Shown one piece after another: positions 1 through 44,169 of a stretch of DNA of 44,169 nt; position 1 is the first letter of the stretch, and each line of letters opens with the position of its first letter. The notes beneath the pieces were generated by a model that made no database searches, had not been told where the DNA came from, and saw nothing but the letters and a program-made list of their open reading frames with translations. The DNA is from a virus (taxonomy: Duplodnaviria > Heunggongvirae > Uroviricota > Caudoviricetes). The stretch is taken from the IMG/VR virus record IMGVR_UViG_2740892274_000005; one strand, 5' to 3'. A program made the translations under genes and the position numbers.

Positions 1-136
1 GATCAAGAGCCTGTCCAATGTGCATAAAAAAATCCGGAAACAAGTGAGCGTTTCCGGATTCTTACACAGCCACTGGATCGGTCAACTGATCCTTAACTGA
101 TCGGCATTAGCTCAATGAGCACCTTTTTTCTGTCTG

Positions 137-427
137 TTATTTATTCGCTGATTTTTCTGCTCGTTGCCTGCGAAGCTCTTTCGGATCGGCAATGAGAGGG
201 CGATAAATCTCCACCCGATCGCCATCATGCACACTATCGCTTAGTTTTGCCGGACGGCTGTAAATGCCGACTTTGTTTTTAGTTAAATCGATATCGGTAC
301 GCAATTCCAGCAAGCCACTGGCGCGAATAGCTTCTTCAACCGTCGCGCCCTCCTGCAGCGTCACGCGCTGCAGGTACTGCTTCTCAGGTAGCGCATAAGC
401 CACCTCAACGGCAATTTTACCTAGCAC
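137..427 (-). CDS. ratB: RnfH-like protein RatB/YfjF (UPF0125 family)
   Basis: Minus-strand frame of tracked ORF 137..511; GTG start at 427..425 (GTG CTA GGT AAA = VLGK) overlaps the ratA stop by 11 nt. Translation ...[56 protein letters not shown]... matches the conserved enterobacterial YfjF as I recall it. Confidence 0.8.
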
Positions 428-854
428 TGTAAACCTCTTTCGCACGAACCGTAAAAGCCTGGACCATATTAGACGCCAGCTCTTTAAACACGCGACCAAA
501 GGCGAGTTCAATCAACTTATTGGTAAACTCAAAGTCGAGATGAAACTCGATACGACACGCCTCCTGGCTCAGCGGCGTAAACTTCCATCCACCAATCAAT
601 TTCTTGAACGGCCCATCCACCAGATTCATAAGAATACTTTGGTTACTGGTCAACTGGTTGCGGGTAGTAAACGTTTTGCTGATCCCAGCCTTAGAGACAT
701 CTACCGCCGCAGTCATCTGCCCAGGAGTGGACTCCAGAATCCGACTTCCGGTACAACCCGGCAAAAACTGAGGATAAGACTGAACGTCATTCACTAACTG
801 ATACATTTGCTCCGCGCTGTAGGGTACCAGTGCGGTCCGGCTAATCTGAGGCAT
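417..854 (-). CDS. ratA: SRPBCC-family ribosome-association toxin RatA (YfjG/PasT)
   Basis: Tracked ORF 417..893; likely start is the internal Met giving [34 protein letters not shown].... Conserved position next to smpB in enterobacteria. Confidence 0.85.
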
Positions 855-1024
855 AACTATTTCCATCAACAAAAATCCAACAAATAATATCATTTATCCT
901 GCTGTAAAAAAAACGCTATCCCGGCGCTGGGTAACATCGGGTTCATGCTAAGATAGAGCCTTGTCCCCCGCAGGATTGATATGGGGTGTTTTCGATTTCA
1001 GATTACCGATGATTCACGACGCTT

Positions 1025-1507
1025 ATGACGAAGAAAAAAGCACATAAACCTGGTTCAGCGACCATCGCGCTTAACAAGCGCGCCCGTCACGAATACTTTA
1101 TCGAAGAAGAGTTCGAAGCGGGACTTGCCCTGCAAGGCTGGGAAGTTAAATCCCTGCGCGCAGGAAAAGCCAATATCAGCGACAGCTACGTCCTTCTGCG
1201 TGACGGAGAGGCATTTCTGTTTGGCGCTAACATCACGCCAATGGCCGTGGCCTCCACGCATGTGGTGTGCGATCCTACCCGTACCCGCAAGTTACTTCTC
1301 AACCAGCGCGAACTGGACTCATTGTACGGTCGCGTCAATCGAGAAGGCTATACCGTAGTGGCGCTCTCCCTGTACTGGAAAAATGCCTGGTGCAAAGTGA
1401 AAATCGGCGTCGCCAAAGGTAAAAAACAGCACGATAAACGTTCAGATATCAAAGAACGCGAATGGCAGGTGGATAAAGCACGTATCATGAAAAACGCCCA
1501 CCGTTAA
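1025..1507 (+). CDS. smpB: SsrA-binding protein SmpB
   Basis: 160-aa translation [61 protein letters not shown]... is essentially identical to E. coli SmpB as I recall it; sits immediately upstream of ssrA. Confidence 0.97.
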
Positions 1508-1721
1508 ACCTGCACTCCAATTATTGACCAGTTCCTCACCGCGCCTCCCTCTCCGGCGGCGCGAATGAACATCTTATTGGCTATCACATCCGACACAAAT
1601 GTTGCCATCCCATTGCTTAATCGAATAAAAATCAGGCTACATGGGTGCTAAATCTTTAACGATAACGCCATTGAGGCTGGTCATGGCGCTCATAAATCTG
1701 GTATACTTACCTTTACACATT

Positions 1722-2084
1722 GGGGCTGATTCTGGATTCGACGGGATTTGCGAAACCCAAGGTGCATGCCGAGGGGCGGTTGGCCTCGTAAAAAGCCGCA
1801 AAAAATAGTCGCAAACGACGAAAACTACGCTTTAGCAGCTTAATAACCTGCTTAGAGCCCTCTCTCCCTAGCCTCCGCTCTTAGGACGGGGATCAAGAGA
1901 GGTCAAACCCAAAAGAGATCGCGTGGAAGCCCTGCCTGGGGTTGAAGCGTTAAAACTTAATCAGGCTAGTTTGTTAGTGGCGTGTCCGTCCGCAGCTGGC
2001 AAGCGAATGTAAAGACTGACTAAGCATGTAGTACCGAGGATGTAGGAATTTCGGACGCGGGTTCAACTCCCGCCAGCTCCACCA
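1722..2084 (+). ncRNA. ssrA: tmRNA (transfer-messenger RNA, SsrA), 363 nt
   Basis: Starts GGGGCTGATTCTGGATTCGAC and ends GGGTTCAACTCCCGCCAGCTCCACCA (tRNA-like acceptor/T-arm with encoded CCA). Internal tag reading frame GCAAACGACGAAAACTACGCTTTAGCAGCTTAA = ANDENYALAA-stop. Candidate -10 TATACT at 1702..1707. Confidence 0.97.
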
Positions 2085-2207
2085 CTTTTGACAGGACTGC
2101 AACCGGACAGAGACTATAAAAACAGTCACTTACGGACACTGACCAGACAGTAAGCGGACCAGAAAAAGACAAAAATATACACGCAAAATGCACGTGCATT
2201 TCAAAAA

Positions 2208-2237
2208 AGCCTCTGATTATGAAGTCAGAGGCTTTTC
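2208..2237 (+). terminator. Rho-independent terminator downstream of ssrA
   Basis: Perfect 9-bp stem AGCCTCTGA / TCAGAGGCT (2208..2216 and 2225..2233) with an 8-nt loop, followed by TTTT. Confidence 0.7.
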
Positions 2238-2282
2238 TAGTTGTAAATAAGGGTAACAATTTAACACGATGCAGCTTACCAA

Positions 2283-3134
2283 TTACGTAACATCAAACGC
2301 TCTAATTGTTCCCAAATCCTCCAGACCACTCAGCTCCTCTTTCATTTCACGCTGACGGCGATAAATCTCATCGTTGCGATCGACCTGCGCCTGCACCATT
2401 GCTGCCGCCAGTTCTTCCAGTTCCGGCATCGACAGTTTCACCTGCTGATTATCGGCATCACCCCACGCCATATGCGTTTGTGCTGTGACAGATTTTGCCA
2501 GCATGACTACCGGGGACAGGCGGCCCAGTGAGTNNNNNNNNNNNNNNNNNNNNNNNNNNNNNNNNNNNNNNNNNNNNNNNNNNNNNNNNNNNNNNNNNNN
2601 NNNNNNNNNNNNNNNNNNNNNNNNNNNNNNNNNNNNNNNNNNNNNNNNNNNNNNNNNNNNNNNNNNNNNNNNNNNNNNNNNNNNNNNNNNNNNNNNNNNN
2701 NNNNNNNNNNNNNNNNNNNNNNNNNNNNNNNNNNNNNNNNNNNNNNNNNNNNNNNNNNNNNNNNNNNNNNNNNNNNNNNNNNNNNNNNNNNNNNNNNNNN
2801 NNNNNNNNNNNNNNNNNNNNNNNNNNNNNNNNNNNNNNNNNNNNNNNTTCCATTCAAACGTGAACGGCTTCGCCTCCTGTTCTGTGCGCCATGCTTCAAT
2901 TTCCTGACGTCTGGCCTCTCTGGCCGCTTCCAGCATTTCTGGTGTCACAGTGAATGGGGCTATCTCACCCCATTTGCCACTTTGCAGTTCCTGCCAGATT
3001 CGCTGACCCGTCGGTGCGACATCATCAGCGGTGGCTGTGTAGGGGACTGCCTGGTCCCTGTCGTCAAAAAAAACGTCACAGTCTACTGCGCCACTTTCGG
3101 TATAACGGGGATTAATGATTTTTTTAATTTCCAC
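2283..3134 (-). CDS. Phage protein, possibly tail-fibre assembly/chaperone; interrupted by the N run (may be one or two genes)
   Basis: GTG start at 3134..3132 preceded by GAGGAA with a 6-nt spacer, the RBS overlapping the stop of the upstream tail-fibre gene (cgTGAGGAAtgcaccGTG). N-terminal part VEIKKIINPRYTESGAVDCDVFFDD...; C-terminal part after the gap ends ...GLEDLGTIRAFDVT. Functional call rests on position after a tail-fibre gene and is tentative. Confidence 0.4.
   Translation of the reverse strand: MEIKKIINPRYTESGAVDCDVFFDDRDQAVPYTATADDVAPTGQRIWQELQSGKWGEIAPFTVTPEMLEAAREARRQEIEAWRTEQEAKPFTFEWXXXXXXXXXXXXXXXXXXXXXXXXXXXXXXXXXXXXXXXXXXXXXXXXXXXXXXXXXXXXXXXXXXXXXXXXXXXXXXXXXXXXXXXXXXXXXXXXXXXXXXXXXXSLGRLSPVVMLAKSVTAQTHMAWGDADNQQVKLSMPELEELAAAMVQAQVDRNDEIYRRQREMKEELSGLEDLGTIRAFDVT
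2534..2847. other. Run of 314 N (assembly gap or masked sequence)
   Basis: Uninterrupted n characters from 2534 to 2847. Every tracked ORF containing X runs is an artefact of translating this stretch. Confidence 0.99.
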
Positions 3135-3144
3135 GGTGCATTCC

Positions 3145-4317
3145 TCACGATGTGCGAATAAAAAGCCCGGGCATTGCGCCAGAGACATGAGCATCCGGCA
3201 CCCCGGACAGGGCGCTATATGACCCCGGTAATGAATGCTCTGAACATCCCGTAATGAAAAATTGTGGGGATGCTATATACGTTCCGGTGGGAGTACTGGG
3301 CACTGAAATCCCCACCGGTCCCAGTCGTGAGCCTCTGTATGACTGCCCCCTGACAAGTCTGATGACTTTATCACCGTCAGCTTCTCCCTGGTACGCAGCA
3401 ATAATCAGCCCGCCAATGTCAGGGTCTCCCCATCTGTTGCAGACAGAGCTCGCCACGATTCTGTAAATAATATCTTCTGTGGTTATATTTATTTTCACCC
3501 AGCCAGTCAGTCTGGATATGGGCCAGTAGCAGTAGCGGGTGTGATAAATGGGGCCGTTAATGCCGTAAAAAGTAAGGGATTTGGCTCTGTACCTCGGTTC
3601 TGTTGTCTCAGGGCGTGCATCAGTCCACCGGATGCTGAGCACCCCTTCAAACCGTGTGTCGGGTATGATGATGTCGTAGGGGCCAGCAACGGAATATTCA
3701 CCTGGCAGCGCATTCCTTACCCAGGCCAGGAAATCACTCTTAGTGTCAAAACGGATAACATCTTCAGGCAGAAAAGCACACCCAAAGCCGAATGCGCCGG
3801 GTATCGCCAGACGGCCTTTTGTCCGGTCGTAAATGTCGCTCTGTGCTTCCATCGTGGCCGCACTTTTCAGCCCCAGATTATCCCGGGACTTCTGTTGTGC
3901 CTTTTCGCCTGCTGCTGCGATTTCAGACAGATGGTTAGCCGTTTTCAGAGTGCCGGTCAGCGCAGCATCAATGTCATTTTTGGCCTGCTCTGCTGCGCGG
4001 GCATAACCTGCGGCTGCCGCCACATCCTGCGCCGTCTGCTGTGCGTTTCCGGCTGCGGCCCCGGCGCTCTGCTGCGCCTGCGCCACCATTTCCTCAAAGC
4101 GTTTGACGACATCCGGTTTCAGGTCGCCCTCATCAGGAGCAATCAGAAAGTCATTCAGCGTGCCGGGCTTTGAGTCGTCGTATACAGCAATGTCGCCAAC
4201 GTTGTACTCGTTGTGCCAGCCCGGTTTCAGATACACACCATATTTTCCAGTCCGCGCATGGAAACAGTATTCACCATCGTTTCCTGTCATCACATCAGCA
4301 ACAGTGTGCATCACCAC
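3145..4317 (-). CDS. Phage tail fibre protein, probably a 5'-truncated remnant abutting the IS66 terminus
   Basis: 390-aa translation with an Ala/Gln-rich segment (AQAQQSAGAAAGNAQQTAQDVAAAAGYARAAEQAKNDIDAALTG...) then ...NLGLKSAATMEAQSDIYDRTKGRLAIPGAFGFG..., which resembles side-tail-fibre proteins. The first in-frame Met is only 16 bp from the IS66 end at 4334. Confidence 0.55.
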   Translation of the reverse strand: MVMHTVADVMTGNDGEYCFHARTGKYGVYLKPGWHNEYNVGDIAVYDDSKPGTLNDFLIAPDEGDLKPDVVKRFEEMVAQAQQSAGAAAGNAQQTAQDVAAAAGYARAAEQAKNDIDAALTGTLKTANHLSEIAAAGEKAQQKSRDNLGLKSAATMEAQSDIYDRTKGRLAIPGAFGFGCAFLPEDVIRFDTKSDFLAWVRNALPGEYSVAGPYDIIIPDTRFEGVLSIRWTDARPETTEPRYRAKSLTFYGINGPIYHTRYCYWPISRLTGWVKINITTEDIIYRIVASSVCNRWGDPDIGGLIIAAYQGEADGDKVIRLVRGQSYRGSRLGPVGISVPSTPTGTYIASPQFFITGCSEHSLPGSYSALSGVPDAHVSGAMPGLFIRTS

Positions 4318-4333
4318 TTCCGGGGTGTTTACC

Positions 4334-4360
4334 GTAAGCGTGCAGCAAGAACCGTATTGA
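4334..4360. repeat. IS66-family terminal inverted repeat (right end), begins GTAAGCG
   Basis: GTAAGCGTGCAGCAAGAACCGTATTGA lies 11-37 bp downstream of the tnpC stop (4371). IS66-family IRs characteristically begin 5'-GTAA. Exact IR length not determinable without the other end. Confidence 0.5.
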
Positions 4361-4370
4361 CGGGAATGTG

Positions 4371-4829
4371 TTATTCAGTCGGCAGTGCTACGCGCCAGGG
4401 GAGCAGTTCGCCGACCCGGTTTATCGGCCAGTCGGCTATGACGTCAAGGACATAGCGGAGGTAGCTTTCTGGCTCCACTCCGTTCAGTTTGCACGTCCCG
4501 ATCAGGCTGTACAGCAGCGCTCCCCGCTCTCCTCCATGATCCGAACCGAAGAACAGGTAGTTTTTGCGGCCCAGACTGACCATCCGCAACGCATTTTCAG
4601 CGATGTTATTGTCCGCCTCAGCCCAGCCATCATCTGCATAGTACGTCAGCGCCGGCCACTGGTTCAGGGCATATGCGAACGCTTTCGCCAGTTCTGAGTG
4701 TCGCGACAGGGTTTTCATCTTTTCACGCAGCCAGCTTTCCAGGGATTTCAGCAGCGGTTTCGTTTTCAACTGACGTTCGGCAAGGCGCTGTTTCAGCAGG
4801 AAGATGTCGTCAGAAGAGATGTCGTTCAT
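4371..4829 (-). pseudogene. IS66-family transposase TnpC, C-terminal fragment only (about 150 aa)
   Basis: Translation ...IAENALRMVSLGRKNYLFFGSDHGGERGALLYSLIGTCKLNGVEPESYLRYVLDVIADWPINRVGELLPW... matches the conserved C-terminus of IS66 TnpC. The N-terminal two-thirds is absent; the frame closes just before the prophage right end. Confidence 0.8.
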
Positions 4830-4936
4830 AAGCCCGTATTTTACCGGGCTTATTCTGTGACAACCAGGATAAAGAGATTTACAGCATGGTCAGGGAGGTC
4901 AGCAGCCGCTTAGGCTGTCTATAGCGCGGCGATTTT

Positions 4937-5010
4937 TTTGATACCGATTTGCATTTCATTTGATACCGCTGAAAAACGCCGATACGCAACTTATTTGATA
5001 CTAAATCGGC
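4937..5010. repeat. Prophage right-end repeats (putative transposase-binding sites, attR-like)
   Basis: TTTGATACCG at 4937..4946 and 4959..4968, plus variant TTTGATACTAAATCGG near 4994..5009. These are the reverse complement of the CGGTATCAAA copies at the left end. Confidence 0.6.
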
Positions 5011-5047
5011 GCTTTTCTTTTGAGTTTTAGAATGAGTTTTTAAGCGT

Positions 5048-5785
5048 TCATTCACTCTCTTTCAAACCAGTTTTAACTGTTTGTGGTTTTGGGTAAGGCT
5101 GGACTTTGAATAGCTTTGTGTTAAGGCGTTTTCTGGCTCTCTTGTCCAGAAACCGGATGTAACGAAACTGACGGAATTTATGAACACTGGCTCTGTCGAT
5201 ATTAGCCCGCAGATGTTCACCTCGCTGTCCTCCTCGTTTGATTGCATTCTTGCAAATCTCGTGATACCACTCGCCATCAAGTTCATAGAATGTTGTTTCA
5301 TGACTGCCTACATAATCAAAATTGCTTGCCTGGTACACGACACCAAGACAGCCACAACGCTCATCTGCAAACGACTGAACCCACTGCACCTGCGGATAAA
5401 GTTGTCTGATTAGTTTGAGCGCGTAACTGATTGCCCTTGATTCGGAGTTTCTCGGCATACAGTCATGCAGCCATAACCGGTTAAGCTCCATATATTCGCG
5501 GTTCTGCGTGCCAGTTACGACGCGTGCACCATTGTTTGGATTAAGGGCATAACCCCATTGCATTACGCCAACCAGCTCCCGTTCTGAAAATATGCCCAGA
5601 TGAAGGTAGGAATTATTTACGAAACGATGGCTGTAATGTTTATTGACGACGACCAGCCGGGCCAGCCAGCAACTTATTGTCTCAACCCGTAACTCACGGG
5701 AGCCATAACCGACGATATTGTCGTTATAGTGAATAAGTTCAGGCGTGCTGATGATACGGGATGTAACTTGCTTTCTGTTCCCCAC
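5048..5785 (-). CDS. mom: Mom-like DNA modification protein (adenine carbamoylmethylation family), start inferred at internal GTG
   Basis: Last gene before the right end and overlapped by a Com-like gene, as in Mu. Proposed start GTG at 5785..5783 preceded by AGGAAA with a 9-nt spacer (245 aa, against 231 aa for Mu Mom). The tracked 310-aa ORF 5048..5980 would run through com and is not favoured. Identity rests mainly on synteny. Confidence 0.6.
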
Positions 5786-5939
5786 GACAGGATTTCCTTG
5801 TGTATGTGGGGTGCTCTGTGGCGCTCTGAGATGTGATTTGATTGAGGGTTTTACAGCGCGGACATTTAACTTCCAGATAACTGAAGCTGGCTCGTGCCAG
5901 TAGCTTGTTACAATGTCGGCACCGTATGTTTCGATACAT
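5739..5939 (-). CDS. com: Com-like zinc-finger translational activator of mom
   Basis: [34 protein letters not shown]...EHPT... matches the Mu Com pattern (IRCKNCNKLL...IEIRCPRCK...EHPT) as I recall it. ATG at 5939..5937 with AGGAGG 10 nt upstream. The 3' end overlaps the mom start, as in Mu. Confidence 0.75.
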
Positions 5940-5984
5940 GGCCGCATAACCTCCTGCTTTGTTGTTGATATCTTTATCACTCAA

Positions 5985-6075
5985 TCGATCGACAAAAACG
6001 ATCGATTTGATTTATTTAATTGATACAACAAATAACACGAAATGTCATTAGCGAAAATTTATGAGTTTGATCACT
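5985..6075. promoter_or_regulatory. Putative mom promoter/regulatory region with a GATC (Dam site) cluster
   Basis: AT-rich region upstream of com with GATC at 5987..5990, 6000..6003 and 6069..6072. In Mu, Pmom is governed by the Dam methylation state of upstream GATC sites (OxyR binding) and is C-activated. No promoter hexamers assigned. Confidence 0.4.
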
Positions 6076-6195
6076 AATTTTAAACGGTGCTGTAACGCAT
6101 AAGTGCTGAATGATTGTACATTTGAATACCGCAAAGCAAACAAATCAACTAATTTATAGAAGTCAATTGGTTAATTGCCAGCGTAAGAGGCTGCT

Positions 6196-6489
6196 ATGGA
6201 CAATCATGTAACGACGAGAAATCGAAAAATGATTGAAAATGCGGAAATCTATAATGATTATTTTTCCGATTATTCAGATGCCTGCAAATACAGTTCGAGT
6301 GCGGGAGAGTTCATATGCTTCAACTTTTTTATTAAATCTTATGTTTTTCCTCCACAGCAAGAAGATGGAGGTGTGCCACCTCCTGAAATCACTTTGCACC
6401 GTATAGCCTCCGTCTCAATGATGGAGCAACAGGCTAATGAGCTGTATAGCATTCTGGGAACGATTCTACAAAAGCGTGAATCGGACTAA
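6196..6489 (+). CDS. Hypothetical protein (low-GC moron), divergent from com-mom
   Basis: 97-aa ORF with AAGAGG 6 nt upstream of the ATG. Visibly AT-richer than the phage backbone. No family recognised. Confidence 0.5.
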   Translation: MDNHVTTRNRKMIENAEIYNDYFSDYSDACKYSSSAGEFICFNFFIKSYVFPPQQEDGGVPPPEITLHRIASVSMMEQQANELYSILGTILQKRESD

Positions 6490-6656
6490 TGATACCGGTT
6501 CATTTGCCTGCCCGGATGGGGAAGCAGGATTGACTGCTCCATAAGCAGCTATATTTCTGAATACGAAATACTATCCAGCGATTACATATGGCTGGATAGC
6601 GGCAAAGATGTTTTCATTAGTGTCAAACCGGCAGAGGACACCACCGGTTTGTATTG

Positions 6657-6911
6657 TTACATCATGGTACTGTCAGTTCCGGGCTGAGCCGGGTCTGGTT
6701 GCTCTGGCTGCGCGTCGGTTTTCGGCTCATTATCAGCATCACTGGCCGCAACTGCTGGCCCAATAAGTTTTGCCAGCACTTCATCAACGTAAGTGTCGAT
6801 TTGTGCCTCAAAATCCTTGCGGACCTGCGCTTTCAGCAACTTATTTACTTCACCGGAATACAGTGCCTGTTTTACCAGGTCTTCAGTGACGGTGCCTTTA
6901 ATTTCTGGCAT
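6657..6911 (-). CDS. Hypothetical acidic 84-aa protein
   Basis: ATG at 6911 preceded by AAGGAGGA with about 6-nt spacing. Translation MPEIKGTVTEDLVKQALYSGEVNKLLKAQVRKDFEAQIDTYVDEVLAKL... then an acidic/Pro-rich tail. No family recognised. Confidence 0.6.
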   Translation of the reverse strand: MPEIKGTVTEDLVKQALYSGEVNKLLKAQVRKDFEAQIDTYVDEVLAKLIGPAVAASDADNEPKTDAQPEQPDPAQPGTDSTMM

Positions 6912-6946
6912 GTATATCCTCCTTATGCGGGAATAAAGCCCTGCAA

Positions 6947-7129
6947 TCAGGGCTGGGTCGGGTCTTTTGGGAGCGGAGTTACCTGCGCTGTTTTACTGAG
7001 TTTTTCAGCTGCTGCGTCCTCAATTTTGCGGCGAACATAATTTCTGATGGCCTTATAACCACCACTCACCAGATATAACGCACATACTGCCGTGCAGAAA
7101 TACAATAAAATAAGCTGTAAAAATGTCAT
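6947..7129 (-). CDS. Small single-pass membrane protein (60 aa)
   Basis: ATG at 7129..7127 preceded by GGGAGGG. MTFLQLILLYFCTAVCALYLVSGGYK has one N-terminal hydrophobic helix followed by a charged tail. The tracked ORF begins 4 codons earlier. Confidence 0.6.
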   Translation of the reverse strand: MTFLQLILLYFCTAVCALYLVSGGYKAIRNYVRRKIEDAAAEKLSKTAQVTPLPKDPTQP

Positions 7130-7225
7130 TATCCCTCCCAATTATTGACATGGTGTTGACACCGGTAATATCTGTTAGGTAAAAAGGTGCACTGCATTTT
7201 TTGCTTTGGATATAACGATCTTTTT

Positions 7226-7267
7226 GCCGCCGGTTTCTTGTTTTCCCTTACCGGCGGCATTTTTTTA
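7226..7267 (+). terminator. Rho-independent terminator, plus-strand orientation
   Basis: GCCGCCGGT (7226..7234) and ACCGGCGGC (7250..7258) form a 9-bp GC-rich stem, followed by ATTTTTTTA on the plus strand. On the minus strand the hairpin is followed by AAAAAG, so it is oriented for plus-strand transcripts. Confidence 0.55.
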
Positions 7268-7273
7268 TCCTGC

Positions 7274-9328
7274 TTACGCGTTATTCACTTCCACCACGAT
7301 ACTGTCAATCAGTACCGGGTAAGTCGCATTTTTAGTGATATCGGTCACGCGCAACTTGTCTGCCGTAAACGTGCCGACCGGAGACTGCGACAGCATGAAT
7401 GGTGTCCCGTCCTTACCATCAATGACCGGCGTCACCTCAATACTGTTGTTACCGGCAAAACGGAAGCCCAGCGTATGCCATTCGTTATTAAATGCGCCGA
7501 ATGACCCCAGCTTCGTGTTCTGCGCCGTGTTTCCTTTGTGATACATCACGTTAAGGTCTGTGGCATCGCTCTGTACGTAGAACGATGCCAGCAGGTTATG
7601 ACCGGCATTTCCTTCCAGAGTAACCCCTTGCGGCAGGGCAGAAACCGGCCAGTACAGCGCCAGTGCGTACTGATTAGCCGTAAGCGCGCCATCGAGTTTA
7701 AAACGACAACTGACAAGACCACCTTTACCCAGCAGGTCCGCACCATTACCAGCATCATGCTCAAGGTACCAGGGGGCTCTTCCTGTTTCCTTGGTCAGTT
7801 TCATTGCCTTACCCCCGCTGGCTCCGGCATCATCCACGATTTGAGCCTTGCCACCTCCGGCAGCCCAACCCTGTGGTGTCAACCGTCCTTCAGACTCAGA
7901 TGCCCGGTAAGCAAATAGCGTACTCATCGTCGTGGTGTCTGCGGGTGGCGTGGACGGTTTTGATGGTGTATCAGGTGACGGCTTCTCATCCGGTGGTGTC
8001 ACGGTCTGCCCACGCATCAGTTCAGCCGTGCGCCCTGCATGGAGCATAATAGCTGAGGCCAGACGGTCTGAAATGACGCCCCTGCGTGCCCATGAGCTGA
8101 AATGGCTGTCACGCTGTGTCGAAACAAAACTGCCCTGGGTTCGGGATGCTGCACCGTAATACCCGACAGCCACAATATCCGGGTCTTCCGCCGGAGCATT
8201 CGTTGGCGTGCTCTGTCCATTCTCATCCGTCAGGAACGGTACAAAGAAAATTTTCTGTGCTTCCTTGCCTTTGTAGCCACCGTATACTGCCTCATATTTA
8301 TCGGTGCCAGCGTTTTTCCAGTAATACGTGGTATCACCGCAAATCCACGGCACCGTGGTGGCATTTCCACTCACGCACTGCGCAGCAAGCGGAGCCAGGT
8401 CAGTTCTGAACTGCTGAACCATGGCCGTGAATAAACTATTATGCTGCTGGCTTCCTGAGGCAAGGTCTGCCTCTCCCTGCATCCAGACCACAGCCAGAAG
8501 TTTGTTTTTCGGGTTTTTCGCCAGCGCGACTTTGGTGCGGCTTACCAGGTCCTGATACAGAGGTTTACCGGCCCCCCAGCGTGAAGAATCAGCGGAAGCA
8601 CCGCTGGCCTCACTGAATGAGCCGTCGGCTCCAGTGGTGAATGCTGACCCGCCACGACAACAGGGCACCAGAAGTATCCCGGCATTCTGTGGGATATAGG
8701 GAAGCAGTTTTTTGGCAATATGCAACCCCTGACCGACAGTCCCGTACTGGCCTTTTGCCAGATCAGCTTTCGGGTGGTTTATCCCGCTCATATCCTGAAC
8801 ATCATGCAGGCAGTGGTCTGCCGGAATGATGTCGTTGTATGTACACGACGTACCGTTGGGCGTTACCGTACTGCGGCGTGCCAGTTGCTTAATGCGTGGG
8901 TCCGGGCGGTCAAACGAATCCGGTAACGGCAGCCCCTCGCCGTAGGCCATGCCATTTGACTGACCCGCGAGAATGACAACAAAGTAATATTCCGGCTCTG
9001 AACTGCTGCCATTCGTGCTACCGGAAGGCCCGGCGTTATCCGGTGCATTCCAGTCGGAGGGCGTGAGCGTTCCGGCCACGTCAGATGTGATTGGAATGAT
9101 GCCAGTCACGCCTGAACTGGTGATTTCTGCACTGGGATTACCGGATACCGGCATTACCCATAATGGCTCTTTCGTGCTGAAGCGGATCACGCAGTCTGCG
9201 AAGGTGATCCCCCCTTTATTACCCGAAGGGCGGAAAGGGCTTTCAATAAATGCCACCGTGCCACCGGCAACCTTGACTGAAAACTCTCCGGGCATGGCGG
9301 AGAGCATTTTCCACTTGGAGTCTGACAT
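7274..9328 (-). CDS. SGNH/SASA-type carbohydrate esterase-domain protein (sialate O-acetylesterase-like), 684 aa; candidate polysaccharide deacetylase
   Basis: Contains the esterase block YYFVVILAGQSNGMAYGEG (GQSN motif of the SASA/SGNH fold) after an N-terminal region of about 115 aa. C-terminal region of about 250 aa could be a lectin/jelly-roll domain. Not a Mu core gene. Confidence 0.7.
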   Translation of the reverse strand: MSDSKWKMLSAMPGEFSVKVAGGTVAFIESPFRPSGNKGGITFADCVIRFSTKEPLWVMPVSGNPSAEITSSGVTGIIPITSDVAGTLTPSDWNAPDNAGPSGSTNGSSSEPEYYFVVILAGQSNGMAYGEGLPLPDSFDRPDPRIKQLARRSTVTPNGTSCTYNDIIPADHCLHDVQDMSGINHPKADLAKGQYGTVGQGLHIAKKLLPYIPQNAGILLVPCCRGGSAFTTGADGSFSEASGASADSSRWGAGKPLYQDLVSRTKVALAKNPKNKLLAVVWMQGEADLASGSQQHNSLFTAMVQQFRTDLAPLAAQCVSGNATTVPWICGDTTYYWKNAGTDKYEAVYGGYKGKEAQKIFFVPFLTDENGQSTPTNAPAEDPDIVAVGYYGAASRTQGSFVSTQRDSHFSSWARRGVISDRLASAIMLHAGRTAELMRGQTVTPPDEKPSPDTPSKPSTPPADTTTMSTLFAYRASESEGRLTPQGWAAGGGKAQIVDDAGASGGKAMKLTKETGRAPWYLEHDAGNGADLLGKGGLVSCRFKLDGALTANQYALALYWPVSALPQGVTLEGNAGHNLLASFYVQSDATDLNVMYHKGNTAQNTKLGSFGAFNNEWHTLGFRFAGNNSIEVTPVIDGKDGTPFMLSQSPVGTFTADKLRVTDITKNATYPVLIDSIVVEVNNA

Positions 9329-9413
9329 CGTCTTTTCTGCCTGTTTCTGAATTAAACAGAGTCAGAATAGCGACCGCTGAAAAATATGTGTTTTGCGGAA
9401 ATTCAAAAAAGCG

Positions 9414-9986
9414 TCACGGTACTTTTGGTGACGGAGCTGGTGAGGCAGGAAAATAACGATAAAGGGTGGAAAGGCCAATATCAAATATCAGTGCGATTTG
9501 TTTACGGGACTCGCCATTAGCCAGCAAACGGGCGATTTGCTCCCGCTCTTTCTCTGTCAGTTTCTGAGGTCTGCCGCCATGACGCCCCTGAGCACGGGCA
9601 GCAGCAAGACCCGCGCGTGTACGTTCAATAATGAGTTCCCGCTCCATTTCCGCCAGCGCGCCCATTATATGGAAAAAGAAACGTCCCATGGGAGTGGATG
9701 TATCAATATTGTCCGTAATGCTGCGGAAGTTAACGCCGCGTTGCCGGAGTTCTTCTGTTAAAAGGACAAGGTGCTGCATACTGCGTCCAAGGCGATCCAG
9801 TTTCCAGACCAGCAGGGTATCCCCTGGCCGGAGTCGCTTTAATGCGCGTTTAAGTCCGGGACGCTCCCTTGTCTTACCGCTTATTCTGTCTTCGAAAAAC
9901 AGCTCACATCCTGCACATTCCAGCGCATTTCTTTGTAGCGCCGTATTCTGGTCATTTGTTGACACCCTGATATACCCAATCAGCAT
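9414..9986 (-). CDS. gin: Serine recombinase DNA invertase (Gin/Hin/Cin/Pin family)
   Basis: MLIGYIRVSTNDQNTALQRNALECAGCELFFEDRISGKTRERPGLKRALKRLRPGDTLLVWKLDRLGRSM... is near-collinear with Mu Gin as I recall it. Lies immediately beside the invertible segment. Confidence 0.93.
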   Translation of the reverse strand: MLIGYIRVSTNDQNTALQRNALECAGCELFFEDRISGKTRERPGLKRALKRLRPGDTLLVWKLDRLGRSMQHLVLLTEELRQRGVNFRSITDNIDTSTPMGRFFFHIMGALAEMERELIIERTRAGLAAARAQGRHGGRPQKLTEKEREQIARLLANGESRKQIALIFDIGLSTLYRYFPASPAPSPKVP

Positions 9987-10051
9987 ACGATTTCCTTATT
10001 ATAAAAAGCCGGAATTGTCGCATGAGGAATAAAACAGAGTTAATCCTGGCT

Positions 10052-10077
10052 TTCCTGAAAACCTCGGTTTACGGGAA
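10052..10077. promoter_or_regulatory. gix-like crossover site (right border of the invertible segment)
   Basis: Plus strand TTCCTGAAAACCTCGGTTTACGGGAA; its reverse complement TTCCCGTAAACCGAGGTTTTCAGGAA closely matches the Mu gix sequence as I remember it (TTCCTGTAAACCGAGGTTTTGGATAA). It sits exactly where homology between the two repeat blocks ends. Confidence 0.7.
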
Positions 10078-10190
10078 ACGGTAAACAGGGCGGCGAATGC
10101 TCTGCCATCGGACGGCACCGCCGTTGCCGCGAATAGACTCGCCACCCCAAGAAATATTAATGGGGTTCCCTTTGACGGGACGCAGGACAT
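10065..10190. repeat. Inverted repeat block (partner at 11256..11381) inside the invertible segment
   Basis: Plus 10065..10091 CGGTTTACGGGAAACGGTAAACAGGGC is the exact reverse complement of 11355..11381. Tracked ORFs 9999..10199 (-) and 11154..11444 (+) share [26 protein letters not shown] and [11 protein letters not shown], which shows the inverted homology. Confidence 0.85.
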
Positions 10191-10425
10191 AAACATCACT
10201 TCTGGTATAACACAGCAGGATGCGGATTCCCGATATATCCAGGATATCAGGCTGGGAGCAGAGAACAGGCAGGTAATGTACGGTGGGGCATATTACTCTG
10301 CGTACGGTAATGTTATGGCAGGCCTGCAGATTGACAGTAAAGTTGATGCTTCAAACGATTTTATAGCATTCAGACCCCTGCAAAAATTAGTCGGAGGTAC
10401 ATGGATTACGGTATCTCAGTTATAA
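10066..10425 (+). other. Promoterless alternative tail-fibre C-terminal cassette (S'v-like), currently in the off orientation
   Basis: Plus frame from 10066 reads [119 protein letters not shown], stop at 10423..10425. No start codon of its own; it would be fused to the constant fibre part after inversion. C-terminal RPLQKLVGGTW parallels [11 protein letters not shown] of the expressed fibre. Confidence 0.7.
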
Positions 10426-10476
10426 ATAGTCAGTAAATAATATATTTTAAAACAGATTTATTTCCAGGAGGATTTT

Positions 10477-10998
10477 ATGGAACTAAAAAATATAACCCGT
10501 TATTATCCTGAAAATATGCCATATGGTAATAATGTTCAGTATTTCCAGAGTGAAGATGGTAAGGATTTCTACGAATCCCTGCCATTATTCACCAAAAAAT
10601 ATAAACTTTGCATAACACCTGACAGCGGCGTTATCTGCTCAATATCACAGGACGCCTCGGCGCTGTATCCTGCGGGGTTTTCTGTGGTTGAGGTCGATGA
10701 ACTCCCTGAAGGCACGGATATTTCAGGAAACTGGAAGTTTGATAATGGCATAATCTCCCGTATTCCGGTTAACTACGCAAGAAAACTGGAAGCAATGCGC
10801 CAGTCATATCTTAATCAGGCATATGAAAAAATTAATGACTGGAGAACGGAGCTACAACTGGGCACCATCAGCGATGAAGACAGAGCAGCACTTACCCAAT
10901 GGATGGCATACATCAGTCAGGTGAAGAAAATGGAACTACCCGCCATTAAAACAGAAGCTGAATTTAACGCCATTAAATGGCCTGAGCAGCCACAGTAA
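10477..10998 (+). CDS. Tail fibre assembly protein (Tfa/Mu U-type chaperone)
   Basis: 173 aa with AGGAGG upstream. N-terminal region and C-terminal ...AEFNAIKWPEQPQ are typical of the Tfa chaperone family. Follows the alternative fibre cassette on the same strand. Confidence 0.8.
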   Translation: MELKNITRYYPENMPYGNNVQYFQSEDGKDFYESLPLFTKKYKLCITPDSGVICSISQDASALYPAGFSVVEVDELPEGTDISGNWKFDNGIISRIPVNYARKLEAMRQSYLNQAYEKINDWRTELQLGTISDEDRAALTQWMAYISQVKKMELPAIKTEAEFNAIKWPEQPQ

Positions 10999-11001
10999 TA
11001 A

Positions 11002-11021
11002 AGAAGGCCGGAAGGCCTTCT
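11002..11021. terminator. Hairpin between the convergent Tfa and tail-fibre genes (possible bidirectional terminator)
   Basis: AGAAGGCC GGAA GGCCTTCT is a perfect 8-bp stem with a 4-nt loop between the stops at 10998 (+) and 11030 (-). The flanking T/A runs are weak. Confidence 0.45.
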
Positions 11022-11029
11022 GAATATCA

Positions 11030-11911
11030 TTATATACTTGCAGCCGTCACCCATGCTCCATTTAACAGATACTGCAACGGCCGGTAATACACGCCGCCGA
11101 CGTTATCTGCCGTATTCTTACCGACATCCTGTACTTTAATTCCGGTAAGAACATTGCCGCCCCCCAGATTCAGATCCCAGCTTTCCCATGTTCCGGGCAT
11201 ATGTGCGGTCACCGACCCCAGTCTTATGGCGGTTACTGTTCCTGATGAGATAGTGATATCCTGCGTCCCGTCAAAGGGAACACCATTAATTGTGTGGGCA
11301 TTTGCCAGCCTGTTCGCGGCAACGGCGGTGCCGTCCGATGGCAGGGCATTCGCCGCCCTGTTTACCGTTTCCCGTAAACCGACGTTATCGATAAAAGCCC
11401 CTTTATCCGGAATGTCTGCGCCGTTCTGCTCCCTGCGCAGGTAACGGTTATCACCTTCGCTTTTGCTGTAAACATCCAGATTATTACGGGCGGTTCCCTT
11501 ATTCTCCAGGTCGGCGAGATTCTGATCCTTCGCCAGGGCATTAACGTCAGCGGGACCAAGACTGTTTTTTGTGGCAAGCGTCCCCAGACCAAGATAACCA
11601 CGGGCCAGACGCTGGGCCTCCGCACCGGCATCAGCAATTTCTTTCAGGTTATTTTTCCGGGAAAAGGCATTCGCAGCGATAATGGCTTTAATGGACAGCG
11701 TAAGCTGGTTTAACTGCGCCTTATCCGGCTGAATACTGGCTTCAGCCAGAATATTCAGCAGTTCGGCCTGGAGAATATTCAGCCAGTCCTGACCAATCCA
11801 GCTGATACCTTTTTGTCCGTCACCTTCGGTAAACCAGGTGGTGGTATTACTCTGCGCCGGTGCCAGCGCAGGCATATTCGCCACGCCGGAATTATTATCA
11901 ACATGAAACAT
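11030..11911 (-). CDS. Tail fibre protein (Mu S-like), constant N-terminal part fused to the currently selected variable C-terminus
   Basis: N-terminus [43 protein letters not shown] resembles Mu-type fibre proteins. C-terminus ...[22 protein letters not shown]. The gene spans the left gix-like site. Confidence 0.8.
11256..11381. repeat. Inverted repeat block (partner at 10065..10190)
   Basis: Same evidence as for 10065..10190. Encodes the fibre segment [24 protein letters not shown]...[12 protein letters not shown] shared by both alternative C-termini. Confidence 0.85.
11369..11394. promoter_or_regulatory. gix-like crossover site (left border), inside the tail-fibre gene
   Basis: Plus strand TTCCCGTAAACCGACGTTATCGATAA, in inverted orientation relative to the site at 10052..10077. 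Confidence 0.7.
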
Positions 11912-12471
11912 TAAATAGTCTCCTCTTCATGGCTGTTTGCATAAACGTAAATAAACGTCTGCCATGCAGGCTTATAACGGTTCAGAATACATTCCAGCGC
12001 ACCGCCTTCATAAATACGCAGCGGCGTGAGAATATCATCCAGCACATTCATATTCCGGTAGCCGGTTTCACTGTTAATCGTGACAATACTGACCCACTGC
12101 GAATCCGGTGAGGGCTGAATGTCAATCTGATAACCAAACTCCGCCGCAAACCGGATATAAAATTCACGGTTCAGCGAGGGCTTCATCCGGTATTTATTTC
12201 CGGCATAACGCTGTCGCTCCGTGAGGGTGGCTCCGGCCATATCACACTCGGGAAGCCCGAGATAACGCTCCCAGTCTTCCAGCAGCAGGCGCGACGTGTC
12301 AGGGAAACGCTCGGCAAGCAGCTGTTTACCCGTCCAGGATACACGCGCTGTCGAATGACTGAGGCCCAGACATAATGATGCCAGTACGGATGACGGACGC
12401 TTGTCCCATGCCAGCCCGTCAGGCAGTAACTGCAACAGGGCGCGCTGATGCGGGGTCAGGGTTACAGCCAT
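11911..12471 (-). CDS. Baseplate/tail protein (Mu gp48-like)
   Basis: 186 aa, translationally coupled between the baseplate J-like gene and the fibre gene. Assigned by position in the Mu-type tail module. Confidence 0.6.
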
Positions 12472-13544
12472 GTGATTTCTCCTACCGTCAGCAGCTCACT
12501 GTCTCCCGCCTGAACTGACGTCAGCGGACTGCGCACTTCAAAATCCTCCAGATTTTTCACCCCTGCCACCGCCCGCCAGAAAGACGACGGCAGAACCAGA
12601 CCGCCGGGCCGGGATTCGTTATACAACAGGTCGGTCAGCGCCTGTTTTACGGCCGCCTGATTCTCCGGTGTTTTCGGGATGATCCTGATGCTGAAGGGCA
12701 CCGGCTTATTGGTCAGTTTAAACACGGTCACCGTCGGCCCCAGAGGCTGTCCGACAGGCTGGCCGGTCGCCGGATCATCATGACTGCGGATATAATCCGC
12801 CACCCGCTGAACATCACCGTCACCGGGGAAAATATCCGGGTTATTATCCTGAACAAACGTTACCCCCACGCTGCCCGCCTGCGGCCATTCCGGGCGGCAC
12901 CATGCCCGCGTCACGCCCGGCACTTCACGCGCCCAGCGTTCAAAATCATACTGCGTGCCGCCGGACGGTGGATTCTGCACCCGGAAAACCAGACGGGAAA
13001 GCAGCTCCGGCACGGTTTCCACATCCGCACCACCGGTGATCCCCGTTCCGGTCACCGTGGCCGTCTGGTTGATCCCCGCCTGCGGTGTGATAAATGTCAG
13101 TTTTGTCCCTGCCGGGGCATTCCCCGCACGACCGGCACTTTCGGCTTCCACACTGACATTCAGCGTACCGGCCTTACCGGTCAGGGAGGTGGTGATACGG
13201 TAAACCACGCCATCACTTCGCTGGAGAAGCACACCTTCCTTGATCCCCGCATCCGTGGTCAGCATCAGCTGAACCGGCCCGTCCCCCCGAGAGGCAGGCT
13301 TACGCATGACGCCCCAGAATGCACAGTGTTTCAGCAGTTCGGCTTCATCGGCTTCGGTCGGGATGATCTGACGCGCAATCCAGGCCAGATGCTCATGCTC
13401 CTGAGCAGATAACCCTGCCTGAGCGTAAGCAATGGCATTCAGGGTGGTTTCATTCACACCCGGCTGCGAGCCGGGCAGGCGCTGGCTGATATCCTGCTGT
13501 GTCTGCGTGATTAACTGTGCCAGCGGTAAAGGCTGATAAGGCAT
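12462..13544 (-). CDS. Baseplate J-like protein (Mu gp47 family)
   Basis: 360 aa, overlaps both neighbours. Size and position match the baseplate J family in Mu/P2-type tails. Confidence 0.7.
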   Translation of the reverse strand: MPYQPLPLAQLITQTQQDISQRLPGSQPGVNETTLNAIAYAQAGLSAQEHEHLAWIARQIIPTEADEAELLKHCAFWGVMRKPASRGDGPVQLMLTTDAGIKEGVLLQRSDGVVYRITTSLTGKAGTLNVSVEAESAGRAGNAPAGTKLTFITPQAGINQTATVTGTGITGGADVETVPELLSRLVFRVQNPPSGGTQYDFERWAREVPGVTRAWCRPEWPQAGSVGVTFVQDNNPDIFPGDGDVQRVADYIRSHDDPATGQPVGQPLGPTVTVFKLTNKPVPFSIRIIPKTPENQAAVKQALTDLLYNESRPGGLVLPSSFWRAVAGVKNLEDFEVRSPLTSVQAGDSELLTVGEITWL

Positions 13545-13981
13545 TACTCCCCCTTAAGATCAGCATAAAAAATCATGGGCCTCACTGAACCATCAGGCAG
13601 GGTTATGCGCACCGAAAGCGCCAGCCGCGCGTGTCCCACACGTTCTGCATGACAGACCACGGATGACGCCACGCCATCCTGACTGAGCCAGCCCAGCGCC
13701 TCATCCGCGTAAGCACGGGCACGGCTTATCACCGAGGCCAGCGTTTTTTCCCGGCTGAGAAGCCACAGACGGGAGCCAATGGGGCGCGGGCGAAAACTGT
13801 CTCCCCACCATCCCCGGCGGTCGCGCGTACCGTCAGGGATTTCATCCGATGCCAGCGCCCGGCGGTCAGTAAACAGCGAAATCAGAACGGCCGTCAGCAG
13901 ACTGTCATCCGTCAGCAAGTCGGCACCGTTCAGTTGCAGCGAACCGCACCCCTGATCCCATACAATTGCAATATCAGCCAT
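13544..13981 (-). CDS. Baseplate wedge protein (Mu gp46 / GPW-gp25-like)
   Basis: Start taken at the internal ATG 13981..13979 (MADIAIVWDQGCGSLQLNGADLLTDD...), which overlaps the upstream stop in the pattern gagaATGGCTGAt. The tracked ORF extends further 5' into the upstream gene. Confidence 0.65.
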   Translation of the reverse strand: MADIAIVWDQGCGSLQLNGADLLTDDSLLTAVLISLFTDRRALASDEIPDGTRDRRGWWGDSFRPRPIGSRLWLLSREKTLASVISRARAYADEALGWLSQDGVASSVVCHAERVGHARLALSVRITLPDGSVRPMIFYADLKGE

Positions 13982-14588
13982 TCTCCGGCGCTCCTGTCTT
14001 ACTGCCTTTGCCGTTATCCTGATGCACATGGCCGGAATAGGTGATCCCGGCAATAACGGCATCAGACATCGTGAACAGCCCGTCTGATTTACCTGTACCA
14101 TCAAGCACGAAATTACCCTTAACATGCAGGTTTTTATCCACCGTCACATTGCCCGTAAAGGTGGCCTCCGGCGTATCCACCCGCATCCCCTCATCGGCGT
14201 AAATCTCCAGCATTTTGCATGTCACAATAATGCGACCATCCTTTGTTAACCGTATCCGGTGCCCCTCATGGTGATACACCCCCGTATCTCCGGCTGTGAG
14301 TCCGGTCGGGCGGCTGCGCCGGTCTTCCACCACAAGCACCACAGTCTGATCCCGCTGTCCGCCCAGACAGGCAAAAAAGGTTTCCGCACCCGGCAGGGGA
14401 ACGCTGATCTGCCCGTACTGCTGGGGACGCTCCACATCATCAAAGGTTTCGCCGTCCATGCCGGTGAGCTGCACATTCTGCATTTTCAGTTCGTCATGTG
14501 TGCCGGTCAGAACGCCCCGGCCAAACAACAGGCGAATACCGCGCGTTACCGGGGCAATCAGGCGGCTGAACACTTCATCATTCATCAA
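13974..14588 (-). CDS. Baseplate assembly protein V / spike (Mu gp45-like)
   Basis: 204 aa, ...QNVQLTGMDGETFDDVERPQQYGQISVPLPGAE.... Typical size and position for gpV-like spike proteins. Confidence 0.7.
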   Translation of the reverse strand: MMNDEVFSRLIAPVTRGIRLLFGRGVLTGTHDELKMQNVQLTGMDGETFDDVERPQQYGQISVPLPGAETFFACLGGQRDQTVVLVVEDRRSRPTGLTAGDTGVYHHEGHRIRLTKDGRIIVTCKMLEIYADEGMRVDTPEATFTGNVTVDKNLHVKGNFVLDGTGKSDGLFTMSDAVIAGITYSGHVHQDNGKGSKTGAPENG

Positions 14589-15702
14589 AGCTGATCCCCT
14601 GTTTTTTCATCTGCTGGCGAATAAAGGCATCAACATCGTCACCGGAACCACCCCGGCCCTTACTGTCCGGCTCTGCCGGAACGATAAAGCCGTCACGCGG
14701 TGCCAGTACCAGCCGGGTGACTTCCCCGTTATGTTCATCAAGTAAAAACTCCACCTGACAGACCAGCAGTTCAGTCTGTTCTATACCGAAACGCAGGGCT
14801 GAAACACCGGTCAGCAGATTGACATCCCATAACCGGCCATCATCCCGGAACCAGCCACGCACGGTGGCAGAAAACCGTTCTGAACGGGCAATCGCACGGC
14901 GCATTTCACGCAGGGCACGCTGCCGTGCACCGGTGGTGTCTGTCTGTTGATCGGCGAGGATGATTTTCGACCGGTAGCGGCCGATCTGCTCATCACTGAT
15001 GACGCCCACAGGTGCTGCCAGACGGGCGGCGGATTCGCTGTCTCCCCGTTTGCCACCACCGCGCCCGTGTCCCCGGACACGGTATTCGCTGTATCGTCCT
15101 CGCCAGTCCGTGTTGTAATCGGCATCAAGCAGGTTATCTCCCAGCACCAGTCTGTCCGTCTGCTGGCTTCCTGCCTGGGTGAACACCAGATCGCCGTCAG
15201 CATTACTGGTCACCAGCACCCCGCGATGCCGGGCAGCACGGGTCAGCGCATCCGCCACGGTTTCTGAGTTTTCCAGCGTAAAAGAGCTGAAGGGGCGTGC
15301 AGCCGTGTCGTCGTTAACCTGCCAGCGCACGGCTATCCCGAAGGGCGCACATAAATCTGCGGCAATCTGTGCCAGCGTCCGGTTGCGCCACTGGCTGCCG
15401 GGATGGATGGCGGCACAGTCCACCAGGTCGCCGGTTTTATCCCGACCGCTGATGCTGATCTGATGACGGGTTGCACTGATCCGCTGACTGACCTGATCCA
15501 GCCAGCCACTGATGACCGTCTGCCCGTTAATTCTGAGCGTCAGGGACTGACCGGTTCGCAGGGCTGAGGGGATGCGCTCACCGGGCAGCATCAGCCCCAG
15601 TTCAAACGACCCGGCCAGATGCTCCAGCGAGCGACGGACGCTGACCGTCAGCCAGCCGGAAAAAATACTGCCACCGATATACAGTTCAATCCTGCTGCTC
15701 AC
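14578..15702 (-). CDS. Baseplate hub / tail protein (Mu gp44, P-like)
   Basis: 374 aa, overlaps both neighbours. Assigned by synteny. Confidence 0.6.
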   Translation of the reverse strand: MSSRIELYIGGSIFSGWLTVSVRRSLEHLAGSFELGLMLPGERIPSALRTGQSLTLRINGQTVISGWLDQVSQRISATRHQISISGRDKTGDLVDCAAIHPGSQWRNRTLAQIAADLCAPFGIAVRWQVNDDTAARPFSSFTLENSETVADALTRAARHRGVLVTSNADGDLVFTQAGSQQTDRLVLGDNLLDADYNTDWRGRYSEYRVRGHGRGGGKRGDSESAARLAAPVGVISDEQIGRYRSKIILADQQTDTTGARQRALREMRRAIARSERFSATVRGWFRDDGRLWDVNLLTGVSALRFGIEQTELLVCQVEFLLDEHNGEVTRLVLAPRDGFIVPAEPDSKGRGGSGDDVDAFIRQQMKKQGISFDE

Positions 15703-17044
15703 TGATCACCTCCACGCTGCGGCCACCCGGAACAAAAACCGGATCGGGGATATTGTTTCTGCGGACAAAATACTGCCAGCGACTGCTGTTGCCGGTGGCA
15801 CGGTACAGCGTGACCAGTGCCGGTTCGGTGGTGCGAACCATGACCTGAAAAGCACCGGGAAGATGCACGCTCCGTGTGGTTAAATCTTCTGTCAGCGCAA
15901 GCCCTGCATCACGTAATGCAAGGGCAGTCCCGGTATAGCCCTGTGCGGACAGATCCAGCACCTGTTGTTCCATGGCATCGCTCAAATCCCGGTTGATACG
16001 CTGCACATCAGCAGAACTTTCCAGCCAGGCCAGTCCGCCCGAACGGTCAGTATCCTGAACGTGCGTCGTATTCTGCCGGATGACCTGATCCAGCAGTTTT
16101 CCGAGCGTCTGTGCCTGCGACACCAGGGTTGCACTCTGCATCACGCTCCGCAGCAGACGGATATTTTTCTGTGCCGCAGGCGTCAGGCCAATCAGGCGCT
16201 GTGGATCATCCTGTTCGCTGAGGGTGTAACGCAGGGAGGAAAGTGTGCGGTACAGCTGCGGCATGGCCTGCTCTGCCATGCTGTCACGGTTTGTGGTCAG
16301 GCTGCCGGACGGCGTTCCGGCTTTTCCGGTCAGAGACAGGGAAGGATCGCCGGGCAGCCCGGTCAGCACGGCAAACATTCCGGCCAGCGATTCAGCCATG
16401 CGACGGGGCGCATTAATCAGGGCGGCGGCATTGCCTTTCAGGGCAGTAAAACTGGCCGTAAAGGCACTGATATCCTGCACAATCCCCATCCCCGAAACGG
16501 CATTCTCCAGTGCATCAATCTTATCGCTGATGGTGTCGGTCATGGCCTGTACATCATGCAGACCGTCTGAAATCACCGTCCAGCCGTCTGAAAGCGTGTT
16601 AAACAGCTGATTCATTGCTGAGCCGCTTTTCTGCTCCAGCGCAGCTGCCGTATCTTCTGCCACCGCAGGGGCGGTATCGTCACTGGCGGGGATCACGTTG
16701 ATCGTGAACTCAACCGTTCCCTGCTCGCTGGCGTTATAACGGCTTTCAAAGCTGTTTATCAGCACGTTTAACGTGCCGTAATCCGGGTGCATCAGTTCAC
16801 CGGCACCGGGTGCACGCAGCGCATCACGCAGGCGGCTTCGCTGTGTCTGAAGATCGTCTCCGGTCACCAGAACCGTGAATGTGAACTCCGGGAGTTTTGG
16901 CCCCAGATCATCCGCACCGCCGCTTTCACGCAGTGGGTATTCACGGCGCACAATGTTACGTCCGCCCCGTTCCCGCTGCTCCTGATAAACCAGGAACGGT
17001 ACGCCACGAAAGGAGCCACGCCCCGGCGTGTCAGTAGAGGCCAT
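15686..17044 (-). CDS. DNA circularisation protein N-like (Mu gp43)
   Basis: 452 aa immediately downstream of the tape-measure gene. Assigned by synteny and size. Confidence 0.6.
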   Translation of the reverse strand: MASTDTPGRGSFRGVPFLVYQEQRERGGRNIVRREYPLRESGGADDLGPKLPEFTFTVLVTGDDLQTQRSRLRDALRAPGAGELMHPDYGTLNVLINSFESRYNASEQGTVEFTINVIPASDDTAPAVAEDTAAALEQKSGSAMNQLFNTLSDGWTVISDGLHDVQAMTDTISDKIDALENAVSGMGIVQDISAFTASFTALKGNAAALINAPRRMAESLAGMFAVLTGLPGDPSLSLTGKAGTPSGSLTTNRDSMAEQAMPQLYRTLSSLRYTLSEQDDPQRLIGLTPAAQKNIRLLRSVMQSATLVSQAQTLGKLLDQVIRQNTTHVQDTDRSGGLAWLESSADVQRINRDLSDAMEQQVLDLSAQGYTGTALALRDAGLALTEDLTTRSVHLPGAFQVMVRTTEPALVTLYRATGNSSRWQYFVRRNNIPDPVFVPGGRSVEVISEQQD

Positions 17045-19088
17045 AGTTCCCTCCGTTCCAGACGTTCACATCCAGGCCATGCTGTGCGGTATCATCCACA
17101 TCAATACTGCGCGCCCGCCAGCCTTCAGGGGCAACAAGCTCCACCCGTGCGGCGGTTTTCGCGGTGGCCTGTCCGCCGTTTTCGTCACTGCCGCCACGCA
17201 GTTTCTGCCAGGCCTGCGTCAGCCAGCCCCCCAGATAATCACCGAGATAGCTGCCCACCGTGGAACCAATGGCAACCCCGACCGGACCGGCAGCCGCCCC
17301 CAGCGCGCCACCGGCGATACTTCCGGCAAGGGAACCCACGGCACCGGCTTTATCGGCTGCACTGGCGCTGCTGTCCAGCAGTACAGGAGCCGCCATGGCA
17401 CCGGCCCACAGGGCACCACCACCCAGCCGACCGGCACCACGGAACAGCCCGGCAAAACGCCCCAGCCCCATGCGGTTTCCGGCCGCCGTTAGCAGACCAC
17501 CGGCACGGCTCATCATACGACCGAAGAAGCCCTGTTTACCGGCACTCTCCGCCAGTTGCTCACCGGCAGTCACGACGGTCGTGACACCCCGTCCACGTCC
17601 GGGGCCGCGTTTTTTACGGCCGCGCACGGTTTTGCCGTCACCGCTGACCACCACATCCCCGCCACCTGAGGCCAGGCCACCCGCAGGCCAATTGGTGACC
17701 AGCACGGGCTGAACGGCAGCCGGATTTACCCCGGTAAGGAAATTCAGGAACCGGCCAGCGCGTCCGGGCTGCGTTCCCGGTACAGTGGTCTGCGGTTTGC
17801 GGAAGGGCGACGTCAGCACGGAGGTCATCGCCATGCCATAGCGTAAGGGGGTTGCGCCGAGACGTAATGCCCCCGTCCCCGCAAACCTGAGCACCTTCAG
17901 CGCACGGGAGGCGAGATACATATACATCAGGTACTTTGCGGCGGTCTGCGCACCCTGACCAATGCGATCCAGCGCATCGCCATAACCGGCGTCGCGCAGT
18001 GCCTGAAGCGTTTCCCTGACTTTCTGAATGACCCGGTAAAAGCCGGTCGCAGCGTCTCTGGCATACTCAAATCCCTGATTCAGGGCTGAGGCCGTCTGTG
18101 TGGCCAGCTTATCCTGTAAGCCGCTTTTCTGTGCCGCATCAGCATAATCCAGAAAGCCTTTCAGGCTCTTTTTCAGGCTGTCAAACGGTCCCTTTGCCAT
18201 CACCTCGCGGGCAAATCCGTCCCAGACATCGCCCATCATGGACGTCATTCCCGTCCAGGAATTCATGGCGTTTTTCTGGGCACCTTTTGCCTGTTCGGCC
18301 ATCACCTGAAATAACAGGCGAATGCTGTCCGGTCCCAGTTTTCCTTTCTCGCCTTTCTCACGGATGATCTTCTGGTTTACACCCAGCTTATCGGCCAGCA
18401 ACTGGTAAACGTTAATCCCGTATCCGGTCAGAATATTGGCGTCCGCTGCCTGGATACTCTGGCGGGCAAACATCTGTTTGAGTTGCAGGGACGCACCCTG
18501 TGCATCTGACAGTGACCAGCCGTGATAGCCGCCCTGATCCTGAAGCATGGTAATAAAGCGACGGGCTTCCCTGTCACTCATACCGAACCCGCGACTGGAG
18601 GCGTATTCCTGCATAACCCCCGCCAGCCCCCAGGTGGTGTCTTTGGCGTTCTGTACCGCCCAGGCTTTCACTGCTTCCGTTTTTGCCGTATCGCCATGAT
18701 TAATGGCGTTGAGACGCAGAATATAGTTCTCCATCTCTGCGGCCGGGCGGATAAAGGCTTTATTAAACCCGTAGACCGCAGCCCCTCCCGCCAGCATCCC
18801 GTAAAGGTTGCTTATCCGCCCGATGGTGCCGGTAATGCTGCCCTGAAGGCGGTCAAAATCTGACGTCACCGTGCGGATACTGCCACGAACACCGGCAAGC
18901 GTTCGCTGCATACGGGAGCCGACAAGTTCTGTCTCCTGACCGGCACGACGTGCTGCATTTCCAAGACCACCCAGCCCCGTCCTGCCGGAACGGGAGAATG
19001 CCCCCAGCTCCTGTGACCACTGGCGGGATTTGGCAGAAATATTGCCGAGTAAATCGACAATCAGGGAGGCTTTCAGGTTTTTTGCCAT
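17031..19088 (-). CDS. Tail tape measure protein
   Basis: 685 aa with Gly/Ala-rich segments and a long helical region, located between the chaperone pair and the baseplate genes. Confidence 0.8.
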   Translation of the reverse strand: MAKNLKASLIVDLLGNISAKSRQWSQELGAFSRSGRTGLGGLGNAARRAGQETELVGSRMQRTLAGVRGSIRTVTSDFDRLQGSITGTIGRISNLYGMLAGGAAVYGFNKAFIRPAAEMENYILRLNAINHGDTAKTEAVKAWAVQNAKDTTWGLAGVMQEYASSRGFGMSDREARRFITMLQDQGGYHGWSLSDAQGASLQLKQMFARQSIQAADANILTGYGINVYQLLADKLGVNQKIIREKGEKGKLGPDSIRLLFQVMAEQAKGAQKNAMNSWTGMTSMMGDVWDGFAREVMAKGPFDSLKKSLKGFLDYADAAQKSGLQDKLATQTASALNQGFEYARDAATGFYRVIQKVRETLQALRDAGYGDALDRIGQGAQTAAKYLMYMYLASRALKVLRFAGTGALRLGATPLRYGMAMTSVLTSPFRKPQTTVPGTQPGRAGRFLNFLTGVNPAAVQPVLVTNWPAGGLASGGGDVVVSGDGKTVRGRKKRGPGRGRGVTTVVTAGEQLAESAGKQGFFGRMMSRAGGLLTAAGNRMGLGRFAGLFRGAGRLGGGALWAGAMAAPVLLDSSASAADKAGAVGSLAGSIAGGALGAAAGPVGVAIGSTVGSYLGDYLGGWLTQAWQKLRGGSDENGGQATAKTAARVELVAPEGWRARSIDVDDTAQHGLDVNVWNGGNYGLY

Positions 19089-19091
19089 GGG

Positions 19092-19286
19092 TTACTGCTT
19101 CGTTCTGAGAATTTTTTCGGTCTGTCGGCAGTGCCGGTAAAGCTGCGATAAGGGGAGGTTAAGCGCCCACTCCGGGCCGCTTTTTGTCACCATCCCCAGC
19201 ACAATTGCGGCTTCTTCAATCTGATCCCGGCACTGCATCTGGTCGCCCCCGTTCAGCGACCAGCTTTCCGGCCATCGCGGAATCAA
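19092..19286 (-). CDS. Frameshift extension of the tail assembly chaperone (GT-like product), no convincing independent start
   Basis: Frame is +1 (equivalently -2) relative to 19216..19692 and overlaps it by 71 nt. The overlap contains GAACGGGGGCGACCAG. The tracked start is a TTG with no RBS. Confidence 0.45.
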   Translation of the reverse strand: MIPRWPESWSLNGGDQMQCRDQIEEAAIVLGMVTKSGPEWALNLPLSQLYRHCRQTEKILRTKQ

Positions 19287-19692
19287 GCAGGCTTACTGCC
19301 GCCATCAGTCGGGAGAGATCGCGCTCGCTGAGCTGTCCTATCTGACGCGGAGACAATGGCCCCTCAATCTGGCCGACAGCGGCAATCTGACGGCGCAGCA
19401 GCGCAATGCCGCGCAGTGCCGGTGAGGCCACAAGAACCGGACCGTTTCGGGTTTCCATAAGACGCTCGGCCTCGCTCTCCGCATCAATGCTGTCTTTTGC
19501 CGTCAGTTCGCGGAAGGTGACGCGGTATTCACGGGATTCCCCGAACGGCAGACCGTCGAGCAGATCCACATAGCCGTTCGCCAGTTGTTCAGCCAGCCCG
19601 GCGGTGCGGGGATCGCCGTCTTCAAGTGCATCCCGGATAGCCTCCATCACGGCCTCGTCAGAAACCGCCGTTTTTTTCTTACGTGTGCTCAT
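19216..19692 (-). CDS. Tail assembly chaperone (Mu gp41 / lambda G analogue)
   Basis: 158 aa between the tube and tape-measure genes. Its 3' end overlaps a second frame (19092..19286), as in the conserved frameshift chaperone pair. Confidence 0.6.
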   Translation of the reverse strand: MSTRKKKTAVSDEAVMEAIRDALEDGDPRTAGLAEQLANGYVDLLDGLPFGESREYRVTFRELTAKDSIDAESEAERLMETRNGPVLVASPALRGIALLRRQIAAVGQIEGPLSPRQIGQLSERDLSRLMAAVSLLDSAMAGKLVAERGRPDAVPGSD

Positions 19693-19706
19693 TACATTTT
19701 TCCTGA

Positions 19707-20072
19707 TTACTGGACACGGGTACTGGTGGCGCTGGCGAACTTCGCGGAGATATCACCACCACCGTCAAGCGAGGCCGGTTCACTGCTCCAGGCCTTCGTC
19801 ATCATGTGGACTTCACCGGTATCGGCCACGAACTCAATCGTGACCGCAGTCCAGGTGTTGATTTCATCGGCAGCCGGTGAACCTTCTCCGCCCGCCGGGA
19901 ATTTACAGTCCAGCGTCGCCTCACGGGGTTTCTCGCGATAGCCGTAAACTTTCGCGCCTTTCACCACTTCACGCTCAAAGCCGGACGGGGAGAACGTGGC
20001 CCCCTCAAGGGTGTCGTACTCCTGCCCGTTCACACGGATGGTGGCCGTGCCCTGATACTGTTTTCCGCTCAT
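19707..20072 (-). CDS. Tail tube protein (Mu M-like)
   Basis: 121 aa directly downstream of the sheath gene: MSGKQYQGTATIRVNGQEYDTLEGATFSPSGFEREVV.... Confidence 0.75.
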   Translation of the reverse strand: MSGKQYQGTATIRVNGQEYDTLEGATFSPSGFEREVVKGAKVYGYREKPREATLDCKFPAGGEGSPAADEINTWTAVTIEFVADTGEVHMMTKAWSSEPASLDGGGDISAKFASATSTRVQ

Positions 20073-20080
20073 GCCTTACC

Positions 20081-21583
20081 TCACAAAATGAAACGGATCT
20101 GCGCGGCCATGAAGCGGAACTGGTTAACCAGATCCGGTGTACACATCACATCCAGACGGTTACGGTCTTTTGTGTTGCGCTCCACGAGCAGATTCTTTTT
20201 AAAGGTGTCCAGATTTTCGACCAGTCCCAGATCCACCCATTCTTCCCCCAGCGAAATTAACTGAAGTTTCATGATCTCCGGTGTCACGATATTCTGACCG
20301 GCACGAACGGGCGTCCCGTCATCAGCCAGTTTATGGCGCGGAAAACGCTGCGTGATAAAGGTGCGCAGGGAATAACGCAGATATGACAGGGTGTAGATGG
20401 TTTCCACATCCAGATAGCTGGGATCGATTTCGCCGTATGCATTCTGACGGTACATCGTCACCTGACGTTCAATCTGCACCACATCCGCGGCCGCGACGGT
20501 CACCGTGGACATGCCGGTATAAAGCAGGCTGTTTCGCTCTTCCCGCGTCAGACGATCCGGTGCTTCAGGTGCCATACGGGCAGGCAGCGCCAGTGTCTGT
20601 AATGGTCGGGCCGGATCCGTTGACAGGGAGGGCGCACAGACCGCACAAATGGAGGCAGCCCAGACATAATCCGGCTCTGGTGCTTTAGGAATAGAAGTGC
20701 AGGTAAACAGGAAGTCATTACGGGATTCACCAAAACTGGTTGCCGTACCGAAGGTGCCGGTATGCGCCATCCAGACCATACCGTCCGACATTTTTACCGG
20801 TCCCCAGCGTTTCAGCAGTTCATCCGCCAGAATTTTGAGATTTGCCGCATCCTTATAGGGCATGACGATGTAGTTGTACTGACGATTCCCCATCCCTGAG
20901 ACGCTACGGGTGATATCGGGGTTTGTTGCCTTCTGTGTTGGCGCGACGAGCTCCAGCGTAAGACCGGCCGGTGTAGTTTCACCGTCATAATAGTTCACCC
21001 GTAAATCATGAGCTGAGCATTCACCGATAAAGCGGGCGTTAACCCCCATGCTGCCTTTAAGTCCTTCAGCATTATCACCACTGACTTCAGCTGCGATAGC
21101 AGTGAATGGCGCATCAGTGTCAGCGTTAATGACCTTAGCCAGCTCTTCCACAAGCTCTTTACCTTTTTTCCCCTTACTGACGGGCAGGAGGTAACGGCGA
21201 CCGCCGATGTAAACACTTAACACCCCGTCTGCCAATGCTGTTCCAATGATATTCATCACGCATGCCCTGGACTGACCTGTTCCAGCCCCCTGTGCAATGG
21301 CATATAACTCTGTGTCAGGGTTAATGGCGATAAATTCCTCTACCATCAGTGCAATCATGGAACCTCGCCCCCAGAGTTCTCTTGCTTGTGAAGCTCGGGT
21401 AATACGTACTGGTACATCAAGCTGACCGCGCCCCTGAATGGTAGTGTCTTTCATTGCAGCCTGACCAAACAACAGTACCGCCTGACGCTGTGGTGGAGTG
21501 CCGGTCACGGCCATTGAATTATTGATTTCAATCTGTACCAGCGGAATGCGATTGTTATCGCCGATATAATCAAAGTTAATCAT
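20081..21583 (-). CDS. Contractile tail sheath protein (Mu L-like)
   Basis: 500 aa upstream of the tube gene. Canonical sheath-tube-chaperone-tape measure order. Confidence 0.85.
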   Translation of the reverse strand: MINFDYIGDNNRIPLVQIEINNSMAVTGTPPQRQAVLLFGQAAMKDTTIQGRGQLDVPVRITRASQARELWGRGSMIALMVEEFIAINPDTELYAIAQGAGTGQSRACVMNIIGTALADGVLSVYIGGRRYLLPVSKGKKGKELVEELAKVINADTDAPFTAIAAEVSGDNAEGLKGSMGVNARFIGECSAHDLRVNYYDGETTPAGLTLELVAPTQKATNPDITRSVSGMGNRQYNYIVMPYKDAANLKILADELLKRWGPVKMSDGMVWMAHTGTFGTATSFGESRNDFLFTCTSIPKAPEPDYVWAASICAVCAPSLSTDPARPLQTLALPARMAPEAPDRLTREERNSLLYTGMSTVTVAAADVVQIERQVTMYRQNAYGEIDPSYLDVETIYTLSYLRYSLRTFITQRFPRHKLADDGTPVRAGQNIVTPEIMKLQLISLGEEWVDLGLVENLDTFKKNLLVERNTKDRNRLDVMCTPDLVNQFRFMAAQIRFIL

Positions 21584-21861
21584 CAGGACGTCCCCTTATC
21601 TGATGCTGCGGTTTTTTCAGCCACCGCCGCAGTTTTTTCTGCTACCGCTCCCGCTGGTTTTGCCGCCGCGCCGGTATTAGCAGTTGTGGCAGCCGGGGCA
21701 GGCTCCGCCGTTTTATCCACCACAATGACGTCGCCATCATTAAGACGGCGGCACCAGAACGGAGTGAAGGGTTTCTCTTCCCCGTCCTGAGAGAGCGGAG
21801 TCATCGTGTCGGGATCGCGGATCAGGCATCCCGGCGCAGGTTTAATAAAAATGGTTGTCAT
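21583..21861 (-). CDS. Mu gp38-like small protein
   Basis: 92 aa with an Ala-rich C-terminus, between the head-completion genes and the sheath gene. Assigned by synteny. Confidence 0.5.
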   Translation of the reverse strand: MTTIFIKPAPGCLIRDPDTMTPLSQDGEEKPFTPFWCRRLNDGDVIVVDKTAEPAPAATTANTGAAAKPAGAVAEKTAAVAEKTAASDKGTS

Positions 21862-21864
21862 CTG

Positions 21865-22428
21865 TTATTCCTCTGACAGTCCGGCGTTTTCACCGGCGGC
21901 AGTTGCACCAGGCAGACGGATGTGTGCCTTAAATTCCGGCGTGCCTTCCGGTTCGGTAAAGGTTTCGTAATGGCGCAGGAAATCATCCAGCGAGCTGATA
22001 TCCGTCAGCGGGTCGATCATTTCCTCGCATGAGAAATACAGGGCGTACATCACGGCACCGCTGCCTGCCTGCGTTTCGGTGTAACCGTTGACCGCCTTTT
22101 CAAAGTAAAGCGGTGAGGTTTTTTCTGCTCTGAAGCCGTCCAGCACGGTAATCAGGCGGGCCACAATCTGATAAAGCCCGGGACGGCTGACCTCACGGCC
22201 ATTGAGCATGTCGCCGATGACGTAGAACACCCAGTGACTGACCAGACGCCCACGGGTACGCCCTTCACCGGCACCCAGCCAGGCAACATAGATAGCCGGG
22301 GCGTTAATCAGCATGGTGCGCAGTACGCTGTCGCTCCAGTCGCCGGGATGTGTGTCAACAGACACCAGTTCATTCCCGAAATACTCACGGATACGGGCGA
22401 TGTACGCCTGCTCGGTTTCCGTAATCAT
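21865..22428 (-). CDS. Head-tail joining / tail completion protein (Mu gp37-like)
   Basis: 187 aa. Assigned by synteny with the Mu J-K region. Confidence 0.5.
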   Translation of the reverse strand: MITETEQAYIARIREYFGNELVSVDTHPGDWSDSVLRTMLINAPAIYVAWLGAGEGRTRGRLVSHWVFYVIGDMLNGREVSRPGLYQIVARLITVLDGFRAEKTSPLYFEKAVNGYTETQAGSGAVMYALYFSCEEMIDPLTDISSLDDFLRHYETFTEPEGTPEFKAHIRLPGATAAGENAGLSEE

Positions 22429-22844
22429 ATAAAGCCCTTCTGGTTGCGCCCGAACACCGCCGCATCAGACTGCACCTGCGGTAAATCCCCGGATTCAGGG
22501 GCCGCACCGTCTGTATCCACGCCGACCGGCACGTTACCGTTCATGACATCTTTCAGCCAGGCCAGCGCCTCACGGTAACGGTCACGCGCCTGATCGGATG
22601 CCCGCTGATCGCACAGGTAATAAAAGGCAATCGTGCAGCAATGCTGAACAAGGACCGCCGGAACCACCGCCAGCGGCAGCGTGTAACGGGAAGACAGATA
22701 GCTGTCGATAAGGGCAGACGCGTCCGTCAGTGCCCGGTTCAGCTTGCGCGTGTCCGGTTCATCCGAACGGGGCACGGCCAGTAATGGCCTGAGCAAATCC
22801 TCGCGGTAACGTGCCCGCATATCGGTTTCGGTGGCGTAATTCAT
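22425..22844 (-). CDS. Head completion protein (Mu gp36-like)
   Basis: 139 aa, overlaps both neighbours by 4 nt. Assigned by synteny. Confidence 0.5.
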   Translation of the reverse strand: MNYATETDMRARYREDLLRPLLAVPRSDEPDTRKLNRALTDASALIDSYLSSRYTLPLAVVPAVLVQHCCTIAFYYLCDQRASDQARDRYREALAWLKDVMNGNVPVGVDTDGAAPESGDLPQVQSDAAVFGRNQKGFI

Positions 22845-23200
22845 GCGCGCGCCTTTTTCGCCTGTCTGGCGTTATTGCCGGTCTTTTTCCGGGGAGCATC
22901 CTGTACGGTTTCGGCTTCGGCTAAATCTGCACCGGTCTCTGCATGAACCACACCCGCCACGGCTCCCGCATCATCACCAGGCGTCTGTAGTATTCGTACA
23001 GTGAGGCATGGCTCCGCTTCCAGTCGGGCAAGCTGCTCCGGGGTGACGTCAACCTGCTGGCGTCCCCGCATGAACAGGAACCCCGCACGACGAAAATGCG
23101 TACGACTGCAACGCACTTCTGCCAGTACCGTGACAGGACTGTCACCACTGACCTGAAGGCCTGAATCATCTGTTGCTGCCACAGTGTGATGTTCATTCAT
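22841..23200 (-). CDS. Mu gp35-like protein
   Basis: 119 aa immediately downstream of the major capsid gene. Assigned by synteny. The alternative frame 22921..23196 is treated as spurious. Confidence 0.45.
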   Translation of the reverse strand: MNEHHTVAATDDSGLQVSGDSPVTVLAEVRCSRTHFRRAGFLFMRGRQQVDVTPEQLARLEAEPCLTVRILQTPGDDAGAVAGVVHAETGADLAEAETVQDAPRKKTGNNARQAKKARA

Positions 23201-23243
23201 ATTTGCCCTCCGCAGGGGCCGGGCCGTAAGCCCGGCTCACCGT

Positions 23244-24191
23244 TTACAGATAATCCGCGACAACCAGCTCCAGCTTGCCCTTCATCTCGTTAGAGACTGT
23301 GGCGTTACCGTCTGCGAACAGCTCGCGCTCCAGCAGCTGCACCGCCTGTTTTTCCAGCGAGGTGGGGACAACAATATGGGTGGGTTTGATGCCGAGTTTG
23401 CGGCCACCGTCAGCCTTAAAGTCACGCATGGCTGACCAGCCGTGCCACAGCGCATCCAGCGTCAGCGGTGACTGCATCATGTAGGCCATCTGCCAGAAGC
23501 CGTAGCCCACATTGCGACGGGCGGAAGCACCGAACACAAACTCGTTATCAGTAAACGCACGGCCTTCATCGACTTTTGTCTGGGCAACCAGTTCGGCTTT
23601 GCGGCGATCCTGATAAATCAGCGGTTTTACCGCGCGGGAGCAGTCAAGCAGATACCAGGCCGGGCCGCTGTAATCCGCCTGTGCACCGACAGAGCCGGTT
23701 TTTGCCACAAACATATTGCTGACCATCTGTGCATCACCGGAGCCATCCACTTTGGGGTAAACAGGGTGTTCGGTATCAAAGAAGTTCTGGCCGTCATAGC
23801 AGGCCGCATTCAGACCATCACGCAGTGCAGCAAAGACCAGTTCATCCGGTTGTGCCGCAGCGGCACGACCCATTTCCTGGAATAACGGGGAGTAGATGCC
23901 GAGATTGTCGTCTTCAAAGTCATCGCGGCTAATGGCAACGGTGCCTTCAAAGGTTTTGTTCACGATGGCGTAGCCATAGGCTTTCATCTTCTCGATGACG
24001 CGGGAGCCGATCCACTCACGGAACTGCGGGAACTGCCCCAGCCAGCCGTAGGTGTTGGATTTCGAGGTGGACGGCACGGTCATCGCAATTTTCTGGTACT
24101 GCGACGGAGCCATGGACATCCCGGCCTGAAAATCAGAACGGTAGCCCGTCATCAGGGCGGTGATCATCGCCGGTGTAATCGGGGTAGGCAT
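23244..24191 (-). CDS. Major capsid protein (Mu T-like)
   Basis: 315 aa, MPTPITPAMITALMTGYRSDFQAGM...TYGWLGQFPQFREWIGSRVIEKM... resembles Mu major head subunit T as I recall it. Follows the protease/scaffold gene. Confidence 0.85.
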   Translation of the reverse strand: MPTPITPAMITALMTGYRSDFQAGMSMAPSQYQKIAMTVPSTSKSNTYGWLGQFPQFREWIGSRVIEKMKAYGYAIVNKTFEGTVAISRDDFEDDNLGIYSPLFQEMGRAAAAQPDELVFAALRDGLNAACYDGQNFFDTEHPVYPKVDGSGDAQMVSNMFVAKTGSVGAQADYSGPAWYLLDCSRAVKPLIYQDRRKAELVAQTKVDEGRAFTDNEFVFGASARRNVGYGFWQMAYMMQSPLTLDALWHGWSAMRDFKADGGRKLGIKPTHIVVPTSLEKQAVQLLERELFADGNATVSNEMKGKLELVVADYL

Positions 24192-25324
24192 TATTGCATT
24201 TCCTCTTTCATTTTCAGGAACTCGGCTTCGGTTTTACCCAACAGACGTGCGGCGGCGATATCTTCAGCCGACAGCACAGCGGTGGCGGTCTTTTTATCCG
24301 GCACGGTTACGGTGTCGGTCTGAAGAGTGGTCAGAGCCGCAACCGGCTGGCGGGCGTCAAGCTGTGCAGAAAGTGCCGCGACGCCAATCTGTTGTCCGAG
24401 TCCTTCCATGTATCCGCGTTCGCTTTTGAAAATGCGTCCTTCGGACTCGGCCTTATCCAGCAACTGCTCCAGCGTGGTGCTGCCGTGTTGTGCCGACAGC
24501 GCGGCATATTCGGTACGCAGGGCGTTATACGTCTCAACGGGCACATATTTCGTCAGATCAATAGTGCCGCCAGTTGGTGTGCCTTTTGCGGTTTCCAGTT
24601 CTGCCGACAGGCTGGCAACCTGCGTTTTCAGGGTGTCGTGCGCATCCGCACGGGTTTTGATCCCGGTAAGGGCAGACAGCGCCGCCGTGCCCAGTTCCGG
24701 TGTAAATTCGTCACCGTCAGCCACGGTCAGACCGAGCGCCGTCAGCAACTGGCGTAATTGCTCATTCATGGGGGATTGCTCCTGAGAAGGGGAAACGACA
24801 TAGAGATCATCAGCACTGAGTGCCGCGACAGGGTTCATACCCGTAATACCCGGATCATTCGTCAGGGAAGCCATGCGCAACAGGTAGGGTTCCCCGGTGT
24901 CAGCGAAATAATGCATATATGCAGACAGATAGGCATATTCACGGTCATCAATATGTTTTTGTGCCTGTGGTGTCCATTCAGGTTTAATGAAAATCCCCTG
25001 ACCCTCACGCCATTCGATGTTTTCCGGCTTAACCCATCCTGCAGCAATAGCCTTGAATCCGTTTTTCTGCGCATTCACGGAGTGATGGTCATAATCAATC
25101 AGTAACGGCTGATGCAGGGCGGAAAGCCCGGCTTTCATCCGGTTACAGGCGGATTCGTTAATCAGCCAGCCTTCAGTCGGTTTTTCCGGGCGACCGTCAC
25201 GGGCCTTTACCCGACCGGCTGGCAGTAACTGACACCATCCGTCGCCGGATGCAGTCAGCGAAGCTGAAAGCACGGCTAAACCGGAGGGGCGATTTGCGTC
25301 TTTTGGGTGATTTTCTGTCTTCAT
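24191..25324 (-). CDS. Head maturation protease with nested scaffold (Mu I/Z-like)
   Basis: 377 aa with an N-terminal protease-like region and a C-terminal helical, Ala/Glu-rich scaffold-like region. Immediately upstream of the capsid gene. Confidence 0.8.
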   Translation of the reverse strand: MKTENHPKDANRPSGLAVLSASLTASGDGWCQLLPAGRVKARDGRPEKPTEGWLINESACNRMKAGLSALHQPLLIDYDHHSVNAQKNGFKAIAAGWVKPENIEWREGQGIFIKPEWTPQAQKHIDDREYAYLSAYMHYFADTGEPYLLRMASLTNDPGITGMNPVAALSADDLYVVSPSQEQSPMNEQLRQLLTALGLTVADGDEFTPELGTAALSALTGIKTRADAHDTLKTQVASLSAELETAKGTPTGGTIDLTKYVPVETYNALRTEYAALSAQHGSTTLEQLLDKAESEGRIFKSERGYMEGLGQQIGVAALSAQLDARQPVAALTTLQTDTVTVPDKKTATAVLSAEDIAAARLLGKTEAEFLKMKEEMQ

Positions 25325-25501
25325 ACCGGCAGCATAAGCCGGGTATTTTTGGGGCTGGTTTTGCGGGACTTCAGAAAGTGCTGACAGGGGGGGAATGAGA
25401 AAGGCGCTTCACGCAGATTTTAAAGCCCGTTAAATACAGGTTAGAAAATCACGACACGCGCCTGAAGGGGGTAAGGTAATACGTTTGCATACCTTAAACC
25501 A

Positions 25502-25975
25502 TTACGGCGTTTCTGTGGCCTTTTTAAAGCGTTTTCTGATTTCGTCCATGATCTCCTGTTCTGCCACCTGATCAAAGCCCATATACGGACGTGCGCCAAT
25601 GGCCGCCGGTCCCGGTGGCATACCAGGCAGGCCACCCCACTGATGAATGGCTGCATAAGGTTCATTTGATCCAATCAGCGCCCAGGTATCGCCATAATCC
25701 GTGGTCAGGCGGCGGGCCAGATCGCCGTTCAGCGTCAGGATTTTGCCGGGCGTGTATCCCTTACGGGTACGCCACTCACGGTAAGGATCTGACCAGTCAT
25801 GCCAGCGTTCACCATCCGGCTCTTTTTCCTGCTCAAACGCCATTTCTGACGATGACAGAAGACTCGCCGCCACACTGCGGGCCAGGTCTTTTCCGCCGCC
25901 CACAAACTGAAGCCGGGCAAACACTCGCTGGAGACGCGTAACGTCAACAACGACAGCTGCATCAATGGATGACAT
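25502..25975 (-). CDS. Virion morphogenesis protein (Mu G-like)
   Basis: 157 aa between the F-like and protease genes. Synteny plus recalled family features. Confidence 0.75.
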   Translation of the reverse strand: MSSIDAAVVVDVTRLQRVFARLQFVGGGKDLARSVAASLLSSSEMAFEQEKEPDGERWHDWSDPYREWRTRKGYTPGKILTLNGDLARRLTTDYGDTWALIGSNEPYAAIHQWGGLPGMPPGPAAIGARPYMGFDQVAEQEIMDEIRKRFKKATETP

Positions 25976-26096
25976 ATTGCCTCCGCATAAAGGATGAATA
26001 TAAAATAAACAGGCGGTCAGTGTACGCTTAACTGGTAAAGTCGGTGCCTGCCTCCGGGTGGATCATGTATGCGGGTTCGACCCCCGCCACTGACCG

Positions 26097-27428
26097 TTAA
26101 TCAATTTGTCCTTCCAGCACCTCAAGCATTCCGCCCCGGATATCCGATTTCAGCTTATCCATATTGATAACCCGGTAAGCATTCACAATCACATCCAGTT
26201 TGTCGGGCTGACGTTTCAGACTGTACGGTGCATTAACGGCAATCTGCACACTGCCATCCTGATTTTCCACGATATACATCAGATTGTTGTGCCGTTTGTC
26301 CCACAGTACCGCTTTTGGCCTTGCCAGCATTGCCGGTAAGCGCCCGAAGTCCTCCGGCGTCAGAGCGATGCCGTCATTCTGATGTTTCACACTGTCCGCA
26401 TGGAGCACATTTTTACCGCTCATCGCCAGCAGGCGGGCCGGTGGCGTTCCCGTCCGGCTTTCCACTGCCTGCGCAATGCTTTCAGTCATAAAGCCCAGCG
26501 TGCGGATATCGTTACCACCTCGCCGGGTCTGCATGATGTTTTTTGCCCAGATGCGGAACGCCAGCTGCCGCTCCGGGCTGTTGTTCATCTCCTGAACCAC
26601 CATTTCCCGTAACGCCGGGCTTTTCACCTCGATCAGTTTGCGGATCAGCGCCTGGTCTGTGCCGAACGCTGCCGAGCCGGGGTTATATGACCAGCCCACA
26701 TCCGGTGTCATGGTTCTGGCGCCATCTGAATATGTGGTCACCGGCATTTCTCTGACTTCTCCGGTCTGTTTATCCACGCCAGCCTCAACATTGCGGGTGG
26801 AGAGATGATCCTCACCGGATGAAACGGATAACCCCATTGCATCCAGACGGGCCTGAGACAATGGCCGCACACGGCAGCGGCAGTTCCAGCCATTGGGCGG
26901 GTAGTGTGTTTTCCAGAACGGATCGTCATAGCGGAATACCAGACCGTTAAGGGCGGAATGCGACGGGCGGGTACGGCTGTCCATGACCGCCACATACTGC
27001 CAGAACGGATGCGTGTCCGTGTTGTTCATCATCTGCGTGTAACGCCCGGCATTGTAAGCCACACGGGTGTTCACGTTGTAAATCAGCGCCAGACGACGGG
27101 GACTGCCCTGCTGCACTTCTTCCGCGTTACCGTCGCTGTCCACCACAATCTGCTTTCCCCACCATCCCAGCTTTTGCAGGCGTGGCGTCAGTGTGCGGAT
27201 AAATTCTTTCTGTGAAATCCCCTCATCAATGGCCCGCTGCACTTCGGCCTGTAATGTGGTTACCACATCCAGCCGTGCCGTTTTTGCTGCCGTGAATGAG
27301 CGGGCATGAACATCCGCGTCTGTTTCGAACCAGTTCCAGCTGATATGCGCCCCTTTGGCGCGGAAGTATGCCACCGTCTCTTTTGAGGGAAGCGTGGCGG
27401 CATAACCTAAATCAATCCCCTGAGCCAT
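26097..27428 (-). CDS. Head morphogenesis / minor capsid protein (Mu F, gp30-like)
   Basis: 443 aa immediately downstream of the portal gene. Confidence 0.8.
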   Translation of the reverse strand: MAQGIDLGYAATLPSKETVAYFRAKGAHISWNWFETDADVHARSFTAAKTARLDVVTTLQAEVQRAIDEGISQKEFIRTLTPRLQKLGWWGKQIVVDSDGNAEEVQQGSPRRLALIYNVNTRVAYNAGRYTQMMNNTDTHPFWQYVAVMDSRTRPSHSALNGLVFRYDDPFWKTHYPPNGWNCRCRVRPLSQARLDAMGLSVSSGEDHLSTRNVEAGVDKQTGEVREMPVTTYSDGARTMTPDVGWSYNPGSAAFGTDQALIRKLIEVKSPALREMVVQEMNNSPERQLAFRIWAKNIMQTRRGGNDIRTLGFMTESIAQAVESRTGTPPARLLAMSGKNVLHADSVKHQNDGIALTPEDFGRLPAMLARPKAVLWDKRHNNLMYIVENQDGSVQIAVNAPYSLKRQPDKLDVIVNAYRVINMDKLKSDIRGGMLEVLEGQID

Positions 27429-29001
27429 CCAGCATCCCCTTCATTTCCGCAGCAAACATGGCATCACTGAGCAGCGTCATCAGGCGGGAATCATCCATTT
27501 CACGGTAAAGGGCAGGCAGGTCTGCCAGTGCCTCCGCCAGCCCCCGCGTTCTGATGACATCAATGACCGGCTCCAGCACCGGATCGATGGCCTCCTGTAA
27601 GCGGCGGGCAGGCACCGCGTCCCCCATGTCGTCCAGTTCATCACGCGGCGTGTTTTTCGCTTCCGGCAGTCGGGCTGAAAGCGCCGTCTGTTCTGTCTTT
27701 TCCTGTTTTTCCGGTAGCGTTTCCCTGTCAGGCATGGCCGGTTCATTACTGCTCTGACGGACACGGAATATGGCTTCACCGGGCGTGGGCTGTGGAATAC
27801 CGGTCTGATCCCGTACCCAGGGATCAGGAATATCCATCCCCGCACTGAGTTGCATCACCGCACTGGCTATTTTGGTGATATCCCCCGGTTCTTTGGTCTG
27901 GAAACAGATACGCGGCAGGCGACGGATATCAATGGCGTGGGCGGTGTTCAGGGCATACAGCGGATACACCAGATCGCGGTTCAGGGTTGCAGCCAGCTGG
28001 CGTAAATCAGAATCCCTGATTTCCCGGCGCACCTCGTTATGCACCTCACCCAGCGAGCGCGCGCCTTTGTCTCCGGCTTCTGTGGTCAGCGTGCCGCCGA
28101 GTATTGCTTTGGAGATGGAACGCTCACCCCACGAAATCATGGTTTCAAACGGATCGGCCTGACCGTTCGCTGCCGCCTGAAACTCCAGCGACATCCCGGC
28201 CGGGATGATCCCGCCTGTACGTCGCCCGATATCCATCACCGCCCGCATCAGGGCACTTTTCTGCTCCGGTGTTGCCCCGGACGGGTATTTCCCGACCTTC
28301 ATTGGCAGGCCGTACACCTCCAGAAATTCCGCCAGATCGCGCACGGAATAGTTTTTGAAAATGAACGGCCAGATAAGCGTTCTGACAAGCCCCGTCGCAC
28401 CACCGTAGCCGGTGCGTGAACGCGACTGATGCACTATCCAGCCAAAGGGCTGAAACGCCACCCCGGCATGGCTGCCGTCACGCAGCCGCAGTTCGCTCAA
28501 ATCATCCGGGTTAAGGCAGAAATGCCCGCTGTCACGCCAGCGGATGGCGCGGATGATGTGCATTTTACCGAGCATCCCGTGCTCAATTTCCATGCAGGAA
28601 TAGCCCTTCAGGATGGCATCCGTGGCGTCAAACAGCATGGCATCAAACCAGTCTGCGGAATGCAGATATTCGTCGAGCATTTCCGCGTCCTTTTTCTCAT
28701 TCGCGCTGGCGTTCGGTGGCGGCTCAATACTCCATGGCACCCCCTGAATGGCAAGACGTCGCTTGCCCAGCTCCGCAAAAAGGTGGGTGTCCTTTTCTTC
28801 AATATCAGCGGCCAGATCGGACTGGGCAATCAGATCGCCACGTTCAGCCCCGCGAAGGCACTGCGCCGCCCGGTTCGGGGTGATACCCGAAGCCGGATGT
28901 TCAATATAACGGCTGGCAATCTGCGGAATATCCAGCGCGGCACTCTGCATCTCCGGGTCAAAGGAGAAAGGTTTTCCGTCAGTATCAATGATGCGTCCCA
29001 C
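27412..29001 (-). CDS. Portal protein (Mu gp29-like)
   Basis: 529 aa between the large terminase and F-like genes, coupled to both. Confidence 0.8.
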   Translation of the reverse strand: MGRIIDTDGKPFSFDPEMQSAALDIPQIASRYIEHPASGITPNRAAQCLRGAERGDLIAQSDLAADIEEKDTHLFAELGKRRLAIQGVPWSIEPPPNASANEKKDAEMLDEYLHSADWFDAMLFDATDAILKGYSCMEIEHGMLGKMHIIRAIRWRDSGHFCLNPDDLSELRLRDGSHAGVAFQPFGWIVHQSRSRTGYGGATGLVRTLIWPFIFKNYSVRDLAEFLEVYGLPMKVGKYPSGATPEQKSALMRAVMDIGRRTGGIIPAGMSLEFQAAANGQADPFETMISWGERSISKAILGGTLTTEAGDKGARSLGEVHNEVRREIRDSDLRQLAATLNRDLVYPLYALNTAHAIDIRRLPRICFQTKEPGDITKIASAVMQLSAGMDIPDPWVRDQTGIPQPTPGEAIFRVRQSSNEPAMPDRETLPEKQEKTEQTALSARLPEAKNTPRDELDDMGDAVPARRLQEAIDPVLEPVIDVIRTRGLAEALADLPALYREMDDSRLMTLLSDAMFAAEMKGMLDGSGD

Positions 29002-30668
29002 TACCAGCCCCCCCGATCAAATTCATGATATGCCTCATCGTCATCACGATAACCGCCCTCCATTGCCCGCGACCGCTCCTGTAGCGCCTGACAGGCTGAT
29101 TCATCCAGGATGAAGCCCTCCATGTATGACGCCCGGTTTGCCATACAGAGCGCCACGGCAAAATCACCATGGCGGCGGGCGTTCGCAGCCGTTGCGTTCT
29201 GGTCCTTCGTGCGCCCCTTGTCGATTTGCGGGATACCATTCACTACCTTCACATGGCGCAAATCATCAAGCGTGGTCTGATGGCGGGCGACGAGGATATT
29301 CTGATCTTCAAACTCGGCTTTCAGTTTTGGCATCCACTCGCCGTACCACTTCGGCGACAACATCACGCAGTCGATGATGTCCGGGCCAAAGGCCAGCAGT
29401 GCGGCCTCTGCCAGATAGCCGCCGTTACCGGTGGCGTCGAACGCCGCACCGACCAGCGCCGGAACGCGGGTCAGGATGTACATCATCACCTGTTCCTGCT
29501 GGGCATACGGCAGGTTGCGCAGCTCCACGCGAAACACCTCGCGCTTTGCCAGGGATTCGGTGATTTCCAGCAGCACAAAGCAGGACAGGTCACCGGTGCG
29601 GGCAAAGTCTTCCCCGAAGCTGAAGCGGGAACGGGGATTTAATTTCTCTAAAAGCGGTTTTAAATGTTCTTCACACCAGGTTAAAACTTCCGATTCACGC
29701 AGCCATGCGGCACGGCTGATGAAGTTGTCCGGGGCTTCAAACGTCAGAATCGGGATGTCGCGGATCATCGCCATTTCAATAAGCGCGTGGGGGATATAGG
29801 CACCGCCGGATTTTTTCGGGATACAGCCGTATTCCTCGTCGGCATCCTCACGGGTCGGGGCGTTTTTGTAGAGATCATCACGCCATTTCTGCTCGCTTTC
29901 CGGTGACCATTCCTGATCGGTGACGTAACAGATACGACGGTACAGCCCGTCCGCAATGGCATCATCCAGGGTTATGCGGTGGACGCTGTAATCCTTGCGC
30001 CCCTCGCGGGCTTCCTGAATGTACTGATTAAACAGATTATCGACGCCGTTATGCGTGGAGATAATACGCACGCGCGCGCCCCACATAGTGAGCGCCATTG
30101 CCGCCTTGAGAAGCTCATCCAGTGACTCGTGGAACGCGGCTTCATCAATCACCACATCCCCCTGAAGGCCGCGCAGGTTTGACGGACGGGAAGACAATGC
30201 CTGAATTTTGAATCCACTGTTCGGAAAGCGGATCATGTAGGTCAAAATTTCTTCTTTTTTATCCCGATCCCAGAATGTCTGCTCATACACATCAGCATCT
30301 GCCAGCTGGTTAAAGGCACGGGAGAACAGCGCGCAGGCAGAAATATATTCCAGCGCCATCTCCTGCTTTGATCCCACATAAAACACATTGCGGCCACCAC
30401 GACGCTTCGGTTTTGCAGCAGTAATGACGTTACGCCCGGCTTCCGCCCAGGTAAGACCGGTGCGGCGGGATTTCTCCGCGATGCAGACCTGACTTTCATC
30501 TGCAAACCAGCGGGCCTGATAATCCAGAAACACCGGCATATCACCGGGCAAATCAAGGCTGTCCGGCACATCCACGCCCAGCAGGGCTTTTTCACCTGAC
30601 AGATCAATTTTGCGGGGAGGCGTCATTTGCATCAGTGAAGGCGACGTTTCTCTGGCTTTGTTCATCAT
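29001..30668 (-). CDS. Terminase large subunit (Mu gp28-like)
   Basis: 555 aa with an ATPase N-terminal half and a nuclease-like C-terminal half, upstream of the portal gene. Confidence 0.85.
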   Translation of the reverse strand: MMNKARETSPSLMQMTPPRKIDLSGEKALLGVDVPDSLDLPGDMPVFLDYQARWFADESQVCIAEKSRRTGLTWAEAGRNVITAAKPKRRGGRNVFYVGSKQEMALEYISACALFSRAFNQLADADVYEQTFWDRDKKEEILTYMIRFPNSGFKIQALSSRPSNLRGLQGDVVIDEAAFHESLDELLKAAMALTMWGARVRIISTHNGVDNLFNQYIQEAREGRKDYSVHRITLDDAIADGLYRRICYVTDQEWSPESEQKWRDDLYKNAPTREDADEEYGCIPKKSGGAYIPHALIEMAMIRDIPILTFEAPDNFISRAAWLRESEVLTWCEEHLKPLLEKLNPRSRFSFGEDFARTGDLSCFVLLEITESLAKREVFRVELRNLPYAQQEQVMMYILTRVPALVGAAFDATGNGGYLAEAALLAFGPDIIDCVMLSPKWYGEWMPKLKAEFEDQNILVARHQTTLDDLRHVKVVNGIPQIDKGRTKDQNATAANARRHGDFAVALCMANRASYMEGFILDESACQALQERSRAMEGGYRDDDEAYHEFDRGGW

Positions 30669-30913
30669 GCTTTACCTGTCAGAATGCTTTTGATTCGGGA
30701 CTCAAGCTCTTCAGTCATCACGTCCACGCCGCTCAACTCATCAGTGGCAGCCTCTGCCAGCAGCGAATGCAGTTGTTCCAGGGATATTTCCCCGGCAATG
30801 CTGAGTTCAGTCAACTCACGACATACCTTTATGGTTTCAGGAGGTAACTGTGTTGCAAGACTGAATGCTTTCTGATGGGCACTGCTCATCAGTGAGCGGT
30901 TATCTGTTGCCAT
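30665..30913 (-). CDS. Small protein paralogous to the C-terminus of the upstream gp27-like protein
   Basis: 82 aa; C-terminus ...DELSGVDVMTEELESRIKSILTGKA parallels ...DELRGVDGMSEQIEFRIRQMLLGKA of 30924..31505. Confidence 0.5.
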   Translation of the reverse strand: MATDNRSLMSSAHQKAFSLATQLPPETIKVCRELTELSIAGEISLEQLHSLLAEAATDELSGVDVMTEELESRIKSILTGKA

Positions 30914-30923
30914 GATTCACCTC

Positions 30924-31505
30924 CTACGCCTTACCCAGCAGCATCTGCCTGATACGGAATTCGATCTGCTCGCTCATGCCATCCACGCCGCGCAACTCAT
31001 CGGTGACCGCATTCGCCATCTCTTCAGCAAATGCGGCCCGGATTTCTTTTTCACGCTTAATGCTGCGCTCGGCGGCACTTTCTGCACGCTGTGCCGACAG
31101 GAGGATGTCCTTAATAAGGCGCATATCCACATCGCTGTCGCTGTTCAGGGATTCGGTGGCGGCACGCAGACGGCGGTACATCAGGGCACGGGACATCTCC
31201 AGAATCAGTGCCGTGGTTTCACCGGTCGGCTTATCCCCCAGTTCGGCCATCATGGCTTTTGTCTGCTCGCGTAAATCACGCAGATTACGGGCAATCAGCT
31301 CATTACGGGAGGCTTCCCGGCTGATGGCCGCCGGTGAGAGCTGCTGCTCTTCCGGCAGACCTGCTTCACGGATCAGACGGTTGATTTCCTCGCGGATCTG
31401 GACCTGCGTCAGACGTTTTTCACGCAGCATTTCCAGCAGCGGCTTACGGATGCTGTCGGGGAGCAAATCCACCTTGCGTACACGGCCACGCGCTGGCTTA
31501 TCCAT
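30924..31505 (-). CDS. Mu gp27-like protein (putative terminase small subunit)
   Basis: 193 aa with a basic N-terminus and helical body, upstream of the large terminase gene. Assigned by synteny. Confidence 0.6.
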   Translation of the reverse strand: MDKPARGRVRKVDLLPDSIRKPLLEMLREKRLTQVQIREEINRLIREAGLPEEQQLSPAAISREASRNELIARNLRDLREQTKAMMAELGDKPTGETTALILEMSRALMYRRLRAATESLNSDSDVDMRLIKDILLSAQRAESAAERSIKREKEIRAAFAEEMANAVTDELRGVDGMSEQIEFRIRQMLLGKA

Positions 31506-31507
31506 CG

Positions 31508-31798
31508 TTACCCCCTTGCGCGTGGTTTCTTCACACCCGGAACGGTGGCGCGGCCTTCCGCCACATCCTGACCCCGGCCGGTCAGTTCAGCGATGAAATA
31601 ACCGTTAACAAGCGTGCGCTTACGCACCAGTCCCTGCTCGGCAAGCCAGGCAATGTGGGTATGAACGGTGTCGCGGGACACGCGGTGACCGTAATCATCC
31701 AGGCAGTCCTGAAGCACGGATTCGCCCAGTTCGCCGTTGTAATCCGCCAGCGACCGCAGAATGACAAGACGCTGATCTTCAGTAATGAAATCACTCAT
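31508..31798 (-). CDS. Mu gp26-like small protein (possible winged-helix)
   Basis: 96 aa, MSDFITEDQRLVILRSLADYNGELGESVLQ.... Assigned by synteny. Confidence 0.5.
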   Translation of the reverse strand: MSDFITEDQRLVILRSLADYNGELGESVLQDCLDDYGHRVSRDTVHTHIAWLAEQGLVRKRTLVNGYFIAELTGRGQDVAEGRATVPGVKKPRARG

Positions 31799-32102
31799 TG
31801 TGTTTTTTCCTTACAGCCTGCTCCAGCAGCAGTTCGTTCTGATGGGAGACGGATTTCAGGGTGGCATTGGTGGCCTTAAGCTCACCGCGCAGGGTGGTGA
31901 TTTCGATATTGAGTCTGTTCACCTCCTGCTGCGTGGGCAGGCCGGAAATCCGGCTCTCCACCCGCTCAACCCGGTCGGAGAGTTTTTCAAAGGCCTCGCG
32001 GGGGACAAAGGTTTTGCGCATCAGCGCCATGAAGATCCCCCCGGCTGTGGCCGTTGCCGACAGGATCGGCACGACATAATCTTTAACGATGCTGACCCAC
32101 AT
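31791..32102 (-). CDS. Mu gp25-like membrane protein (lysis-associated in Mu)
   Basis: 103 aa with an N-terminal hydrophobic helix (VVPILSATATAGGIFMALM) and a coiled C-terminus. Confidence 0.5.
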   Translation of the reverse strand: MWVSIVKDYVVPILSATATAGGIFMALMRKTFVPREAFEKLSDRVERVESRISGLPTQQEVNRLNIEITTLRGELKATNATLKSVSHQNELLLEQAVRKKHNE

Positions 32103-32310
32103 GACCGGCCTCCATGATGTTCTGGCAGTTCACACAACGGATGGCATCCGGCACGGCAACCAGACGGGCAGCCGGAATGTCACCCCCGCAGTCCGCGCAT
32201 ACACGCCTGCCCGGTGTCTCCGCCACCCGGCGCTTACGTGTCAGCCGGTCACAAAGGGCGCGTTCTGTTGCACGCTCCATGACTGCCTGAGCACAATCTG
32301 AATCATCCAT
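32083..32310 (-). CDS. TraR/DksA-family C4 zinc-finger protein
   Basis: Start taken at the internal ATG 32310 (MDDSDCAQAV...). Contains ...CADCGGDIPAARLVAVPDAIRCVNCQ..., the four-Cys zinc finger of the TraR/DksA family. Confidence 0.7.
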   Translation of the reverse strand: MDDSDCAQAVMERATERALCDRLTRKRRVAETPGRRVCADCGGDIPAARLVAVPDAIRCVNCQNIMEAGHVGQHR

Positions 32311-32320
32311 ACCTTTTTCC

Positions 32321-32692
32321 TTACTTCGTCTTTCCTGCCGGAACAGCAGTCGTTCCGGCCATATCAGTAAATTCATGCTGTCGCTGTGTCTCCAGACGGC
32401 GGATGCTGGCCTTGTCCACGTTGCAGTTTTTAATCACCGCCAGCAGTTGCAGGTTGTAAGTGACCGATGCACCAAACGTGAACGGCTGCGGCGCGGGAGG
32501 GACCAGGCAGTCAGCCAGCCATTCAGCGGGGATCGGCACCGGCTTCACCGGCACGTATTTCACAGACGGCCCGCCGCACCCGGTCAGCCACATCATCAGG
32601 CACAGGCACAGCGGCAGCAGGCACCGTTGCCAGTGACCGGCGGACAATGCTCTGCTGTTCCTCGCTGTGCTGCATGTTCTGCTGTTTTTCAT
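32321..32692 (-). CDS. Outer-membrane spanin (Rz1-like lipoprotein), start uncertain
   Basis: Frame overlapping the 3' part of the i-spanin gene and extending beyond it. Lipobox LTGC followed by a Pro-rich mature region (CGGPSVKYVPVKPVPIPAEW...PPAPQP). ATG at 32692 with AAGG upstream. Confidence 0.5.
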   Translation of the reverse strand: MKNSRTCSTARNSRALSAGHWQRCLLPLCLCLMMWLTGCGGPSVKYVPVKPVPIPAEWLADCLVPPAPQPFTFGASVTYNLQLLAVIKNCNVDKASIRRLETQRQHEFTDMAGTTAVPAGKTK

Positions 32693-32873
32693 TCGTGGCC
32701 GCCTTGCTGATTTGTGAAATGAGTTGCAGGGTGCGTTGCTGGTTTGCCAGCACCAGACGGGCTTCGTCCCGTTCACGCACAAGCACATGATTATTGTCCT
32801 CAAGGCGCTGCGTCTTCTGGTGCATTCCCCATACCACGGCAGCCAGCACGCTCATCACCCCCAGCGCCGCCAT
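32523..32873 (-). CDS. Inner-membrane spanin (Rz-like), start uncertain
   Basis: ATG at 32873 with GGAGG upstream gives MAALGVMSVLAAVVWGMHQKTQRLEDNNHVLVRERDEARL... (N-terminal TM helix then coiled coil). The tracked ORF extends 57 codons further upstream. Confidence 0.55.
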   Translation of the reverse strand: MAALGVMSVLAAVVWGMHQKTQRLEDNNHVLVRERDEARLVLANQQRTLQLISQISKAATNEKQQNMQHSEEQQSIVRRSLATVPAAAVPVPDDVADRVRRAVCEIRAGEAGADPR

Positions 32874-32985
32874 ACAGCCTCCGGCAATCAGGGCCGGTAA
32901 GGGATTGTTCACCGCAGACACAGCACACCCCGCAGCAGCACAACGGCACACAGCAGCGCAATCATGAGCGGTCGCCAGAAGCGGT

Positions 32986-33486
32986 TCAGACTTTCGGCAA
33001 ATCGTAACGACATAACCATTCATCCGCCGAACGGCGGGCCTCAAGACCGGGGAGTTTTACCCCCTTTGAATAAATCCAGCGGATATACTGCTTACAGGAC
33101 GCGGGCATCTGCCCGGCATTGATAAGGCGCAGGAGCGTGGAGTTGCGAAAGTTCGTTTCACCGGCCCAGAAAATCCAGGAGGCCAGCGCCACCGTCTGAC
33201 CACGGGTAAGCGGCACCTGAACATGACGATCGATAGCCGCAAAGGCCCATTTCATGTCCTTTTCCAGCAGCTCCAGACACTCTTCATCAGTTTTTGTCAT
33301 CCCCGGTTTCACATCCGGGCCGGTATGGCCGTAACAGATGGTGGGGGTGCCGGTGGGATCAATGTACGTGGTGTTTTCTTTCCCTTCCCAGTAGCCGGTG
33401 TAGTGCGTGGCAATGGTGAACGTCCCGGCTCCGGCCAGAACAAGGGCAATCAGCTTTTTACGCAGGGGTGCGGGGAGTTTTGGCAT
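32986..33486 (-). CDS. SAR endolysin (T4-lysozyme-like)
   Basis: 166 aa; weakly hydrophobic Gly/Ala-rich N-terminal SAR segment (KKLIALVLAGAGTFTIA) followed by a catalytic E...D...T arrangement (YWEGKENTTYIDPTGTPTICYGHT). Confidence 0.85.
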   Translation of the reverse strand: MPKLPAPLRKKLIALVLAGAGTFTIATHYTGYWEGKENTTYIDPTGTPTICYGHTGPDVKPGMTKTDEECLELLEKDMKWAFAAIDRHVQVPLTRGQTVALASWIFWAGETNFRNSTLLRLINAGQMPASCKQYIRWIYSKGVKLPGLEARRSADEWLCRYDLPKV

Positions 33487-33557
33487 TGTTACGCTGTCTC
33501 ATGGTGTTCTCTGAGTCAGCGTAACCGTGAGGAAAAGGGGGCAGGATTTGCGGAATA

Positions 33558-33980
33558 TCAGAAAAGCCGTGGCTGCGTGCGTTCCTGATGCAGGCGACGC
33601 TGGTTGCGGATAACGGAGTAAATCTGCGTCTCTGACATCTGGTAGTGGCGGCGCAGGGTTTCAATTTTTTCGCCCTGGCTCCAGCGGGAAAAAATTTCAT
33701 TATTGCGCAGTTCGGTGAAAAGGGATTCACCGACCGGGAGATAATAACCACGCCCGCCCATGTACCCGGCCTGTGCGGCTGCAACCTTACGGGCAAGCAT
33801 TCCCGCCTGAGCAGGTTCAATCCCCTGACGGTGCAGTTCAGCACTGATCACATCAACCAGGTCCCGCAGCGTGCCGGGCCAGTTCTTTTTCAGCTCATCA
33901 TCAGGAATATCATCCAGACGGTCAATCAGCGCGTGCAGCTGTTCGCTGTCACCAAACATGCTCATCTGTGTTTCAGCCAT
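33558..33980 (-). CDS. Mor/C-family transcriptional activator
   Basis: 140 aa with a C-terminal HTH (...IETLRRHYQMSETQIYSVIRNQRR...), located between gemA and the lysis genes. Only one Mor/C family member is present in the window. Confidence 0.75.
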   Translation of the reverse strand: MAETQMSMFGDSEQLHALIDRLDDIPDDELKKNWPGTLRDLVDVISAELHRQGIEPAQAGMLARKVAAAQAGYMGGRGYYLPVGESLFTELRNNEIFSRWSQGEKIETLRRHYQMSETQIYSVIRNQRRLHQERTQPRLF

Positions 33981-34050
33981 ACCCGCCTCCGGTCATCATT
34001 ACACAGGGCAAGTTTAAAATAAAAATCCCGCGCTGTGGCGGGATTTGGGG

Positions 34051-34563
34051 TTAACGGGGGAATGATTTTTCATACAGCCTGCAAACACGCTCATAACTCA
34101 TCACTGCACGTTCCGACATATCCAGGGCTGCCAGCATTTTGCGGCGGTGCCAGCGTTTGAGACGCTCCAGCACATCAGAGGCCAGCGCGGGTTGTTGCTC
34201 CAGCCACTGCCAGTTAGCCACACCTTCGCCGTCGTTCTGCGCGGCCGTCTGCGATTTCACCCAGCGGTTAAGGGCCGTTTCCCCGCCATCAGAGATAAAT
34301 CCCTGCCGGTGCATCACTTTCCAGATGGCGCGAATTTTGGCGGTCACCGTACCCGGTTTTAAGGCCCGGTTAACCGGCTTCTGACGCACTTTAAAACCGC
34401 GTTTTTTGAAAACATCCAGCACGCGGGATAACTCACCGGGTGACATATCACGGCAACTGGATTTGCCGGTGGCTGCCAGCAGCGCGGATGTATAGGTATC
34501 ATGGTCAAGCTGTAGATCGCGTTTTGCGACATGTATTAAGGTAATCAGGGAAGCGCGATTCAT
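34051..34563 (-). CDS. gemA: GemA-like regulatory protein (Mu gp16 family)
   Basis: 170 aa immediately upstream of the Mor/C gene. GGAG RBS 8 nt upstream of the ATG. Confidence 0.7.
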   Translation of the reverse strand: MNRASLITLIHVAKRDLQLDHDTYTSALLAATGKSSCRDMSPGELSRVLDVFKKRGFKVRQKPVNRALKPGTVTAKIRAIWKVMHRQGFISDGGETALNRWVKSQTAAQNDGEGVANWQWLEQQPALASDVLERLKRWHRRKMLAALDMSERAVMSYERVCRLYEKSFPR

Positions 34564-34575
34564 TATCGTGGCTCC

Positions 34576-34605
34576 ATAAAAAATGGGCGGTGTTACCGCA
34601 CCGCC
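34576..34605 (-). terminator. Rho-independent terminator on the minus strand, immediately upstream of gemA
   Basis: Stem GGCGGTG / CACCGCC (34586..34592 and 34599..34605) with a 6-nt loop, followed on the minus strand by CAUUUUUUAU. Lies between the low-GC cassette and the gemA RBS. Confidence 0.6.
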
Positions 34606-34633
34606 ATGTCAATTAACATAAAAGGAAAAATCT

Positions 34634-34873
34634 ATGTCAGATATAAAAAATGCACTTGATGTTGCCGCATTCACAATGGCTGGAAATCTTATGGTAACCC
34701 TGTTCGATAAGGGGCTGATTTCCCGTGAGGAGGCAATACATATTATCAATCTCGCTCAAAAAAACTCTACCCCGGAAAATGCAGAAGATATCCAGGATGG
34801 CTCATATATTAATACCGACTGGCATTTCGACAATCTCCGGGCCTGTATGGGGATTACCGCTGAAAAAGATTAA
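34634..34873 (+). CDS. Hypothetical 79-aa protein on the opposite strand within the early region (low GC)
   Basis: ATG with AGGAAA 6-7 nt upstream. Converges with 34854..35141, with a 20-nt 3' overlap. No family recognised. Confidence 0.5.
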   Translation: MSDIKNALDVAAFTMAGNLMVTLFDKGLISREEAIHIINLAQKNSTPENAEDIQDGSYINTDWHFDNLRACMGITAEKD

Positions 34874-35141
34874 AAATTTTTGCATAATGTTCAGATGTAA
34901 GAATTGCTGAACCATCAACACCGAGCCTACGGCGAACGTATTCCTCGCGGGCTATTTTATTATCCAGAGATACAGCATCCTTAATCAGGTTAATCTCCCG
35001 CTCCATTATCAAAAGGGCTTCTCTGGCTGCAAGATTTTCTTTTATCGCATATTCGATAATGTCCCGCATACGTTCAAGCATGCCGATTTTAGCCAGTTCT
35101 TCGTCGATAGATTTAGGCGCAAATTTGATTTCTTTTTCCAT
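34854..35141 (-). CDS. Hypothetical 95-aa helical protein
   Basis: ATG at 35141 preceded by AGGA with an 8-nt spacer, 1 nt after the stop of the zinc-ribbon micro-ORF. MEKEIKFAPKSIDEELAKIGMLERMRDIIEYAIKENLAAREALLIMEREINLIKDAVSLDNKIAREEY.... The tracked ORF starts at an upstream GTG. Confidence 0.55.
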   Translation of the reverse strand: MEKEIKFAPKSIDEELAKIGMLERMRDIIEYAIKENLAAREALLIMEREINLIKDAVSLDNKIAREEYVRRRLGVDGSAILTSEHYAKIFNLFQR

Positions 35142-35142
35142 A

Positions 35143-35286
35143 TTATTCATCCTCACAATTTATACATGCAGTGTCGTCGCCCATATCGCAGTGGTTACAT
35201 TTTATCTCACCACAATGTGGGCACTCTTTCAGATACTCCGGGTCCTCATTTCCACAGGTGGGACATTCAACAATTTGCTCATCCAT
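35143..35286 (-). CDS. Zinc-ribbon micro-protein (47 aa), absent from the ORF track
   Basis: Hand translation: MDEQIVECPTCGNEDPEYLKECPHCGEIKCNHCDMGDDTACINCEDE. Two CxxC pairs plus a CxxC/C cluster. ATG at 35286 overlaps the upstream stop (ATGGATGA); stop TAA at 35145..35143. Confidence 0.55.
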   Translation of the reverse strand: MDEQIVECPTCGNEDPEYLKECPHCGEIKCNHCDMGDDTACINCEDE

Positions 35287-35611
35287 TATGTATCCCCTGT
35301 AATTCCGGCAAGGCCGAAAGATGGCACCAGTGCGTCACCTGTCCGTCCTCATCTTCAAGGCAGGCTCCGGTTTCTTCATCAATAAAAAAGCCTTCATACC
35401 CCATATGGCCGATGCGCAGTTCCTGTTGGTCACCATACTGAACAATCAGCACGACAGCCTCCATATCAGGCGGAAATGCGTCATCCAGTGAATGCCAGGG
35501 ATAACCGCGCAAATCCCCGAAATAAACGCCGGTCAGCGTTCCGCCACAGAGCGGCATTCCGGCGGCACACACAAGAGGTTCATCTGATTCAACAAATAAG
35601 GTCGTTATCAT
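35279..35611 (-). CDS. Hypothetical 110-aa acidic protein
   Basis: Coupled to both neighbours by 4-nt and 8-nt overlaps. No family recognised. Confidence 0.55.
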   Translation of the reverse strand: MITTLFVESDEPLVCAAGMPLCGGTLTGVYFGDLRGYPWHSLDDAFPPDMEAVVLIVQYGDQQELRIGHMGYEGFFIDEETGACLEDEDGQVTHWCHLSALPELQGIHNG

Positions 35612-36159
35612 GGCGTTAACTCCCGTAATACAGCGTCCTCGGCAGTCCGGCGACGGTAATAAACTGCGTGAGCAGAATGTTCAGATATTCCAAACTTTTC
35701 GCCAATTTCCCGGAATGACAGACGGCGTGGGTAATCGGAATCACGCAGCTCACGTATAAGACGTACATCATCATCAGATATGCGCGTGCCGGGGCGTAAC
35801 TCTCCGCACTTTGTTAATCCAGCACCAATCATTCCTGCCCGACATCTGACAGAATCTTTATTACGTCCGAGATATTCTCCCATTTGCTGGCAGGTCATTG
35901 TTCTGGCATTTTTTCGAATAAACTTATCTTCATCAGGTGTAAATCTTGGGTGTTTATATTTCAGTAACTCCGGGTATGAACTGCGCAATACACCAGTCCG
36001 GTTATATACAGCCCAGACAGTTCTTTTTATTCTGGCAGCAATATCCTTAACCGGGGTGGATGAATAAAGCGCAATCAGCAGCGCATCTTCTTCAGGTGTC
36101 CACGGACGGACATGAGCGGGGGCGCGACCTTTTAGTCCCATGGGTTGTAATTTCATCAT
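35608..36159 (-). CDS. Protein with three tandem Myb/SANT-like HTH repeats
   Basis: Repeat 1 RPWTPEEDALLIALYSSTPVKDIAARIKRTVWAVYNR; repeat 2 PRFTPDEDKFIRKNARTMTCQQMGEYLGRNKDSVRCR; repeat 3 ISDDDVRLIRELRDSDYPRRLSFREIGEKFGISEHSAHAVYYRR. Confidence 0.6.
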   Translation of the reverse strand: MMKLQPMGLKGRAPAHVRPWTPEEDALLIALYSSTPVKDIAARIKRTVWAVYNRTGVLRSSYPELLKYKHPRFTPDEDKFIRKNARTMTCQQMGEYLGRNKDSVRCRAGMIGAGLTKCGELRPGTRISDDDVRLIRELRDSDYPRRLSFREIGEKFGISEHSAHAVYYRRRTAEDAVLRELTP

Positions 36160-36162
36160 GCA

Positions 36163-36678
36163 TCACCCCCTGACTCGCTTTTCAGCAGCATAAAACTCAT
36201 CAGACAGTATTTCGGTCATTTTCTGTTTTGCGGGTTTTACGCCGCACTGAAGGTAAATCACATCGTCAACGCAGAACCACTTCACAGGGCCAAACAGGAT
36301 TGCCGAGAAATCAATACCCAACCAGAACAACAGCGCATCGGTTCTGGCATACGTGACGGGCGAATATTCACGCCACAGACTGTTCAGTTCATCAGAGGCA
36401 ACACGCAGGGTTTTAGGGATACGTGATGTGCGCGGTGTGCAGCTCCAGCCATTCGACGCAGTCGGTTTTCGCCATAAGTCGCGATGAAAAGGATATTTGT
36501 CCTCCGTAAAACGCAGTCCCTTAAAGTAAAATCCACTGATACCGGATACAAATACCGACCGGCACGCAACATTCAGCACGGCCTCAAGGCGTTTTGCCTC
36601 ATCCTTAACTTTCTGGCAGTCCTGCTGGTATTTTTGCCACGCAGCCAGCGCGGAAGGGTTTGATGTTTTAAAGAACAT
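36163..36678 (-). CDS. Hypothetical early protein (171 aa)
   Basis: In the early operon between gam and the accessory cassette. No family recognised. Confidence 0.5.
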   Translation of the reverse strand: MFFKTSNPSALAAWQKYQQDCQKVKDEAKRLEAVLNVACRSVFVSGISGFYFKGLRFTEDKYPFHRDLWRKPTASNGWSCTPRTSRIPKTLRVASDELNSLWREYSPVTYARTDALLFWLGIDFSAILFGPVKWFCVDDVIYLQCGVKPAKQKMTEILSDEFYAAEKRVRG

Positions 36679-37211
36679 TACGCCACCTCCGCAGATATCC
36701 CGGCAGGCGCTGCTGTCCGGTCAACAATCAGGTAGCGCAGAACATGTTCAGTGATATTCCAGCCGCTTAAACCGCAGATAATGACGCCCAGGCGTATGTC
36801 GATATACGCCATCACAAACTGGGGCACGCCTTCTTTCATGGCCTGCTCATCAACTTCAGCCACCACATAAACGGTTTCACAGGTCAGAACGCCCTGAGCA
36901 AATTCCCACGCCATCGACGGAATATCATGCCCCTCAATCCATGGCAGGGATTTTCTGAAGCCGCACCACTGAACATCATCAGCCGCAGATTCCTGGCTGC
37001 ATTTGCGACGAACCGGCTGCACCGGGCGGGGACGCGGAATATCATAAAAACCGTTACATTCCGTCAGCACGCCTGCATCAACCGCATCACGCAGAAAATA
37101 AACCATGGAGGATGGCGGCATATTCATTTTTTCAGCCAGTACACCGCAGGTCAGGCGGCCATAAATACACAGCCAGTTTTTAACCCCTTCAAGCACTTTT
37201 GCATCAATCAT
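36678..37211 (-). CDS. Hypothetical early protein (177 aa)
   Basis: Follows gam after a 145-bp AT-rich gap. No family recognised. Confidence 0.5.
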   Translation of the reverse strand: MIDAKVLEGVKNWLCIYGRLTCGVLAEKMNMPPSSMVYFLRDAVDAGVLTECNGFYDIPRPRPVQPVRRKCSQESAADDVQWCGFRKSLPWIEGHDIPSMAWEFAQGVLTCETVYVVAEVDEQAMKEGVPQFVMAYIDIRLGVIICGLSGWNITEHVLRYLIVDRTAAPAGISAEVA

Positions 37212-37356
37212 GATTTATTTCCCCACCACATTATTAATGACGATATAAACGTATTTCATATTTCTTAACCCTTATTTTCTGTTTTCAGGCGCAAGCAGTC
37301 CCCTGACGCGAGCGCCATAATTAAAATGAAGTGATATTTAATTGATTAATGCGGTG

Positions 37357-37887
37357 TTATTTATTCAGTCCGGCGTCCTGTTCAAAAGGCTCGACATAAA
37401 AACTTTCAGCGCCTTTATTCACCTTGATACCGGCAATGCCTTTCACAGCATCCGGCTCCGCCAGGACGGCTTCCTTGTTCACTTCCTCTTTCGTGCGGAT
37501 GAAACGCTCAAGCCCCATACGGCGCAGCATTTCAATCACACCTTCCACATCACGGCTGACGCTGCATGATGGCGTTCCCAGCCGCCATGACACCGTTCCG
37601 GTGGTCAGATTGGCTGTTTTGGTTTTGCCGCCGTTCGTCAGCTCATCACGGTTGGTTTTGCACCAGTCCTGAATCCCTTTAAAAAGCACTTTGATTTGCT
37701 TTTTAAGATTTTCAATCTGCGGCGTATAACGGGCGGTGATTTCTGCCACTTCGTCATTCATCGCCGTTTCCAGGCGCAGCGCCTCTCGCTGAATATCTCC
37801 CAGGGTGCGGATATCACGGCTGACTTCTTCCCGGGTCTGCGGTGCCGCCTCGGCTGCGGCCTTTAATTTTGTAACGCGTTTAGCCAT
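37357..37887 (-). CDS. gam: Host-nuclease inhibitor Gam (Mu Gam, Ku-like)
   Basis: MAKRVTKLKAAAEAAPQTREEVSRDIRTLGDIQREALRLETAMNDEVAEITARY...NRDELTNGGKTKTANLTTGTVSWR... is near-collinear with Mu Gam as I recall it. Confidence 0.85.
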   Translation of the reverse strand: MAKRVTKLKAAAEAAPQTREEVSRDIRTLGDIQREALRLETAMNDEVAEITARYTPQIENLKKQIKVLFKGIQDWCKTNRDELTNGGKTKTANLTTGTVSWRLGTPSCSVSRDVEGVIEMLRRMGLERFIRTKEEVNKEAVLAEPDAVKGIAGIKVNKGAESFYVEPFEQDAGLNK

Positions 37888-37898
37888 TTTGTTTTTCC

Positions 37899-38192
37899 TT
37901 ATTGCAGTGTGCCTGATGCTTTATGCACGCGGTGGCGTTTAATGATGGCATCCGCTCCAAAAGACTGTGCAGATGCCTGAAATTCCGCTGAGAGAAACTG
38001 AATAATTGCAGGACTGTGATACTGGAGAATACTTGCATAAACGTCACAGAGTGACGTCGGCCTGTTATCCGTATCACGTTCTGTTTTCACATCCACTCCA
38101 ATCTTTTCATGCACTTCAACACAGTCATTGCCTGCCAACTTTTCGTCATGCGAAACATGATTAAATTCAAAAATAACGCGTACTTTGCTCAT
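37899..38192 (-). CDS. Small early protein, paralogue of 38197..38469
   Basis: Start taken at the internal ATG 38192 (MSKVRVIFEFNHV...). Shares the N-terminal pattern MSKV-R-IFE-F/Y with the adjacent gene. Confidence 0.5.
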   Translation of the reverse strand: MSKVRVIFEFNHVSHDEKLAGNDCVEVHEKIGVDVKTERDTDNRPTSLCDVYASILQYHSPAIIQFLSAEFQASAQSFGADAIIKRHRVHKASGTLQ

Positions 38193-38196
38193 GGAA

Positions 38197-38469
38197 TTAC
38201 CCCTGTTGATTAAATTCATTACCGTTAATAACCCCGGAAGCCATGCCTCTGTCTTTCATGAATGCACTGGCTTTCATTGCCACAAACTCTGCGAAGTTTC
38301 TGCTTTCTGCCAGCATAACCACCCCAAAAATCATGGCGGGTCCATTATCTTTCTTCTTTATTCCGGTTGAACGTATATCCAGACTTACCCCTCTGTGCGT
38401 GCTGCCATCAGAGTTTTTGCAGATAACATCTTCCTTGTATTCGAAAATAATGCGTACGACTTTACTCAT
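38197..38469 (-). CDS. Small early protein, paralogue of 37899..38192
   Basis: 90 aa, MSKVVRIIFEYKEDVICKNSDGSTHRGVSLDIRSTG.... Tandem with its paralogue. Confidence 0.5.
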   Translation of the reverse strand: MSKVVRIIFEYKEDVICKNSDGSTHRGVSLDIRSTGIKKKDNGPAMIFGVVMLAESRNFAEFVAMKASAFMKDRGMASGVINGNEFNQQG

Positions 38470-38747
38470 CCTCTGGTCCTCGTTCTGTTTGGATAACTGA
38501 CCCGGCGTCTAACCTCACGGCAGAACCGAATCATGGCATTAAAGGCTTCTTCCTCCGTCACCGCTTCCGGTATCCCCGGAACCAGTAACTGCTCCTGTTC
38601 ATCACGTCCATGACGCGCCATAACCTCAATCACATGCCGTACCGTGGCAGGCTTTCCGGCAACTATCGGCAATGCACCTTCCGGCAGGACGTAACCAAAC
38701 TCAATAAGACCACTCGACCACGCCCATGCAATGAGATTTTTTTTCAC
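38466..38747 (-). CDS. Hypothetical early protein (93 aa)
   Basis: Coupled by a 4-nt overlap to the downstream gene. No family recognised. Confidence 0.5.
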   Translation of the reverse strand: MKKNLIAWAWSSGLIEFGYVLPEGALPIVAGKPATVRHVIEVMARHGRDEQEQLLVPGIPEAVTEEEAFNAMIRFCREVRRRVSYPNRTRTRG

Positions 38748-38748
38748 C

Positions 38749-39015
38749 TCACACCTCCCAGTAAACCGTGCAGCCGCTGATGCGGGTGGCCTTCACACGG
38801 CGGCGCAGGCCGTTGGTCTGTATGGTGATTTCAATTTCACCGGTTCCCTGCACGTTGCCTACCGGCGGCGTGGTTTTCAGTGCAAAACGTTGCGGATAGC
38901 GCTTACTGCGTTCCAGTACCGCACCGGCAAGTTCGGTCAGACGGCGCGCGCTGTTCAGGGAGTCGAATAAATTCATTTTGTTACCGCAGGATTGCATATT
39001 CATATAACACCTCAT
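38749..39015 (-). CDS. Hypothetical early protein, start uncertain
   Basis: 88-aa tracked ORF with several candidate Met starts (MNMQ.., MNLFDS..). No family recognised. Confidence 0.4.
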   Translation of the reverse strand: MRCYMNMQSCGNKMNLFDSLNSARRLTELAGAVLERSKRYPQRFALKTTPPVGNVQGTGEIEITIQTNGLRRRVKATRISGCTVYWEV

Positions 39016-39243
39016 TTAGCTGACTTGTTTCGCACCAACAGAACGGCATATTCCGCTGTAAACTTCTGTCGCACCTTCGCGATCAAGTCCGGCAGATATC
39101 ACCATTCGTGTGCGGTCATTAAATTCAAAAAGTAAATCGCCACATTCTTTATTTTCGGCCAGTGAAATCACCTTCACGTTATCGAAATTAACCAGGTAAA
39201 AGCGTCCGTAAATATCAGGAATATTAAATACCGCCATAATCAC
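39016..39243 (-). CDS. Small early protein immediately after B (position of kil in Mu)
   Basis: 75 aa, overlaps the B stop by 4 nt. Assignment to kil is positional only. Confidence 0.4.
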   Translation of the reverse strand: MIMAVFNIPDIYGRFYLVNFDNVKVISLAENKECGDLLFEFNDRTRMVISAGLDREGATEVYSGICRSVGAKQVS

Positions 39244-40181
39244 ACCTGTGAGAGTAATTCAGGGTTGGTATAAACCTCTTTAAAGGCCGCATTAATATGT
39301 TTTTCTGTCAGCGCCGCGCCTTCACCGCTGGCGGTGAGCCACGCCTGGTTAAGCGTATGTGTCAGAACGCGTAACGCTCCCGGCTTTTCAGCGATAGCCT
39401 GCATGACGGCCAGCTCGGCCTCACCACTGATCCCCCACGCCATGGCAATGGCCAGCACATCCGCCTTTTTGGCCTTGCGAAGTTGTTTTGTACGGGCAAG
39501 ACGGCTGAACAGGCGCGATAAATCATCAAAGGCGCGGCGTCCACCTTTAAACAATCCGCGCGGGTTACCAATAAGCACCATCCCGATCCCCGTGGCGTCC
39601 TGAATTGCCCGGAGTTGCTCCAGACCGTCAATACCAAGATGATCCGCCTCATCCACAATCACCAGTCCACGCGTTCCCATCAGGCGACGGCGGATGGCGC
39701 GGGATAATGCCCCTTTGTTCGCGCGGGTGTAATCAATCCCCAGCGCATCGGCCAGCTCCAGCAGACACTCCGTGACGCTGGAGTGCGCGGGTGACAGGGT
39801 GATCATCCAGGTGTTTGGTTGCTCCTGGCAGTAATTACGGGCAGTGGCCGTTTTACCCACACCCGGTACGCCCACAATAACGTTAATACAGCCCATCAGG
39901 CGAACCGCCTGAAACAGTGCGCGCAGCTCCTGGACTGTCTGAGTTTCCACAAACTGCGGCGGTTCCGGCAGTGCGCTTTGTTTATTCCAGTTCTCATACC
40001 AGGAGCGCAGGGAAGCAGCCACAGCAGCGTTATCGCCTTTATATTTTCCCTTACGGAAAGCCGATAATGTGCCGTCGGAAATTCCCGCCTCTCTGGCGAT
40101 GGCATACTGCGTCAGTACGCCGCCATCAATAAGTTCATCAATGGTCTTGATTACATCGTTAATATCGGTCATATTATTCAC
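39240..40181 (-). CDS. B: DNA transposition ATPase MuB-like
   Basis: 313 aa; ...LPEPPQFVETQTVQELRALFQAVRLMGCINVIVGVPGVGKTATARNYCQ...WMITLSP...LVIVDEADHLG... is collinear with Mu B as I recall it (Walker A GVPGVGKT). Confidence 0.88.
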   Translation of the reverse strand: MNNMTDINDVIKTIDELIDGGVLTQYAIAREAGISDGTLSAFRKGKYKGDNAAVAASLRSWYENWNKQSALPEPPQFVETQTVQELRALFQAVRLMGCINVIVGVPGVGKTATARNYCQEQPNTWMITLSPAHSSVTECLLELADALGIDYTRANKGALSRAIRRRLMGTRGLVIVDEADHLGIDGLEQLRAIQDATGIGMVLIGNPRGLFKGGRRAFDDLSRLFSRLARTKQLRKAKKADVLAIAMAWGISGEAELAVMQAIAEKPGALRVLTHTLNQAWLTASGEGAALTEKHINAAFKEVYTNPELLSQV

Positions 40182-40254
40182 CTCGCTTGAGACAGCATTC
40201 TCCGAGACTGAAACCTCAAATAACCTGAGTCACCCCTCGGGTTATTTTTTTATT

Positions 40255-42342
40255 TCAGGCCAGCGGATCACTTTCTTTTAATTTCGCTTCGAGCAGTTGC
40301 AATCCCCGCTGGAAATTACGCTCGTATTCTTCATCAGGTTCATCGTCAGCGACCGGTTGCTGAACGGTCACCGTATTACCCACAGGGCGGTATATGTTTT
40401 CCAGCCAGGGCTCCTGCGGCTTGTGCTCCAGCACGTTGACAACCTCATCCTCGGCATCACGGATTTTTTCCTCTGCGCGTTTACGCATGCCTTTAAGGCG
40501 CTGCTGCTGTTTGTAGTATTCCGCGCTGACAGGGAAGGCTTCGCGTTTATTGCCGTCCCATACCGCCTCGCAAATCACGCTGCCATCCGGGCGGCGCACG
40601 GTAATTCGTTCGGCATCATGAATGTCATAGCTGATAAGTACCTTACGGCCATGCTCGTCACGCAGCTCGGGCGCGTAGTAAATATTATTCAGCCAGCGTA
40701 TTTCACAGCGTCTTACAGGGCGCTCCACCATCGGCCGGAACATATCCCGCAGTTCAACATCGGACAGCCATTCAATTTCCGTGTCCTCTTCCGCCAGGCG
40801 TTTTTTTCTGAACTCCGCCGGGCTGTAATGTTTACCGTTCGGCTTCATGGGTAATTCATCGTGCGGCCGGTTGTTGTACCACTCAACACCGTCACGAATG
40901 GCATCAATCAGTTCAGACCAGGACGGTAAATCACGCATCGCTGACTGCTGCCGGGCGTTCAGCCGTTTGCCCTGTTGCAGGGCACTGAATGCCGAGCGTA
41001 AATCGCGGTTGGTTTTACGTAACGTCTCGCGATCTGCTCCTTTCCCGAAATAGGTGCGGTATTTACGGGCTATGCGCATCGGTAATGTGCGGTTAAGCCG
41101 TTCGATAATGCCCCGTCCCTGCGGATTACCGGCAATCCCTGTCGGGTGATTAATCCCCAGTCGTGGCAGTATCCCCACAATCTCCTTATCCAGGACGTCG
41201 GCGGTTTCCCCGGAGCCATTATCCGAGTAATACAGAAACGGTTTGCCATGATGGCGAATACCGTGCTGTATGGCACCGGCTACGGCGAAAACATTTTCAG
41301 CCAGGTCAAGGCTCCAGCCCACCACAAAGCGCGTGCCACCGTCGATAACAAAGGTCACTTCCGGTGCGAATGGCCGCCCGTGAACCGGGTGCGCGCATTT
41401 CAGCTTCATGCCGTGACCGTCACCAATCCAGACATAATTCACCGGCATTCTGGACCAGTCGCGGCGCGTGAATCCCTCAAGCTGACGGTATTCACTGCCA
41501 GTTACCCGGCCTTTTTGTTTCACCACTTCCGGCAGTTTCTTCATTGCGCGGCGAATGGTGTCATAAGAGGGCATGATATCGAGCATATAAGGCTCATCAG
41601 CGTGCCGGTGCTGCCATTCAGCAACAAAATCCTCGTAAGCCTCGGTCATTGGTCGGCCGTTTGACTGGCGATACTGCGCCAGAAATTCGGGCAGCCAGTT
41701 AATATCTTCGGCTTTTATTTCCTGGCGTTTACCCGGTGCCAGTAAAAGCAGGCGTTCAGCGGCGTTCTGTGCCTTGTTAAAGGCCGCAATCCAGCGTTTC
41801 AGCGTGATTTCACTCAACGCGCGGCTGTTTCCCTTTTTGGCGTTCGCCGTCTCAACCATTGCCACAATGCGCTCGTCCAGTTGTGATCGTGCCAGGCTGT
41901 TAACGAGGAACCGGATAGCTTTAGCGCAGCTGAAACCGGGTTGTTGCGTGAATTTCAGCACCTCACTGACGATCGCAATGCGTGCGTCTGCCACCTGGCG
42001 CTGGTTTTCAGTCAGGGCATTGAGGCGTTCGACCATCAGTTGTGGTGATCCGCGATATGCCTCCACCGCATCAACCACGGCAGACGAGCGTCTGGCCTTT
42101 GTCACCACCGGAGCCGGTGATTCATCGGCTTTTTGCGTCATCAGTTGCAGGGCATAACGTTCGCGTAATGCCTGCTGTGTCACTTCAGGTAAACAGTCAA
42201 TGCTGTATTCAAAACCTTTAGCGCCTTTCTTGCGGCGTCTGCTGGTTTCGCTGGTTGCATACTTCCTGATTGAATAGCGAACGCCTTGCTCCGTTCCCGG
42301 CATCCCCGGTAATCCAACCAGTTCTTTAACTGAAGCAAACAT
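40255..42342 (-). CDS. A: Mu-type DDE transposase A
   Basis: 695 aa directly downstream of ner and upstream of B. Large multidomain protein of the size and position of MuA. Confidence 0.88.
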   Translation of the reverse strand: MFASVKELVGLPGMPGTEQGVRYSIRKYATSETSRRRKKGAKGFEYSIDCLPEVTQQALRERYALQLMTQKADESPAPVVTKARRSSAVVDAVEAYRGSPQLMVERLNALTENQRQVADARIAIVSEVLKFTQQPGFSCAKAIRFLVNSLARSQLDERIVAMVETANAKKGNSRALSEITLKRWIAAFNKAQNAAERLLLLAPGKRQEIKAEDINWLPEFLAQYRQSNGRPMTEAYEDFVAEWQHRHADEPYMLDIMPSYDTIRRAMKKLPEVVKQKGRVTGSEYRQLEGFTRRDWSRMPVNYVWIGDGHGMKLKCAHPVHGRPFAPEVTFVIDGGTRFVVGWSLDLAENVFAVAGAIQHGIRHHGKPFLYYSDNGSGETADVLDKEIVGILPRLGINHPTGIAGNPQGRGIIERLNRTLPMRIARKYRTYFGKGADRETLRKTNRDLRSAFSALQQGKRLNARQQSAMRDLPSWSELIDAIRDGVEWYNNRPHDELPMKPNGKHYSPAEFRKKRLAEEDTEIEWLSDVELRDMFRPMVERPVRRCEIRWLNNIYYAPELRDEHGRKVLISYDIHDAERITVRRPDGSVICEAVWDGNKREAFPVSAEYYKQQQRLKGMRKRAEEKIRDAEDEVVNVLEHKPQEPWLENIYRPVGNTVTVQQPVADDEPDEEYERNFQRGLQLLEAKLKESDPLA

Positions 42343-42344
42343 AA

Positions 42345-42575
42345 TTACGCGACCTTACGAATGTAGCGGCTGGGCCAAATCTCCTCGGGCGGCACCCCCA
42401 GGCATTCCGCGATAATCCCCTCATACTTGGGAACATGGCGGTATACCGCGTTGTACAGATTGTTCTGACCCACGCCAGCTTTACGGGCCAGCGCCCTCAT
42501 GCTTCCTTCTCTGGCTCTGACTTCCCCCAAAATTCTTTGAGGATGCCAATCAGGCTTAACTTCATTTCTCGCCAT
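42345..42575 (-). CDS. ner: Ner-like DNA-binding regulator (Ner/Nlp family)
   Basis: 76 aa; ...WHPQRILGEVRAREGSMRALARKAGVGQNNLYNAVYRHVPKYEGIIAECLGVPPEEIWPSRY... matches the Ner pattern (...IWPSRY). First gene of the early operon. Confidence 0.85.
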   Translation of the reverse strand: MARNEVKPDWHPQRILGEVRAREGSMRALARKAGVGQNNLYNAVYRHVPKYEGIIAECLGVPPEEIWPSRYIRKVA

Positions 42576-42603
42576 GATTCATCTATCCTAAAAAGTTACG
42601 AAA

Positions 42604-42627
42604 TTTGATAACTAAACTTAGTTATCA
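42604..42627. promoter_or_regulatory. Perfect palindrome in the c/ner intergenic region (candidate operator)
   Basis: TTGATAACTAA AC TTAGTTATCAA has 11-bp arms and a 2-bp spacer. A further inverted pair ATTGATCCAC (42643..42652) / GTGGATCAAT (42698..42707) carries GATC sites. Confidence 0.5.
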
Positions 42628-42760
42628 AGTTTGATATAAGTATTGATCCACTTCTGCTTCATGTAAAGCAAAAAAAACATCTTTCTTTTGTCTATTGTGG
42701 ATCAATGGTTGCTGACAACACTAAAAGTTAATAATTTCAAATTGATAGGAAGAAAAGAAA

Positions 42761-43306
42761 ATGAACAAGCAAACAACAACATCTCTTTCTTTTCCTGGTG
42801 GTAGAAAAGAAAGCATTGCTGAGCGTCTGAAAAGGCTGATTGGCTCCCGCAGCGTCAGAGCTGCAGCAAGAGATTGGGGGCTTTCATTTTCAACACTAAA
42901 CAATTATCTGTCTCGTGGCACTGAGCCATCCTTAAGTGTCGCCCTTCAGATTGCGTCTATCGAAGGAGTAAGTGTTGAGTGGCTATGTGGATTCAGTGAT
43001 GCATCACAAGTGAATCGGTGTGAGATCAAGGAAAATCAAGATGAAAGCAAGAAGATAATTATGACGATTATCAGCGCACTTGATGAAAAAGACTTAGAGC
43101 AGCTATCGAAAAATTTGGTTCTGAATGGAGCCAAGTACTTAGCTCGGTTGTTAGAGCCTGAAAATCAAGATCTAATCCGCTTAGAAGGAAGGAAAAGAAT
43201 AGCTGCATTACAGCTTGAAGGTATGTCTGACGAACGCGTCAGAGAGATTTTGGAAGAAACTGAGAGAAGTCGCAAATCTAACGCGGTAGAACCAAAAGCG
43301 GGTTAA
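42761..43306 (+). CDS. Putative phage repressor (HTH protein, c-repressor position)
   Basis: 181 aa transcribed divergently from ner towards the left end, as for Mu c. N-terminal HTH-like segment (...SVRAAARDWGLSFSTLNNYLSRGTEPSLSVALQIASIEG...). Confidence 0.6.
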   Translation: MNKQTTTSLSFPGGRKESIAERLKRLIGSRSVRAAARDWGLSFSTLNNYLSRGTEPSLSVALQIASIEGVSVEWLCGFSDASQVNRCEIKENQDESKKIIMTIISALDEKDLEQLSKNLVLNGAKYLARLLEPENQDLIRLEGRKRIAALQLEGMSDERVREILEETERSRKSNAVEPKAG

Positions 43307-43377
43307 TAGCATTAGCCCGCATTTTGCACTATATCGAGTATTTCGCATTGTTTGGAACGCCTTAAAAGACTAAAACC

Positions 43378-43545
43378 ACAGTATCAAATGAGTTGCCGAT
43401 TTTATAATAAATGACTAATTATTGCACAATCGGTATCAAATAGACCTTATCCGCACATCTAGCCATCACCTGTTTTATTTCAGTATCTTACAGGTGATTT
43501 CACCTCCTTTCACTAAACCCCTTGTCGGTATCAAATGATTCACCT
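43378..43545. repeat. Prophage left-end repeats (putative transposase-binding sites, attL-like)
   Basis: CGGTATCAAA at 43431..43440 and 43526..43535, plus variant CAGTATCAAA near 43378..43387. Reverse complements of the right-end copies. Confidence 0.6.
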
Positions 43546-43863
43546 GGTTATATGTCGCCAGTCGATACCTTCCAGCAGCATCGCCAGCTGCGCCTGTGTA
43601 AGGAACACTTTGCCATCACGGGCTGACGGCCAGGCGAAGCGCCCACGCTCCAGCCGTTTGGTCAGGAGGCACAGTCCGTCACTGGTGGACCACAGCAGTT
43701 TAACCTGACTGCCGCTGCGGCCCCGGAAAATGAAAACATGGCCGGACATGGGATCGTCTTTCAGCGCCGTCTGTACTTTCGCAGCCAGGCCGTTGAAGCC
43801 ATTTCTCATATCGGTGATACCGGCAACCAGCCAAATTTTGATCCCGGAAGGTAACGGGATCAT
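43540..43863 (-). CDS. IS66-family accessory protein TnpB (Orf2), extreme C-terminus probably altered by the prophage junction
   Basis: MIPLPSGIKIWLVAGITDMRNGFNGLAAKVQTALKDDPMSGHVFIFRGRSGSQVKLLWSTSDGLCLLTKRLERGRFAWP... is the conserved IS66 Orf2 sequence. The stop falls in the first bases of the phage end region. Confidence 0.85.
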   Translation of the reverse strand: MIPLPSGIKIWLVAGITDMRNGFNGLAAKVQTALKDDPMSGHVFIFRGRSGSQVKLLWSTSDGLCLLTKRLERGRFAWPSARDGKVFLTQAQLAMLLEGIDWRHITR

Positions 43864-44090
43864 CGCTTCAGTTCCTGTATCAGCAGAGTCAGGAGCTTTT
43901 CGCTGACATTGCCATTGAAGCGGAGCGTCCCGTGCCGGAACGTTACCTCACAGCTGATACTGAGGGTTTTCGGGTCCTCTGCGAGCGATTCTGGCTGTTC
44001 GGCAGCTGCATCGAGAGTCACAGGAAGTAGCTGGGGGCTCTCTGAAGAAGGTAATAGCTGAGGTGTACTGGCAATAGCGGACACTACCAT
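43860..44090 (-). CDS. IS66-family accessory protein TnpA (Orf1), possibly extending upstream beyond the tracked start
   Basis: 76-aa ORF overlapping the tnpB start by 4 nt, the characteristic IS66 orf1-orf2 coupling. The IS left IR must lie beyond the window end. Confidence 0.6.
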   Translation of the reverse strand: MVVSAIASTPQLLPSSESPQLLPVTLDAAAEQPESLAEDPKTLSISCEVTFRHGTLRFNGNVSEKLLTLLIQELKR

Positions 44091-44169
44091 TTGTTCTTTT
44101 TTTAAGCAGCCATCTGATGATATTTTTCCCTGAAGGCTGCCGGGGAGATATTCCCCAGACGAGAGTGAC

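Follow-up and report, generated by a model that had tools for sequence, protein, structure and literature searches.

An apparently intact Sp18-type Mu-like prophage with TA termini in a defective IS66 element near ssrA

The window analysed here, a 44,169-nucleotide stretch recorded in IMG/VR as a virus of the Caudoviricetes (IMGVR_UViG_2740892274_000005), carries a large set of phage genes close to ssrA, and raises the question of what kind of element these genes form, where it ends and how it came to lie there. The genes belong to a Mu-like prophage of 38,633 bp on the minus strand (positions 4920-43552), whose termini were set by independent insertions of the same family and by an intact IS66. 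The prophage runs from right to left, with the mom end at the left and the repressor end at the right. It very probably represents a Mu-like transposable myovirus of the Sp18 family, present as an intact prophage, that landed by DDE transposition in the tnpB gene of a defective IS66. A first-pass annotation made from the sequence alone had placed it at 4916-43545; the prophage itself is real, but both coordinates were off and are corrected here.

In a tblastn search with all Mu proteins, the matches in the window lie on the minus strand and are collinear. Identities to the Mu proteins are 45% for ner, 48% for B, 57% for gam, 46% for gemA, and 40% each for the C/Mor family and the lysozyme; 72% for TerL, 58% for the portal, 59% for F, 51% for the protease and 67% for the major head protein; 50% for the sheath, 48% for the tube, 36% for the tape measure, 46-58% for the baseplate proteins and 47% for the S N-terminus; and 74% for gin, 45% for com and 75% for mom. 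The Pfam domains found were Mu-transpos_C and HTH_Tnp_Mu_1 (A), Phage-MuB_C (B), Mor, Resolvase (Gin) and Mom. All the following modules lie on the minus strand unless stated otherwise. The semi-essential early region (34634-39237) contains gam (37357-37887), a kil-like gene and homologues of gp11/gp12. A gemA-like gene (34051-34563), a single activator gene of the Mor/C family (33558-33980, from tblastn and Pfam) and the lysis genes (lysozyme at 32986-33486 and Rz/Rz1-like genes at 32321-32921) share the stretch 32321-34563. Head and packaging genes occupy 21865-31505 (small and large terminase, portal, F, G, protease/scaffold, major head, head-tail connectors), and the contractile tail module occupies 11030-21861 (fibre, baseplate, DNA-circularisation protein, tape measure, tube, sheath). 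An invertible fibre segment at 10057-11389 has 86-nt inverted repeats at its borders (10057-10142 and 11304-11389) and holds the S 3′ end, an alternative S′ 3′ end (10051-10425, plus strand) and a fibre-assembly gene (10477-10998, plus strand); next to it is a gin-type serine invertase gene (9414-9986; Resolvase and HTH_7 domains). Between gin and the modification genes there is an accessory module (6229-9328, assigned from Pfam and PGAP names) that encodes a 684-aa SASA esterase/DUF6645 protein (7274-9328), a DUF1378 protein (6947-7129), a DUF826 protein (6657-6911) and an 86-aa ORF on the plus strand (6229-6489); part of it (8475-8971) has nucleotide matches to lambdoid/P88-type phages. The left end is occupied by mom (5048-5785; Pfam Mom, 260 bits) and com (5739-5939). 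NCBIfam gave no names for the esterase, Mom or the fibre ORFs on the ssrA side.

A prophage in E. coli strain 600029 is nearly identical to that of the window, end to end, at 99.74% identity, and its PGAP annotation served as the reference for intactness. All of its 55 CDS are intact and of equal length in the window. With the collinear Mu gene set, this agrees with the first-pass description of a complete Mu-like transposable prophage, and by gene content comparison the prophage is apparently intact. Two features count against this reading: there is a single Mor/C-family gene, whereas Mu has two, and no assembly gene follows the fibre gene while the invertible segment is in its current orientation.

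The transposase gene A (40255-42342, minus strand) encodes 695 amino acids and matches the phrog_310 transposase profile with 706 bits. Its Pfam domains are HTH_Tnp_Mu_1 (35.7 bits, cut-off 23.3) and Mu-transpos_C (63.3 bits, cut-off 21.7). In BLASTP, A is collinear with MuA over the full length, at 22.6% identity (E 1e-13), and D269 and D336 of MuA align to D308 and D374 of A; E414 was assigned by aligning A to the retroviral integrase core. D308, D374 and E414 are thus the putative catalytic residues. A phmmer search against solved structures matched the N-terminus of A to the enhancer-binding domain of MuA (1TNS) and did not find the MuA core; since the overall identity is also low, the DDE assignment is based on alignment. 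The adjoining gene (39240-40172, minus strand) encodes a MuB-type AAA+ target-capture ATPase (Phage-MuB_C, 87 bits). On the other side of A are a ner-like early regulator gene (42345-42575, minus strand; HTH_35) and, on the plus strand, a lysogeny repressor gene with an XRE/CI-type HTH (42761-43306; phrog_3037 repressor, 204 bits), for which Mu c gave no tblastn match. When species-representative genomes were scanned with A, only two loci were found, both carrying the same fixed remnant (A 74% identical), and neither has a recognisable element end.

The exact ends emerge from a comparison of the window copy with nine other independent insertions and the intact IS66. The element ends are 5′-TATA...TATA-3′ (termini 5′-TATAGCGCGG...CCTGGTTATA-3′), with a 4-bp duplication, TGTC, immediately outside at 4916-4919 and 43553-43556. 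The intact IS66 in genome L006 has a single TGTC, and the empty site reconstructed from the window aligns to its tnpB without a gap. Similarly, all ten independent insertions of the family have a 4-bp duplication with differing bases outside TATA. They are located in a gene for an SgrR-family regulator, bcsA, xdhA, flgL, sorM, a diguanylate cyclase gene, near ybfB/an RHS gene, in two Stx phages and in the IS66 of the window. The ten sites together hint that the 4-bp target begins with a pyrimidine-purine-pyrimidine pattern. Seven of these ten copies, at seven different sites and in different strains, have TA at both ends; in the remaining three, namely Sp18 of Sakai and the two insertions in Stx phages, the repressor end reads TG. 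At the mom end every copy has TA, Sp18 included. LC727895 and LC727881 were deposited in GenBank with annotations that agree on the boundaries and on the 4-bp duplication; in the literature searched we found nothing relevant on a 4-bp duplication or TA termini of Sp18-like phages, and we met the duplication as a GenBank feature only.

The first-pass annotation had instead taken the TG at 4916 as the phage terminus. A canonical Mu-type element starting at this TG with a 5-bp duplication would fit the resemblance of positions 4916-4917 to a Mu terminus and the 5-bp duplications of Mu (PMC8705779), but the TGTC direct repeat is present again at 43553-43556, and in the nine other insertions the four bases beyond TATA vary and are always duplicated. 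Neither a 5-bp nor a 6-bp duplication fits any of the ten insertions. TGTC is therefore target DNA, and the canonical Mu-type boundary, already refuted by the intact IS66 join and the ten-insertion comparison, is hardly conceivable. The boundary we adopt is TATA with a 4-bp duplication. Mu-type transposases follow a CA rule for 3′ ends. The TA-3′ termini depart from it, which counts against our main reading; the location of the copies with TA at both ends at seven different sites argues that TA termini are functional.

How, then, did the prophage come to lie beside ssrA? The tmRNA gene itself (1722-2084, plus strand; identified by ARAGORN and by Rfam RF00023 with 295.8 bits) serves as a chromosomal landmark. 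It is followed by the tail-fibre end of a separate prophage integrated at ssrA (2085-4333, minus strand; ORFs 2283-3194 and 3145-4317). This ssrA-adjacent DNA is 96% identical to that of STEC308 until the homology ends at 4333; in STEC308 it belongs to the end of a long tail module that goes on with genes for fibre assembly, baseplate and tape measure. In the window IS66 truncates the 5′ end of the fibre gene. The ssrA prophage is represented only by its fibre end up to IS66, and the window then ends inside IS sequence; to call this DNA a degraded older phage remnant, as the first-pass annotation did, is an overstatement. The left part of the defective IS66 (4334-4919, minus strand) starts with the terminal GTAAGCG inverted repeat at 4334 and, by alignment to L006, contains a tnpC fragment (4371-4829, minus strand) with an internal deletion of 1,062 bp, covering only positions 269-385 of the NCBIfam transpos_IS66 profile, and the last 41 nt of tnpB (4879-4919, minus strand). 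The right part (43553-44058, minus strand) holds the 5′ part of tnpB (43557-43863; IS66_TnpB of NCBIfam, 119.8 bits, cut-off 50) and a tnpA fragment (43860-44058). The tnpA-tnpB-tnpC organisation, the GTAAGCG terminal repeat and ~99% identity to an annotated IS66 identify the target, which is defective through the internally deleted tnpC and the truncated tnpA. The tnpA gene is truncated by the end of another IS-type fragment (44059-44169), which has a 100% match elsewhere in L006 under a partial transposase gene annotated as ‘integrase core domain’.

The phage target duplication lies inside IS66, so IS66 arrived before the phage, and the nesting inside an IS66 beside ssrA proposed by the first-pass annotation is upheld by the gapless empty site. 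It could be argued that the whole region is a single ssrA-targeted island placed by an integrase: ssrA is a common attachment site, it adjoins the region, and the neighbouring fibre genes come from a prophage that did integrate there. However, the Mu-like element sits inside IS66, 2.8 kb away from ssrA, no tyrosine integrase is listed in the annotation of the 38.6 kb of the near-identical copy, and the same element occurs at unrelated loci elsewhere, the family occupying at least 10 unrelated sites. An ssrA-targeted island is thus extremely improbable, in line with the earlier statement that no ssrA-targeted integration had taken place. Transposition into IS66 was also recent, since none of 5,426 complete E. 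coli genomes contains the exact junction of the prophage with IS66.

The ends also carry repeats. The motif TTTGATAC has seven exact matches in the 44 kb, against 1.0 expected, and none of 100 shuffled sequences reached seven. Six of the seven copies, all directed inward, lie less than 170 bp from the termini: the mom end has three putative transposase-binding repeats (4937, 4959 and 4994, spanning 4937-5001, plus strand; 18, 40 and 75 nt from the end) and the repressor end another three (43528, 43433 and 43381, spanning 43381-43535, minus strand; 18, 113 and 165 nt from the end). These are the three inverted copies per end that had been noted at first pass. As putative sites, the repeats at the mom end are close together like R1-R3 of Mu, and those at the repressor end are spaced like L1...L2-L3. 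No MuA consensus site was found at either end with up to 5 mismatches allowed, and given the low identity of A to MuA, the ends do differ from those of Mu as the earlier annotation had held.

That annotation further suggested a distinct Mu-like lineage. The lineage is indeed distinct (A ~23% identical to MuA, an unrelated repressor, no MuA sites), but it has already been described as the Sp18 family of E. coli O157 Sakai, and copies more than 99% identical to the window prophage are present in public genomes. Sp18 was predicted to be intact and is reported to be efficiently packaged, not circularised and not inducible by mitomycin C (PMC2669165). Sp18-like phages vary in position, 6 of 10 being in mobile elements, and the study that likened its Mu-like phages to Sp18 is the source of the matching phages in LC727895 and LC727881 (PMC10132054). 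Sp18-like copies in STEC (e.g., Mu_JNE122137, LC727895) share 90-93% nucleotide identity with the window over 69-93% of the length, and A of Sp18 from O157:H7 Sakai is 93.8% identical. The Sp18/STEC copies have an identical mom-end terminus, the same end repeats, the 4-bp duplication and a tRNA-like element at the same place, and differ from the window by mosaic changes in the early and accessory regions and, in Sp18 and two STEC copies, by TG instead of TA at the repressor end. The insertion site of the window prophage is new. By nucleotide identity and shared termini the prophage belongs with the Sp18-like E. coli prophages.

In the broad sense it is also a Mu-like transposable phage, by its A protein, MuB-type gene, insertion sites and end repeats. 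Mu (Muvirus mu) shares the collinear ner, B, gam, gemA, C, lysis, head and contractile tail genes, the invertible fibre segment, gin, com and mom, all homologous at 35-75% amino-acid identity, as well as three repeats per end with similar spacing and many insertion sites. In contrast, Mu has TG...CA termini and a 5-bp duplication and lacks the esterase/DUF1378/DUF826 module and the tRNA-like gene, and nucleotide similarity of Mu, D108 and SfMu to the window is confined to one patch of ~600 bp with ~72% identity. Termini, duplication, MuA sites, repressor and nucleotide similarity place the prophage outside Mu sensu stricto (genus Muvirus). Among other relatives, the A gene of the Yersinia phages vB_YpM_5 and vB_YpM_6 is 81% identical at the nucleotide level, with the remaining genome in the gene layout and sizes of Mu; vB_YpM_5, a circular assembly, has TTTGATAC-type repeats, the first at the same 17-nt distance as in the window, and TA at termini inferred from the assembly junction. 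A of the Pseudomonas phage VW-6B (47% identical) and of the D3112/MP22 group (~30% identical over 89% of the length) are closer to A of the window than MuA is. The right end of VW-6B, the only end compared because the record ends inside the repressor region, begins TGTAGCGCGGCGA, nearly as in the window; VW-6B and D3112-type phages differ in host, end repeats and nucleotide sequence. Ab30, of the D3112 type, shows a 5-bp shift between its two insertion orientations (PMC5977238). TA at both ends has been described for the TA-TA prophages of Leptospira, which have 6-bp duplications and the footprint of a B3/Tn552-family transposase, and whose existence in other bacteria was left open (PMC8705779); they have TA ends in common with the window and are unrelated in sequence.

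These comparisons bear on whether the prophage might be cryptic and immobile, a relic that looks complete but has lost an essential function, or whose TA termini are inactivating mutations of TG...CA. The canonical TG at the repressor end of Sakai Sp18 and the two Stx-phage copies, the right end TGTAGCGCGGCGA of VW-6B against TATAGCGCGGCGA in the window, and the failure of mitomycin C to induce Sp18 (PMC2669165) would be consistent with decay. Yet the seven copies with TA at both ends each have an intact 4-bp duplication, all 55 reference CDS are intact, the junction missing from the 5,426 genomes shows a recent insertion, and the invariant TA of the mom end is found even in the efficiently packaged Sp18 (PMC2669165). 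A relic is therefore unlikely. We somewhat favour the view that the Sp18-type A is a MuA-family transposase that acts on 3′-TA ends with a 4-bp stagger, that the TA-TA class thus also occurs in E. coli, and that these phages carry a tRNA-like gene.

By analogy with Mu, we infer how binding, cleavage chemistry, regulation and packaging would proceed in this prophage. A would bind three TTTGATAC-type sites per end in the L1-L3/R1-R3 layout, though of unrelated sequence, nick the 3′ ends at ...TATA-3′ instead of ...CA-3′, and join them to a target that the B ATPase would deliver and that would be cut with a 4-bp stagger. The XRE-type repressor would hold lysogeny, the Ner-like protein would control early transcription, and the single Mor/C-family activator would switch on the late genes. 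Gin would invert the fibre segment, Com/Mom would modify the phage DNA, and packaging would be headful, so that the ends would carry host DNA.

Between two head genes, and antisense to them, we also observed a conserved tRNA-like gene that lacks a normal anticodon arm. Flanked by the F-like and G-like genes, it occupies 26016-26095 (plus strand; Rfam tRNA, 31 bits, E 4.6e-5) and lies downstream of a promoter-like TTGCCT-N18-TAAAAT at 25977-26006 found by a promoter scan; in Sakai the corresponding position falls between ECs_4971 and ECs_4972. Four relatives carry the PGAP annotation ‘tRNA-OTHER’ at this position, and the acceptor stem shows covariation among variants. ARAGORN called the element in none of the window, Sakai and L022, and its single-sequence fold is no more stable than shuffles (z = -1.0), so the case for it rests on the Rfam tRNA model and the covariation. 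A link to the use of glycyl-tRNA by Mom was considered and found to be without support: Mu has Mom and no tRNA-like element, and variants differ in their acceptor stem as well as in the base that follows it. The gene may be a regulatory or counter-defence RNA; the literature searched held nothing relevant on a tRNA-like gene in Mu-like prophages.

As a prophage call, this locus adds little, since Sp18-type phages, near-identical copies and landing in mobile elements are already public. It is an ordinary find except for its non-Mu ends, with TA termini and a 4-bp target duplication, and the conserved tRNA-like gene. If our reading is true, the TA-TA class, reported as new in Leptospira in 2021, is also present in the genetically tractable E. 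coli, and the Sp18 family could help to explain how such transpososomes recognise the terminal dinucleotide and set the spacing between the two strand transfers.

The ends of the prophage were set by comparing the copy in the window with nine other independent insertions of the Sp18 family (10 in total), which lie in an SgrR-family regulator gene, bcsA, xdhA, flgL, sorM of E. coli O157:H7 Sakai (Sp18 itself), a diguanylate cyclase gene, a site near ybfB/an RHS gene, and two Stx phages. In all 10 insertions the repressor side of the common sequence starts with T(A/G)TA and its mom side with TATAGCG, and the four bases outside the ends form a direct repeat (TGTC, TGTT, CGTC, CACA, TGCG, TTTA, CGTA, CACG, CTCT and GATG). 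A 5-bp target duplication fits none of the 10. The empty site, reconstructed by joining 4334-4919 to 43557-44169 with one TGTC kept, aligns with an intact IS66 with no gap at the junction. This puts the element at 4920-43552, a length of 38,633 bp, with the TGTC target duplication occupying 4916-4919 and 43553-43556. The first-pass annotation had placed the phage start at 4916, but the TG there belongs to the duplicated target and was mistaken for a Mu-type terminus. GenBank features of LC727895 and LC727881 carry identical boundaries and a 4-bp "duplication due to insertion of Mu"; given this annotation by the depositors, the 4-bp duplication is already on record and is not a new observation. 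A literature search found no paper discussing it for the Sp18 family. The target duplication is 5 bp in Mu and 6 bp in B3 (PMC8705779), and a 5-bp shift is described for the D3112-like phage Ab30 (PMC5977238).

Seven of the 10 copies have TA...TA termini, including that in the window (4920-4923 and 43549-43552), and the remaining three, Sakai Sp18 and the two Stx-phage copies (L007, L015 and L018), combine TG at the repressor end with TA at the mom end. The 4-bp duplication is common to both types (10/10). A TA...TA copy is found at seven different sites, so the Sp18-type transposase A must be able to use TA ends. A Leptospira prophage study of 2021 stated that every Mu- and B3-like phage known by then had TG...CA ends, reported TA-TA ends as new and asked whether other bacteria harbour TA-TA prophages (PMC8705779). 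The end-repeat motif TTTGATAC, a putative A-binding site, has seven copies in the window, where one is expected. Six copies are terminal and face inward, with starts at distances of 18, 40 and 75 nt (mom end) and 18, 113 and 165 nt (repressor end), which bears out the earlier observation of three inverted copies per end. This layout is similar to that of Mu, with its tight R1-R3 and split L1...L2-L3. The MuA binding consensus has no match at either prophage end with five mismatches allowed, in agreement with the earlier statement that the end repeats are unlike those of canonical Mu.

Aligned along its whole length, A (40255-42342, minus strand) shares 22.6% identity with MuA (E 1e-13). MuA D269 and D336 align with D308 and D374 of A, and the third catalytic residue would be E414, since residues 362-424 match retroviral integrase cores. 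The first 60 residues of A match the MuA enhancer-binding domain of known structure (1TNS). The repressor (42761-43306, plus strand) has an XRE/CI-type HTH at its N-terminus, and its C-terminal half weakly matches the C-terminal part of the PHROG repressor family phrog_7148, the N-terminal part of which matches the N-terminus of A. It follows from this pattern and the XRE/CI-type HTH that the repressor and A, unlike the Mu pair, probably have no common DNA-binding domain. These results suggest that the DNA-binding domain of the repressor has been swapped relative to Mu c. Both protein (A and repressor) and DNA (the ends) thus support the proposal that this lineage has an end specificity of its own. 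Two related phages agree with the use of TA ends. A of Pseudomonas phage VW-6B is 47% identical to that of the window, and its right end starts with TGTAGCGCGGCGA, where the window prophage has TATAGCGCGGCGA. The isolated Yersinia phage vB_YpM_5 has the gene layout and gene sizes of Mu, together with an A gene of 81% nucleotide identity to that of the window, TTTGATAC-type repeats and TA at its inferred termini (L009 4572-4966 and 5930-8023). This phage looks like a hybrid of natural origin, its transposase having been swapped along with both ends.

All Mu proteins were compared with the window by tblastn, giving collinear matches from right (ner, A, B) to left (gin, com, mom). B is 48% and Ner 45% identical to the Mu protein, and most late proteins fall in the range 35-75%; A gives weak local matches only, and the Mu repressor c has no match in the window. 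Pfam domains include Mu-transpos_C and HTH_Tnp_Mu_1 on A, Phage-MuB_C and an AAA domain on B, as well as a Mor-family activator, a Gin-type resolvase and Mom, and A falls in the PHROGs phage transposase family phrog_310 (706 bits). The collinear gene set and these domains support a complete Mu-like prophage as first annotated, with the ends corrected. End to end it shares 99.74% identity with the prophage of E. coli strain 600029, and all 55 protein-coding genes annotated there are intact and of equal length in the window, most encoding identical proteins; the claim of no obviously disrupted core genes therefore holds. A single Mor/C-family activator gene (33558-33980, minus strand) lies between gemA and the lysozyme gene, where Mu has mor, three small genes and C, which implies a shorter regulatory cascade than that of Mu.

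An accessory module absent from Mu (6229-9328, between gin and com) encodes a 684-aa SASA-esterase/DUF6645 protein, DUF1378, DUF826 and an 86-aa ORF, and matches lambdoid or P88-type phages at the nucleotide level. Stx prophages carry similar sialate esterases, termed NanS-p, and the module may be an esterase cassette of this type. The invertible fibre segment (10051-11389) has one fibre-assembly gene, coupled to the now-silent S' end; as the segment is now oriented, no assembly gene follows the expressed fibre gene (11030-11911). Three relatives (L002-L004) are without gin and part of this segment.

The window is E. coli DNA, in which ratA and smpB precede ssrA (1722-2084) as in annotated genomes, and the prophage, on the minus strand, takes up most of it. 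The flanks 4334-4919 and 43553-44058 are two parts of a single IS66 copy, and the gapless empty site confirms that the phage is nested in IS66 beside ssrA. The IS66 TnpB scores above the NCBIfam cut-off, while a 152-aa ORF (4371-4829) matches the IS66 transposase in its C-terminal third only (NCBIfam). This copy is doubly defective: tnpC has an internal deletion of 1,062 bp relative to the intact copy, the two aligned pieces overlapping by 18 nt, and another IS-type fragment cuts off tnpA at 44058/44059. The right edge of the window falls within IS sequence. Shigella flexneri SFBU1023 and E. coli ECMA0423 (L042 and L043) both have the IS-type end that truncates tnpA next to what remains of an A gene of 74% identity. 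Left of IS66, 2085-4333 is 96% identical to STEC308 DNA that likewise abuts ssrA and is there the fibre end of a long tail module. IS66 interrupts the fibre gene of this ssrA prophage about 80 nt from the gene start, and the phage lies in IS66 37 bp 5' of the tnpB stop codon; the order of insertion is therefore ssrA prophage, IS66, Mu-like phage, as had been proposed. Since the insertion junction does not occur among the complete E. coli genomes in the collection, the last insertion is probably recent.

The F-like and G-like head genes, which overlap in Mu, are here separated by a gap that holds a conserved 80-nt tRNA-like sequence in antisense (26016-26095, plus strand), preceded by a promoter-like site (25977-26006). 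The sequence scores 31 bits with the Rfam tRNA model and has normal acceptor, D and T arms, with a short tetraloop hairpin or enlarged loop in place of the anticodon arm. ARAGORN did not call it, and PGAP calls "tRNA-OTHER" at the same gene in four relatives. Homologs are found in L035 (1641-1721, minus strand), L022 and L036-L041, and the Sakai annotation lacks the gene, a diverged version there scoring 31.4 bits. Two acceptor-stem pairs covary on both sides, with 99% of cells paired, limited evidence given eight variants. G-U pairs show the predicted structured strand to be the antisense one. A TAAAAT hexamer upstream is invariant within an otherwise variable spacer, and in one relative the gene is ~96% identical, against ~72% for its neighbours. 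It was found in none of the isolated phages in the collection and is absent from Mu.

Sp18 is known as a Mu-like prophage predicted to be intact, with an invertible host-range region distinct from that of Mu, and its DNA is efficiently packaged, not circularised and not induced by mitomycin C (PMC2669165). Sp18-like phages vary in position among strains (PMC7430833), and 6 of 10 in one STEC lineage lie inside other mobile elements, Stx phages among them (PMC10132054); nesting in an IS element is thus expected for the family. The first interpretation is largely right, and the element is an ordinary member of a known family, in which only the unusual transposition parameters and the tRNA-like gene might repay more work.

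Follow-up and report, generated by a model that had tools for sequence, protein, structure and literature searches.

A Mu-type com-mom operon with a compact upstream control region at the right end of a Mu-like Escherichia coli prophage

Com is a small RNA-binding activator, and Mom is an enzyme that modifies adenines in the DNA of the phage, allowing it to evade restriction. The 44,169-nucleotide stretch of viral DNA analysed here (IMG/VR record IMGVR_UViG_2740892274_000005, referred to as the window) contains a Mu-like prophage of E. coli at 4920..43552 (38.6 kb), in which com and mom are the last two genes. Judged by comparison of the sequence with its relatives, these genes very probably form a Mu-type com-mom operon, with DNA modification by Mom, translational control by Com, and transcription control of the Dam/OxyR type. 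Both genes are ordinary, already-annotated relatives of Mu com and mom, and the operon is a routine member of a known system and a modest regulatory variant of it. The sole unusual point is that the upstream control region is more compact than that of Mu. An earlier note on this DNA had proposed such a module with a cluster of GATC sites upstream; all of the elements it listed were found where it had placed them, with one correction, as the upstream in-frame ATG is at 5947. The features of the locus are collected in Table 1.

Table 1. Coordinates of the features of the com-mom locus in the window, in order of transcription
Feature	Position	Strand	Description
Third GATC	6069..6072	-	69 nt from the GATC pair; in sequence without a Mu counterpart
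OxyR-like tetramer motif	5988..6024	-	Two 15-nt half-sites, 7 nt apart; consensus match
Two CGATCG sites (GATC 6000 and 5987)	5983..6007	-	13 nt apart; homologous to Mu GATC II and III
Candidate weak -10, TGATAAA	5973..5979	-	Placed by an alignment anchored on GATC III
com Shine-Dalgarno, AGGAGG	5950..5955	-	10 nt before ATG 5939, read from the sequence
com	5739..5939	-	66 aa; ATG 5939, stop 5739; CCCC zinc-ribbon translational activator
Predicted Com-binding RNA hairpin, GAGCGCCACAGAGCAC	5811..5826	-	Aligns with the Mu 19-mer Com target
Translation-inhibition stem-loop	5780..5811	-	CCCCAC (5811..5806) pairs with GUGGGG (5785..5780) in the predicted minimum-free-energy fold
mom	5048..5785	-	245 aa, GTG start; GNAT-fold adenine-modifying enzyme
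Prophage right end (attR)	4920..5047	-	Repeated TTTGATAC(C) motifs; terminus ...GCGCTATA at 4920

The earlier note described a Com-like open reading frame overlapping the 5' end of mom, and this description is borne out. The protein, which reads ...CPRCK...EHPT, matches Pfam family PF10122 (Zn_ribbon_Com; E = 7.5e-13, 48.2 bits with a cut-off of 22.9) and the PHROG 'gpCom control of modification', and is identical to RefSeq WP_014334043.1, already named Com. Identity to Mu Com is 45%, and none of the four zinc-binding cysteines has been lost; in an alignment of 12 homologs these residues (C7, C10, C26, and C29, with Mu counterparts C6, C9, C26, and C29) are invariant. The gene sits immediately upstream of mom, overlapping the gene whose translation the Com family activates, and the overlap is 47 nt as compared with 50 nt in Mu. 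No model naming Com or Mom was found in NCBIfam.

The identity of mom, which had been left to an alignment of the 245-residue product with Mu Mom, is equally clear: the two proteins are 78% identical. The product also matches the structure PDB 8bv8 (E = 2.4e-123), Pfam family PF25680 over profile positions 1-202 of 202 (E = 7.8e-78, 261.2 bits with a cut-off of 27.1), and PHROG 1384 (2.8e-83), and it is identical to RefSeq WP_000528246.1, named Mom and annotated with the same start. In Mu Mom, the residues R111, S124, D149, and R151 are needed for activity, as are W48, H58, Y59, Y159, and W181 (PMC13219725). In alignments to Mu Mom and to 8bv8, the counterparts of the first group (R103, S116, D141, and R143) and those of the second (W40, H50, Y51, Y151, and W173) are all conserved, and the helix-turn-helix-like insertion (175-209 in Mu Mom) is present as well. 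By homology, the window Mom should act as Mu Mom does: Gly-tRNA(Gly) would donate its glycine to the N6 position of adenines in double-stranded DNA, and the adduct would rearrange to N6-carbamoylmethyl-adenine, which blocks many restriction enzymes. This mechanism, glycine transfer from Gly-tRNA(Gly) to adenine, was reportedly demonstrated for Mu Mom in 2026.

Control of mom translation in the Mu manner, with the GUG in a predicted stem-loop and a putative Com hairpin alongside, is strongly supported by comparison with Mu and other relatives. In Mu, the GUG start of mom lies within the stem of an inhibitory structure, and the Com target includes an adjacent 5' hairpin with a 6-nt loop containing CC-N2-3-GAG and a closing C-G pair (PMC6483171). 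In the window, the GUG is in the 3' arm of the predicted inhibitory stem-loop, the 20-nt loop of which holds the mom sequence AAGGAAA (5799..5793), and minimum-free-energy folding of the window and Mu sequences predicts the stem-loop in each case, with CCCCAC/GUGGGG pairing in the window. Across 12 relatives the 5-bp core of the stem is paired in 100% of cells, with a loop length of 11 to 20 nt; the stem never varies, so covariation can neither confirm it nor lend it independent support, and it also overlaps two coding frames. The predicted Com hairpin folds weakly, with a 4-pair stem that includes one C.A mismatch in the window lineage, a 6-nt loop, and the CC-N3-GAG motif at 5821..5814. This hairpin is supported by compensatory changes, as three of the four stem pairs have changed on both sides across 12 sequences and none of 500 shuffles reached the observed covariation score. 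The EHPT conserved in the tail of Com is probably a protein-level shadow of the Com-target RNA. Fold energies for the junction RNA were no better than those of shuffles (z = -0.8) and were not used as evidence, and a described RNA family was ruled out by an Rfam scan, which returned nothing below E = 0.8. According to this model, translation would begin at GUG 5785, the stem-loop would sequester this codon and its ribosome-binding site, and Com, made from the same mRNA, would bind the neighboring small hairpin and open the stem-loop.

Dam/OxyR control as in Mu is probable because two of Mu's three GATC sites have homologs here and these lie within an OxyR-like motif. The suggestion in the earlier note that the operon is under control similar to that of Mu stands for translation, where the Com hairpin and inhibitory stem-loop are conserved, and probably stands for Dam and OxyR. 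The three GATC sites it named (5987, 6000, and 6069) are all present, but the site at 6069 does not qualify as a Mu-type site: it has no Mu counterpart, is retained solely by the nearest E. coli variants, and is absent from the variant of the operon in Mu-like prophages of E. coli O157:H7 (the O157 variant). In Mu, three GATCs spaced by 18 and 13 nt precede the promoter; only sites II and III are present here, and the position of Mu GATC I reads AATT (6021..6018). The three GATCs named in the earlier note are thus not a copy of the Mu triplet, since only two are homologous, and the spacing does differ from that of Mu as had been suspected, with site I missing and the pair 27 nt closer to com. 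The pair at 6000 and 5987 is the only one in the window with 13-nt spacing, and 31 of 37 distinct related control regions have such a pair ahead of com. Both of its GATCs fall in the com-proximal half-site of the OxyR-like motif, which agrees with the consensus at 13 of 20 positions, a score reached at only 3 of approximately 44,000 window positions, and has the same score and register to GATC II and III as the best motif in the GATC region of Mu. A Dam site pair placed inside such a motif would make transcription methylation-sensitive. The 9-bp inverted repeat at 5983..6007 was considered as a terminator or separate protein site and rejected, being simply the two self-complementary CGATCG sites.

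The promoter geometry also differs from that of Mu, a point missing from the earlier note. With the pair this much closer to com, there is no room for Mu's 67-nt promoter: GATC III is 31 nt from the com ribosome-binding site, whereas in Mu the annotated 67-nt Pmom fills the same space. Sister control regions have a strong -10 hexamer (TATACT, TATCAT, or TATAGT) 11 nt after GATC III, and the candidate -10 in the window occupies this position. The candidate is poor throughout the E. coli group (TGATAA, TGAGAA, TGAAGC), and a consensus scan of the minus strand upstream of com found no sigma-70 promoter and did not detect the candidate. A TTAAAA-16-TAAATT promoter containing GATC 6069 was set aside because the O157 variant does not share that segment. 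If the candidate is correct, transcription would start about 24 nt after GATC III. We infer that, here, the GATC/OxyR-like motif lies against the core promoter or overlaps it, whereas in Mu it lies upstream of the activator site.

The question then is whether a late activator takes part. No Mu-type C-binding site is present between the GATC region and the -10 in the window, and the Mu C-site motif (CATAACCCC-type) was absent upstream of com when judged by eye. The C homolog of the window phage, encoded at 33980..33558, is 40% identical to Mu C, and at Plys and PI the phage has a late-promoter motif of its own, consisting of a 26-nt motif and a 13-nt spacer before the -10. A search upstream of com for this motif, with up to 3 mismatches, showed no resemblance, and the span is filled by GATC/OxyR-like sequence. 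The absence at com is weak evidence, since the motif was built from two sites only, the two recognizable late promoters of the phage, and a third expected late promoter was also not found with it. A partial match, CCGCAAA near 6120, was dismissed as a chance occurrence, being on the other strand and incorrectly spaced. Tentatively, the com-mom control region of this lineage may belong to a compact class of control regions, including those that drive methyltransferases, in which the activator segment is lacking, the OxyR site would fall on the -35/spacer region, and a two-GATC methylation gate like that of gtr and agn43 would take the place of a late activator. Compact com control regions, with a Dam/OxyR-type GATC pair beside the -10, represent a simple, testable variant of the classic circuit, and under the two-GATC reading expression of the toxic modification enzyme might be bistable. 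It is possible, if doubtful, that com-mom transcription still needs a late activator, as Mu mom needs C, through a divergent site, with GATC/OxyR modulating from upstream. Mom is toxic and expressed late in Mu (PMC7261163), a weak candidate -10 is to be expected of an activator-dependent promoter, and Mu Pmom is the most divergent of Mu's four late promoters, to which can be added the small number of sites behind the motif used in the search. Against a divergent activator site are the short distance from GATC III to the com ribosome-binding site and the GATC/OxyR-like sequence that occupies the span where the motif and spacer would lie.

It is improbable that the GATCs upstream of com are non-regulatory, as relics or by chance, with control exerted by Com and ordinary transcription only. 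The window has three clusters with three GATCs within 86 nt, so a GATC cluster of this density is not significant by itself; one of Mu's three sites has been lost, and the partial OxyR match is in AT-rich DNA. However, the pair spaced by 13 nt is kept, together with its flanking sequence (CGATCG-N7-CGATCGAT), from Mu to relatives in Edwardsiella and Symbiopectobacterium with promoters that are otherwise unalignable, the pair is missing in marine gammaproteobacterial relatives such as L010 and L011, and sister com-methyltransferase loci retain all three GATC sites.

The setting of the operon is that of an intact-looking prophage. The mom gene is the final gene ahead of the right end, and a match to ISEc8 picks up again at 4919, directly beyond the terminus. 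The identical terminus adjoins six different flanks, those of five other E. coli insertions and the ISEc8 flank of the window, which identifies mom as the last phage gene, as in Mu. The com-mom region was found in 29 of 5,426 complete E. coli genomes (at least 80% coverage of the queried region), at different insertion sites. Degraded copies do exist: strain DLI.5a has a deleted prophage of roughly 19 kb, and L121 and L122 carry com without mom. The left terminal dinucleotide is TA in the window where DLI.5a has TG. That com-mom is likewise an inactive remnant in a defective prophage, producing no modification, is nonetheless very unlikely, given that both open reading frames are intact, the catalytic residues of Mom are all kept, the Com and Mom proteins are identical across many genomes, and the full-length prophage has open reading frames for transposase, B, a C-like activator, lysis, head, and tail.

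The earlier note placed the mom start at an internal GTG and saw no convincing start before com in the longer 310-aa open reading frame, and the comparison agrees on both counts. The long frame spans 5980..5048 on the minus strand, and the Mom domain (PF25680, E about 1e-77) covers only its residues 96-298. The GTG at 5785 follows AGGAAA by 7 nt, aligns with Mu's annotated mom GTG, and equals the RefSeq mom start in identical loci; there is no other in-frame canonical start codon between 5947 and 5785. Ahead of this GTG the frame stays open over 65 codons both in the window and in strain M3, and over 122 codons in strain CI5, but the open stretch is not conserved: the frame closes 27 codons upstream in the O157 variant (95.7% identical), 19 codons upstream in L005, and 10 and 4 codons upstream in Mu and L008, respectively. 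When relatives are compared, it is the GUG, and not the upstream ATG, that emerges as the conserved predicted start of mom. The upstream ATG that gives Mu Mom its 241-residue numbering was found only in Mu among the relatives checked. Translation from ATG 5947 or GTG 5980, yielding a protein of roughly 299-310 aa that would run through com in another frame and make the Com frame spurious, has in its favor the frames left open in the window, M3, and CI5, but is close to refuted: AGGAGG is only 2 nt from ATG 5947 as compared with 10 nt from the com ATG, the extension matches no family, the frame fails to stay open across relatives, and Com is a conserved family with invariant cysteines.

One of the closest known systems is Mu com-mom (AF083977 35768..36602, with near-identical copies in D108 and SfMu), in which the two genes likewise stand in this order at the right end of a transposable phage. 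Shared with Mu are the GUG start in a CCCAC...GUGGG stem-loop, the upstream hairpin with a CC-N3-GAG loop, the two CGATCG sites 13 nt apart in an OxyR-like motif, and all of the catalytic residues of Mom. The window Mom is 14 residues longer, with 2 of the extra residues close to the N-terminus and the other 12 at the C-terminus, and the window does not have the upstream ATG that starts the 241-aa version of Mu Mom (numbering of PMC13219725). GATC I is also lacking, nothing here corresponds to the C-binding site and 67-nt promoter of Mu, and gin is separated from com by a 3.3-kb cassette (esterase, DUF1378, DUF826, and a divergent open reading frame).

The Mu-like prophages of E. coli O157:H7 are 95.7% identical in DNA to the window over a span that begins roughly 95 nt ahead of com and runs as far as the prophage end; these matches are presumably Sp18 itself. 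In this variant, there are 7 residue differences in Mom and 2 in Com, and the GATC pair has the same -64/-51 positions, but the sequence upstream of -95 is unrelated, including GATC 6069 and the divergent open reading frame. There is little here for discovery: RefSeq already names both genes, and the literature already credits Mu-like prophages such as Sp18 of E. coli O157:H7 with Mom and its regulators (PMC3299994).

Operons of com with a non-specific DNA adenine methyltransferase (Hin1523, Hia5, Nma1821 type) are also known in Mu-like prophages (PMC3299994). As in the window, a Com homolog overlaps a downstream DNA-modification gene; however, the downstream enzyme is a DPPY methyltransferase rather than the GNAT-fold Mom. 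The enterobacterial-type viral contigs with such operons (L128-L145) have the same compact control region, with GATCs at -82, -64, and -51 from com. The putative OxyR site of the window can also be compared with the Dam/OxyR switches of gtr in P22 and agn43 in E. coli, which are phase-variable surface-antigen genes. In gtr, 13-nt GATC pairs lie inside OxyR half-sites, the promoter-proximal pair overlaps the promoter, and transcription starts 33 bp after the last GATC (PMC2909390). There are three half-sites and four GATCs in gtr, as compared with two half-sites and one 13-nt pair in the window, and in both gtr and agn43 the 13-nt GATC pair lies within a single OxyR half-site, much as the window pair lies within one OxyR-like half-site.

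The locus is an ordinary member of a known system and was rightly read as such in the earlier note. The Com-like zinc-finger ORF that the note placed at the 5' end of mom matches a Pfam family, and the 310-aa frame does hold the proposed 245-aa product from GTG 5785; the Mom family covers residues 96-298 of the former and 31-233 of the latter (Pfam, E = 7.8e-78 for the 245-aa product). Exactly these two proteins already have RefSeq names: Com is identical to WP_014334043.1 ("Com family") and Mom to WP_000528246.1 ("Mom family adenine methylcarbamoylation protein" or "tRNA(Gly)-dependent adenine aminoacyltransferase Mom"). The label "hypothetical protein" persists on several Mom copies of identical sequence. 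In the identical loci L001 and L003, PGAP labels Com "Com family DNA-binding transcriptional regulator," whereas Mu Com binds RNA and activates translation. The presence of Mom and its regulators in Mu-like prophages such as Sp18 has already been noted (PMC3299994).

Features of the com-mom locus and its prophage
Feature	Position	Strand	Detail
Prophage	4920..43552	read on -	38.6 kb
Long open frame including mom	5980 to 5048	-	310 aa
com ORF	ATG 5939 to 5739	-	66 aa, ...CPRCK...EHPT...; Pfam Zn_ribbon_Com, E = 7.5e-13
Inhibitory stem-loop	5811..5780	-	sixth C-G pair in window
Predicted Com hairpin	5826..5811	-	alignment of 12 junctions
GATC sites near com	5987, 6000, 6069		sequence search
Divergent 86-aa ORF	6229..6489	+	
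DUF826	6657..6911	-	
DUF1378	6947..7141	-	
684-aa protein	7274..9328	-	sialate-O-acetylesterase (SASA) domain + DUF6645
Probable late-activator motif	25351..25376	-	TTCTGAnnTnCCGCAAAnCCnGCCCC (26 nt), then TTAYGC after 13 nt; upstream of head-protease gene
Probable late-activator motif	33538..33563	-	TTCTGAnnTnCCGCAAAnCCnGCCCC (26 nt), then TTAYGC after 13 nt; upstream of lysozyme gene
Mor/C-family activator gene	33980..33558		prophage

The similarity to Mu Mom is clear on alignment (78% identity over 233 residues), and the crystal-structure chain 8bv8 is matched with E = 2.4e-123. Mu Mom has a GNAT fold and transfers glycine from Gly-tRNA(Gly) to N6 of adenine in duplex DNA; rearrangement of this adduct on the base then yields N6-carbamoylmethyl-adenine (Silva et al. 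2026, PMC13219725). In the numbering of that study (the 231-aa Mu annotation plus 10, or the window plus 8), activity depends wholly or almost wholly on R111, S124, D149, and R151, while W48, H58, Y59, Y159, W181, and the 175-209 insertion are important (PMC13219725). All of these activity residues are kept in the window Mom in alignments to Mu Mom and 8bv8, which makes the same chemistry the best inference from sequence.

ISEc8 (IS66-family) sequence picks up on either side, at 4919 and at 43553, and is unbroken in an uninterrupted copy used for comparison, and the intervening DNA is therefore a prophage, with Mu-type transposase and B, lysis, head, and tail genes, and a Gin-like invertase. 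Its right terminus, ...GCGCTATA, lies 128 nt from the end of mom and adjoins six different flanks (five other E. coli insertions and the window's ISEc8), so mom is the last phage gene, as in Mu and as the earlier note had it. Among 5,426 complete E. coli genomes, 29 have the com-mom region (query 4850..6250, 80% or more coverage), and the insertion site varies. The broken ISEc8 adjoins tail-fibre-like ORFs of another prophage. A 5-bp duplication is expected for Mu insertion; the junctions here (4916..4920 and 43552..43556) have only 4 bp (TGTC), and strain DLI.5a also has 4 bp (GTAC). Six independent insertions end on the right in ...CTATA-3', not ...CA-3', and the left terminus is TATAACC in the window versus TGTAACC in DLI.5a.

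Mu is without the cassette at 6229..9328 that separates the Gin-like invertase gene (9414..9986, -) from com. Its 86-aa ORF has no family in Pfam, PHROGs, or NCBIfam. The trio of esterase, DUF1378, and DUF826 is presumably akin to a cassette widespread in lambdoid Stx prophages. A 173-aa ORF on the opposite strand (10477..10998, +) separates the tail-fibre gene (11911..11030, -) from the invertase gene, and this region looks like an invertible G-segment-type host-range switch in one orientation. Two other compared loci, L121 and L122, have kept com (98% identical) and lost mom.

The region upstream of com was compared with Mu by alignment and by anchoring on the com ATG. The three GATC sites reported by the earlier note are all present, but only two of them have Mu counterparts: 6000 and 5987 correspond to Mu GATC II and III (both CGATCG, 13 nt apart), while the window reads AATT where Mu has GATC I, a further 18 nt upstream. 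GATC 6069 is in sequence without a Mu counterpart and is missing also from the O157 variant (related prophage copies of E. coli O157:H7), which is unlike the window upstream of about -95. The three sites are not Mu's triplet, and the Mu-type three-GATC arrangement is absent from the window. The 13-nt pair is found in 31 of 37 distinct com-upstream regions; marine gammaproteobacterial relatives such as L010 and L011 lack it. The sequence at 6024..5988 matches the OxyR tetramer consensus at 13/20 positions by simple count, a score that just three places in the window reach, and the Mu motif has an equal score and the same register to GATC II and III. Both window GATCs fall inside one half-site of this putative motif, as do those of the P22 gtr operon, in which methylation keeps OxyR from binding (PMC2909390). 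The score, the shared register, and the gtr-like half-site make Dam/OxyR control of the window com-mom plausible. All of com and mom lie within 1.45 kb (4538..5987) that has zero GATC, and GATC is rarer than expected in the whole window (133 observed versus 167 +/- 11 in shuffles).

The promoter departs further from Mu. An annotated 67-nt late promoter fills the Mu interval from GATC III to the com ribosome-binding site, and its C-binding region has a CATAACCCC-like motif common to Mu's other three late promoters, whereas the window interval is only 31 nt, with 51 nt from GATC III to the com ATG (78 nt in Mu). Identity between Mu C and its homolog in this phage is only 40%, and TTCTGAnnTnCCGCAAAnCCnGCCCC is probably the binding site of this Mor/C-type late activator. 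A looser copy, CCCCAAATCCCGCCAC (34050..34035), is upstream of the activator gene itself; none turned up for a tail-gene promoter. Related com control regions form two classes, one long (Mu, D108/SfMu-type, Symbiopectobacterium, and others) and one compact (the window's E. coli group, Edwardsiella, several viral contigs, and a large com-DPPY DNA methyltransferase set). The compact class has a good -10 hexamer (TATACT, TATCAT, or TATAGT) placed 11-13 nt beyond the G of GATC III; in the E. coli group this position reads just TGATAA, TGAGAA, or TGAAGC. The core promoter would start directly after GATC III, with transcription starting near 5966. This would put GATC II at -35 and GATC III within the spacer, so that OxyR bound to unmethylated DNA would directly block the promoter. 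The weak -10 of the E. coli group, and an activator motif built on two sites, leave room for an unrecognised activator site at com-mom; the TTCTGAnnTnCCGCAAAnCCnGCCCC-TTAYGC motif is nowhere near com, no Mu-type activator site was recognised between the GATCs and the -10 in the window, and this alternative is the less likely one. The com leader (5958..5966) has (CAA)3 in the window versus (CAA)5 in strain CI5, a length difference between the predicted -10 and the com ribosome-binding site.

Twelve distinct junction sequences were compared across the segment coding Com's ...EHPT..., where two RNA elements adjoin. The first is a four-pair hairpin whose six-base loop has CC-N3-GAG, the motif recognised by Com (PMC6483171). 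Three of its four pairs are changed on both sides (A-U, G-C, G-U; U-A, C-G; G-C, A-U); the covariation score was reached by 0 of 500 shuffles, and slid controls collapse. The second pair is a C.A mismatch in the window lineage and U-A in an otherwise identical viral contig (L031). Directly 3', CCCAC...GUGGG surrounds the mom ribosome-binding site, with the start codon base-paired in the stem. This inhibitory stem is 100% paired, with a loop of 11 to 20 nt, and covariation adds no support because the stem is invariant and doubly coding. Both stems are predicted by single-sequence folding in the window and Mu, and junction fold energies are no better than those of shuffles. C5811 can pair in either stem, which we infer to be compatible with Com binding loosening the inhibitory stem. 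The EHPT codons (5805..5816, GAG CAC CCC ACA) form the 3' arm of the hairpin and the 5' arm of the inhibitory stem. The EHPT-bearing tail is disordered in Mu Com, and EHPT is probably conserved among Com proteins because of the RNA structure, not the protein.

The proposed mom start, GTG 5785, agrees with Mu and with the starts of relatives. It aligns with the annotated Mu GTG (AF083977 35907), and MG opens both products; relatives from other genera have GTG or ATG here, 6-9 codons before a conserved SR(I/V)L, and in one compared locus (L008) the mom frame opens just four codons upstream of the start. "The Mom GUG start codon" has been placed in the stem of the translation-inhibition structure in Mu (PMC6483171). 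A com-mom fusion from ATG 5947, the upstream ATG in the mom frame and the alternative that the earlier note had raised, is very unlikely, since AGGAGG (5955..5950) is 10 nt from the com ATG and only 2 nt from ATG 5947, the window has no canonical in-frame start codon between 5947 and 5785, and the O157 variant (96% identical) has the mom frame shut 27 codons upstream. The 241-aa Mu Mom used for residue numbering starts at an ATG ten codons before the GUG (PMC13219725). A counterpart of this ATG is absent in every relative examined, and the published tolerance of Mu Mom to a ten-residue truncation (PMC13219725) fits that absence.

The locus works like the Mu com-mom operon, with a Mom-family protein, a Com-family protein, and the Mu-type translational switch. 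In the viral contigs L128-L145 (e.g., L133 892..1834) the Com homolog overlaps a 263-aa DPPY DNA adenine methyltransferase, not mom, and the same compact region precedes it (GATCs at -82, -64, and -51); the control cassette is therefore common to two unrelated DNA-modification enzymes. Set beside Mu, the compact control region is a modest variant of the circuit, worth a reporter experiment.

Follow-up and report, generated by a model that had tools for sequence, protein, structure and literature searches.

The 97-codon open reading frame on the plus strand beside the com-mom operon of a Mu-like E. coli/Shigella prophage, here called ORF97, is a genuine, uncharacterised protein-coding gene. We read it as an accessory gene in its own right: the stand-alone lead gene of a mobile prophage cassette that was captured in a cargo slot beside mom. 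We give this reading a probability of about one half. The family to which the gene belongs, the architecture of its cassettes and its solitary state here are new; the gene as such was already listed in RefSeq as hypothetical. The stretch of DNA analysed (44,169 nucleotides, called the window in this text) carries the right end of the prophage on its minus strand. Table 1 lists the features of this region, together with the cassettes led by relatives of ORF97 (the relatives are designated g1, and their partner genes g2 and g3).

Table 1. Features around ORF97 in the window, and cassettes of its relatives in other prophages (locus:position)
Feature	Position	Strand	Description	Basis
mom	5048-5785	-	DNA modification, anti-restriction	Pfam Mom PF25680, E 1.6e-77
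com	5739-5939	-	translational activator of mom	RefSeq annotation of identical copies
Pmom regulatory segment	5985-6039	-	with paired Dam-site palindrome (5983-6007); left slot boundary; conserved	
AT-rich 5' region	6040-6195	+	cassette-specific (leader and presumed promoter)	
Shine-Dalgarno TAAGAGG	6184-6190	+	5 nt before ATG at 6196	direct sequence reading
ORF97 CDS	6196-6489	+	97 aa, pI 4.7	ORF list
ORF97 3' flank	6490-6623	+	134 nt, poorly conserved	
Hairpin CAAACCGG-N12-CCGGTTTG	6624-6651		3' end of DUF826; right slot boundary	
DUF826 gene	6657-6911	-	convergent with ORF97	Pfam PF05696, E 6e-16
DUF1378 gene	6947-7129	-		Pfam PF07125, E 1e-31
NanS-p-like esterase gene	7274-9328	-	SASA + DUF6645, 684 aa	Pfam
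gin	9414-9986	-		
Three-gene cassettes	L014:6001-6951, L005:6001-6931, L021:4001-4952, L018:4001-4959		about 98, 85 and 125 aa	
Three-gene cassettes, further loci	L025:1281-2240, L045:763-1716, L047:3001-3927			
Two-gene cassettes	L023:4001-4751, L028:1167-1948, L031:4001-4814			

In canonical Mu, gin and com are spaced by 94 nt, so that all of 5985-9413 (3.4 kb) is extra relative to Mu, and not only ORF97. Most of this DNA (6657-9328) is a block of NanS-p-like esterase, DUF1378 and DUF826 genes located between gin and Pmom and absent from Mu, which we take to be typical of the lambdoid Q-holin region (between Q/stx and the lysis genes). On the com side, a near-perfect palindrome with two Dam sites (AATCGATCGA-caaaa-ACGATCGATT, 5983-6007) precedes the start codon of com by about 45 nt. 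A control region of the Dam/OxyR type seems to be retained, since this palindrome is conserved in all of the Mu-like variants, and it apparently lies much nearer to com here than in Mu.

Related elements vary in other respects. In the Mu-like element of an Stx2c phage (LC727881; L026:2334-3386), com is followed by a 350-aa Dcm-like cytosine-5 methyltransferase (GTPCQAFS) in place of mom; the modification enzyme is swapped behind the same com/Pmom control region. E. coli JE86-ST05 holds one prophage copy with a frameshifted com (L001:5841-6040) and another with several frameshifted tail and baseplate genes, and the copies within this genome are decaying independently. In the window itself, two minus-strand ORFs are located just outside the Mu-like right end: one of 152 aa that resembles the C-terminal part of an IS66-family transposase (4371-4829) and a tail-fibre-like one of 390 aa (3145-4317). 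Judging from these neighbours, this Mu-like copy seems to have integrated into or next to another prophage or IS remnant.

The interval from Pmom to the DUF826 hairpin is a replaceable cargo slot. We aligned the window with CI5, FORC_069 and the Mu-like element inside the Stx2c phage. The Pmom segment is conserved in all of them and aligns with the GATC cluster of Mu Pmom, but shared homology stops about 95-100 nt before the com start codon (around 6035-6040) and resumes only at the hairpin. Between these points ORF97 is present in the window and CI5, and its place is taken by unrelated small ORFs in FORC_069 and the Stx-phage-borne element. In the 5' region at 6040-6195, the window shares 88.5% identity with CI5 and cannot be aligned with FORC_069. 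A direct repeat that brackets ORF97 in the window (AACACGAAAT/AATACGAAAT, at 6034 and 6560) is not conserved in CI5 and probably due to chance. Rfam yielded no match over 5850-6750 beyond a sub-threshold IS102.

The hairpin at the right boundary is present where the sequence-only reading had placed it. Of the two strands, the minus strand gives the better RNA fold (11 pairs with G-U, -16.7 kcal/mol, z -2.6) and the plus strand the weaker one (centroid -12.3 kcal/mol, z -0.6); a T-rich tail is found on the plus strand only. Its CI5 counterpart has a perfect 10-bp stem (-21.8 kcal/mol for a 61-nt segment, z -4.5). The same reading had suggested that it marks the 3' end of ORF97, an assignment that we abandon, since the hairpin is also kept in FORC_069 with its different cassette. 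Because it is conserved whatever the cargo and abuts the DUF826 stop codon, it is part of the conserved DUF826 flank. It is a possible bidirectional terminator and could stop convergent transcription from the slot. Two weak hairpins within the 3' flank of ORF97 (6534-6548 and 6571-6599) are not conserved.

ORF97 agrees with its first description in most respects. It has the exact N-terminus quoted there and the good ribosome binding site, and it lies on the plus strand opposite to com-mom, reading away from Pmom. The AT-rich patch is equally real, with 33-40% GC where the window as a whole has 0.53: intervals of 200 nt between 5900 and 6400 range from 0.33 to 0.37, and the CDS has a GC content of 0.40 (GC3 0.39), compared with 0.45-0.55 in the neighbouring genes. 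At 40% GC, a frame of 97 codons would stay open by chance with a probability of about 0.002 per start (a rough estimate).

Morons of lambdoid phages are, as reportedly described by Hendrix and colleagues, extra genes inserted between conserved phage genes. ORF97 likewise occupies a site at which related phages have different DNA or none at all, and it shares with morons the deviant composition, the opposite strand and the downstream hairpin, although this hairpin belongs to the neighbouring conserved flank. The earlier proposal of an independently acquired moron is supported because the slot holds other cassettes in sister prophages, and the deviant GC content and the rarity of the gene (18 of 5426 genomes) fit as well. 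However, a sigma-70 scan of 5990-6200 gave no usable match, and a promoter of its own, which a moron should have, is at most presumed.

The coding status of ORF97 can be judged from its distant relatives. A profile of the family from which the ORF97 clade had been left out recovers the protein with 57.5 bits and an E value of 1.7e-10 (library size 1.8e9), aligned over residues 1-96. This independent homology excludes a chance ORF. The CI5 allele (88% identity in DNA and 79% in protein, dS 0.27) offers a test of selection, in which the in-frame dN/dS is 0.37, compared with 0.73 and 1.13 in the other two frames; the figure of 0.37 is based on just about 34 changes, 12.8 synonymous and 21.2 non-synonymous. 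At similar dS, dN/dS is well below this value in all of the neighbours: 0 for com, whose protein is identical in CI5 and the window, 0.085 for DUF826 and 0.14 for DUF1378. ORF97 appears to be evolving under weakened constraint. Its Shine-Dalgarno sequence is conserved, and identity between the window and CI5 amounts to 88.5% in the upstream 155 nt, 87.9% in the CDS and 63% in the downstream 134 nt.

RefSeq/PGAP places the start codon at 6229, giving an 86-aa hypothetical protein (WP_000571916.1). The Shine-Dalgarno sequence, the alignment to the family profile and the CI5 allele, which has a Thr at the position of Met12 in the window and an annotated length of 100 aa, argue for 6196 as the true start. 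Judging from these sequence features, the RefSeq start is probably wrong. A literature search on WP_000571916 gave no match.

Among complete E. coli genomes, 18 of 5426 carry ORF97, in 26 places, and the frame is intact in every one of these carriers. Close copies are confined to E. coli and Shigella; at least 1000 contigs encode the exact protein, with S. sonnei as the source of many, and tblastn against plasmids gave no match. The contexts that we inspected are Mu-like prophages at differing chromosomal loci (citF, rhsC/ybfB, flgL and xdhA). Two truncated alleles, P0011 and P0014, are fused after residues 67 and 37, respectively, to the same peptide (GNDSNLLIVFYVQIMPDD...), presumably a read-through into the terminal repeat of IS1. 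If so, two independent IS insertions have hit the gene. Such insertion-truncated alleles indicate that ORF97 is dispensable in some hosts.

The label 'orphan' no longer applies, as ORF97 belongs to a small and rare family of proteins of about 100 aa. The homologue of phage vB_EcoS-733R5, first matched by tblastn and 29% identical in BLASTP over 80 aa, opened the way to a second clade, from Klebsiella, Raoultella, Enterobacter, Citrobacter and Lelliottia. When 1.84 billion representatives were searched exhaustively with a profile, 25 clusters were collected, all with 85-108 aa. ORF97 has the motifs of this family: IEN, D.F[AS][DE], a central aromatic F, [AS]SV and a C-terminal helix with L...L. 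Invariant in the two-clade alignment are I13, E14, N15, D21, F23, Y32, F45, P52, G58, R69, S72, V73, A80, L83, L87 and L91. ORF97 itself had no family match in Pfam, PHROGs, PADLOC or NCBIfam (a PHROG at E 0.26 was disregarded), and the family profile reached only noise level against PDB sequences (VVD PAS at E 0.36).

The closest named domain is DUF3467 (PF11950). The relatives of ORF97 are of like size (about 100 aa), one database calls a member of the Klebsiella clade 'DUF3467 domain-containing', and 4 of the 25 g1 members match this domain weakly (best E 0.0015), with none shown at the Pfam gathering score. ORF97 itself does not match it even at E 10. A literature search on DUF3467 returned nothing relevant, and the link is mechanistically uninformative because this domain is without known function.

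An AlphaFold2 model of ORF97, based on the 25-sequence alignment, has a pLDDT of 83.7 and shows three strands (residues 26-34, 37-47 and 67-76) followed by a long C-terminal helix (77-96). The N-terminal residues 1-24, a flexible segment that bears the conserved IEN...D.F[AS][DE], are modelled less confidently. A three-stranded sheet with one long helix is a shape typical of obligate dimers, and the best structural matches are all sheet-plus-helix modules that work as dimers. From the model, ORF97 is probably a small dimeric binding module. The matches to the COMM domain and to PC4/Pur-alpha (Whirly-like) have marginal scores, with 5-15% identity and Foldseek E values above 0.1, and there are no functional residues in common; the likeness is probably topological only. 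The homology and structure searches that the sequence-only reading had proposed thus delivered a family and a confident fold, but not a characterised relative.

More can be learned from the genes that accompany the relatives. In all 11 other lineages sampled, g1 opens a cassette of same-strand genes, and the partner genes abut or overlap it or begin no more than about 20 nt past its stop codon. Eight of these lineages have a three-gene arrangement, g1-g2-g3. The g2 proteins measure 80-96 aa and share a C-terminal IP..L.T.E.LD.W[LI]M.L, and the g3 proteins measure 123-128 aa, with invariant GRNK.S, LWHYH.G, HY and HPPF and several conserved His/Cys. The g3 protein (LWHYHIG...YVLHY) may resemble toxins of the RelE/HigB type or a cupin metal site. 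In the remaining three lineages, g1 is paired with a coiled-coil protein of 156-175 aa that has a transmembrane segment. The strong matches of this partner are all to function-unknown PHROGs (phrog_3556, E 4.9e-29), and a weak one is to a hemolysin-labelled PHROG (E 0.0016). The g2 and g3 proteins match function-unknown PHROGs only. For g1, g2 and g3 there was no match to a characterised family in Pfam, NCBIfam, PADLOC or PDB sequences, and PADLOC-DB v2 gave none at E <= 5-10 for ORF97 and for the g1, g2 and g3 of two cassettes.

Cassettes were found in Klebsiella, Yersinia, Enterobacter, Citrobacter, E. coli and metagenomes. They are located immediately downstream of the cI/S24 repressor on the same strand (the rexAB position), between Q and the holin gene, or beside an Mrr-like nuclease in the tail module; a Klebsiella cassette adjoins yfdC at the end of a prophage, not far from a retron-type RT. 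Such positions are well-known cargo sites of temperate phages and are typically transcribed in the lysogen. The two-gene cassettes lie directly after the prophage repressor. Where g1 follows the repressor gene, it begins 68-480 nt after it (under 90 nt in three lineages), and in this position it may need no promoter of its own. Lambda rexAB and the tripartite PaaR-PaaA-ParE are lysogen-expressed exclusion or TA-like cassettes beside the repressor. The relatives of ORF97 likewise lead two- or three-gene operons downstream of cI on the same strand, and one variant pairs g1 with a membrane protein. In contrast to these systems, the family has no sequence similarity to Rex, Paa/ParE or the PADLOC models, and the effector genes are absent from the window. 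By gene content and position, the three-gene cassette is a candidate for an undescribed defence or TA-like system.

In this arrangement, g1 would be a non-enzymatic binding or controlling subunit (an antidote, a regulator or a sensor) for a variable downstream effector. We infer this role because g1 stays constant with varying effectors, leads the operon, and encodes a small acidic protein (pI 4.7). Since g1, g2 and g3 match no characterised family, it is gene order, charge and analogy on which an antidote or regulator role is based. We likewise infer that ORF97 is expressed, dimerises and has a role as antidote or regulator.

In the window, ORF97 stands without partners. It is followed by 134 nt of decayed DNA and then by the DUF826 hairpin, with neither g2 and g3 nor a membrane partner, and a tblastn search of the whole window with 14 partner proteins found no homologue or vestige of them. 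A 14-codon ORF that overlaps the ORF97 stop codon (TAATG, 6487-6491) was considered as a vestige of g2 and dismissed for having no similarity to any g2. Any loss of partners must be old, as no recognisable vestige remains. A type II antitoxin would be expected to adjoin its toxin gene and to have an antitoxin or DNA-binding domain, but ORF97 has no adjacent partner in the window and no antitoxin domain in Pfam or NCBIfam. With no effector in the Mu-like prophage, ORF97 would have at most the role of a free-standing binder, such as an orphan antidote against the cognate cassettes of other prophages; otherwise it would be drifting.

The last point leads to the reading that competes most seriously with a captured accessory gene, namely that ORF97 is a decaying relic: the remnant of a g1-g2-g3 (or g1-effector) cassette, with a frame that is still open and can be translated but serves no function in the Mu-like prophage. 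A gene that is solitary here and has partners in 11 of 11 other lineages could well be a leftover, and the 3' flank with just 63% identity between alleles, a dN/dS at least three times that of the neighbours, the insertion-truncated alleles and the negative promoter scan all point in this direction. However, the frame is intact in all 18 complete carriers (26 places) and in the allele at a dS of 0.27, and dN/dS is 0.37 rather than about 1. The Shine-Dalgarno sequence is conserved, and the upstream 155 nt are as conserved as the CDS. Moreover, any loss of partners would be old, yet the ORF has survived. We consider a relic rather unlikely, and keep to ORF97 as a captured accessory gene.

How such a gene might be transcribed is suggested by Mu, where in the absence of C the RNA polymerase occupies momP2, a promoter that overlaps Pmom and diverges from it (PMC3378877). 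The statement that canonical Mu has nothing on this strand is thus correct for genes, none of which follows momP2, but not for promoters. ORF97 lies in the direction of momP2 from the homologous GATC-rich segment, which is conserved here. By analogy, transcription may enter the slot from a momP2-like site, with ORF97 250 nt away.

A different function for an accessory gene in this place would be that of a stand-alone anti-defence factor alongside mom, in which ORF97 is a neutralising subunit directed against the g1-type cassettes of resident prophages or against another host defence. The gene adjoins the anti-restriction operon com-mom in a slot for exchangeable cargo, its protein is small and acidic, and its relatives occupy defence-type positions (next to a repressor, an Mrr-like nuclease or a retron RT). 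Such a role is nevertheless quite improbable, given that ORF97 is oriented away from Pmom and that neither a late nor an early promoter can be recognised for it, that PADLOC is negative for the cassettes and that there is no similarity to known anti-restriction proteins. We are more doubtful still about a broader scheme, in which the family would comprise undescribed lysogen-expressed cassettes of the rexAB slot (with abortive-infection, exclusion or TA-like functions), from which the Mu-like phages took only the neutralising subunit as an orphan antidote. A regulator that binds nucleic acids, acting on the neighbouring mom control region or on phage transcripts, would agree with a sheet-plus-helix fold resembling the PC4/Pur-alpha binders of ssDNA and RNA; we regard this as very unlikely. 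A chance open frame in an AT-rich spacer, as the missing Pfam, PHROG and NCBIfam matches and the lack of a promoter might suggest, is effectively refuted by the profile homology (E 1.7e-10), the confident fold, the frame-specific excess of synonymous changes and the strong Shine-Dalgarno sequence.

Even if read as a stand-alone lead gene captured beside mom, ORF97 is by itself one more small prophage accessory gene without known function. The cargo slot that holds it, between Pmom and the imported nanS-p/DUF1378/DUF826 block of Mu-like prophages, is now documented. The gene also points to a compact, scattered cassette in defence- or exclusion-type positions that current catalogues of defence systems do not recognise. 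The lone copy beside an anti-restriction operon offers a testable contrast between the lead gene with and without its effector.

Follow-up and report, generated by a model that had tools for sequence, protein, structure and literature searches.

Downstream of an esterase gene in an Escherichia coli prophage lie two small genes, and opposite them, on the other strand, a pair of promoter-like hexamers precedes a strong terminator. Is this arrangement a toxin–antitoxin (TA) system, or do the candidate RNA and the two small proteins serve other functions? An earlier note on this DNA, made from the sequence alone, had observed that a short hydrophobic peptide with an overlapping antisense RNA is the architecture of type I TA loci, and had offered as an alternative that the two proteins are partners of the esterase in surface modification. 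We examined the locus within its window, by which we mean the whole 44,169-nt stretch of viral DNA that was analysed (IMG/VR record IMGVR_UViG_2740892274_000005). Taken as a whole, the locus is probably best explained as a cassette for an Hfq-type small RNA (sRNA) together with accessory proteins of the esterase operon.

The esterase locus and its two small proteins

The window carries the right-hand end of a Mu-like prophage of E. coli. On its minus strand, a gene for a Gin-like invertase (9414–9986) is followed after 85 nt by the esterase gene, the 60-aa open reading frame (ORF) and the 84-aa ORF; beyond the latter, after a plus-strand ORF at 6196–6489, come com and mom (5048–5984). The Pfam families found here are Resolvase, SASA with DUF6645, DUF1378, DUF826, Zn_ribbon_Com and Mom. 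The 901 bases around the locus are found with 100% identity in 14 E. coli complete genomes, and 355 of 5426 genomes match parts of this stretch. In NZ_AP022815 the same stretch is annotated as invertase, DUF6645 protein, DUF1378, DUF826, hypothetical protein, Com and Mom, and adjoins Mu-type tail and head genes. The esterase, which scores 226.5 bits for DUF6645 and 51.3 bits for SASA, is annotated in the identical E. coli prophages as a ‘DUF6645 domain-containing protein’. A megablast search of a phage collection returned no match, and a more sensitive search of that collection returned only two Stx phage records, each with an inserted Mu-like phage. Scanning genome contigs with DUF1378 peptide patterns confirmed no relative.

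Both small genes called by the earlier note were recovered together with their ribosome-binding sites (RBSs). The 60-aa single-pass membrane protein has one predicted helix and is preceded by GGGAGGG at 7133–7139, 3 bases from the ATG, and the 84-aa acidic protein is preceded by AAGGAGGA at 6917–6924, 5 bases from the ATG. Their matches to DUF1378 and DUF826, respectively, both exceed the Pfam cut-off of 25 bits (Table 1). Residues ~3–22 of DUF1378 are uncharged and hydrophobic and are followed by the basic residues K26, R29, R33, R34 and K35. Among 12 homologues with 55–87% identity, 20 columns of the alignment are invariant, and these fall mostly in the membrane helix and the adjoining basic segment; the family was found in Escherichia, Shigella and Citrobacter only. 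In the DUF826 alignment the N-terminal 50 residues are conserved and the tail is variable, acidic and proline-rich, the conserved part being a 50-residue helical segment among available homologues that are all at least 63% identical.

Searches for a function of these proteins gave little. DUF1378 and DUF826 had no match among NCBIfam models or PDB sequences, their PHROG families (494 and 311) are without known function, and a literature search with the DUF names and locus tags found nothing on function. PADLOC returned only a marginal PbeC match for the small proteins (E 0.008), and DUF1378 matched no toxin family in Pfam, no defence model in PADLOC and no solved structure.

Table 1. Features of the esterase–DUF1378–DUF826 locus, in coordinates of the window
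Feature	Coordinates	Strand	Description	Support or remark
Esterase gene	7274..9328	−	684 aa, NanS-p-like; SASA sialate O-acetylesterase domain and C-terminal DUF6645	Pfam; PHROG 143
Intrinsic terminator	7225..7266	+	10-bp stem, 15-nt loop, seven T	Ends 7 nt before the esterase stop codon
Predicted small RNA	~7192..7266	+	~75 nt; U-rich unpaired 5′ part, then terminator	Fold; positional counterparts
Conserved promoter-like element	7156..7185	+	TTGACA (7156–7161), 18 nt, TAAAAA (7180–7185)	Motif comparison
Hexamer pair of the earlier note	7145..7171	+	TTGACA (7145–7150), 15 nt, TAATAT (7166–7171)	15-nt spacer; not conserved
DUF1378 gene	6947..7129	−	60 aa; N-terminal membrane helix, then basic and acidic tail	Pfam, 109.4 bits; PHROG 494
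Stem-loop between cistrons	6937..6954	−	Spans the DUF1378 stop codon; followed by UUUAUU	Fold −13.8 kcal/mol, z −2.2
DUF826 gene	6657..6911	−	84 aa, acidic	Pfam, 58.7 bits; PHROG 311

Terminator, promoter and extent of the predicted RNA

The strong plus-strand intrinsic terminator that the earlier note had reported is present: 7225–7234 pairs with 7250–7259, and the seven T follow at 7260–7266. Folding of a 76-nt RNA with this hairpin gave −23 kcal/mol (z = −4.7), and none of 200 shuffled sequences was equally stable. When the hairpin is read on the minus strand, AAAAAGAUCGU comes next, so it does not constitute an intrinsic terminator for the esterase operon; this bears out the statement that no minus-strand terminator separates the esterase gene from the small genes. 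Directly 5′ of the GC-rich terminator stem lies AUCUUUUU, a U-rich unpaired stretch. A Rho-independent terminator with a long U tail after a U-rich unpaired stretch is a mark of Hfq-dependent sRNAs, and the predicted RNA has precisely this layout. A simple scan for such signals, limited to loops of 3–8 and promoter spacers of 16–18 nt, missed both the terminator and the promoter.

Both hexamers of that pair, TTGACA and TAATAT, are indeed in the sequence, but their 15-nt spacer lies outside the 16–18 nt allowed by the promoter scan, and they are not conserved among variants of the locus. In window-like variants TAATAT is replaced by TAATAC and the first TTGACA by TTGATA, TTAATA or TCGACA, and in the other RNA classes both hexamers are absent. 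The pair is probably not the promoter. Comparison of the loci instead revealed a conserved promoter-like pair 11–14 nt further downstream, in which the −10 element, TAAAAA, is without the usual final T. In the 44-kb window, where 0.03 matches would be expected, the motif TTGAC-N18/19-TAAAAA occurs a single time. Each DUF1378 locus that we fetched likewise has exactly one match, always in the same place and on the other strand from the esterase and DUF1378 genes. It is kept across unrelated spacers and unrelated RNA bodies. The sole further match was in prophage PP2 of E2348/69, where 8 nt separate the end of the motif from the mapped 5′ end of the sRNA PasD2. Assuming the same spacing as in PasD2, the window RNA would have its 5′ end near 7191–7194 and a length of ~75 nt. 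The earlier note had proposed a plus-strand RNA of ~90 nt: a short RNA on this strand is supported by the comparison and by published data on the sRNA EcOnc37 (discussed below), but at ~75 nt and not 90. A promoter of its own and a discrete short transcript are further marks of an Hfq-dependent sRNA, and for the window RNA it is comparison that points to both.

The hairpin could also be read as a barrier that stops stray plus-strand transcription, for example from the ORF at 6196–6489, from entering the esterase gene, in which case there would be no discrete RNA and the hexamers would be there by chance. Such transcription has a conceivable source in this upstream ORF and its promoter-like sites (6175–6489). 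However, in every locus the motif keeps a fixed distance from the terminator, although the sequence between them is unrelated and the upstream genes differ, and counterparts of the RNA have been detected as discrete RNAs of matching size. We regard the barrier-only explanation as very unlikely.

By construction, the predicted RNA is fully complementary to the esterase–DUF1378 spacer of the operon transcript. The covered region has its 3′ end ~62 nt upstream of the DUF1378 ATG, so that the RBS and start codon are left free. The overlap that had been proposed with the 5′ region of the membrane-protein transcript is thus one of antisense complementarity to the spacer, and does not extend to the RBS and start.

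In the whole window, Rfam models at their gathering thresholds detected only tmRNA; on related loci they detected STnc100 and AsxR upstream of the esterase gene, and nothing at the RNA slot. A permissive Rfam search of 6500–7400 gave a match to Esr41 (RF02676) at 7186–7268 (+), with 22.2 bits against a gathering threshold of 102. This weak match is driven by the terminator and the U-rich stretch, and we rejected Esr41 as an identification: its gene is on island SpLE1 and not beside an esterase gene.

Counterparts of the RNA slot in other prophages

The comparison covered 33 viral contigs with DUF1378, loci in E. coli genomes, and the contigs with the most distant DUF1378 proteins, which include one from Citrobacter farmeri. 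Every related locus examined had the order esterase gene, gap of ~135–160 nt, DUF1378 gene and DUF826 gene, an order common to Mu-like prophages, lambdoid prophages and C. farmeri. Downstream of DUF826 there follow com and mom in Mu-like prophages, or a class II holin and a lysozyme in lambdoid ones. In all cases the strand opposite the genes carries, within this gap, the promoter motif and a hairpin followed by a T run. Between these fixed elements we counted 22 distinct RNA bodies of 73–104 nt, which form at least six mutually unalignable classes; the hairpin and T run are present in 22/22 of these variants, with stem sequences that differ.

One locus, L026, documents how such variants may come about. 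It agrees with the window in the esterase C-terminus, DUF826, orf97 and mom, and differs from it in the terminator stem, the RNA body, the promoter and the DUF1378 gene up to ~codon 17. From this mosaic pattern we conclude that the RNA is exchanged as a cassette. Among the loci examined, DUF1378 was never seen without the RNA slot, and the slot is also present after esterase genes that lack DUF1378 and DUF826, in prophages PP2 and PP5 of E2348/69 and Sp4 and Sp12 of Sakai. We consider it likely that the region is a conserved prophage cargo cassette, composed of the esterase, a small RNA gene on the opposite strand, DUF1378 and DUF826. In every esterase–DUF1378–DUF826 cassette examined there is a predicted RNA gene with a shared promoter and terminator and an unrelated body, which provides a simple annotation rule for unlisted RNAs that have no Rfam family, and the natural swaps of RNA bodies provide material for studying how prophages diversify RNA regulators.

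The closest counterpart is EcOnc37, encoded on the minus strand of prophage Sp18 in E. coli O157:H7 Sakai, which was reported with a Rho-independent terminator flag and was recovered in 5/5 Hfq CRAC replicates (PMC4104026). The intergenic region ECs4993...ECs4994 ranked 57 among Hfq-bound intergenic regions in that study, with reads that were essentially one-stranded (PMC4104026). The current Sakai record gives ECs_4993 as the esterase gene and ECs_4994 as the DUF1378 gene, both on the plus strand. The EcOnc37 coordinates in the 2014 table are ~127 bases below those of the current record, and we placed the RNA by read sequence instead: the supplement to an RNase E CLASH study lists EcOnc37 fragments, TTTTCCTTTATGGGTTAGGTAGCTCCCGCCAGCCATATC, joined to unlinked mRNAs (PMC5286369), and TTTTCCTTTATGGGTTAGGTAGCTCCCGCCAGCCATATC has a single mapping position, on the minus strand in the gap that separates the Sp18 esterase gene from the DUF1378 gene. 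The EcOnc37 slot is the same as that in the window: it lies in a Mu-like prophage between a DUF6645 esterase gene and a DUF1378 gene, on the opposite strand; the promoter (TTGACT, 18 nt, TAAAAA) is the same motif; and the terminator abuts the esterase stop codon. The flanking Sp18 proteins are 67–74% identical to those of the window. In contrast, the EcOnc37 body is unrelated to that of the window RNA, being longer (~94 nt) with an extra 5′ hairpin, and alignment is limited to the T run and the terminator 3′ arm.

Further counterparts occur beside more distant esterases. The genes of PasA (85 nt) and PasC (79 nt) in EPEC E2348/69 follow esterase genes and lie on the opposite strand; Northern blots confirmed both RNAs, which require Hfq for their stability and have EcOnc51/EcOnc52 listed as their EHEC homologues (PMC8550237). 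The esterase–PasA–holin–lysozyme arrangement and the diversity of these RNAs have also been described (Zhu, Shabalina and Storz 2026, bioRxiv 10.64898/2026.05.13.724894), with the remark that the reported PasA 5′ end may reflect processing (Zhu, Shabalina and Storz 2026, bioRxiv 10.64898/2026.05.13.724894). Like the window RNA, PasA/PasC and EcOnc51/52 combine a −35 hexamer TTGACA and an A-rich −10 element with a T-run terminator, and PasC and EcOnc52 likewise abut the esterase stop codon, PasC ending one base from it. They differ from it in the spacing between the −35 and the A-rich element and in their surroundings: these loci are without DUF1378 and DUF826, the next gene is a holin gene or an insertion sequence, and the esterase C-termini are only 36–37% identical to that of the window.

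On the upstream side of the same esterase gene, lambdoid prophages carry a second set of Hfq-binding cargo sRNAs, the anti-sRNAs AsxR/AgvB (RF02703, RF02702) and the pair STnc100/PasD (RF02076), which also combine conserved ends with variable bodies, as at the window slot. PasD2 even shares the TTGAC-N18/19-TAAAAA promoter motif with the window RNA. These RNAs differ from it in their position, and none of them is present in the window, where Rfam detected tmRNA alone and the invertase and esterase genes are a mere 85 nt apart.

At the level of sequence, the window RNA has no detectable similarity to PasA or PasC (blastn-short and nhmmer; loci L006, L007, L009 and L010), and the same two programs link it only to window-like variants and, beyond these, to the terminator 3′ arm and T run of EcOnc37. 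Because no RNA body can be aligned, the link to EcOnc37, PasA and PasC is one of position and architecture and not of sequence homology. On this analogy, the best interpretation of the window RNA is that of an Hfq-type small RNA linked to the esterase 3′ end. The window RNA is thus a predicted prophage Hfq-type sRNA convergent with a nanS-p-like esterase gene, new in sequence and of a known kind. What the analysis establishes are the genes with their families and order, the conservation of promoter and terminator, and a slot identical to that of EcOnc37; that the window variant is expressed, bound by Hfq and active on distant targets is what we infer from its counterparts.

Roles of the RNA and of the small proteins

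We then asked what the RNA and the two proteins may do, beginning with the TA reading. As a type I TA system, DUF1378 would be a membrane-damaging peptide, and the RNA an antitoxin that pairs with the 5′ untranslated region of its mRNA and blocks translation or triggers decay. The locus does resemble hok/sok, tisB/istR-1, zorO/orzO and ibs/sib in that a hydrophobic peptide gene has an opposite-strand RNA gene on its 5′ side. Type I toxins are small hydrophobic membrane peptides, usually <60 aa, and with 60 aa and a single membrane helix DUF1378 is of this type. The RNA is complementary to the transcript 62–137 nt upstream of the DUF1378 start codon, DUF1378 is always accompanied by the slot in the loci examined, and in the one mosaic locus the RNA body, the promoter and the first DUF1378 codons were exchanged together.

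Several defining features of type I TA loci are nevertheless missing. Type I toxin genes have a promoter and mRNA of their own; a consensus scan, which may miss a weak or unusual promoter, found no sigma-70-like minus-strand promoter in 7130–7273. Because the gap showed no such promoter, DUF1378 is probably expressed from the esterase operon; its gene starts ~145 nt beyond the stop of the esterase gene, and no terminator on the sense strand separates the two. The DUF1378 RBS is strong, exposed and uncovered by the RNA. Pairing of the unpaired part of the RNA with the DUF1378 start reached −9.2 kcal/mol against a shuffle mean of −11.9, with 84% of shuffles pairing more strongly, and an RNA seed search against the DUF1378 and DUF826 starts found no match. 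A toxin and its antitoxin should also occur as a unit, but the slot is retained beside the esterase gene where DUF1378 and DUF826 are absent. Moreover, the counterparts EcOnc37, PasA and PasC bind Hfq and have numerous distant partners, and ECs4994, the Sp18 DUF1378 gene, has no entry by name in the CLASH supplements. The lack of any match to toxin families or defence-system models argues in the same direction, as does the place of the peptide gene in a phage late operon, where toxicity would need no antitoxin. The TA architecture proposed by the earlier note was therefore not supported, and we judge a type I TA system very unlikely here. For annotation, this means a correction: the locus holds a prophage small RNA and two conserved small proteins of unassigned function, and is not to be listed as a TA system.

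The other proposal of the earlier note fared better. The strict gene order fits, and so suggests, a partnership of DUF1378 and DUF826 with the esterase. The two genes are linked to the esterase gene in two unrelated prophage backbones, one of which, the Mu-like, has no lysis genes following, and this suggests that their role may be tied to the esterase rather than to the holin. It is likely that DUF1378 and DUF826 are accessory proteins of the esterase operon, with DUF1378 not acting as a free-standing toxin.

A cis role for the RNA deserves separate consideration. In both types of prophage, the slot invariably lies exactly between the esterase stop codon and the gene that follows, with its RNA convergent with the esterase gene, and the sense strand has no terminator there. 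The RNA could act mainly as an antisense guard that pairs or collides with read-out from the esterase gene. In the lysogen this would reduce the output of DUF1378 and DUF826, and in lambdoid prophages also that of the holin and lysis genes, and any effect on distant targets would come second. Chimeras of PasA with the 3′ end of the esterase mRNA (PMC8550237) would fit such a guard. Against this, the Mu-like context has no lysis genes downstream, the hybrids of EcOnc37 are with unlinked mRNAs, and a hypervariable body between a fixed promoter and terminator fits diversification towards distant targets better, given that any sequence would pair in cis. A mainly cis-acting guard is on balance unlikely.

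A combination of these ideas can also be formulated. The slot would be a dedicated site for exchangeable sRNA cassettes, in which promoter and terminator stay fixed and the body is swapped freely, and whose RNA silences read-out from the esterase gene into DUF1378 and, in lambdoid prophages, the lysis genes in cis and at the same time retunes the host through Hfq, with DUF1378 being harmful or lysis-related and restrained by the RNA. If true, this would amount to a TA-like safeguard for the lysogen; we find it distinctly improbable.

Our preferred reading, that of an Hfq-type sRNA cassette, would work as follows. Transcription of the plus-strand RNA would start at a promoter of its own (TTGACA, 18 nt, TAAAAA), run towards the esterase gene and halt at the strong terminator 7 nt before the esterase stop. 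The RNA is designed like an Hfq-binding sRNA, in that its body is U-rich and unpaired, its terminator stem GC-rich, and its tail made up of seven U. By analogy with EcOnc37, PasA/PasC and EcOnc51/52, it would most likely be bound by Hfq in the lysogen and pair with mRNAs from other parts of the genome, and its range of targets would depend on the variable body. DUF1378 and DUF826, for their part, would be translated from the esterase operon transcript. It is known from pathogenic E. coli that prophage sRNAs encoded next to the nanS-p esterase and Shiga toxin genes retune the regulation of the host.

Further observations concern the operon itself. Duplex prediction between the RNA and the esterase start region gave −19.5 to −20.7 kcal/mol, a value reached by 3.7% of shuffles; in a scan of the whole transcript 37 of 60 shuffles did as well, so the duplex is not significant and we treat it as a lead only. 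The setting of the cassette differs between prophage types: in lambdoid prophages it is in the late operon directly before the holin gene, and here it is between the invertase gene and com–mom. The stem-loop between the DUF1378 and DUF826 cistrons (Table 1) is retained in the Sp18 class, with an altered stem sequence.

Possible pairing of the predicted RNA with the esterase start

Residues 1–110 of the esterase (8999–9328, − strand) are common only to Mu-like loci, whereas the lambdoid NanS-p-type esterases begin with a DUF1737 N-terminus. We found that the unpaired part of the predicted Hfq-type small RNA (7191–7224, + strand) could form a long imperfect duplex with 9301–9340 (− strand), over the esterase start codon, at −19.5 to −20.7 kcal/mol. 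This pairing was nominally unusual at that site (3.7% of shuffles), and it was without significance when the whole transcript was scanned. At the putative promoter of the predicted RNA is a direct repeat. Its second copy alone is shared by the mutually unalignable classes of RNA body; the first is separated by 5 nt from the ribosome-binding site of DUF1378.

Features of the window around the cassette and the prophage end
Feature	Position	Strand	Details
Direct repeat	7144–7161	+	ATTGACA-N4-GTTGACA
Stem-loop	6937–6954	−	7 bp, across DUF1378 stop codon, then UUUAUU; immediately before DUF826 ribosome-binding site
Hairpin	6625–6652		11 bp, immediately 3′ of DUF826 stop codon; z = −3.0 on − strand
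97-aa ORF	6196–6489	+	strand opposite to cassette
com-like ORF	5739–5984	−	81 aa
310-aa ORF	5048–5980	−	other frame than com, through com into mom
152-aa ORF	4371–4829	−	between prophage end (mom) and tmRNA side
tmRNA gene	1722–2084	+	complete; Rfam 295.8 bits

Tandem units in lambdoid prophages

The esterase–holin gap holds two tandem small-RNA units in both E2348/69 PP2 (L006, 2767–3213) and Sakai Sp12 (L010, 2238–2685), and every unit has its own terminator as well as a TTGACA promoter element. PasA/EcOnc51 is the distal unit. The proximal unit, directly adjacent to the esterase stop, corresponds to the only unit of Sakai Sp4, which sits at the coordinates listed for EcOnc52.

The DUF1378–DUF826 region and the facing ORF

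The stem-loop at the DUF1378 stop codon might serve as a weak attenuator or in mRNA processing or stability, and it is retained with an altered stem in the class of Sp18, the Mu-like prophage of O157 Sakai. The hairpin after DUF826 has no clear U run on either strand, and is located between DUF826 and the 97-aa ORF, which converge on one another. This ORF had no family match and is 80–100% conserved among window-like Mu-type loci; its place in Sp18 is taken by an unrelated 154-aa ORF (ECs_4996).

com-mom and the chromosomal setting

The Mom domain is limited to residues 96–298 of the 310-aa ORF, and the identical copy of the com-like ORF in E. coli NZ_AP022815 is annotated as frameshifted. The complete tmRNA gene in the window places the prophage end at a distance of a few kb from ssrA here; in NZ_AP022815, by contrast, the identical prophage end adjoins rhsC/ybfB. 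Judged by eye, the translation of the 152-aa ORF resembled the C-terminal portion of a transposase of the IS66 family, and the ORF is probably a remnant.

Follow-up and report, generated by a model that had tools for sequence, protein, structure and literature searches.

Gene content of the gin–com-mom interval

The window (the whole 44,169-nucleotide stretch of viral DNA that was analyzed) belongs to a Mu-like (Sp18-like) E. coli prophage, with genes for a Mu transposase, the gpT major head protein (23244-24191), and a Mu-type baseplate. In canonical Mu, the mom late promoter (Pmom) and com come straight after gin, with zero genes between them. Here, an intact esterase open reading frame (ORF) with an ATG start lies beside gin and mom, outside the structural gene blocks. 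The features of the interval and of the encoded protein are as follows.

5048..5939, minus strand: com-mom operon, downstream edge of the accessory interval (mom, 5048-5785, minus strand; com, 5739-5939, minus strand; both downstream of the esterase gene, on the same strand)
6229-6489, opposite strand to the esterase gene: ORF in the gin-com interval
6657..6911, minus strand: DUF826 protein, 84 aa, third gene of the cassette (Pfam E value, 6e-16)
6947..7129, minus strand: DUF1378 small membrane protein, 60 aa, cotransferred with the esterase gene (Pfam E value, 1.2e-31)
7226..7258, no strand assigned: GC-rich 10-bp stem-loop directly past the esterase stop, with a T-run on the plus strand only
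7274..9328, minus strand: Mu-type nanS-p gene, 684 aa (RefSeq WP_001284083.1, "DUF6645 domain-containing protein")
7277..7924, minus strand: C-terminal lectin-like jelly-roll domain (DUF6645), aa 469-684 (6YP6, Pfam)
7925..8038, minus strand: linker 2, aa 431-468, Pro/Thr/Ser-rich, 32 to 100% identity between alleles
8039..8992, minus strand: catalytic SASA/SGNH type II domain, aa 113-430, with Gln123-Ser124 (GQSN) and His409 (3PT5 alignment)
8993..9082, minus strand: linker 1, aa 83-112, Ser/Gly/Pro-rich, predicted disordered (pLDDT <50)
9083..9328, minus strand: N-module, aa 1-82, all-β, cupin/jelly-roll-like, in place of DUF1737; Mu-like prophages only
9414..9986, minus strand: gin-type serine invertase, immediate upstream neighbor of the esterase gene across an 85-bp spacer without a terminator-like site

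A preliminary description of this DNA had reported a 684-aa esterase ORF between gin and com-mom, which we confirm as intact together with its GQSN esterase motif, contained in YYFVVILAGQSNGMAYGEG (aa 114-132). Its view of the gene as an accessory one, absent from canonical Mu, is borne out by the Mu gene order. Its account of the interval was partial: the esterase gene was recognized, but the DUF1378 and DUF826 genes and the opposite-strand ORF were overlooked.

Shine-Dalgarno and promoter signals of the esterase gene are weak or unrecognizable. A scan of the locus for sigma-70 promoters and terminators gave results no better than shuffles, and an alignment between the gin-esterase spacer and Mu Pmom was uninformative. 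A single Mu C-box-like dyad, TTAT-N6-ATAA, is present (6923-6936), as often as expected by chance, and it precedes neither the esterase gene nor com. The stability of a small hairpin just 5′ of the esterase ATG was not significant (z, −1.2 and −1.8), and a search of the locus against Rfam returned zero RNA families. The stem-loop past the esterase stop has a dG of −20 kcal/mol (z, −4.65), with 0/200 shuffles folding equally well.

A predicted NanS-p-type sialate O-acetylesterase

The layout noted previously, with an N-terminal region of ∼112 aa, an esterase core, and a β-rich C-terminal region of ∼215 aa, is essentially right. The 684-aa protein matches phrog_143 with statistics far beyond chance (E value, 1.7e-296), Pfam SASA matches aa 117-312 (E value, 1.5e-13), and E. 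coli NanS (PDB 3PT5) matches aa 110-428 (E value, 1.8e-117), all of which support the earlier assignment as a SASA/SGNH O-acetyl esterase. Core identity is ∼65% to NanS and 66 to 93% to NanS-p proteins. In the 3PT5 alignment, Ser124, His409, and the oxyanion residue Gln123 correspond to NanS Ser19, His301, and Gln18, and all three are invariant across 36 homologs. Ser19 and His301 of NanS are catalytic, Gln18 serves the oxyanion hole, and a catalytic Asp is absent (PMC9063846). The preliminary description would have rejected the esterase reading if an intact Ser-His-Asp triad were lacking; this test is invalid because NanS itself functions, via Ser19/His301, without a catalytic Asp. A full-length AlphaFold2 model built on the 36-sequence alignment had a mean pLDDT of 37 and was unusable, so our statements about the active site rest on the 3PT5 alignment. 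As judged from these relationships, the protein is not an unknown SGNH enzyme but belongs to the phage-borne NanS-p family, with a predicted sialate O-acetylesterase activity.

The lectin-like domain of an Stx-phage NanS-p (PDB 6YP6), so described in PMC8065619, matches aa 469-683 (E value, 7e-98), and Pfam DUF6645 matches aa 533-650 (E value, 7e-68); the suggestion that the C-terminal region is a lectin-like jelly-roll is thus supported. Homology to lambdoid NanS-p begins at linker 1, which is itself unconstrained (dN/dS, ∼1.2 versus Salmonella). Neither a signal peptide nor a transmembrane segment was found in the 684-aa protein (maximum Kyte-Doolittle window, 1.08), and with no signal peptide the protein must exit the cell through phage lysis or on the virion.

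The substrates demonstrated for NanS-p are 9-O-acetylated sialic acids, both free and mucin borne (PMC8065619, PMC8319020). De-O-acetylation of Neu5,9Ac2 and mucin sialic acids, and growth on Neu5,9Ac2, were shown for lambdoid alleles only (PMC8065619); the biochemistry and growth benefit of NanS-p are described in PMC8065619, PMC10462455, and PMC8319020. By analogy, the NanS/NanS-p core, the lectin-like C terminus, and the shared DUF1378 and DUF826 genes point to O-acetylated sialic acid of the host (mucin Neu5,9Ac2) as the most likely substrate, rather than to bacterial O-antigen or capsule.

A cassette shared with lambdoid prophages

Stx phage 75/02 and a lambdoid prophage of strain M3 both show the order nanS-p, DUF1378, DUF826, holin, and DUF1378 and DUF826 also follow the Mu-type esterase gene here, as in Stx phages. 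DNA homology to the lambdoid copy (87%) extends from window position 8996 (codon ∼111) to 6995, inside the DUF1378 gene. At the protein level, identity to DUF1737-type proteins reaches 92.8% in the catalytic region and 95.4% in the C-terminal region, and with identities of up to 93 to 95% the Mu-type core appears to recombine freely with lambdoid copies. An apparent DUF1737-type esterase inside the Mu-like prophage of strain M3 was rejected: the protein, P0040, is encoded by another, lambdoid prophage of that genome. Unrelated coresident prophages have in common ∼2 kb of 87%-identical cassette DNA, which makes it a potential substrate for chromosomal rearrangement.

The Mu-type form is present in ∼230/5426 complete E. 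coli genomes (∼4%), mostly STEC, in up to four copies per genome. Carrier strains cover many serotypes, most without sialylated surfaces. In the reference strain Sakai, it is carried by Sp18 as ECs_4993, annotated just "hypothetical"; Sp18 is an active prophage whose DNA is packaged (PMC2669165).

An N-terminal module found only in Mu-like prophages

Pfam gave zero matches to aa 1-113 at an E value of ≤10, whereas lambdoid and P2-like homologs do score DUF1737 there. Profile comparison of the N-module with DUF1737 by hhalign detected no similarity (probability, 0.14%). By structure prediction, the N-module folds into a compact all-β domain, a β-sandwich of six to seven strands, whose closest folds are small cupins, including CENP-C/Mif2p dimerization domains and sugar-binding PA14 domains. 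It is under purifying selection (omega, ∼0.23; dN/dS of the other domains, 0.09 to 0.15), and the ORF is intact in three lineages, between which the N-module has diverged to 61% and 30% identity. Among close Mu-type alleles, the N-module is 86 to 100% conserved and the cores have diverged to 80 to 95%.

All N-modules found reside in Mu-like prophages, either of E. coli/Shigella or of Salmonella. Each of the 34 IMG/VR loci encodes the module as a fusion with the esterase core, and wherever the flanks are readable the context is Mu-type, although two loci are hybrid on the 3′ side, with apparent Mu/lambdoid junctions. Sakai Sp18, Mu_JNE122137, and strain M3 likewise combine the N-module with Mu context, and a Salmonella Mu-like prophage carries it at 30% identity. 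The window contains no paralog elsewhere. Word-indexed searches with the N-module alone or with a three-sequence profile returned just fragments of the same proteins and the Salmonella fragment, and a profile scan of genome contigs, in a collection of one genome per species, found nothing. Two exhaustive HMMER matches, P0126 (an HYR-like repeat protein) and P0127 (a low-complexity protein of 150 aa), were judged spurious.

In the lambdoid NanS-p homolog gp84 of phi24B, DUF1737 is the capsid anchor (2026 preprint, 10.64898/2026.04.10.717836). Since the N-module sits where gp84 has this anchor, we infer that its most likely role is that of a lineage-specific adaptor, perhaps a virion anchor. The virion association suggested in the preliminary description gains indirect support from this preprint, in which the lambdoid homolog decorates the phi24B capsid via DUF1737, a domain that the window protein lacks. 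That it specifically anchors the enzyme to the capsid or tail of a Mu-type virion is a narrower proposal, which we consider possible but on balance doubtful.

Proposed explanation and alternatives

We favor, at roughly 85%, the reading that the locus holds a NanS-p-type esterase in a recombining three-gene Mu cassette, with the N-module as a Mu-specific adaptor, a step that we infer from its position. In Sp18-like transposable (Mu-like) prophages of E. coli, Shigella, and Salmonella, the accessory cassette (esterase, DUF1378, DUF826) sits between gin and mom. Its SGNH type II core, with Ser124 as the predicted nucleophile, His409 as the base, and Gln123 in the oxyanion hole, would strip 7/8/9-O-acetyl groups off sialic acids such as Neu5,9Ac2, and the lectin-like jelly-roll would direct the enzyme to glycans. 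Leaving the cell through phage lysis or aboard the virion, it would open mucin sialic acid to sialidases and the Nan pathway, from which the lysogen population may gain. The homology, residue conservation, cassette synteny, and mosaicism are documented here; the substrate and benefit in this scheme are taken from the characterized homologs. The core and downstream genes would be swapped by homologous recombination with lambdoid nanS-p cassettes of coresident prophages, with a breakpoint at codon ∼111, and the N-terminal β-sandwich of ∼82 aa would remain with the Mu backbone, most likely tying the esterase to the Mu-type particle or its assembly.

The strongest competitor, to which we give slightly less than even odds, retains the enzyme but makes it a purely soluble lysogenic-conversion or public-good factor, set free when a spontaneously induced subpopulation lyses, with an N-module that serves as an oligomerization or extra glycan-binding domain and not as a virion anchor. 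The cupin (CENP-C/Mif2p dimerization) and sugar-binding PA14 folds nearest to the N-module fit this account, as does the location of the gene beside gin and mom outside the structural blocks, and a NanS-p growth advantage was shown without a need for virions (PMC8065619). It leaves unexplained why the N-module is strictly Mu bound while the remainder of the protein exchanges with lambdoid copies and why the domain replaced is exactly the capsid anchor of the lambdoid enzyme. A decaying passenger, that is, a nanS-p fragment acquired by illegitimate recombination whose N-terminal 110 aa are a functionless translated junction, would agree with the poor Shine-Dalgarno and promoter signals and the generic annotation in RefSeq and Sakai. 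The selection and conservation data effectively refute it: the ORF has stayed intact in three lineages across the N-module divergence to 61% and 30%, dN/dS is ∼0.23 for the N-module and 0.09 to 0.15 for the other domains, the N-module is predicted as a compact folded domain, the catalytic residues are invariant, and the form occurs in ∼230/5426 complete genomes.

The preliminary description had instead proposed a receptor-modifying enzyme that de-O-acetylates O-antigen or capsule and complements the invertible tail fiber; such an enzyme would aid adsorption or block superinfection. O-acetylated sialic acid occurs in some E. coli surface polymers, such as the K1 capsule and the O104 antigen, and a surface-polysaccharide target is listed as a possibility for NanS-p in a review (PMC8065619); a weak match to phrog_25867, "tail protein" (E value, 1.2e-6), covers the SGNH region only (aa 211-312). 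We regard such a target as improbable because the core shares ∼65% identity with NanS and 87 to 93% with NanS-p, relatives that act on 9-O-acetylated sialic acids (∼90% for the characterized type acting on free and mucin O-acetyl sialic acids). Moreover, the carriers' many serotypes mostly lack sialylated surfaces, and Pfam and PHROG searches revealed no tailspike-like architecture or tail-attachment domain. The cassette also moves independently of tail-fiber genes, since in lambdoid phages it lies beside lysis genes, and no evidence of a functional link to the neighboring invertible tail-fiber segment was found.

Significance

NanS-p proteins are regarded as fitness factors through which O-acetylated sialic acids of mucin become a nutrient for pathogenic E. 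coli. Earlier counts dealt with NanS-p on lambdoid prophages; the class described here resides on transposable Mu-like prophages and would be overlooked by surveys keyed to DUF1737 or the stx-flanking region. The enzyme family itself is well studied, and the new element is the N terminus. If the N-module is a virion anchor, then at least two unrelated particle-binding domains have received the same sialate-esterase "payload": lambdoid and P2-like phages use DUF1737, and Sp18-like Mu phages use the N-module. Phages would then swap enzyme payloads among lineage-specific anchors via recombination in the linker, and selection would favor a mucin-modifying enzyme displayed on the virion, e.g., for movement or retention in gut mucus. 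The clean exchange of DUF1737 for a Mu-restricted module offers a simple way to test if the selected trait is display of the esterase on the virion.

Comparison with known systems

Lambdoid NanS-p proteins share with the window protein the SASA/SGNH core (66 to 93% identity) and the DUF6645 domain (68 to 95%), two flexible linkers, the lack of a signal peptide, and the adjacent DUF1378 and DUF826 genes. They differ in that their DUF1737 is replaced here by an unrelated β-sandwich of ∼82 aa and that the carrier here is a Mu-like transposable myophage. Their locus is in the late region (Q-stx-lysis), downstream of Q/stx and upstream of holin; the Mu-type gene lies instead between gin and mom and so falls outside the Q-antiterminated pR′ late transcript. 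Chromosomal NanS (YjhS, 3PT5) resembles the protein over the entire catalytic domain (∼65% identity), including a Ser/His dyad without a catalytic Asp and a Gln in the oxyanion hole. NanS is an exported single-domain protein of ∼326 aa from the chromosomal nan regulon, whereas the window protein has three modules and 684 aa, is prophage borne, and lacks an export signal.

DUF1737 of phi24B gp84 occupies the same N-terminal position, before a flexible Ser/Pro-rich linker and the esterase, but consists of one helix and three strands versus the six to seven β-strands predicted for the N-module; it binds the hexon center as a hexamer (10.64898/2026.04.10.717836). Tailspike or receptor-destroying SGNH deacetylases have a tail-attachment N terminus, a trimeric spike, and a location among tail genes, none of which is seen for the window protein. 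The nearest parallel in location is the right-end slot of Mu-like phages, where accessory, nonessential genes lie beside gin and mom and are transcribed in the late direction. In contrast to canonical Mu, Sp18-like phages hold a ∼2.7-kb cassette and an opposite-strand ORF between gin and Pmom, and in the Salmonella relative two more small ORFs are present in this slot.

The esterase gene lies in a Mu-like prophage of Escherichia coli

The 39 kb surrounding the esterase gene are a Mu-like transposable prophage, with Mu-type head, baseplate and transposition genes and the order invertible tail-fibre segment, gin, com-mom. The features of the window to which we refer are as follows.

Window features by coordinate and, where given, strand
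1025-1507, SmpB (left flank)
1722-2084, tmRNA (left flank)
2283-4317, remnant tail-fibre genes of another prophage, including a stretch of 34% G+C
4371-4829, IS66 transposase fragment (left flank, window 1-5050), followed by the Mu right end
5048-5785, minus, mom
5739-5939, minus, com
6229-6489, plus, ORF of 86-97 aa, low G+C
6657-6911, minus, DUF826 gene
6947-7129, minus, DUF1378 gene
7274-9328, minus, esterase ORF, ATG start, 684 aa, with YYFVVILAGQSNGMAYGEG at aa 114-132
9414-9986, minus, gin-type invertase
10057-11389, invertible tail-fibre segment with inverted repeats 10057-10142/11304-11389 (86 nt, 93%), extended by 10156-10205/11241-11290
23244-24191, gpT major head protein
40255-42342, Mu transposase

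The esterase ORF thus exists where the preliminary description had placed it. That description also held that canonical Mu has no gene between gin and com, and in AF083977 the mom late promoter and com indeed come straight after gin. The plus-strand ORF between the DUF826 gene and com had no match in Pfam, PHROGs or NCBIfam; its slot holds a different, 154-aa ORF (ECs_4996) in Sp18, the Mu-like prophage of E. coli O157:H7 Sakai, and is therefore a variable accessory position. In a Salmonella Mu-like prophage (L006, 9426-9910), gin and the esterase are separated by two additional small ORFs, encoding a 58-aa protein with a C-terminal transmembrane segment and an 87-aa protein, which indicates that accessory genes accumulate downstream of gin.

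The window is E. coli DNA. More than a dozen complete RefSeq genomes carry a 5.1-kb region of it at 100% identity and list the esterase ORF as WP_001284083.1, "DUF6645 domain-containing protein." Strain PO06021 has the same prophage within a diguanylate cyclase gene and strain M3 has it within flgL; such a change of chromosomal site between strains is expected of a transposable phage. Its structural region is ∼91% identical to a Mu-like phage inserted in Stx phages of CC119 STEC, and such phages have been likened to Sp18 (PMC10132054), a prophage reported to be intact and spontaneously induced, with efficient packaging of its DNA (PMC2669165). The invertible segment carries a single tail-fibre chaperone gene (10477-10998, plus), and the S' end with which this gene pairs (10052-10426, plus) is currently silent; the expressed fibre gene (11030-11911, minus) has no cognate chaperone gene behind it.

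The protein is a three-module member of the NanS/NanS-p family

Pfam assigned SASA to aa 117-312 (E 1.5e-13) and DUF6645 to aa 533-650 (E 7e-68), and aa 71-684 matched phrog_143 in PHROGs (E 1.7e-296). At the structural level, aa 110-428 match 3PT5 (E 1.8e-117, ∼65% identity), which is NanS/YjhS, the 9-O-acetyl-N-acetylneuraminate esterase of E. coli, and aa 469-683 match the C-terminal domain of Stx-phage NanS-p (6YP6, E 7e-98). NanS uses Ser19 and His301 for catalysis, with Gln18 in the oxyanion hole and no catalytic Asp (PMC9063846). These residues correspond in the 3PT5 alignment to Ser124, His409 and Gln123, all unchanged in 36 of 36 homologues. The preliminary description would have counted an incomplete Ser-His-Asp triad against the assignment; since NanS works without a catalytic Asp, that argument has no force for this family. 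Neither a signal peptide nor a membrane segment was found in the 684 residues. We conclude that the protein belongs to the NanS/NanS-p enzyme family, with intact catalytic residues, a three-module architecture and no export signal.

A constrained N-terminal module stands in the place of DUF1737

DUF1737 starts the lambdoid alleles and one P2-like phage allele, whereas the window protein starts with ∼82 other residues (the N-module, predicted to be all-beta); homology to lambdoid NanS-p begins only at approximately residue 94-111, in the first linker. With the threshold relaxed to E ≤ 10, Pfam still gave no match to the N-module; a profile comparison with DUF1737 was negative (hhalign probability 0.14%), and no paralogue was present elsewhere in the window. 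The dN/dS of the N-module is ∼0.23 against one close and one very distant allele alike, compared with ∼1.2 (unconstrained) in the linker; it is therefore a real, constrained domain.

An exhaustive HMMER search with the N-module over 1.84 billion representatives returned a single genuine distant relative, a fragment from Salmonella enterica whose N-module is 30% identical and which also has a Pro/Thr linker and begins its esterase part in the same way. It comes from a Mu-like prophage, in which it lies shortly downstream of an invertible tail-fibre segment and gin. The Mu-type esterases of E. coli fall into two lineages, whose N-modules are 61% identical: the window type (32 of 5,426 complete genomes, up to 3 copies per genome) and the Sp18 type (205 of 5,426, mostly STEC, up to 4 copies), which includes Sakai ECs_4993, annotated "hypothetical protein." The module was fused to an esterase core in all 34 IMG/VR loci carrying it. 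Where flanks were available the context was Mu type: baseplate J, a tail-fibre chaperone and gin precede the gene, and DUF1378, DUF826, com and mom follow it. The N-module is thus lineage restricted and under selection.

The esterase travels in a cassette exchanged with lambdoid prophages

Stx phage 75/02 and a lambdoid prophage of strain M3 share the gene order nanS-p, DUF1378, DUF826, holin. The same three genes are present in the window, so that the whole unit, rather than the esterase alone, sits in the Mu backbone and is syntenic with its lambdoid counterpart. DNA identity to the M3 lambdoid copy is 87% from window position 8996 (codon ∼111) to 6995, inside DUF1378.

Compared region by region, the alleles are mosaics that reflect exchange with lambdoid copies. 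Close Mu-type alleles are 86 to 100% identical in the N-module, while their cores diverge to 80 to 95%. Against DUF1737-bearing lambdoid proteins, one of them encoded alongside a Mu-type copy in the same genome, the window core reaches at most 92.8% identity and the C-terminal domain at most 95.4%. The C-terminal domain of some Sp18-type alleles (L039, L041 and L042, in the 3' third of the esterase) is only ∼40% identical to the window's DUF6645 domain, indicating that the lectin-like module has also been swapped between alleles. Furthermore, two IMG/VR contigs (L009, 1-4300; L014, 3200-6600) begin on the 5' side with gin and a Mu-type 684-aa esterase but are lambdoid on the 3' side, where a DUF1378-like gene, holin and lysozyme lie; they may be Mu-like × lambdoid recombinants through the shared cassette or assembly chimeras. 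Taken together, these data indicate that the core and trailing genes have been exchanged with lambdoid prophages by homologous recombination and the N-module inherited with the Mu backbone.

Expression and proposed function

In the 85-bp gin-esterase spacer no terminator-like site was found, and we found no convincing promoter or late-activator box for the esterase. A hairpin (CTGTTT-AATTCAG-AAACAG, 9341-9359) stands 12 nt before the ATG, and the Sp18-type phage has a similar one; folding is not significantly more stable than in shuffled sequences (z −1.2 and −1.8), and no clear Shine-Dalgarno sequence follows. Directly after the stop codon is a significant GC-rich 10-bp stem-loop (7226-7258; ΔG −20 kcal/mol, z −4.65). 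Its T-run is on the plus strand only, which suggests that it may stop antisense transcripts that come in from ORF 6229-6489.

Experiments have shown that the NanS-p enzymes encoded by EDL933 and O104:H4 prophages are active: they de-O-acetylate Neu5,9Ac2 and mucin glycans, permit growth on Neu5,9Ac2 and carry a lectin-like jelly-roll C-terminal domain (PMC8065619; PMC8319020; PMC10462455). By analogy with characterised homologues, the window enzyme, once outside the cell, would remove O-acetyl groups from host-mucin sialic acids, assisted by its lectin-like domain, and sialic acid would thereby become more accessible to the lysogen population.

DUF1737 of phi24B gp84 is reported to assemble as hexamers on the central hexons of the T=9 capsid, with cleavage removing the catalytic and lectin domains after release (2026 preprint 10.64898/2026.04.10.717836). 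Judged from position only, the N-module would be the Mu-lineage counterpart of DUF1737. Because it takes the place of precisely that domain and always stays with the Mu backbone, it is a reasonable candidate for an adaptor to the Mu particle. The predicted cupin-like fold of the module agrees equally well with a role in oligomerisation or glycan binding, and we regard a virion anchor as less likely than not.

Comparison with known systems

The window protein shares four sequence-level hallmarks with NanS-p (core, catalytic residues, C-terminal domain and trailing genes) but lacks two, the DUF1737 N terminus and the lambdoid late-region location; by analogy, we take it to work like NanS-p. Chromosomal NanS was rejected as its identity, the window protein being three-module, prophage-borne and without an export signal. 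A DUF1737 decoration protein was rejected on the lack of Pfam or profile similarity in the N-module, and a tailspike-type deacetylase was also rejected. Public genomes have contained the gene from the Sakai sequence onwards, and close relatives are already named "sialate O-acetylesterase" in some databases, so the enzyme assignment is not new. The searchable literature, which includes few subscription-journal papers, yielded no mention of ECs4993, a Mu-borne nanS-p or an alternative N-terminal module. Ordinary as an enzyme, the protein is of value as a domain-swap experiment done by nature, which bears on the question of whether the esterase is displayed on phage particles.

Follow-up and report, generated by a model that had tools for sequence, protein, structure and literature searches.

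Invertible tail-fibre segments canonically carry a chaperone for each of the two alternative fibre tips (Sv-U plus U′-Sv′). This content is not found in the 44,169-nucleotide stretch of phage DNA analysed here (the window; IMG/VR record IMGVR_UViG_2740892274_000005), in which the expressed fibre gene has no chaperone gene behind it. Fibre tips of the Mu S/P2 H class need the tail-fibre assembly protein Tfa in Mu, P2 and lambda. How, then, is the fibre of this prophage completed in the orientation that lacks a chaperone gene in line, and do the two states of the switch differ in chaperone dependence, as the initial annotation of this locus proposed? We addressed these questions by comparing the segment with known systems, with its relatives and with its own flipped form.

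Layout of the invertible segment

The locus belongs to an Sp18-like E. coli prophage of the Mu family that occupies roughly positions 5000–43400 of the window (features in Table 1). Two gix-like sites in inverted orientation had been proposed to bound a segment of about 1.3 kb next to a gin invertase gene. Both sites lie where they had been placed, inverted relative to one another and with complementary central dinucleotides (TC and GA), and the adjoining gene does encode a protein with Resolvase and HTH_7 domains. Comparison with known crossover sites, as had been suggested, gave matches to SfMu gix at 21–23 of 26 positions: the fibre-side site differs from it at 3 positions, and the invertase-side site, read as its reverse complement, agrees at 21. 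The sites are conserved in the related loci L001, L005–L008, L010 and L014, and their cores and central dinucleotides are kept across lineages. They lie at the outer ends of an inverted repeat, whose two arms were recovered as a pair of 86-nt stretches (10057–10142 and 11304–11389, 93% identity) and a pair of 50-nt stretches (10156–10205 and 11241–11290, 84%). Thus, the inverted block shared by the two fibre C-termini exists, but its total length is about 150 bp rather than the 125 bp first given.

Table 1 Features of the invertible fibre segment and its flanks (window coordinates)
Feature	Position	Strand	Description or evidence
Gin-type serine DNA invertase, 190 aa	9414–9986	−	Pfam Resolvase E=1.6e-51, HTH_7 E=4.9e-15
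gix-type crossover site, invertase side	10052–10077		26 bp, TTCCTGAAAACC-TC-GGTTTACGGGAA
Inverted-repeat arm, invertase side	10057–10205		Repeat search
Silent alternative C-terminus: linker plus 72-aa tip C	10066–10425	+	Ends ...FRPLQKLVGGTWITVSQL
Tail-fibre assembly (Tfa) gene	10477–10998	+	Pfam Caudo_TAP (PF02413) E=4.8e-19; PHROG 136
Central hairpin between convergent fibre and tfa stops	11002–11021		8 bp, GC-rich; terminator scan
Tail-fibre ORF, 293 aa	11030–11911	−	ORF translation
Expressed variable C-terminus: ~47-aa linker plus 69-aa tip A	11030–11368	−	Linker encoded by inverted repeat
Inverted-repeat arm, fibre side	11241–11389		Repeat search
gix-type crossover site, fibre side, within fibre ORF	11369–11394		26 bp, TTCCCGTAAACC-GA-CGTTATCGATAA
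Constant 5′ fibre part (Sc), outside invertible segment	11395–11911	−	PHROG 1833, tail fiber protein

The invertase ORF is intact, contains the catalytic Ser9 within the motif IGYIRVSTNDQ and is 75% identical to SfMu Gin. Invertases of this type have a Fis-dependent recombinational enhancer within the 5′ part of their gene. Here, the 5′ region can be aligned with that of the SfMu gin gene and includes a Fis-like 15-mer about +146 from the start codon, although a simple Fis-consensus scan yielded no identical site pair common to the two genes.

Fibre residues 1–191 align with Mu S residues 1–184 (PDB 5YVQ_A / 8JU3_A, E ~1e-46), and the shaft of about 250 aa that follows in Mu S is missing. The two C-termini had been assigned to the correct strands, the expressed one to minus and the silent one to plus; the latter begins without a start codon of its own. 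Tip A aligns with Mu S′ residues 423–488 and is 45–55% identical to the tips of P1, SfMu and P2 gpH, the P1-like tip being at 55%. Tip C aligns with Mu S residues 435–502 and is 44–47% identical to tips of P2-like gpH and of P7 Sv′ (44% for the latter). As judged from these alignments, A and C are both of the Tfa-dependent Mu S/P2 H class. A C-terminal motif, Y/F-R-P-x-Q...G-x-W, is common to all five tip types (A–E) that we distinguished in the prophage family and its relatives.

The switch mechanism itself is textbook material, and the locus represents a known kind of switch. It resembles the Mu G segment with gin, and likewise the segments of D108, SfMu and Shigella boydii (B segment, pinB), in its gix sites with their GA core, in its invertase, fibre N-terminus and Tfa, in the location of the fibre-side gix inside the fibre ORF at homologous G-L-(R/Q)-E-T-V-N codons, and in the gene order gp47, gp48, fibre, segment, gin, com, mom. 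It differs from Mu in the size of the segment (1.3 kb versus about 3 kb) and of the variable part (about 115 aa of linker and tip versus about 320 aa), as the Mu shaft is missing, and in an esterase cassette between gin and com/mom. Most importantly for the present question, one tfa stands in place of U and U′, and the invertase-distal tip has none. In P1 (C segment, cin) and P7, alternative fibre C-termini are likewise switched by a Gin-family invertase, but these phages have two convergent chaperone genes and very long fibres; two chaperone genes are present in SfMu and in the P1-like phage that we compared.

Both orientations occur among E. coli prophages

When the segment was inverted computationally about the gix centres, the result was an in-frame fibre of 296 aa that ends in tip C, with tfa beginning after a further 51 nt; only after inversion, and with tip C, does tfa come to lie directly downstream of the fibre gene. 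This flipped form exists in nature. Window positions 10048–11399 are the reverse complement of positions 2249–3600 of locus L001, at 99% identity and with collinear flanks, and L001 is annotated with the identical 296-aa fibre and then tfa. Window-type prophages have the window orientation in 21 genomes and the flipped one in 6, and Sp18-type prophages have the Tfa-less junction in 184 genomes and the Tfa-linked one in 15. Counted across E. coli assemblies rather than within one culture, and confounded by clonal relatedness because many of the genomes are from STEC lineages, the pooled figures are about 205 genomes with the Tfa-less orientation against 21 with the other (about 90%, or roughly 10:1). 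DLI.5a, TOE17 and AST46 each have two copies of the prophage, in opposite orientations.

Thus, inversion of the segment is real, and both orientations are found among near-identical prophages in complete E. coli genomes; the single fixed orientation against which the initial annotation had weighed its proposal was not what the assemblies contained. The inverted repeat could be read as a fossil, in a segment that no longer inverts and retains its silent cassette as a leftover, and the incomplete identity of its arms (only 84–93%) would fit that reading. It is contradicted by the finding of both orientations in prophages that share more than 99% identity, and even inside single genomes, as well as by the intact invertase with its catalytic serine motif and by the conserved gix cores and dinucleotides. 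We regard it as extremely improbable.

A single tfa gene throughout the prophage family

The tfa product scores 69.2 bits against PF02413, well above the cut-off of 22.1, and is homologous to Mu U (PDB 5YVQ_B, E=4.2e-16, residues 18–153). A strong AGGAGG ribosome-binding site lies 5′ of the gene, which shares its orientation with silent tip C and is convergent with the fibre gene in the window orientation. The initial annotation had counted one Tfa gene only, paired with the silent cassette, and had named a second chaperone elsewhere in the prophage as evidence against its proposal. We looked for one and found none in the prophage: a Tfa HMM search of every ORF in the window, at E≤10, matched the known tfa alone, and the PGAP annotation of an identical copy of the prophage likewise contains one tfa only. 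A DUF4376-type Tfa-like ORF at 2283–3194 on the minus strand was considered as the second chaperone and rejected, since it lies outside the Mu right end. This ORF belongs to a truncated fibre module of another kind, within the remnant of a separate prophage next to ssrA, and is absent at other insertion sites of the Mu-like prophage.

The same layout, with one tfa beside the invertase-proximal tip, was present in every lineage examined, namely L005–L008 and L010 in E. coli, L014 in Citrobacter braakii and 17 IMG/VR loci. The one-tfa family includes the O157 Sakai-type Sp18-like prophages and extends over more than 200 E. coli genomes. A survey with the constant fibre part, one genome per species, gave 8 loci, of which only that of Citrobacter braakii was informative; in viral contigs, 22 of the 36 Gin-linked fibre segments surveyed had a single tfa. 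A deletion peculiar to the window was therefore rejected as the origin of the single tfa: the whole prophage family shares the layout, which is not a local lesion. The rarity that the initial annotation had implied for a one-chaperone segment was overstated, as such segments are common in public data. Some relatives are degraded: the invertase of L006 is frameshifted, the fibre gene of L007 is broken, and L002 has lost the invertase gene together with the proximal tip.

Two groups of loci are instructive for comparison. The Sp18-type prophages of E. coli O157:H7 Sakai and other STEC (L008, L010) have the same architecture, again with one tfa, and a constant fibre part that is 99% identical to that of the window, while their invertase (78%) and Tfa (61%) are more diverged; their tips are of types B and D instead of A and C, and the spacer upstream of tfa differs too. 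Sp18 has been described as efficiently packaged and as having an invertible region for host specificity whose genes differ from those of Mu (PMC2669165). In the literature searched, we found no comment on the single chaperone of the Sp18 type. The second group consists of P2-like and other Mu-like loci from IMG/VR (L033, L044, L055, L076, L082, L096 and L099), in which a Gin relative likewise accompanies a segment that has a pair of gix-like sites, two alternative tips and one tfa only. In these loci, the Tfa-less tip (for example, ...GFSWRVYAPV or ...YWFALGRV) is of another sequence class than the Tfa-linked tip (...RPRNIAFNYIVRAA), whereas both tips of the window fall into one Tfa-dependent class.

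Fibre assembly in the two orientations

We favour the reading that the locus is a functional, minimised switch of the Mu G-segment type, whose Tfa-less orientation is a working state without a co-transcribed chaperone, and we put its probability at roughly 0.55. In the proposed sequence of events, late minus-strand transcription would traverse gp47 and gp48, which are baseplate genes, before reaching the fibre gene, whose constant part ends at gix. In the window orientation, the fibre would be completed with tip A and transcription would then meet the hairpin, so that tfa, beyond it on the opposite strand, would not be co-transcribed. Recombination of the gix sites by Gin would flip the 1.3-kb segment and bring tip C, and tfa behind it, in line with the constant part. 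If the Tfa-less state is a working one and not an off state, tip A presumably needs no co-transcribed chaperone for its assembly: it may have become Tfa-independent, or a small supply, or one in trans, may suffice. In the flipped state, much Tfa would be made alongside tip C, and it may stay on the fibre tip, as in Mu.

The structural side of this proposal is well founded. The expressed fibre does end, as first described, at a hairpin with no chaperone gene downstream, tfa lying on the other strand. The hairpin folds with −15.9 and −14.8 kcal/mol (z about −3.8), and its U-rich tail is on the minus (fibre) strand only, making it terminator-like for the fibre. A sigma-70 consensus scan upstream of tfa on the tfa strand, which is blind to activator-dependent late promoters, gave no site in the window, L005 or L008, and visual inspection of the inverted-repeat arm and of the spacer between gin and gix revealed no convincing inward-reading promoter. 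The Mu C-protein box, which we take to be TTAT-N6-ATAA, occurs once in the window, at 6923, no more than expected by chance. An Rfam search of positions 9000–12500 at E≤1 returned no structured RNA. When aligned, the spacers upstream of tfa fell into three unrelated types of 51 to 121 bp; this lack of conservation between lineages speaks against a conserved promoter dedicated to tfa.

The window orientation might instead be an OFF or defective state, in which tip-A fibres misfold for want of Tfa and infectivity is subject to on/off phase variation; a related possibility is a decaying two-Tfa segment from which one chaperone has been lost. The requirement for Tfa by tips of this class in other phages, the single tfa and the degraded state of some relatives are all in keeping with this view. 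However, the dN/dS ratios of the distal tips (0.07–0.09 for tip A against L006 and L007, 0.10 for tip B; dS about 0.5–0.8) indicate that the invertase-distal, Tfa-less tips are under strong purifying selection, and these tips (types A and B) have kept intact frames through their exchange as modules. Moreover, the Tfa-less orientation is in the majority, as expected if virions made in that state are those that infect E. coli, and Citrobacter and unrelated P2-like segments show the same asymmetry. An OFF state is therefore improbable. Given that some 90% of assemblies have the Tfa-less orientation and that its tips are under such selection, this state is probably functional, and a working Tfa-less state implies a tip that is assembled without a co-transcribed chaperone.

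Whether the two states differ in chaperone dependence is a separate matter, on which the evidence is mixed. Alternatively, one generalist Tfa might serve both tips, with tfa expressed in both orientations and the two states differing only in receptor specificity. The protein could come from an unrecognised activator-dependent promoter on the invertase side or within the segment, from sister copies inverted in the course of replicative transposition, or from a second prophage copy, such as the oppositely oriented copies found in some genomes. In Mu, Tfa acts in trimerisation of the fibre tip and is retained on the virion, and its N-domain is the fibre-binding part (PMC9608196). Across the lineages compared here, the Tfa N-domain is 73–96% identical, while the adjacent tips are only 30–41% identical and Tfa does not co-vary with the type of its neighbouring tip, a pattern suggestive of a generalist Tfa that could act on either tip. 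The motif shared by all five tip types, homologous to the Mu S/S′ tip, points in the same direction. In addition, the closest relatives of tips A and C elsewhere (in P1, P2, SfMu, CR3 and pPE4) always have tfa next; for tip A, each of the nearest homologues (P1-like, SfMu, CR3, pPE4) is directly followed by it. Tip B, the other Tfa-less tip of the family, is 53% identical to a Tfa-linked tip in Citrobacter, so such tips are Tfa clients elsewhere. Against a shared Tfa stand the lack of a sigma-70-like site upstream of tfa in the three lineages scanned, the unrelated spacers and the convergent position of tfa across a stable hairpin. The strong orientation bias also suggests slow inversion, with few sister copies flipping within one lytic cycle. 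We consider a Tfa shared in this way possible, but somewhat doubtful.

The initial proposal of a chaperone difference thus stands in its structural part; as a statement about function, it is plausible. There is precedent for both ways of resolving the matter. Mutants of T4 gene 37 bypass the chaperone gp38, so that changes in a fibre can remove its need for a chaperone, and lambda Tfa can substitute for T4 gp38, so that chaperones of the Tfa type are able to assist heterologous fibres. These behaviours correspond to the two leading explanations considered here, although they concern laboratory mutants and complementation in a different fibre family rather than an evolved, switchable arrangement. 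Returning to the working Tfa-less state that we favour, we tentatively suggest that the switch may toggle not only the receptor-binding tip but also whether the fibre is built with, and capped by, Tfa: tips A and B would be natural, evolved forms of the Mu S-type tip that require no dedicated chaperone to fold, while tips C, D and E would use the retained generalist Tfa, which would contribute to host binding.

Because a new tip usually has to be accompanied by its matching Tfa, fibre chaperones are a constraint when the host range of phages and tailocins is to be engineered. The prophage family described here apparently uses tips of a Tfa-dependent class without a co-transcribed Tfa, and has a Tfa that appears to tolerate widely differing partner tips. 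Should either property be real, chaperone-independent tips or a broadly compatible chaperone would have been identified, and if tips A and B fold without a chaperone, the family would provide a natural experiment on what makes tips chaperone-dependent. The family is widespread in pathogenic E. coli, including O157 with its Sakai-type Sp18, and the orientation bias of roughly 10:1 suggests which fibre form mediates its spread among E. coli.

Organization of the invertible segment and its surroundings

A complete Mu-like prophage occupies the minus strand of the window, with its transposase genes near 42 kb and com/mom at the other end, at ~5.0-6.0 kb. In the PGAP annotation of an identical fibre-region copy from another E. 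coli genome, head, tail and baseplate genes follow the usual Mu order; the prophage family has been recorded before (Asadulghani et al.). The invertible segment lies at the end of the tail operon, which reads on the minus strand.

Features of the invertible segment and its neighbourhood (window positions)
Feature	Position	Strand	Remarks
gp47	12462-13544	-	Baseplate_J
gp48/YmfQ	11911-12471	-	
Fibre gene	11030-11911	-	293 aa
Inverted arms, pair 1	10057-10142 / 11304-11389		86 nt, 93%
Inverted arms, pair 2	10156-10205 / 11241-11290		50 nt, 84%
Hairpin	11002-11021		between fibre gene and convergent tfa
tfa	10477-10998	+	Caudo_TAP; convergent to fibre gene
Alternative fibre end	10066-10425	+	no start
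Serine recombinase	9414-9986	-	190 aa; Resolvase + HTH_7
SASA + DUF6645 protein	7274-9328	-	684 aa; DUF6645 C-terminal (PHROG 143)
DUF1378, DUF826 ORFs	6947-7141, 6657-6911	-	small; after 684-aa gene
Remnant prophage with adjacent ssrA	1722-4829		
IS66 transposase fragment	4371-4829	-	
Fibre, N-terminally truncated	3145-4317	-	phage_tail_N ('prophage tail fibre N-terminal')
DUF4376-type tail-fibre-assembly-like ORF	2283-3194	-	interrupted by masked run of N
ssrA (tmRNA gene)	1722-2084		

A repeat search found two pairs of inverted arms, at whose outer ends lie two 26-bp sites, TTCCTGAAAACC-TC-GGTTTACGGGAA and TTCCCGTAAACC-GA-CGTTATCGATAA. The central dinucleotides of the two sites complement each other, a requirement for inversion, and 21-23 of the 26 positions match the gix sites of SfMu. 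The recombinase carries the Ser9 motif and is 75% identical to SfMu Gin. The coordinates and sequence read-outs of the initial annotation were therefore right; the inverted block common to both fibre ends is present, at a length of ~150 bp rather than ~125 bp.

Switches of this kind are textbook systems (Mu G/gin, P1 C/cin and e14 P/pin). Residues 1-191 of the fibre align with residues 1-184 of Mu S (E about 1e-46), and the gix site on the fibre side coincides with the homologous G-L-(R/Q)-E-T-V-N codons. In both alternative ends, the C-terminal ~70 residues correspond by alignment to the distal tip domain of Mu S (435-502) or S' (416-488). The variable part of Mu includes a ~250-residue shaft that is absent here; in the window, each variable end is made up solely of a 47-aa linker, which the inverted repeat encodes, and a ~70-aa tip. 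Mu U is a homologue of the tfa product (5YVQ_B; E=4e-16). Judged by these alignments, the segment is a shortened homologue of the Mu G segment. The canonical layout, seen in SfMu and a P1-like phage, is a convergent pair of chaperone genes, in contrast to the one tfa here.

Between gin and com/mom, where Mu has nothing, lies an esterase cassette of the SASA + DUF6645 gene followed by DUF1378 and DUF826. The three genes together are similar to the NanS-p esterase region that Stx phages carry downstream of stx (PMC10462455), and the 684-aa protein may be a cargo gene product or a second, receptor-modifying tail protein; a Citrobacter braakii prophage has a collagen-repeat fibre and a DUF4376 assembly-like gene at this position. 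The Mu-like prophage is itself inserted in the remains of a different prophage adjoining ssrA; the DUF4376-type ORF of these remains is a second chaperone-like gene of the window but lies beyond the Mu right end. In the NZ_AP022815 copy, the PGAP annotation places a 'tRNA-OTHER' between the virion morphogenesis and minor head genes; ARAGORN found no tRNA at the corresponding window positions 26021-26100, a coordinate taken from this near-identical record.

Inversion in silico and in E. coli genomes

When the segment was inverted in silico at the centres of the gix sites, the result was an in-frame 296-aa fibre, with tfa (ribosome-binding site AGGAGG) 51 nt further on. E. coli NCCP 13983 contains window 10048-11399 as the reverse complement (99% identity, flanks collinear), and PGAP annotates there a 296-aa fibre and then tfa on one strand. 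Among 5,426 complete E. coli genomes, a 2.7-kb probe (at least 80% coverage) identified 21 in the window orientation, in which no tfa follows the fibre gene (Tfa-less state), and six matched the probe flipped in silico (Tfa-linked state). Two copies of this transposable prophage in opposite orientations, both chromosomal, occur in strains DLI.5a (NZ_CP103972), TOE17 (NZ_CP069093) and AST46 (NZ_AP043639), where Tfa could be supplied in trans. In the diverged lineage typified by Sp18 of O157 Sakai, orientation was read with junction probes from the constant part to the tip; the constant part was joined to the tip without tfa in 184 genomes and to the tfa-linked tip in 15. Both states exist in both lineages, and the Tfa-less state predominates by ~10:1, a ratio that is not a set of independent trials because many of the genomes are clonally related STEC.

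The proposed invertible switch is thus confirmed by both orientations across complete genomes, including within single strains, and we regard a Gin/gix switch with in-frame tip exchange as established with very little doubt. A fossil switch is excluded, as it is contradicted by the flipped segment of NCCP 13983 and by the two orientations among genomes.

A single tfa across the family

Searched against all window ORFs (E<=10), a Tfa profile from 11 diverse seeds detected no second Tfa, and PGAP likewise shows only one tfa. The single chaperone gene reported initially therefore holds; the contrary finding, a second one elsewhere in the prophage, was looked for by both means and not found. The layout, a single tfa adjoining the invertase-proximal tip, recurs in five more E. 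coli lineages (L005, L006, L007, L008 and L010); L008 is the Sp18 type, adjoining dusA, and L010 is a Mu-like insert within the record of an Stx phage. The Citrobacter braakii prophage, 75% identical in the constant fibre part, has the same asymmetry with different modules. A local lesion is ruled out as the source of the single tfa, the layout being common to the family.

Of 80 surveyed IMG/VR loci with genes for Gin relatives, 36 had a complete segment and both gix-like sites; 14 of these contained two Tfa genes and 22 contained one. The window's family accounts for 17 of the 22 (13 Tfa-less, four flipped) and other P2-like phages for five (L044, L055, L076, L082 and L099); L033 and the Mu-like L096 are further single-Tfa loci outside the 36. 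Single-Tfa invertible segments are therefore common, in a sample biased to relatives of the window invertase. In the other single-Tfa families, Tfa-less and Tfa-linked tips fall into visibly different sequence classes, whereas both window tips belong to one class.

A conserved non-coding element of ~85 bp, starting with a small hairpin (CTGAAA...TTTCAG), separates the proximal-tip stop from tfa in four lineages (L005, at 2617-2703, L002, L006 and L007); neither the window (51-bp spacer) nor the Sp18 type (79-bp spacer) has it.

Chaperone supply in the Tfa-less state

In the window orientation, tfa and the fibre gene converge on a stable hairpin (about -15 kcal/mol, z = -3.8), whose U-tail is on the fibre strand. 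No sigma-70-like promoter was found upstream of tfa on its strand in three lineages, and the spacers there are unrelated between lineages. Purifying selection on the invertase-distal tips is strong (dN/dS 0.07-0.09 for type A, the expressed tip of the window, and 0.10 for type B, the distal tip of the Sp18 type; dS about 0.5-0.8), and these tips have been exchanged as intact modules. For Mu-type phages, the orientation in a new lysogen is the one that produced the fibres of the infecting particle. Given the Tfa-less majority among lysogens, this implies that, provided inversion is slow, E. coli is infected by means of the Tfa-less fibre. The convergent tfa and hairpin, the absence of a promoter, the purifying selection and the majority orientation favour a working Tfa-less state; that it is defective or OFF we consider improbable. 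We prefer, with a probability of roughly 0.55, a functional Tfa-less state assembled without a co-transcribed chaperone, the two states differing in Tfa supply or decoration.

Both window tips are 44-55% identical to tips of P1, P7, P2 gpH and SfMu, and tfa directly follows every such homologue inspected. The type B tip and the Tfa-linked tip in the Citrobacter locus share 53% identity. The N-domain of Tfa, in Mu the fibre-binding part according to a summary in PMC9608196, is 73-96% identical across lineages, beside tips only 30-41% identical. This conserved domain next to diverged tips suggests a generalist that could in principle serve both tips. The tfa-followed homologues, the Citrobacter kin of type B and the generalist N-domain argue against intrinsic Tfa independence. 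The same N-domain conservation lends some weight to a shared Tfa expressed in both states by a route invisible in sequence, a possibility that we hold only tentatively beside a state assembled without a co-transcribed chaperone.

E. coli M3 (L002, NZ_CP010183, 1530-2390), as well as M1, M18 and CI5, carries a derivative lacking window 9481-10455 and hence most of gin, the invertase-side gix site and the proximal tip; tip A is expressed and the convergent tfa intact. It is in effect a natural prophage locked in the Tfa-less state, directly usable in experiments. Within the limited literature collection searched, we found no discussion of one-chaperone segments. The layout does not challenge current understanding, and it poses a clean experimental question on Tfa dependence and Tfa promiscuity.
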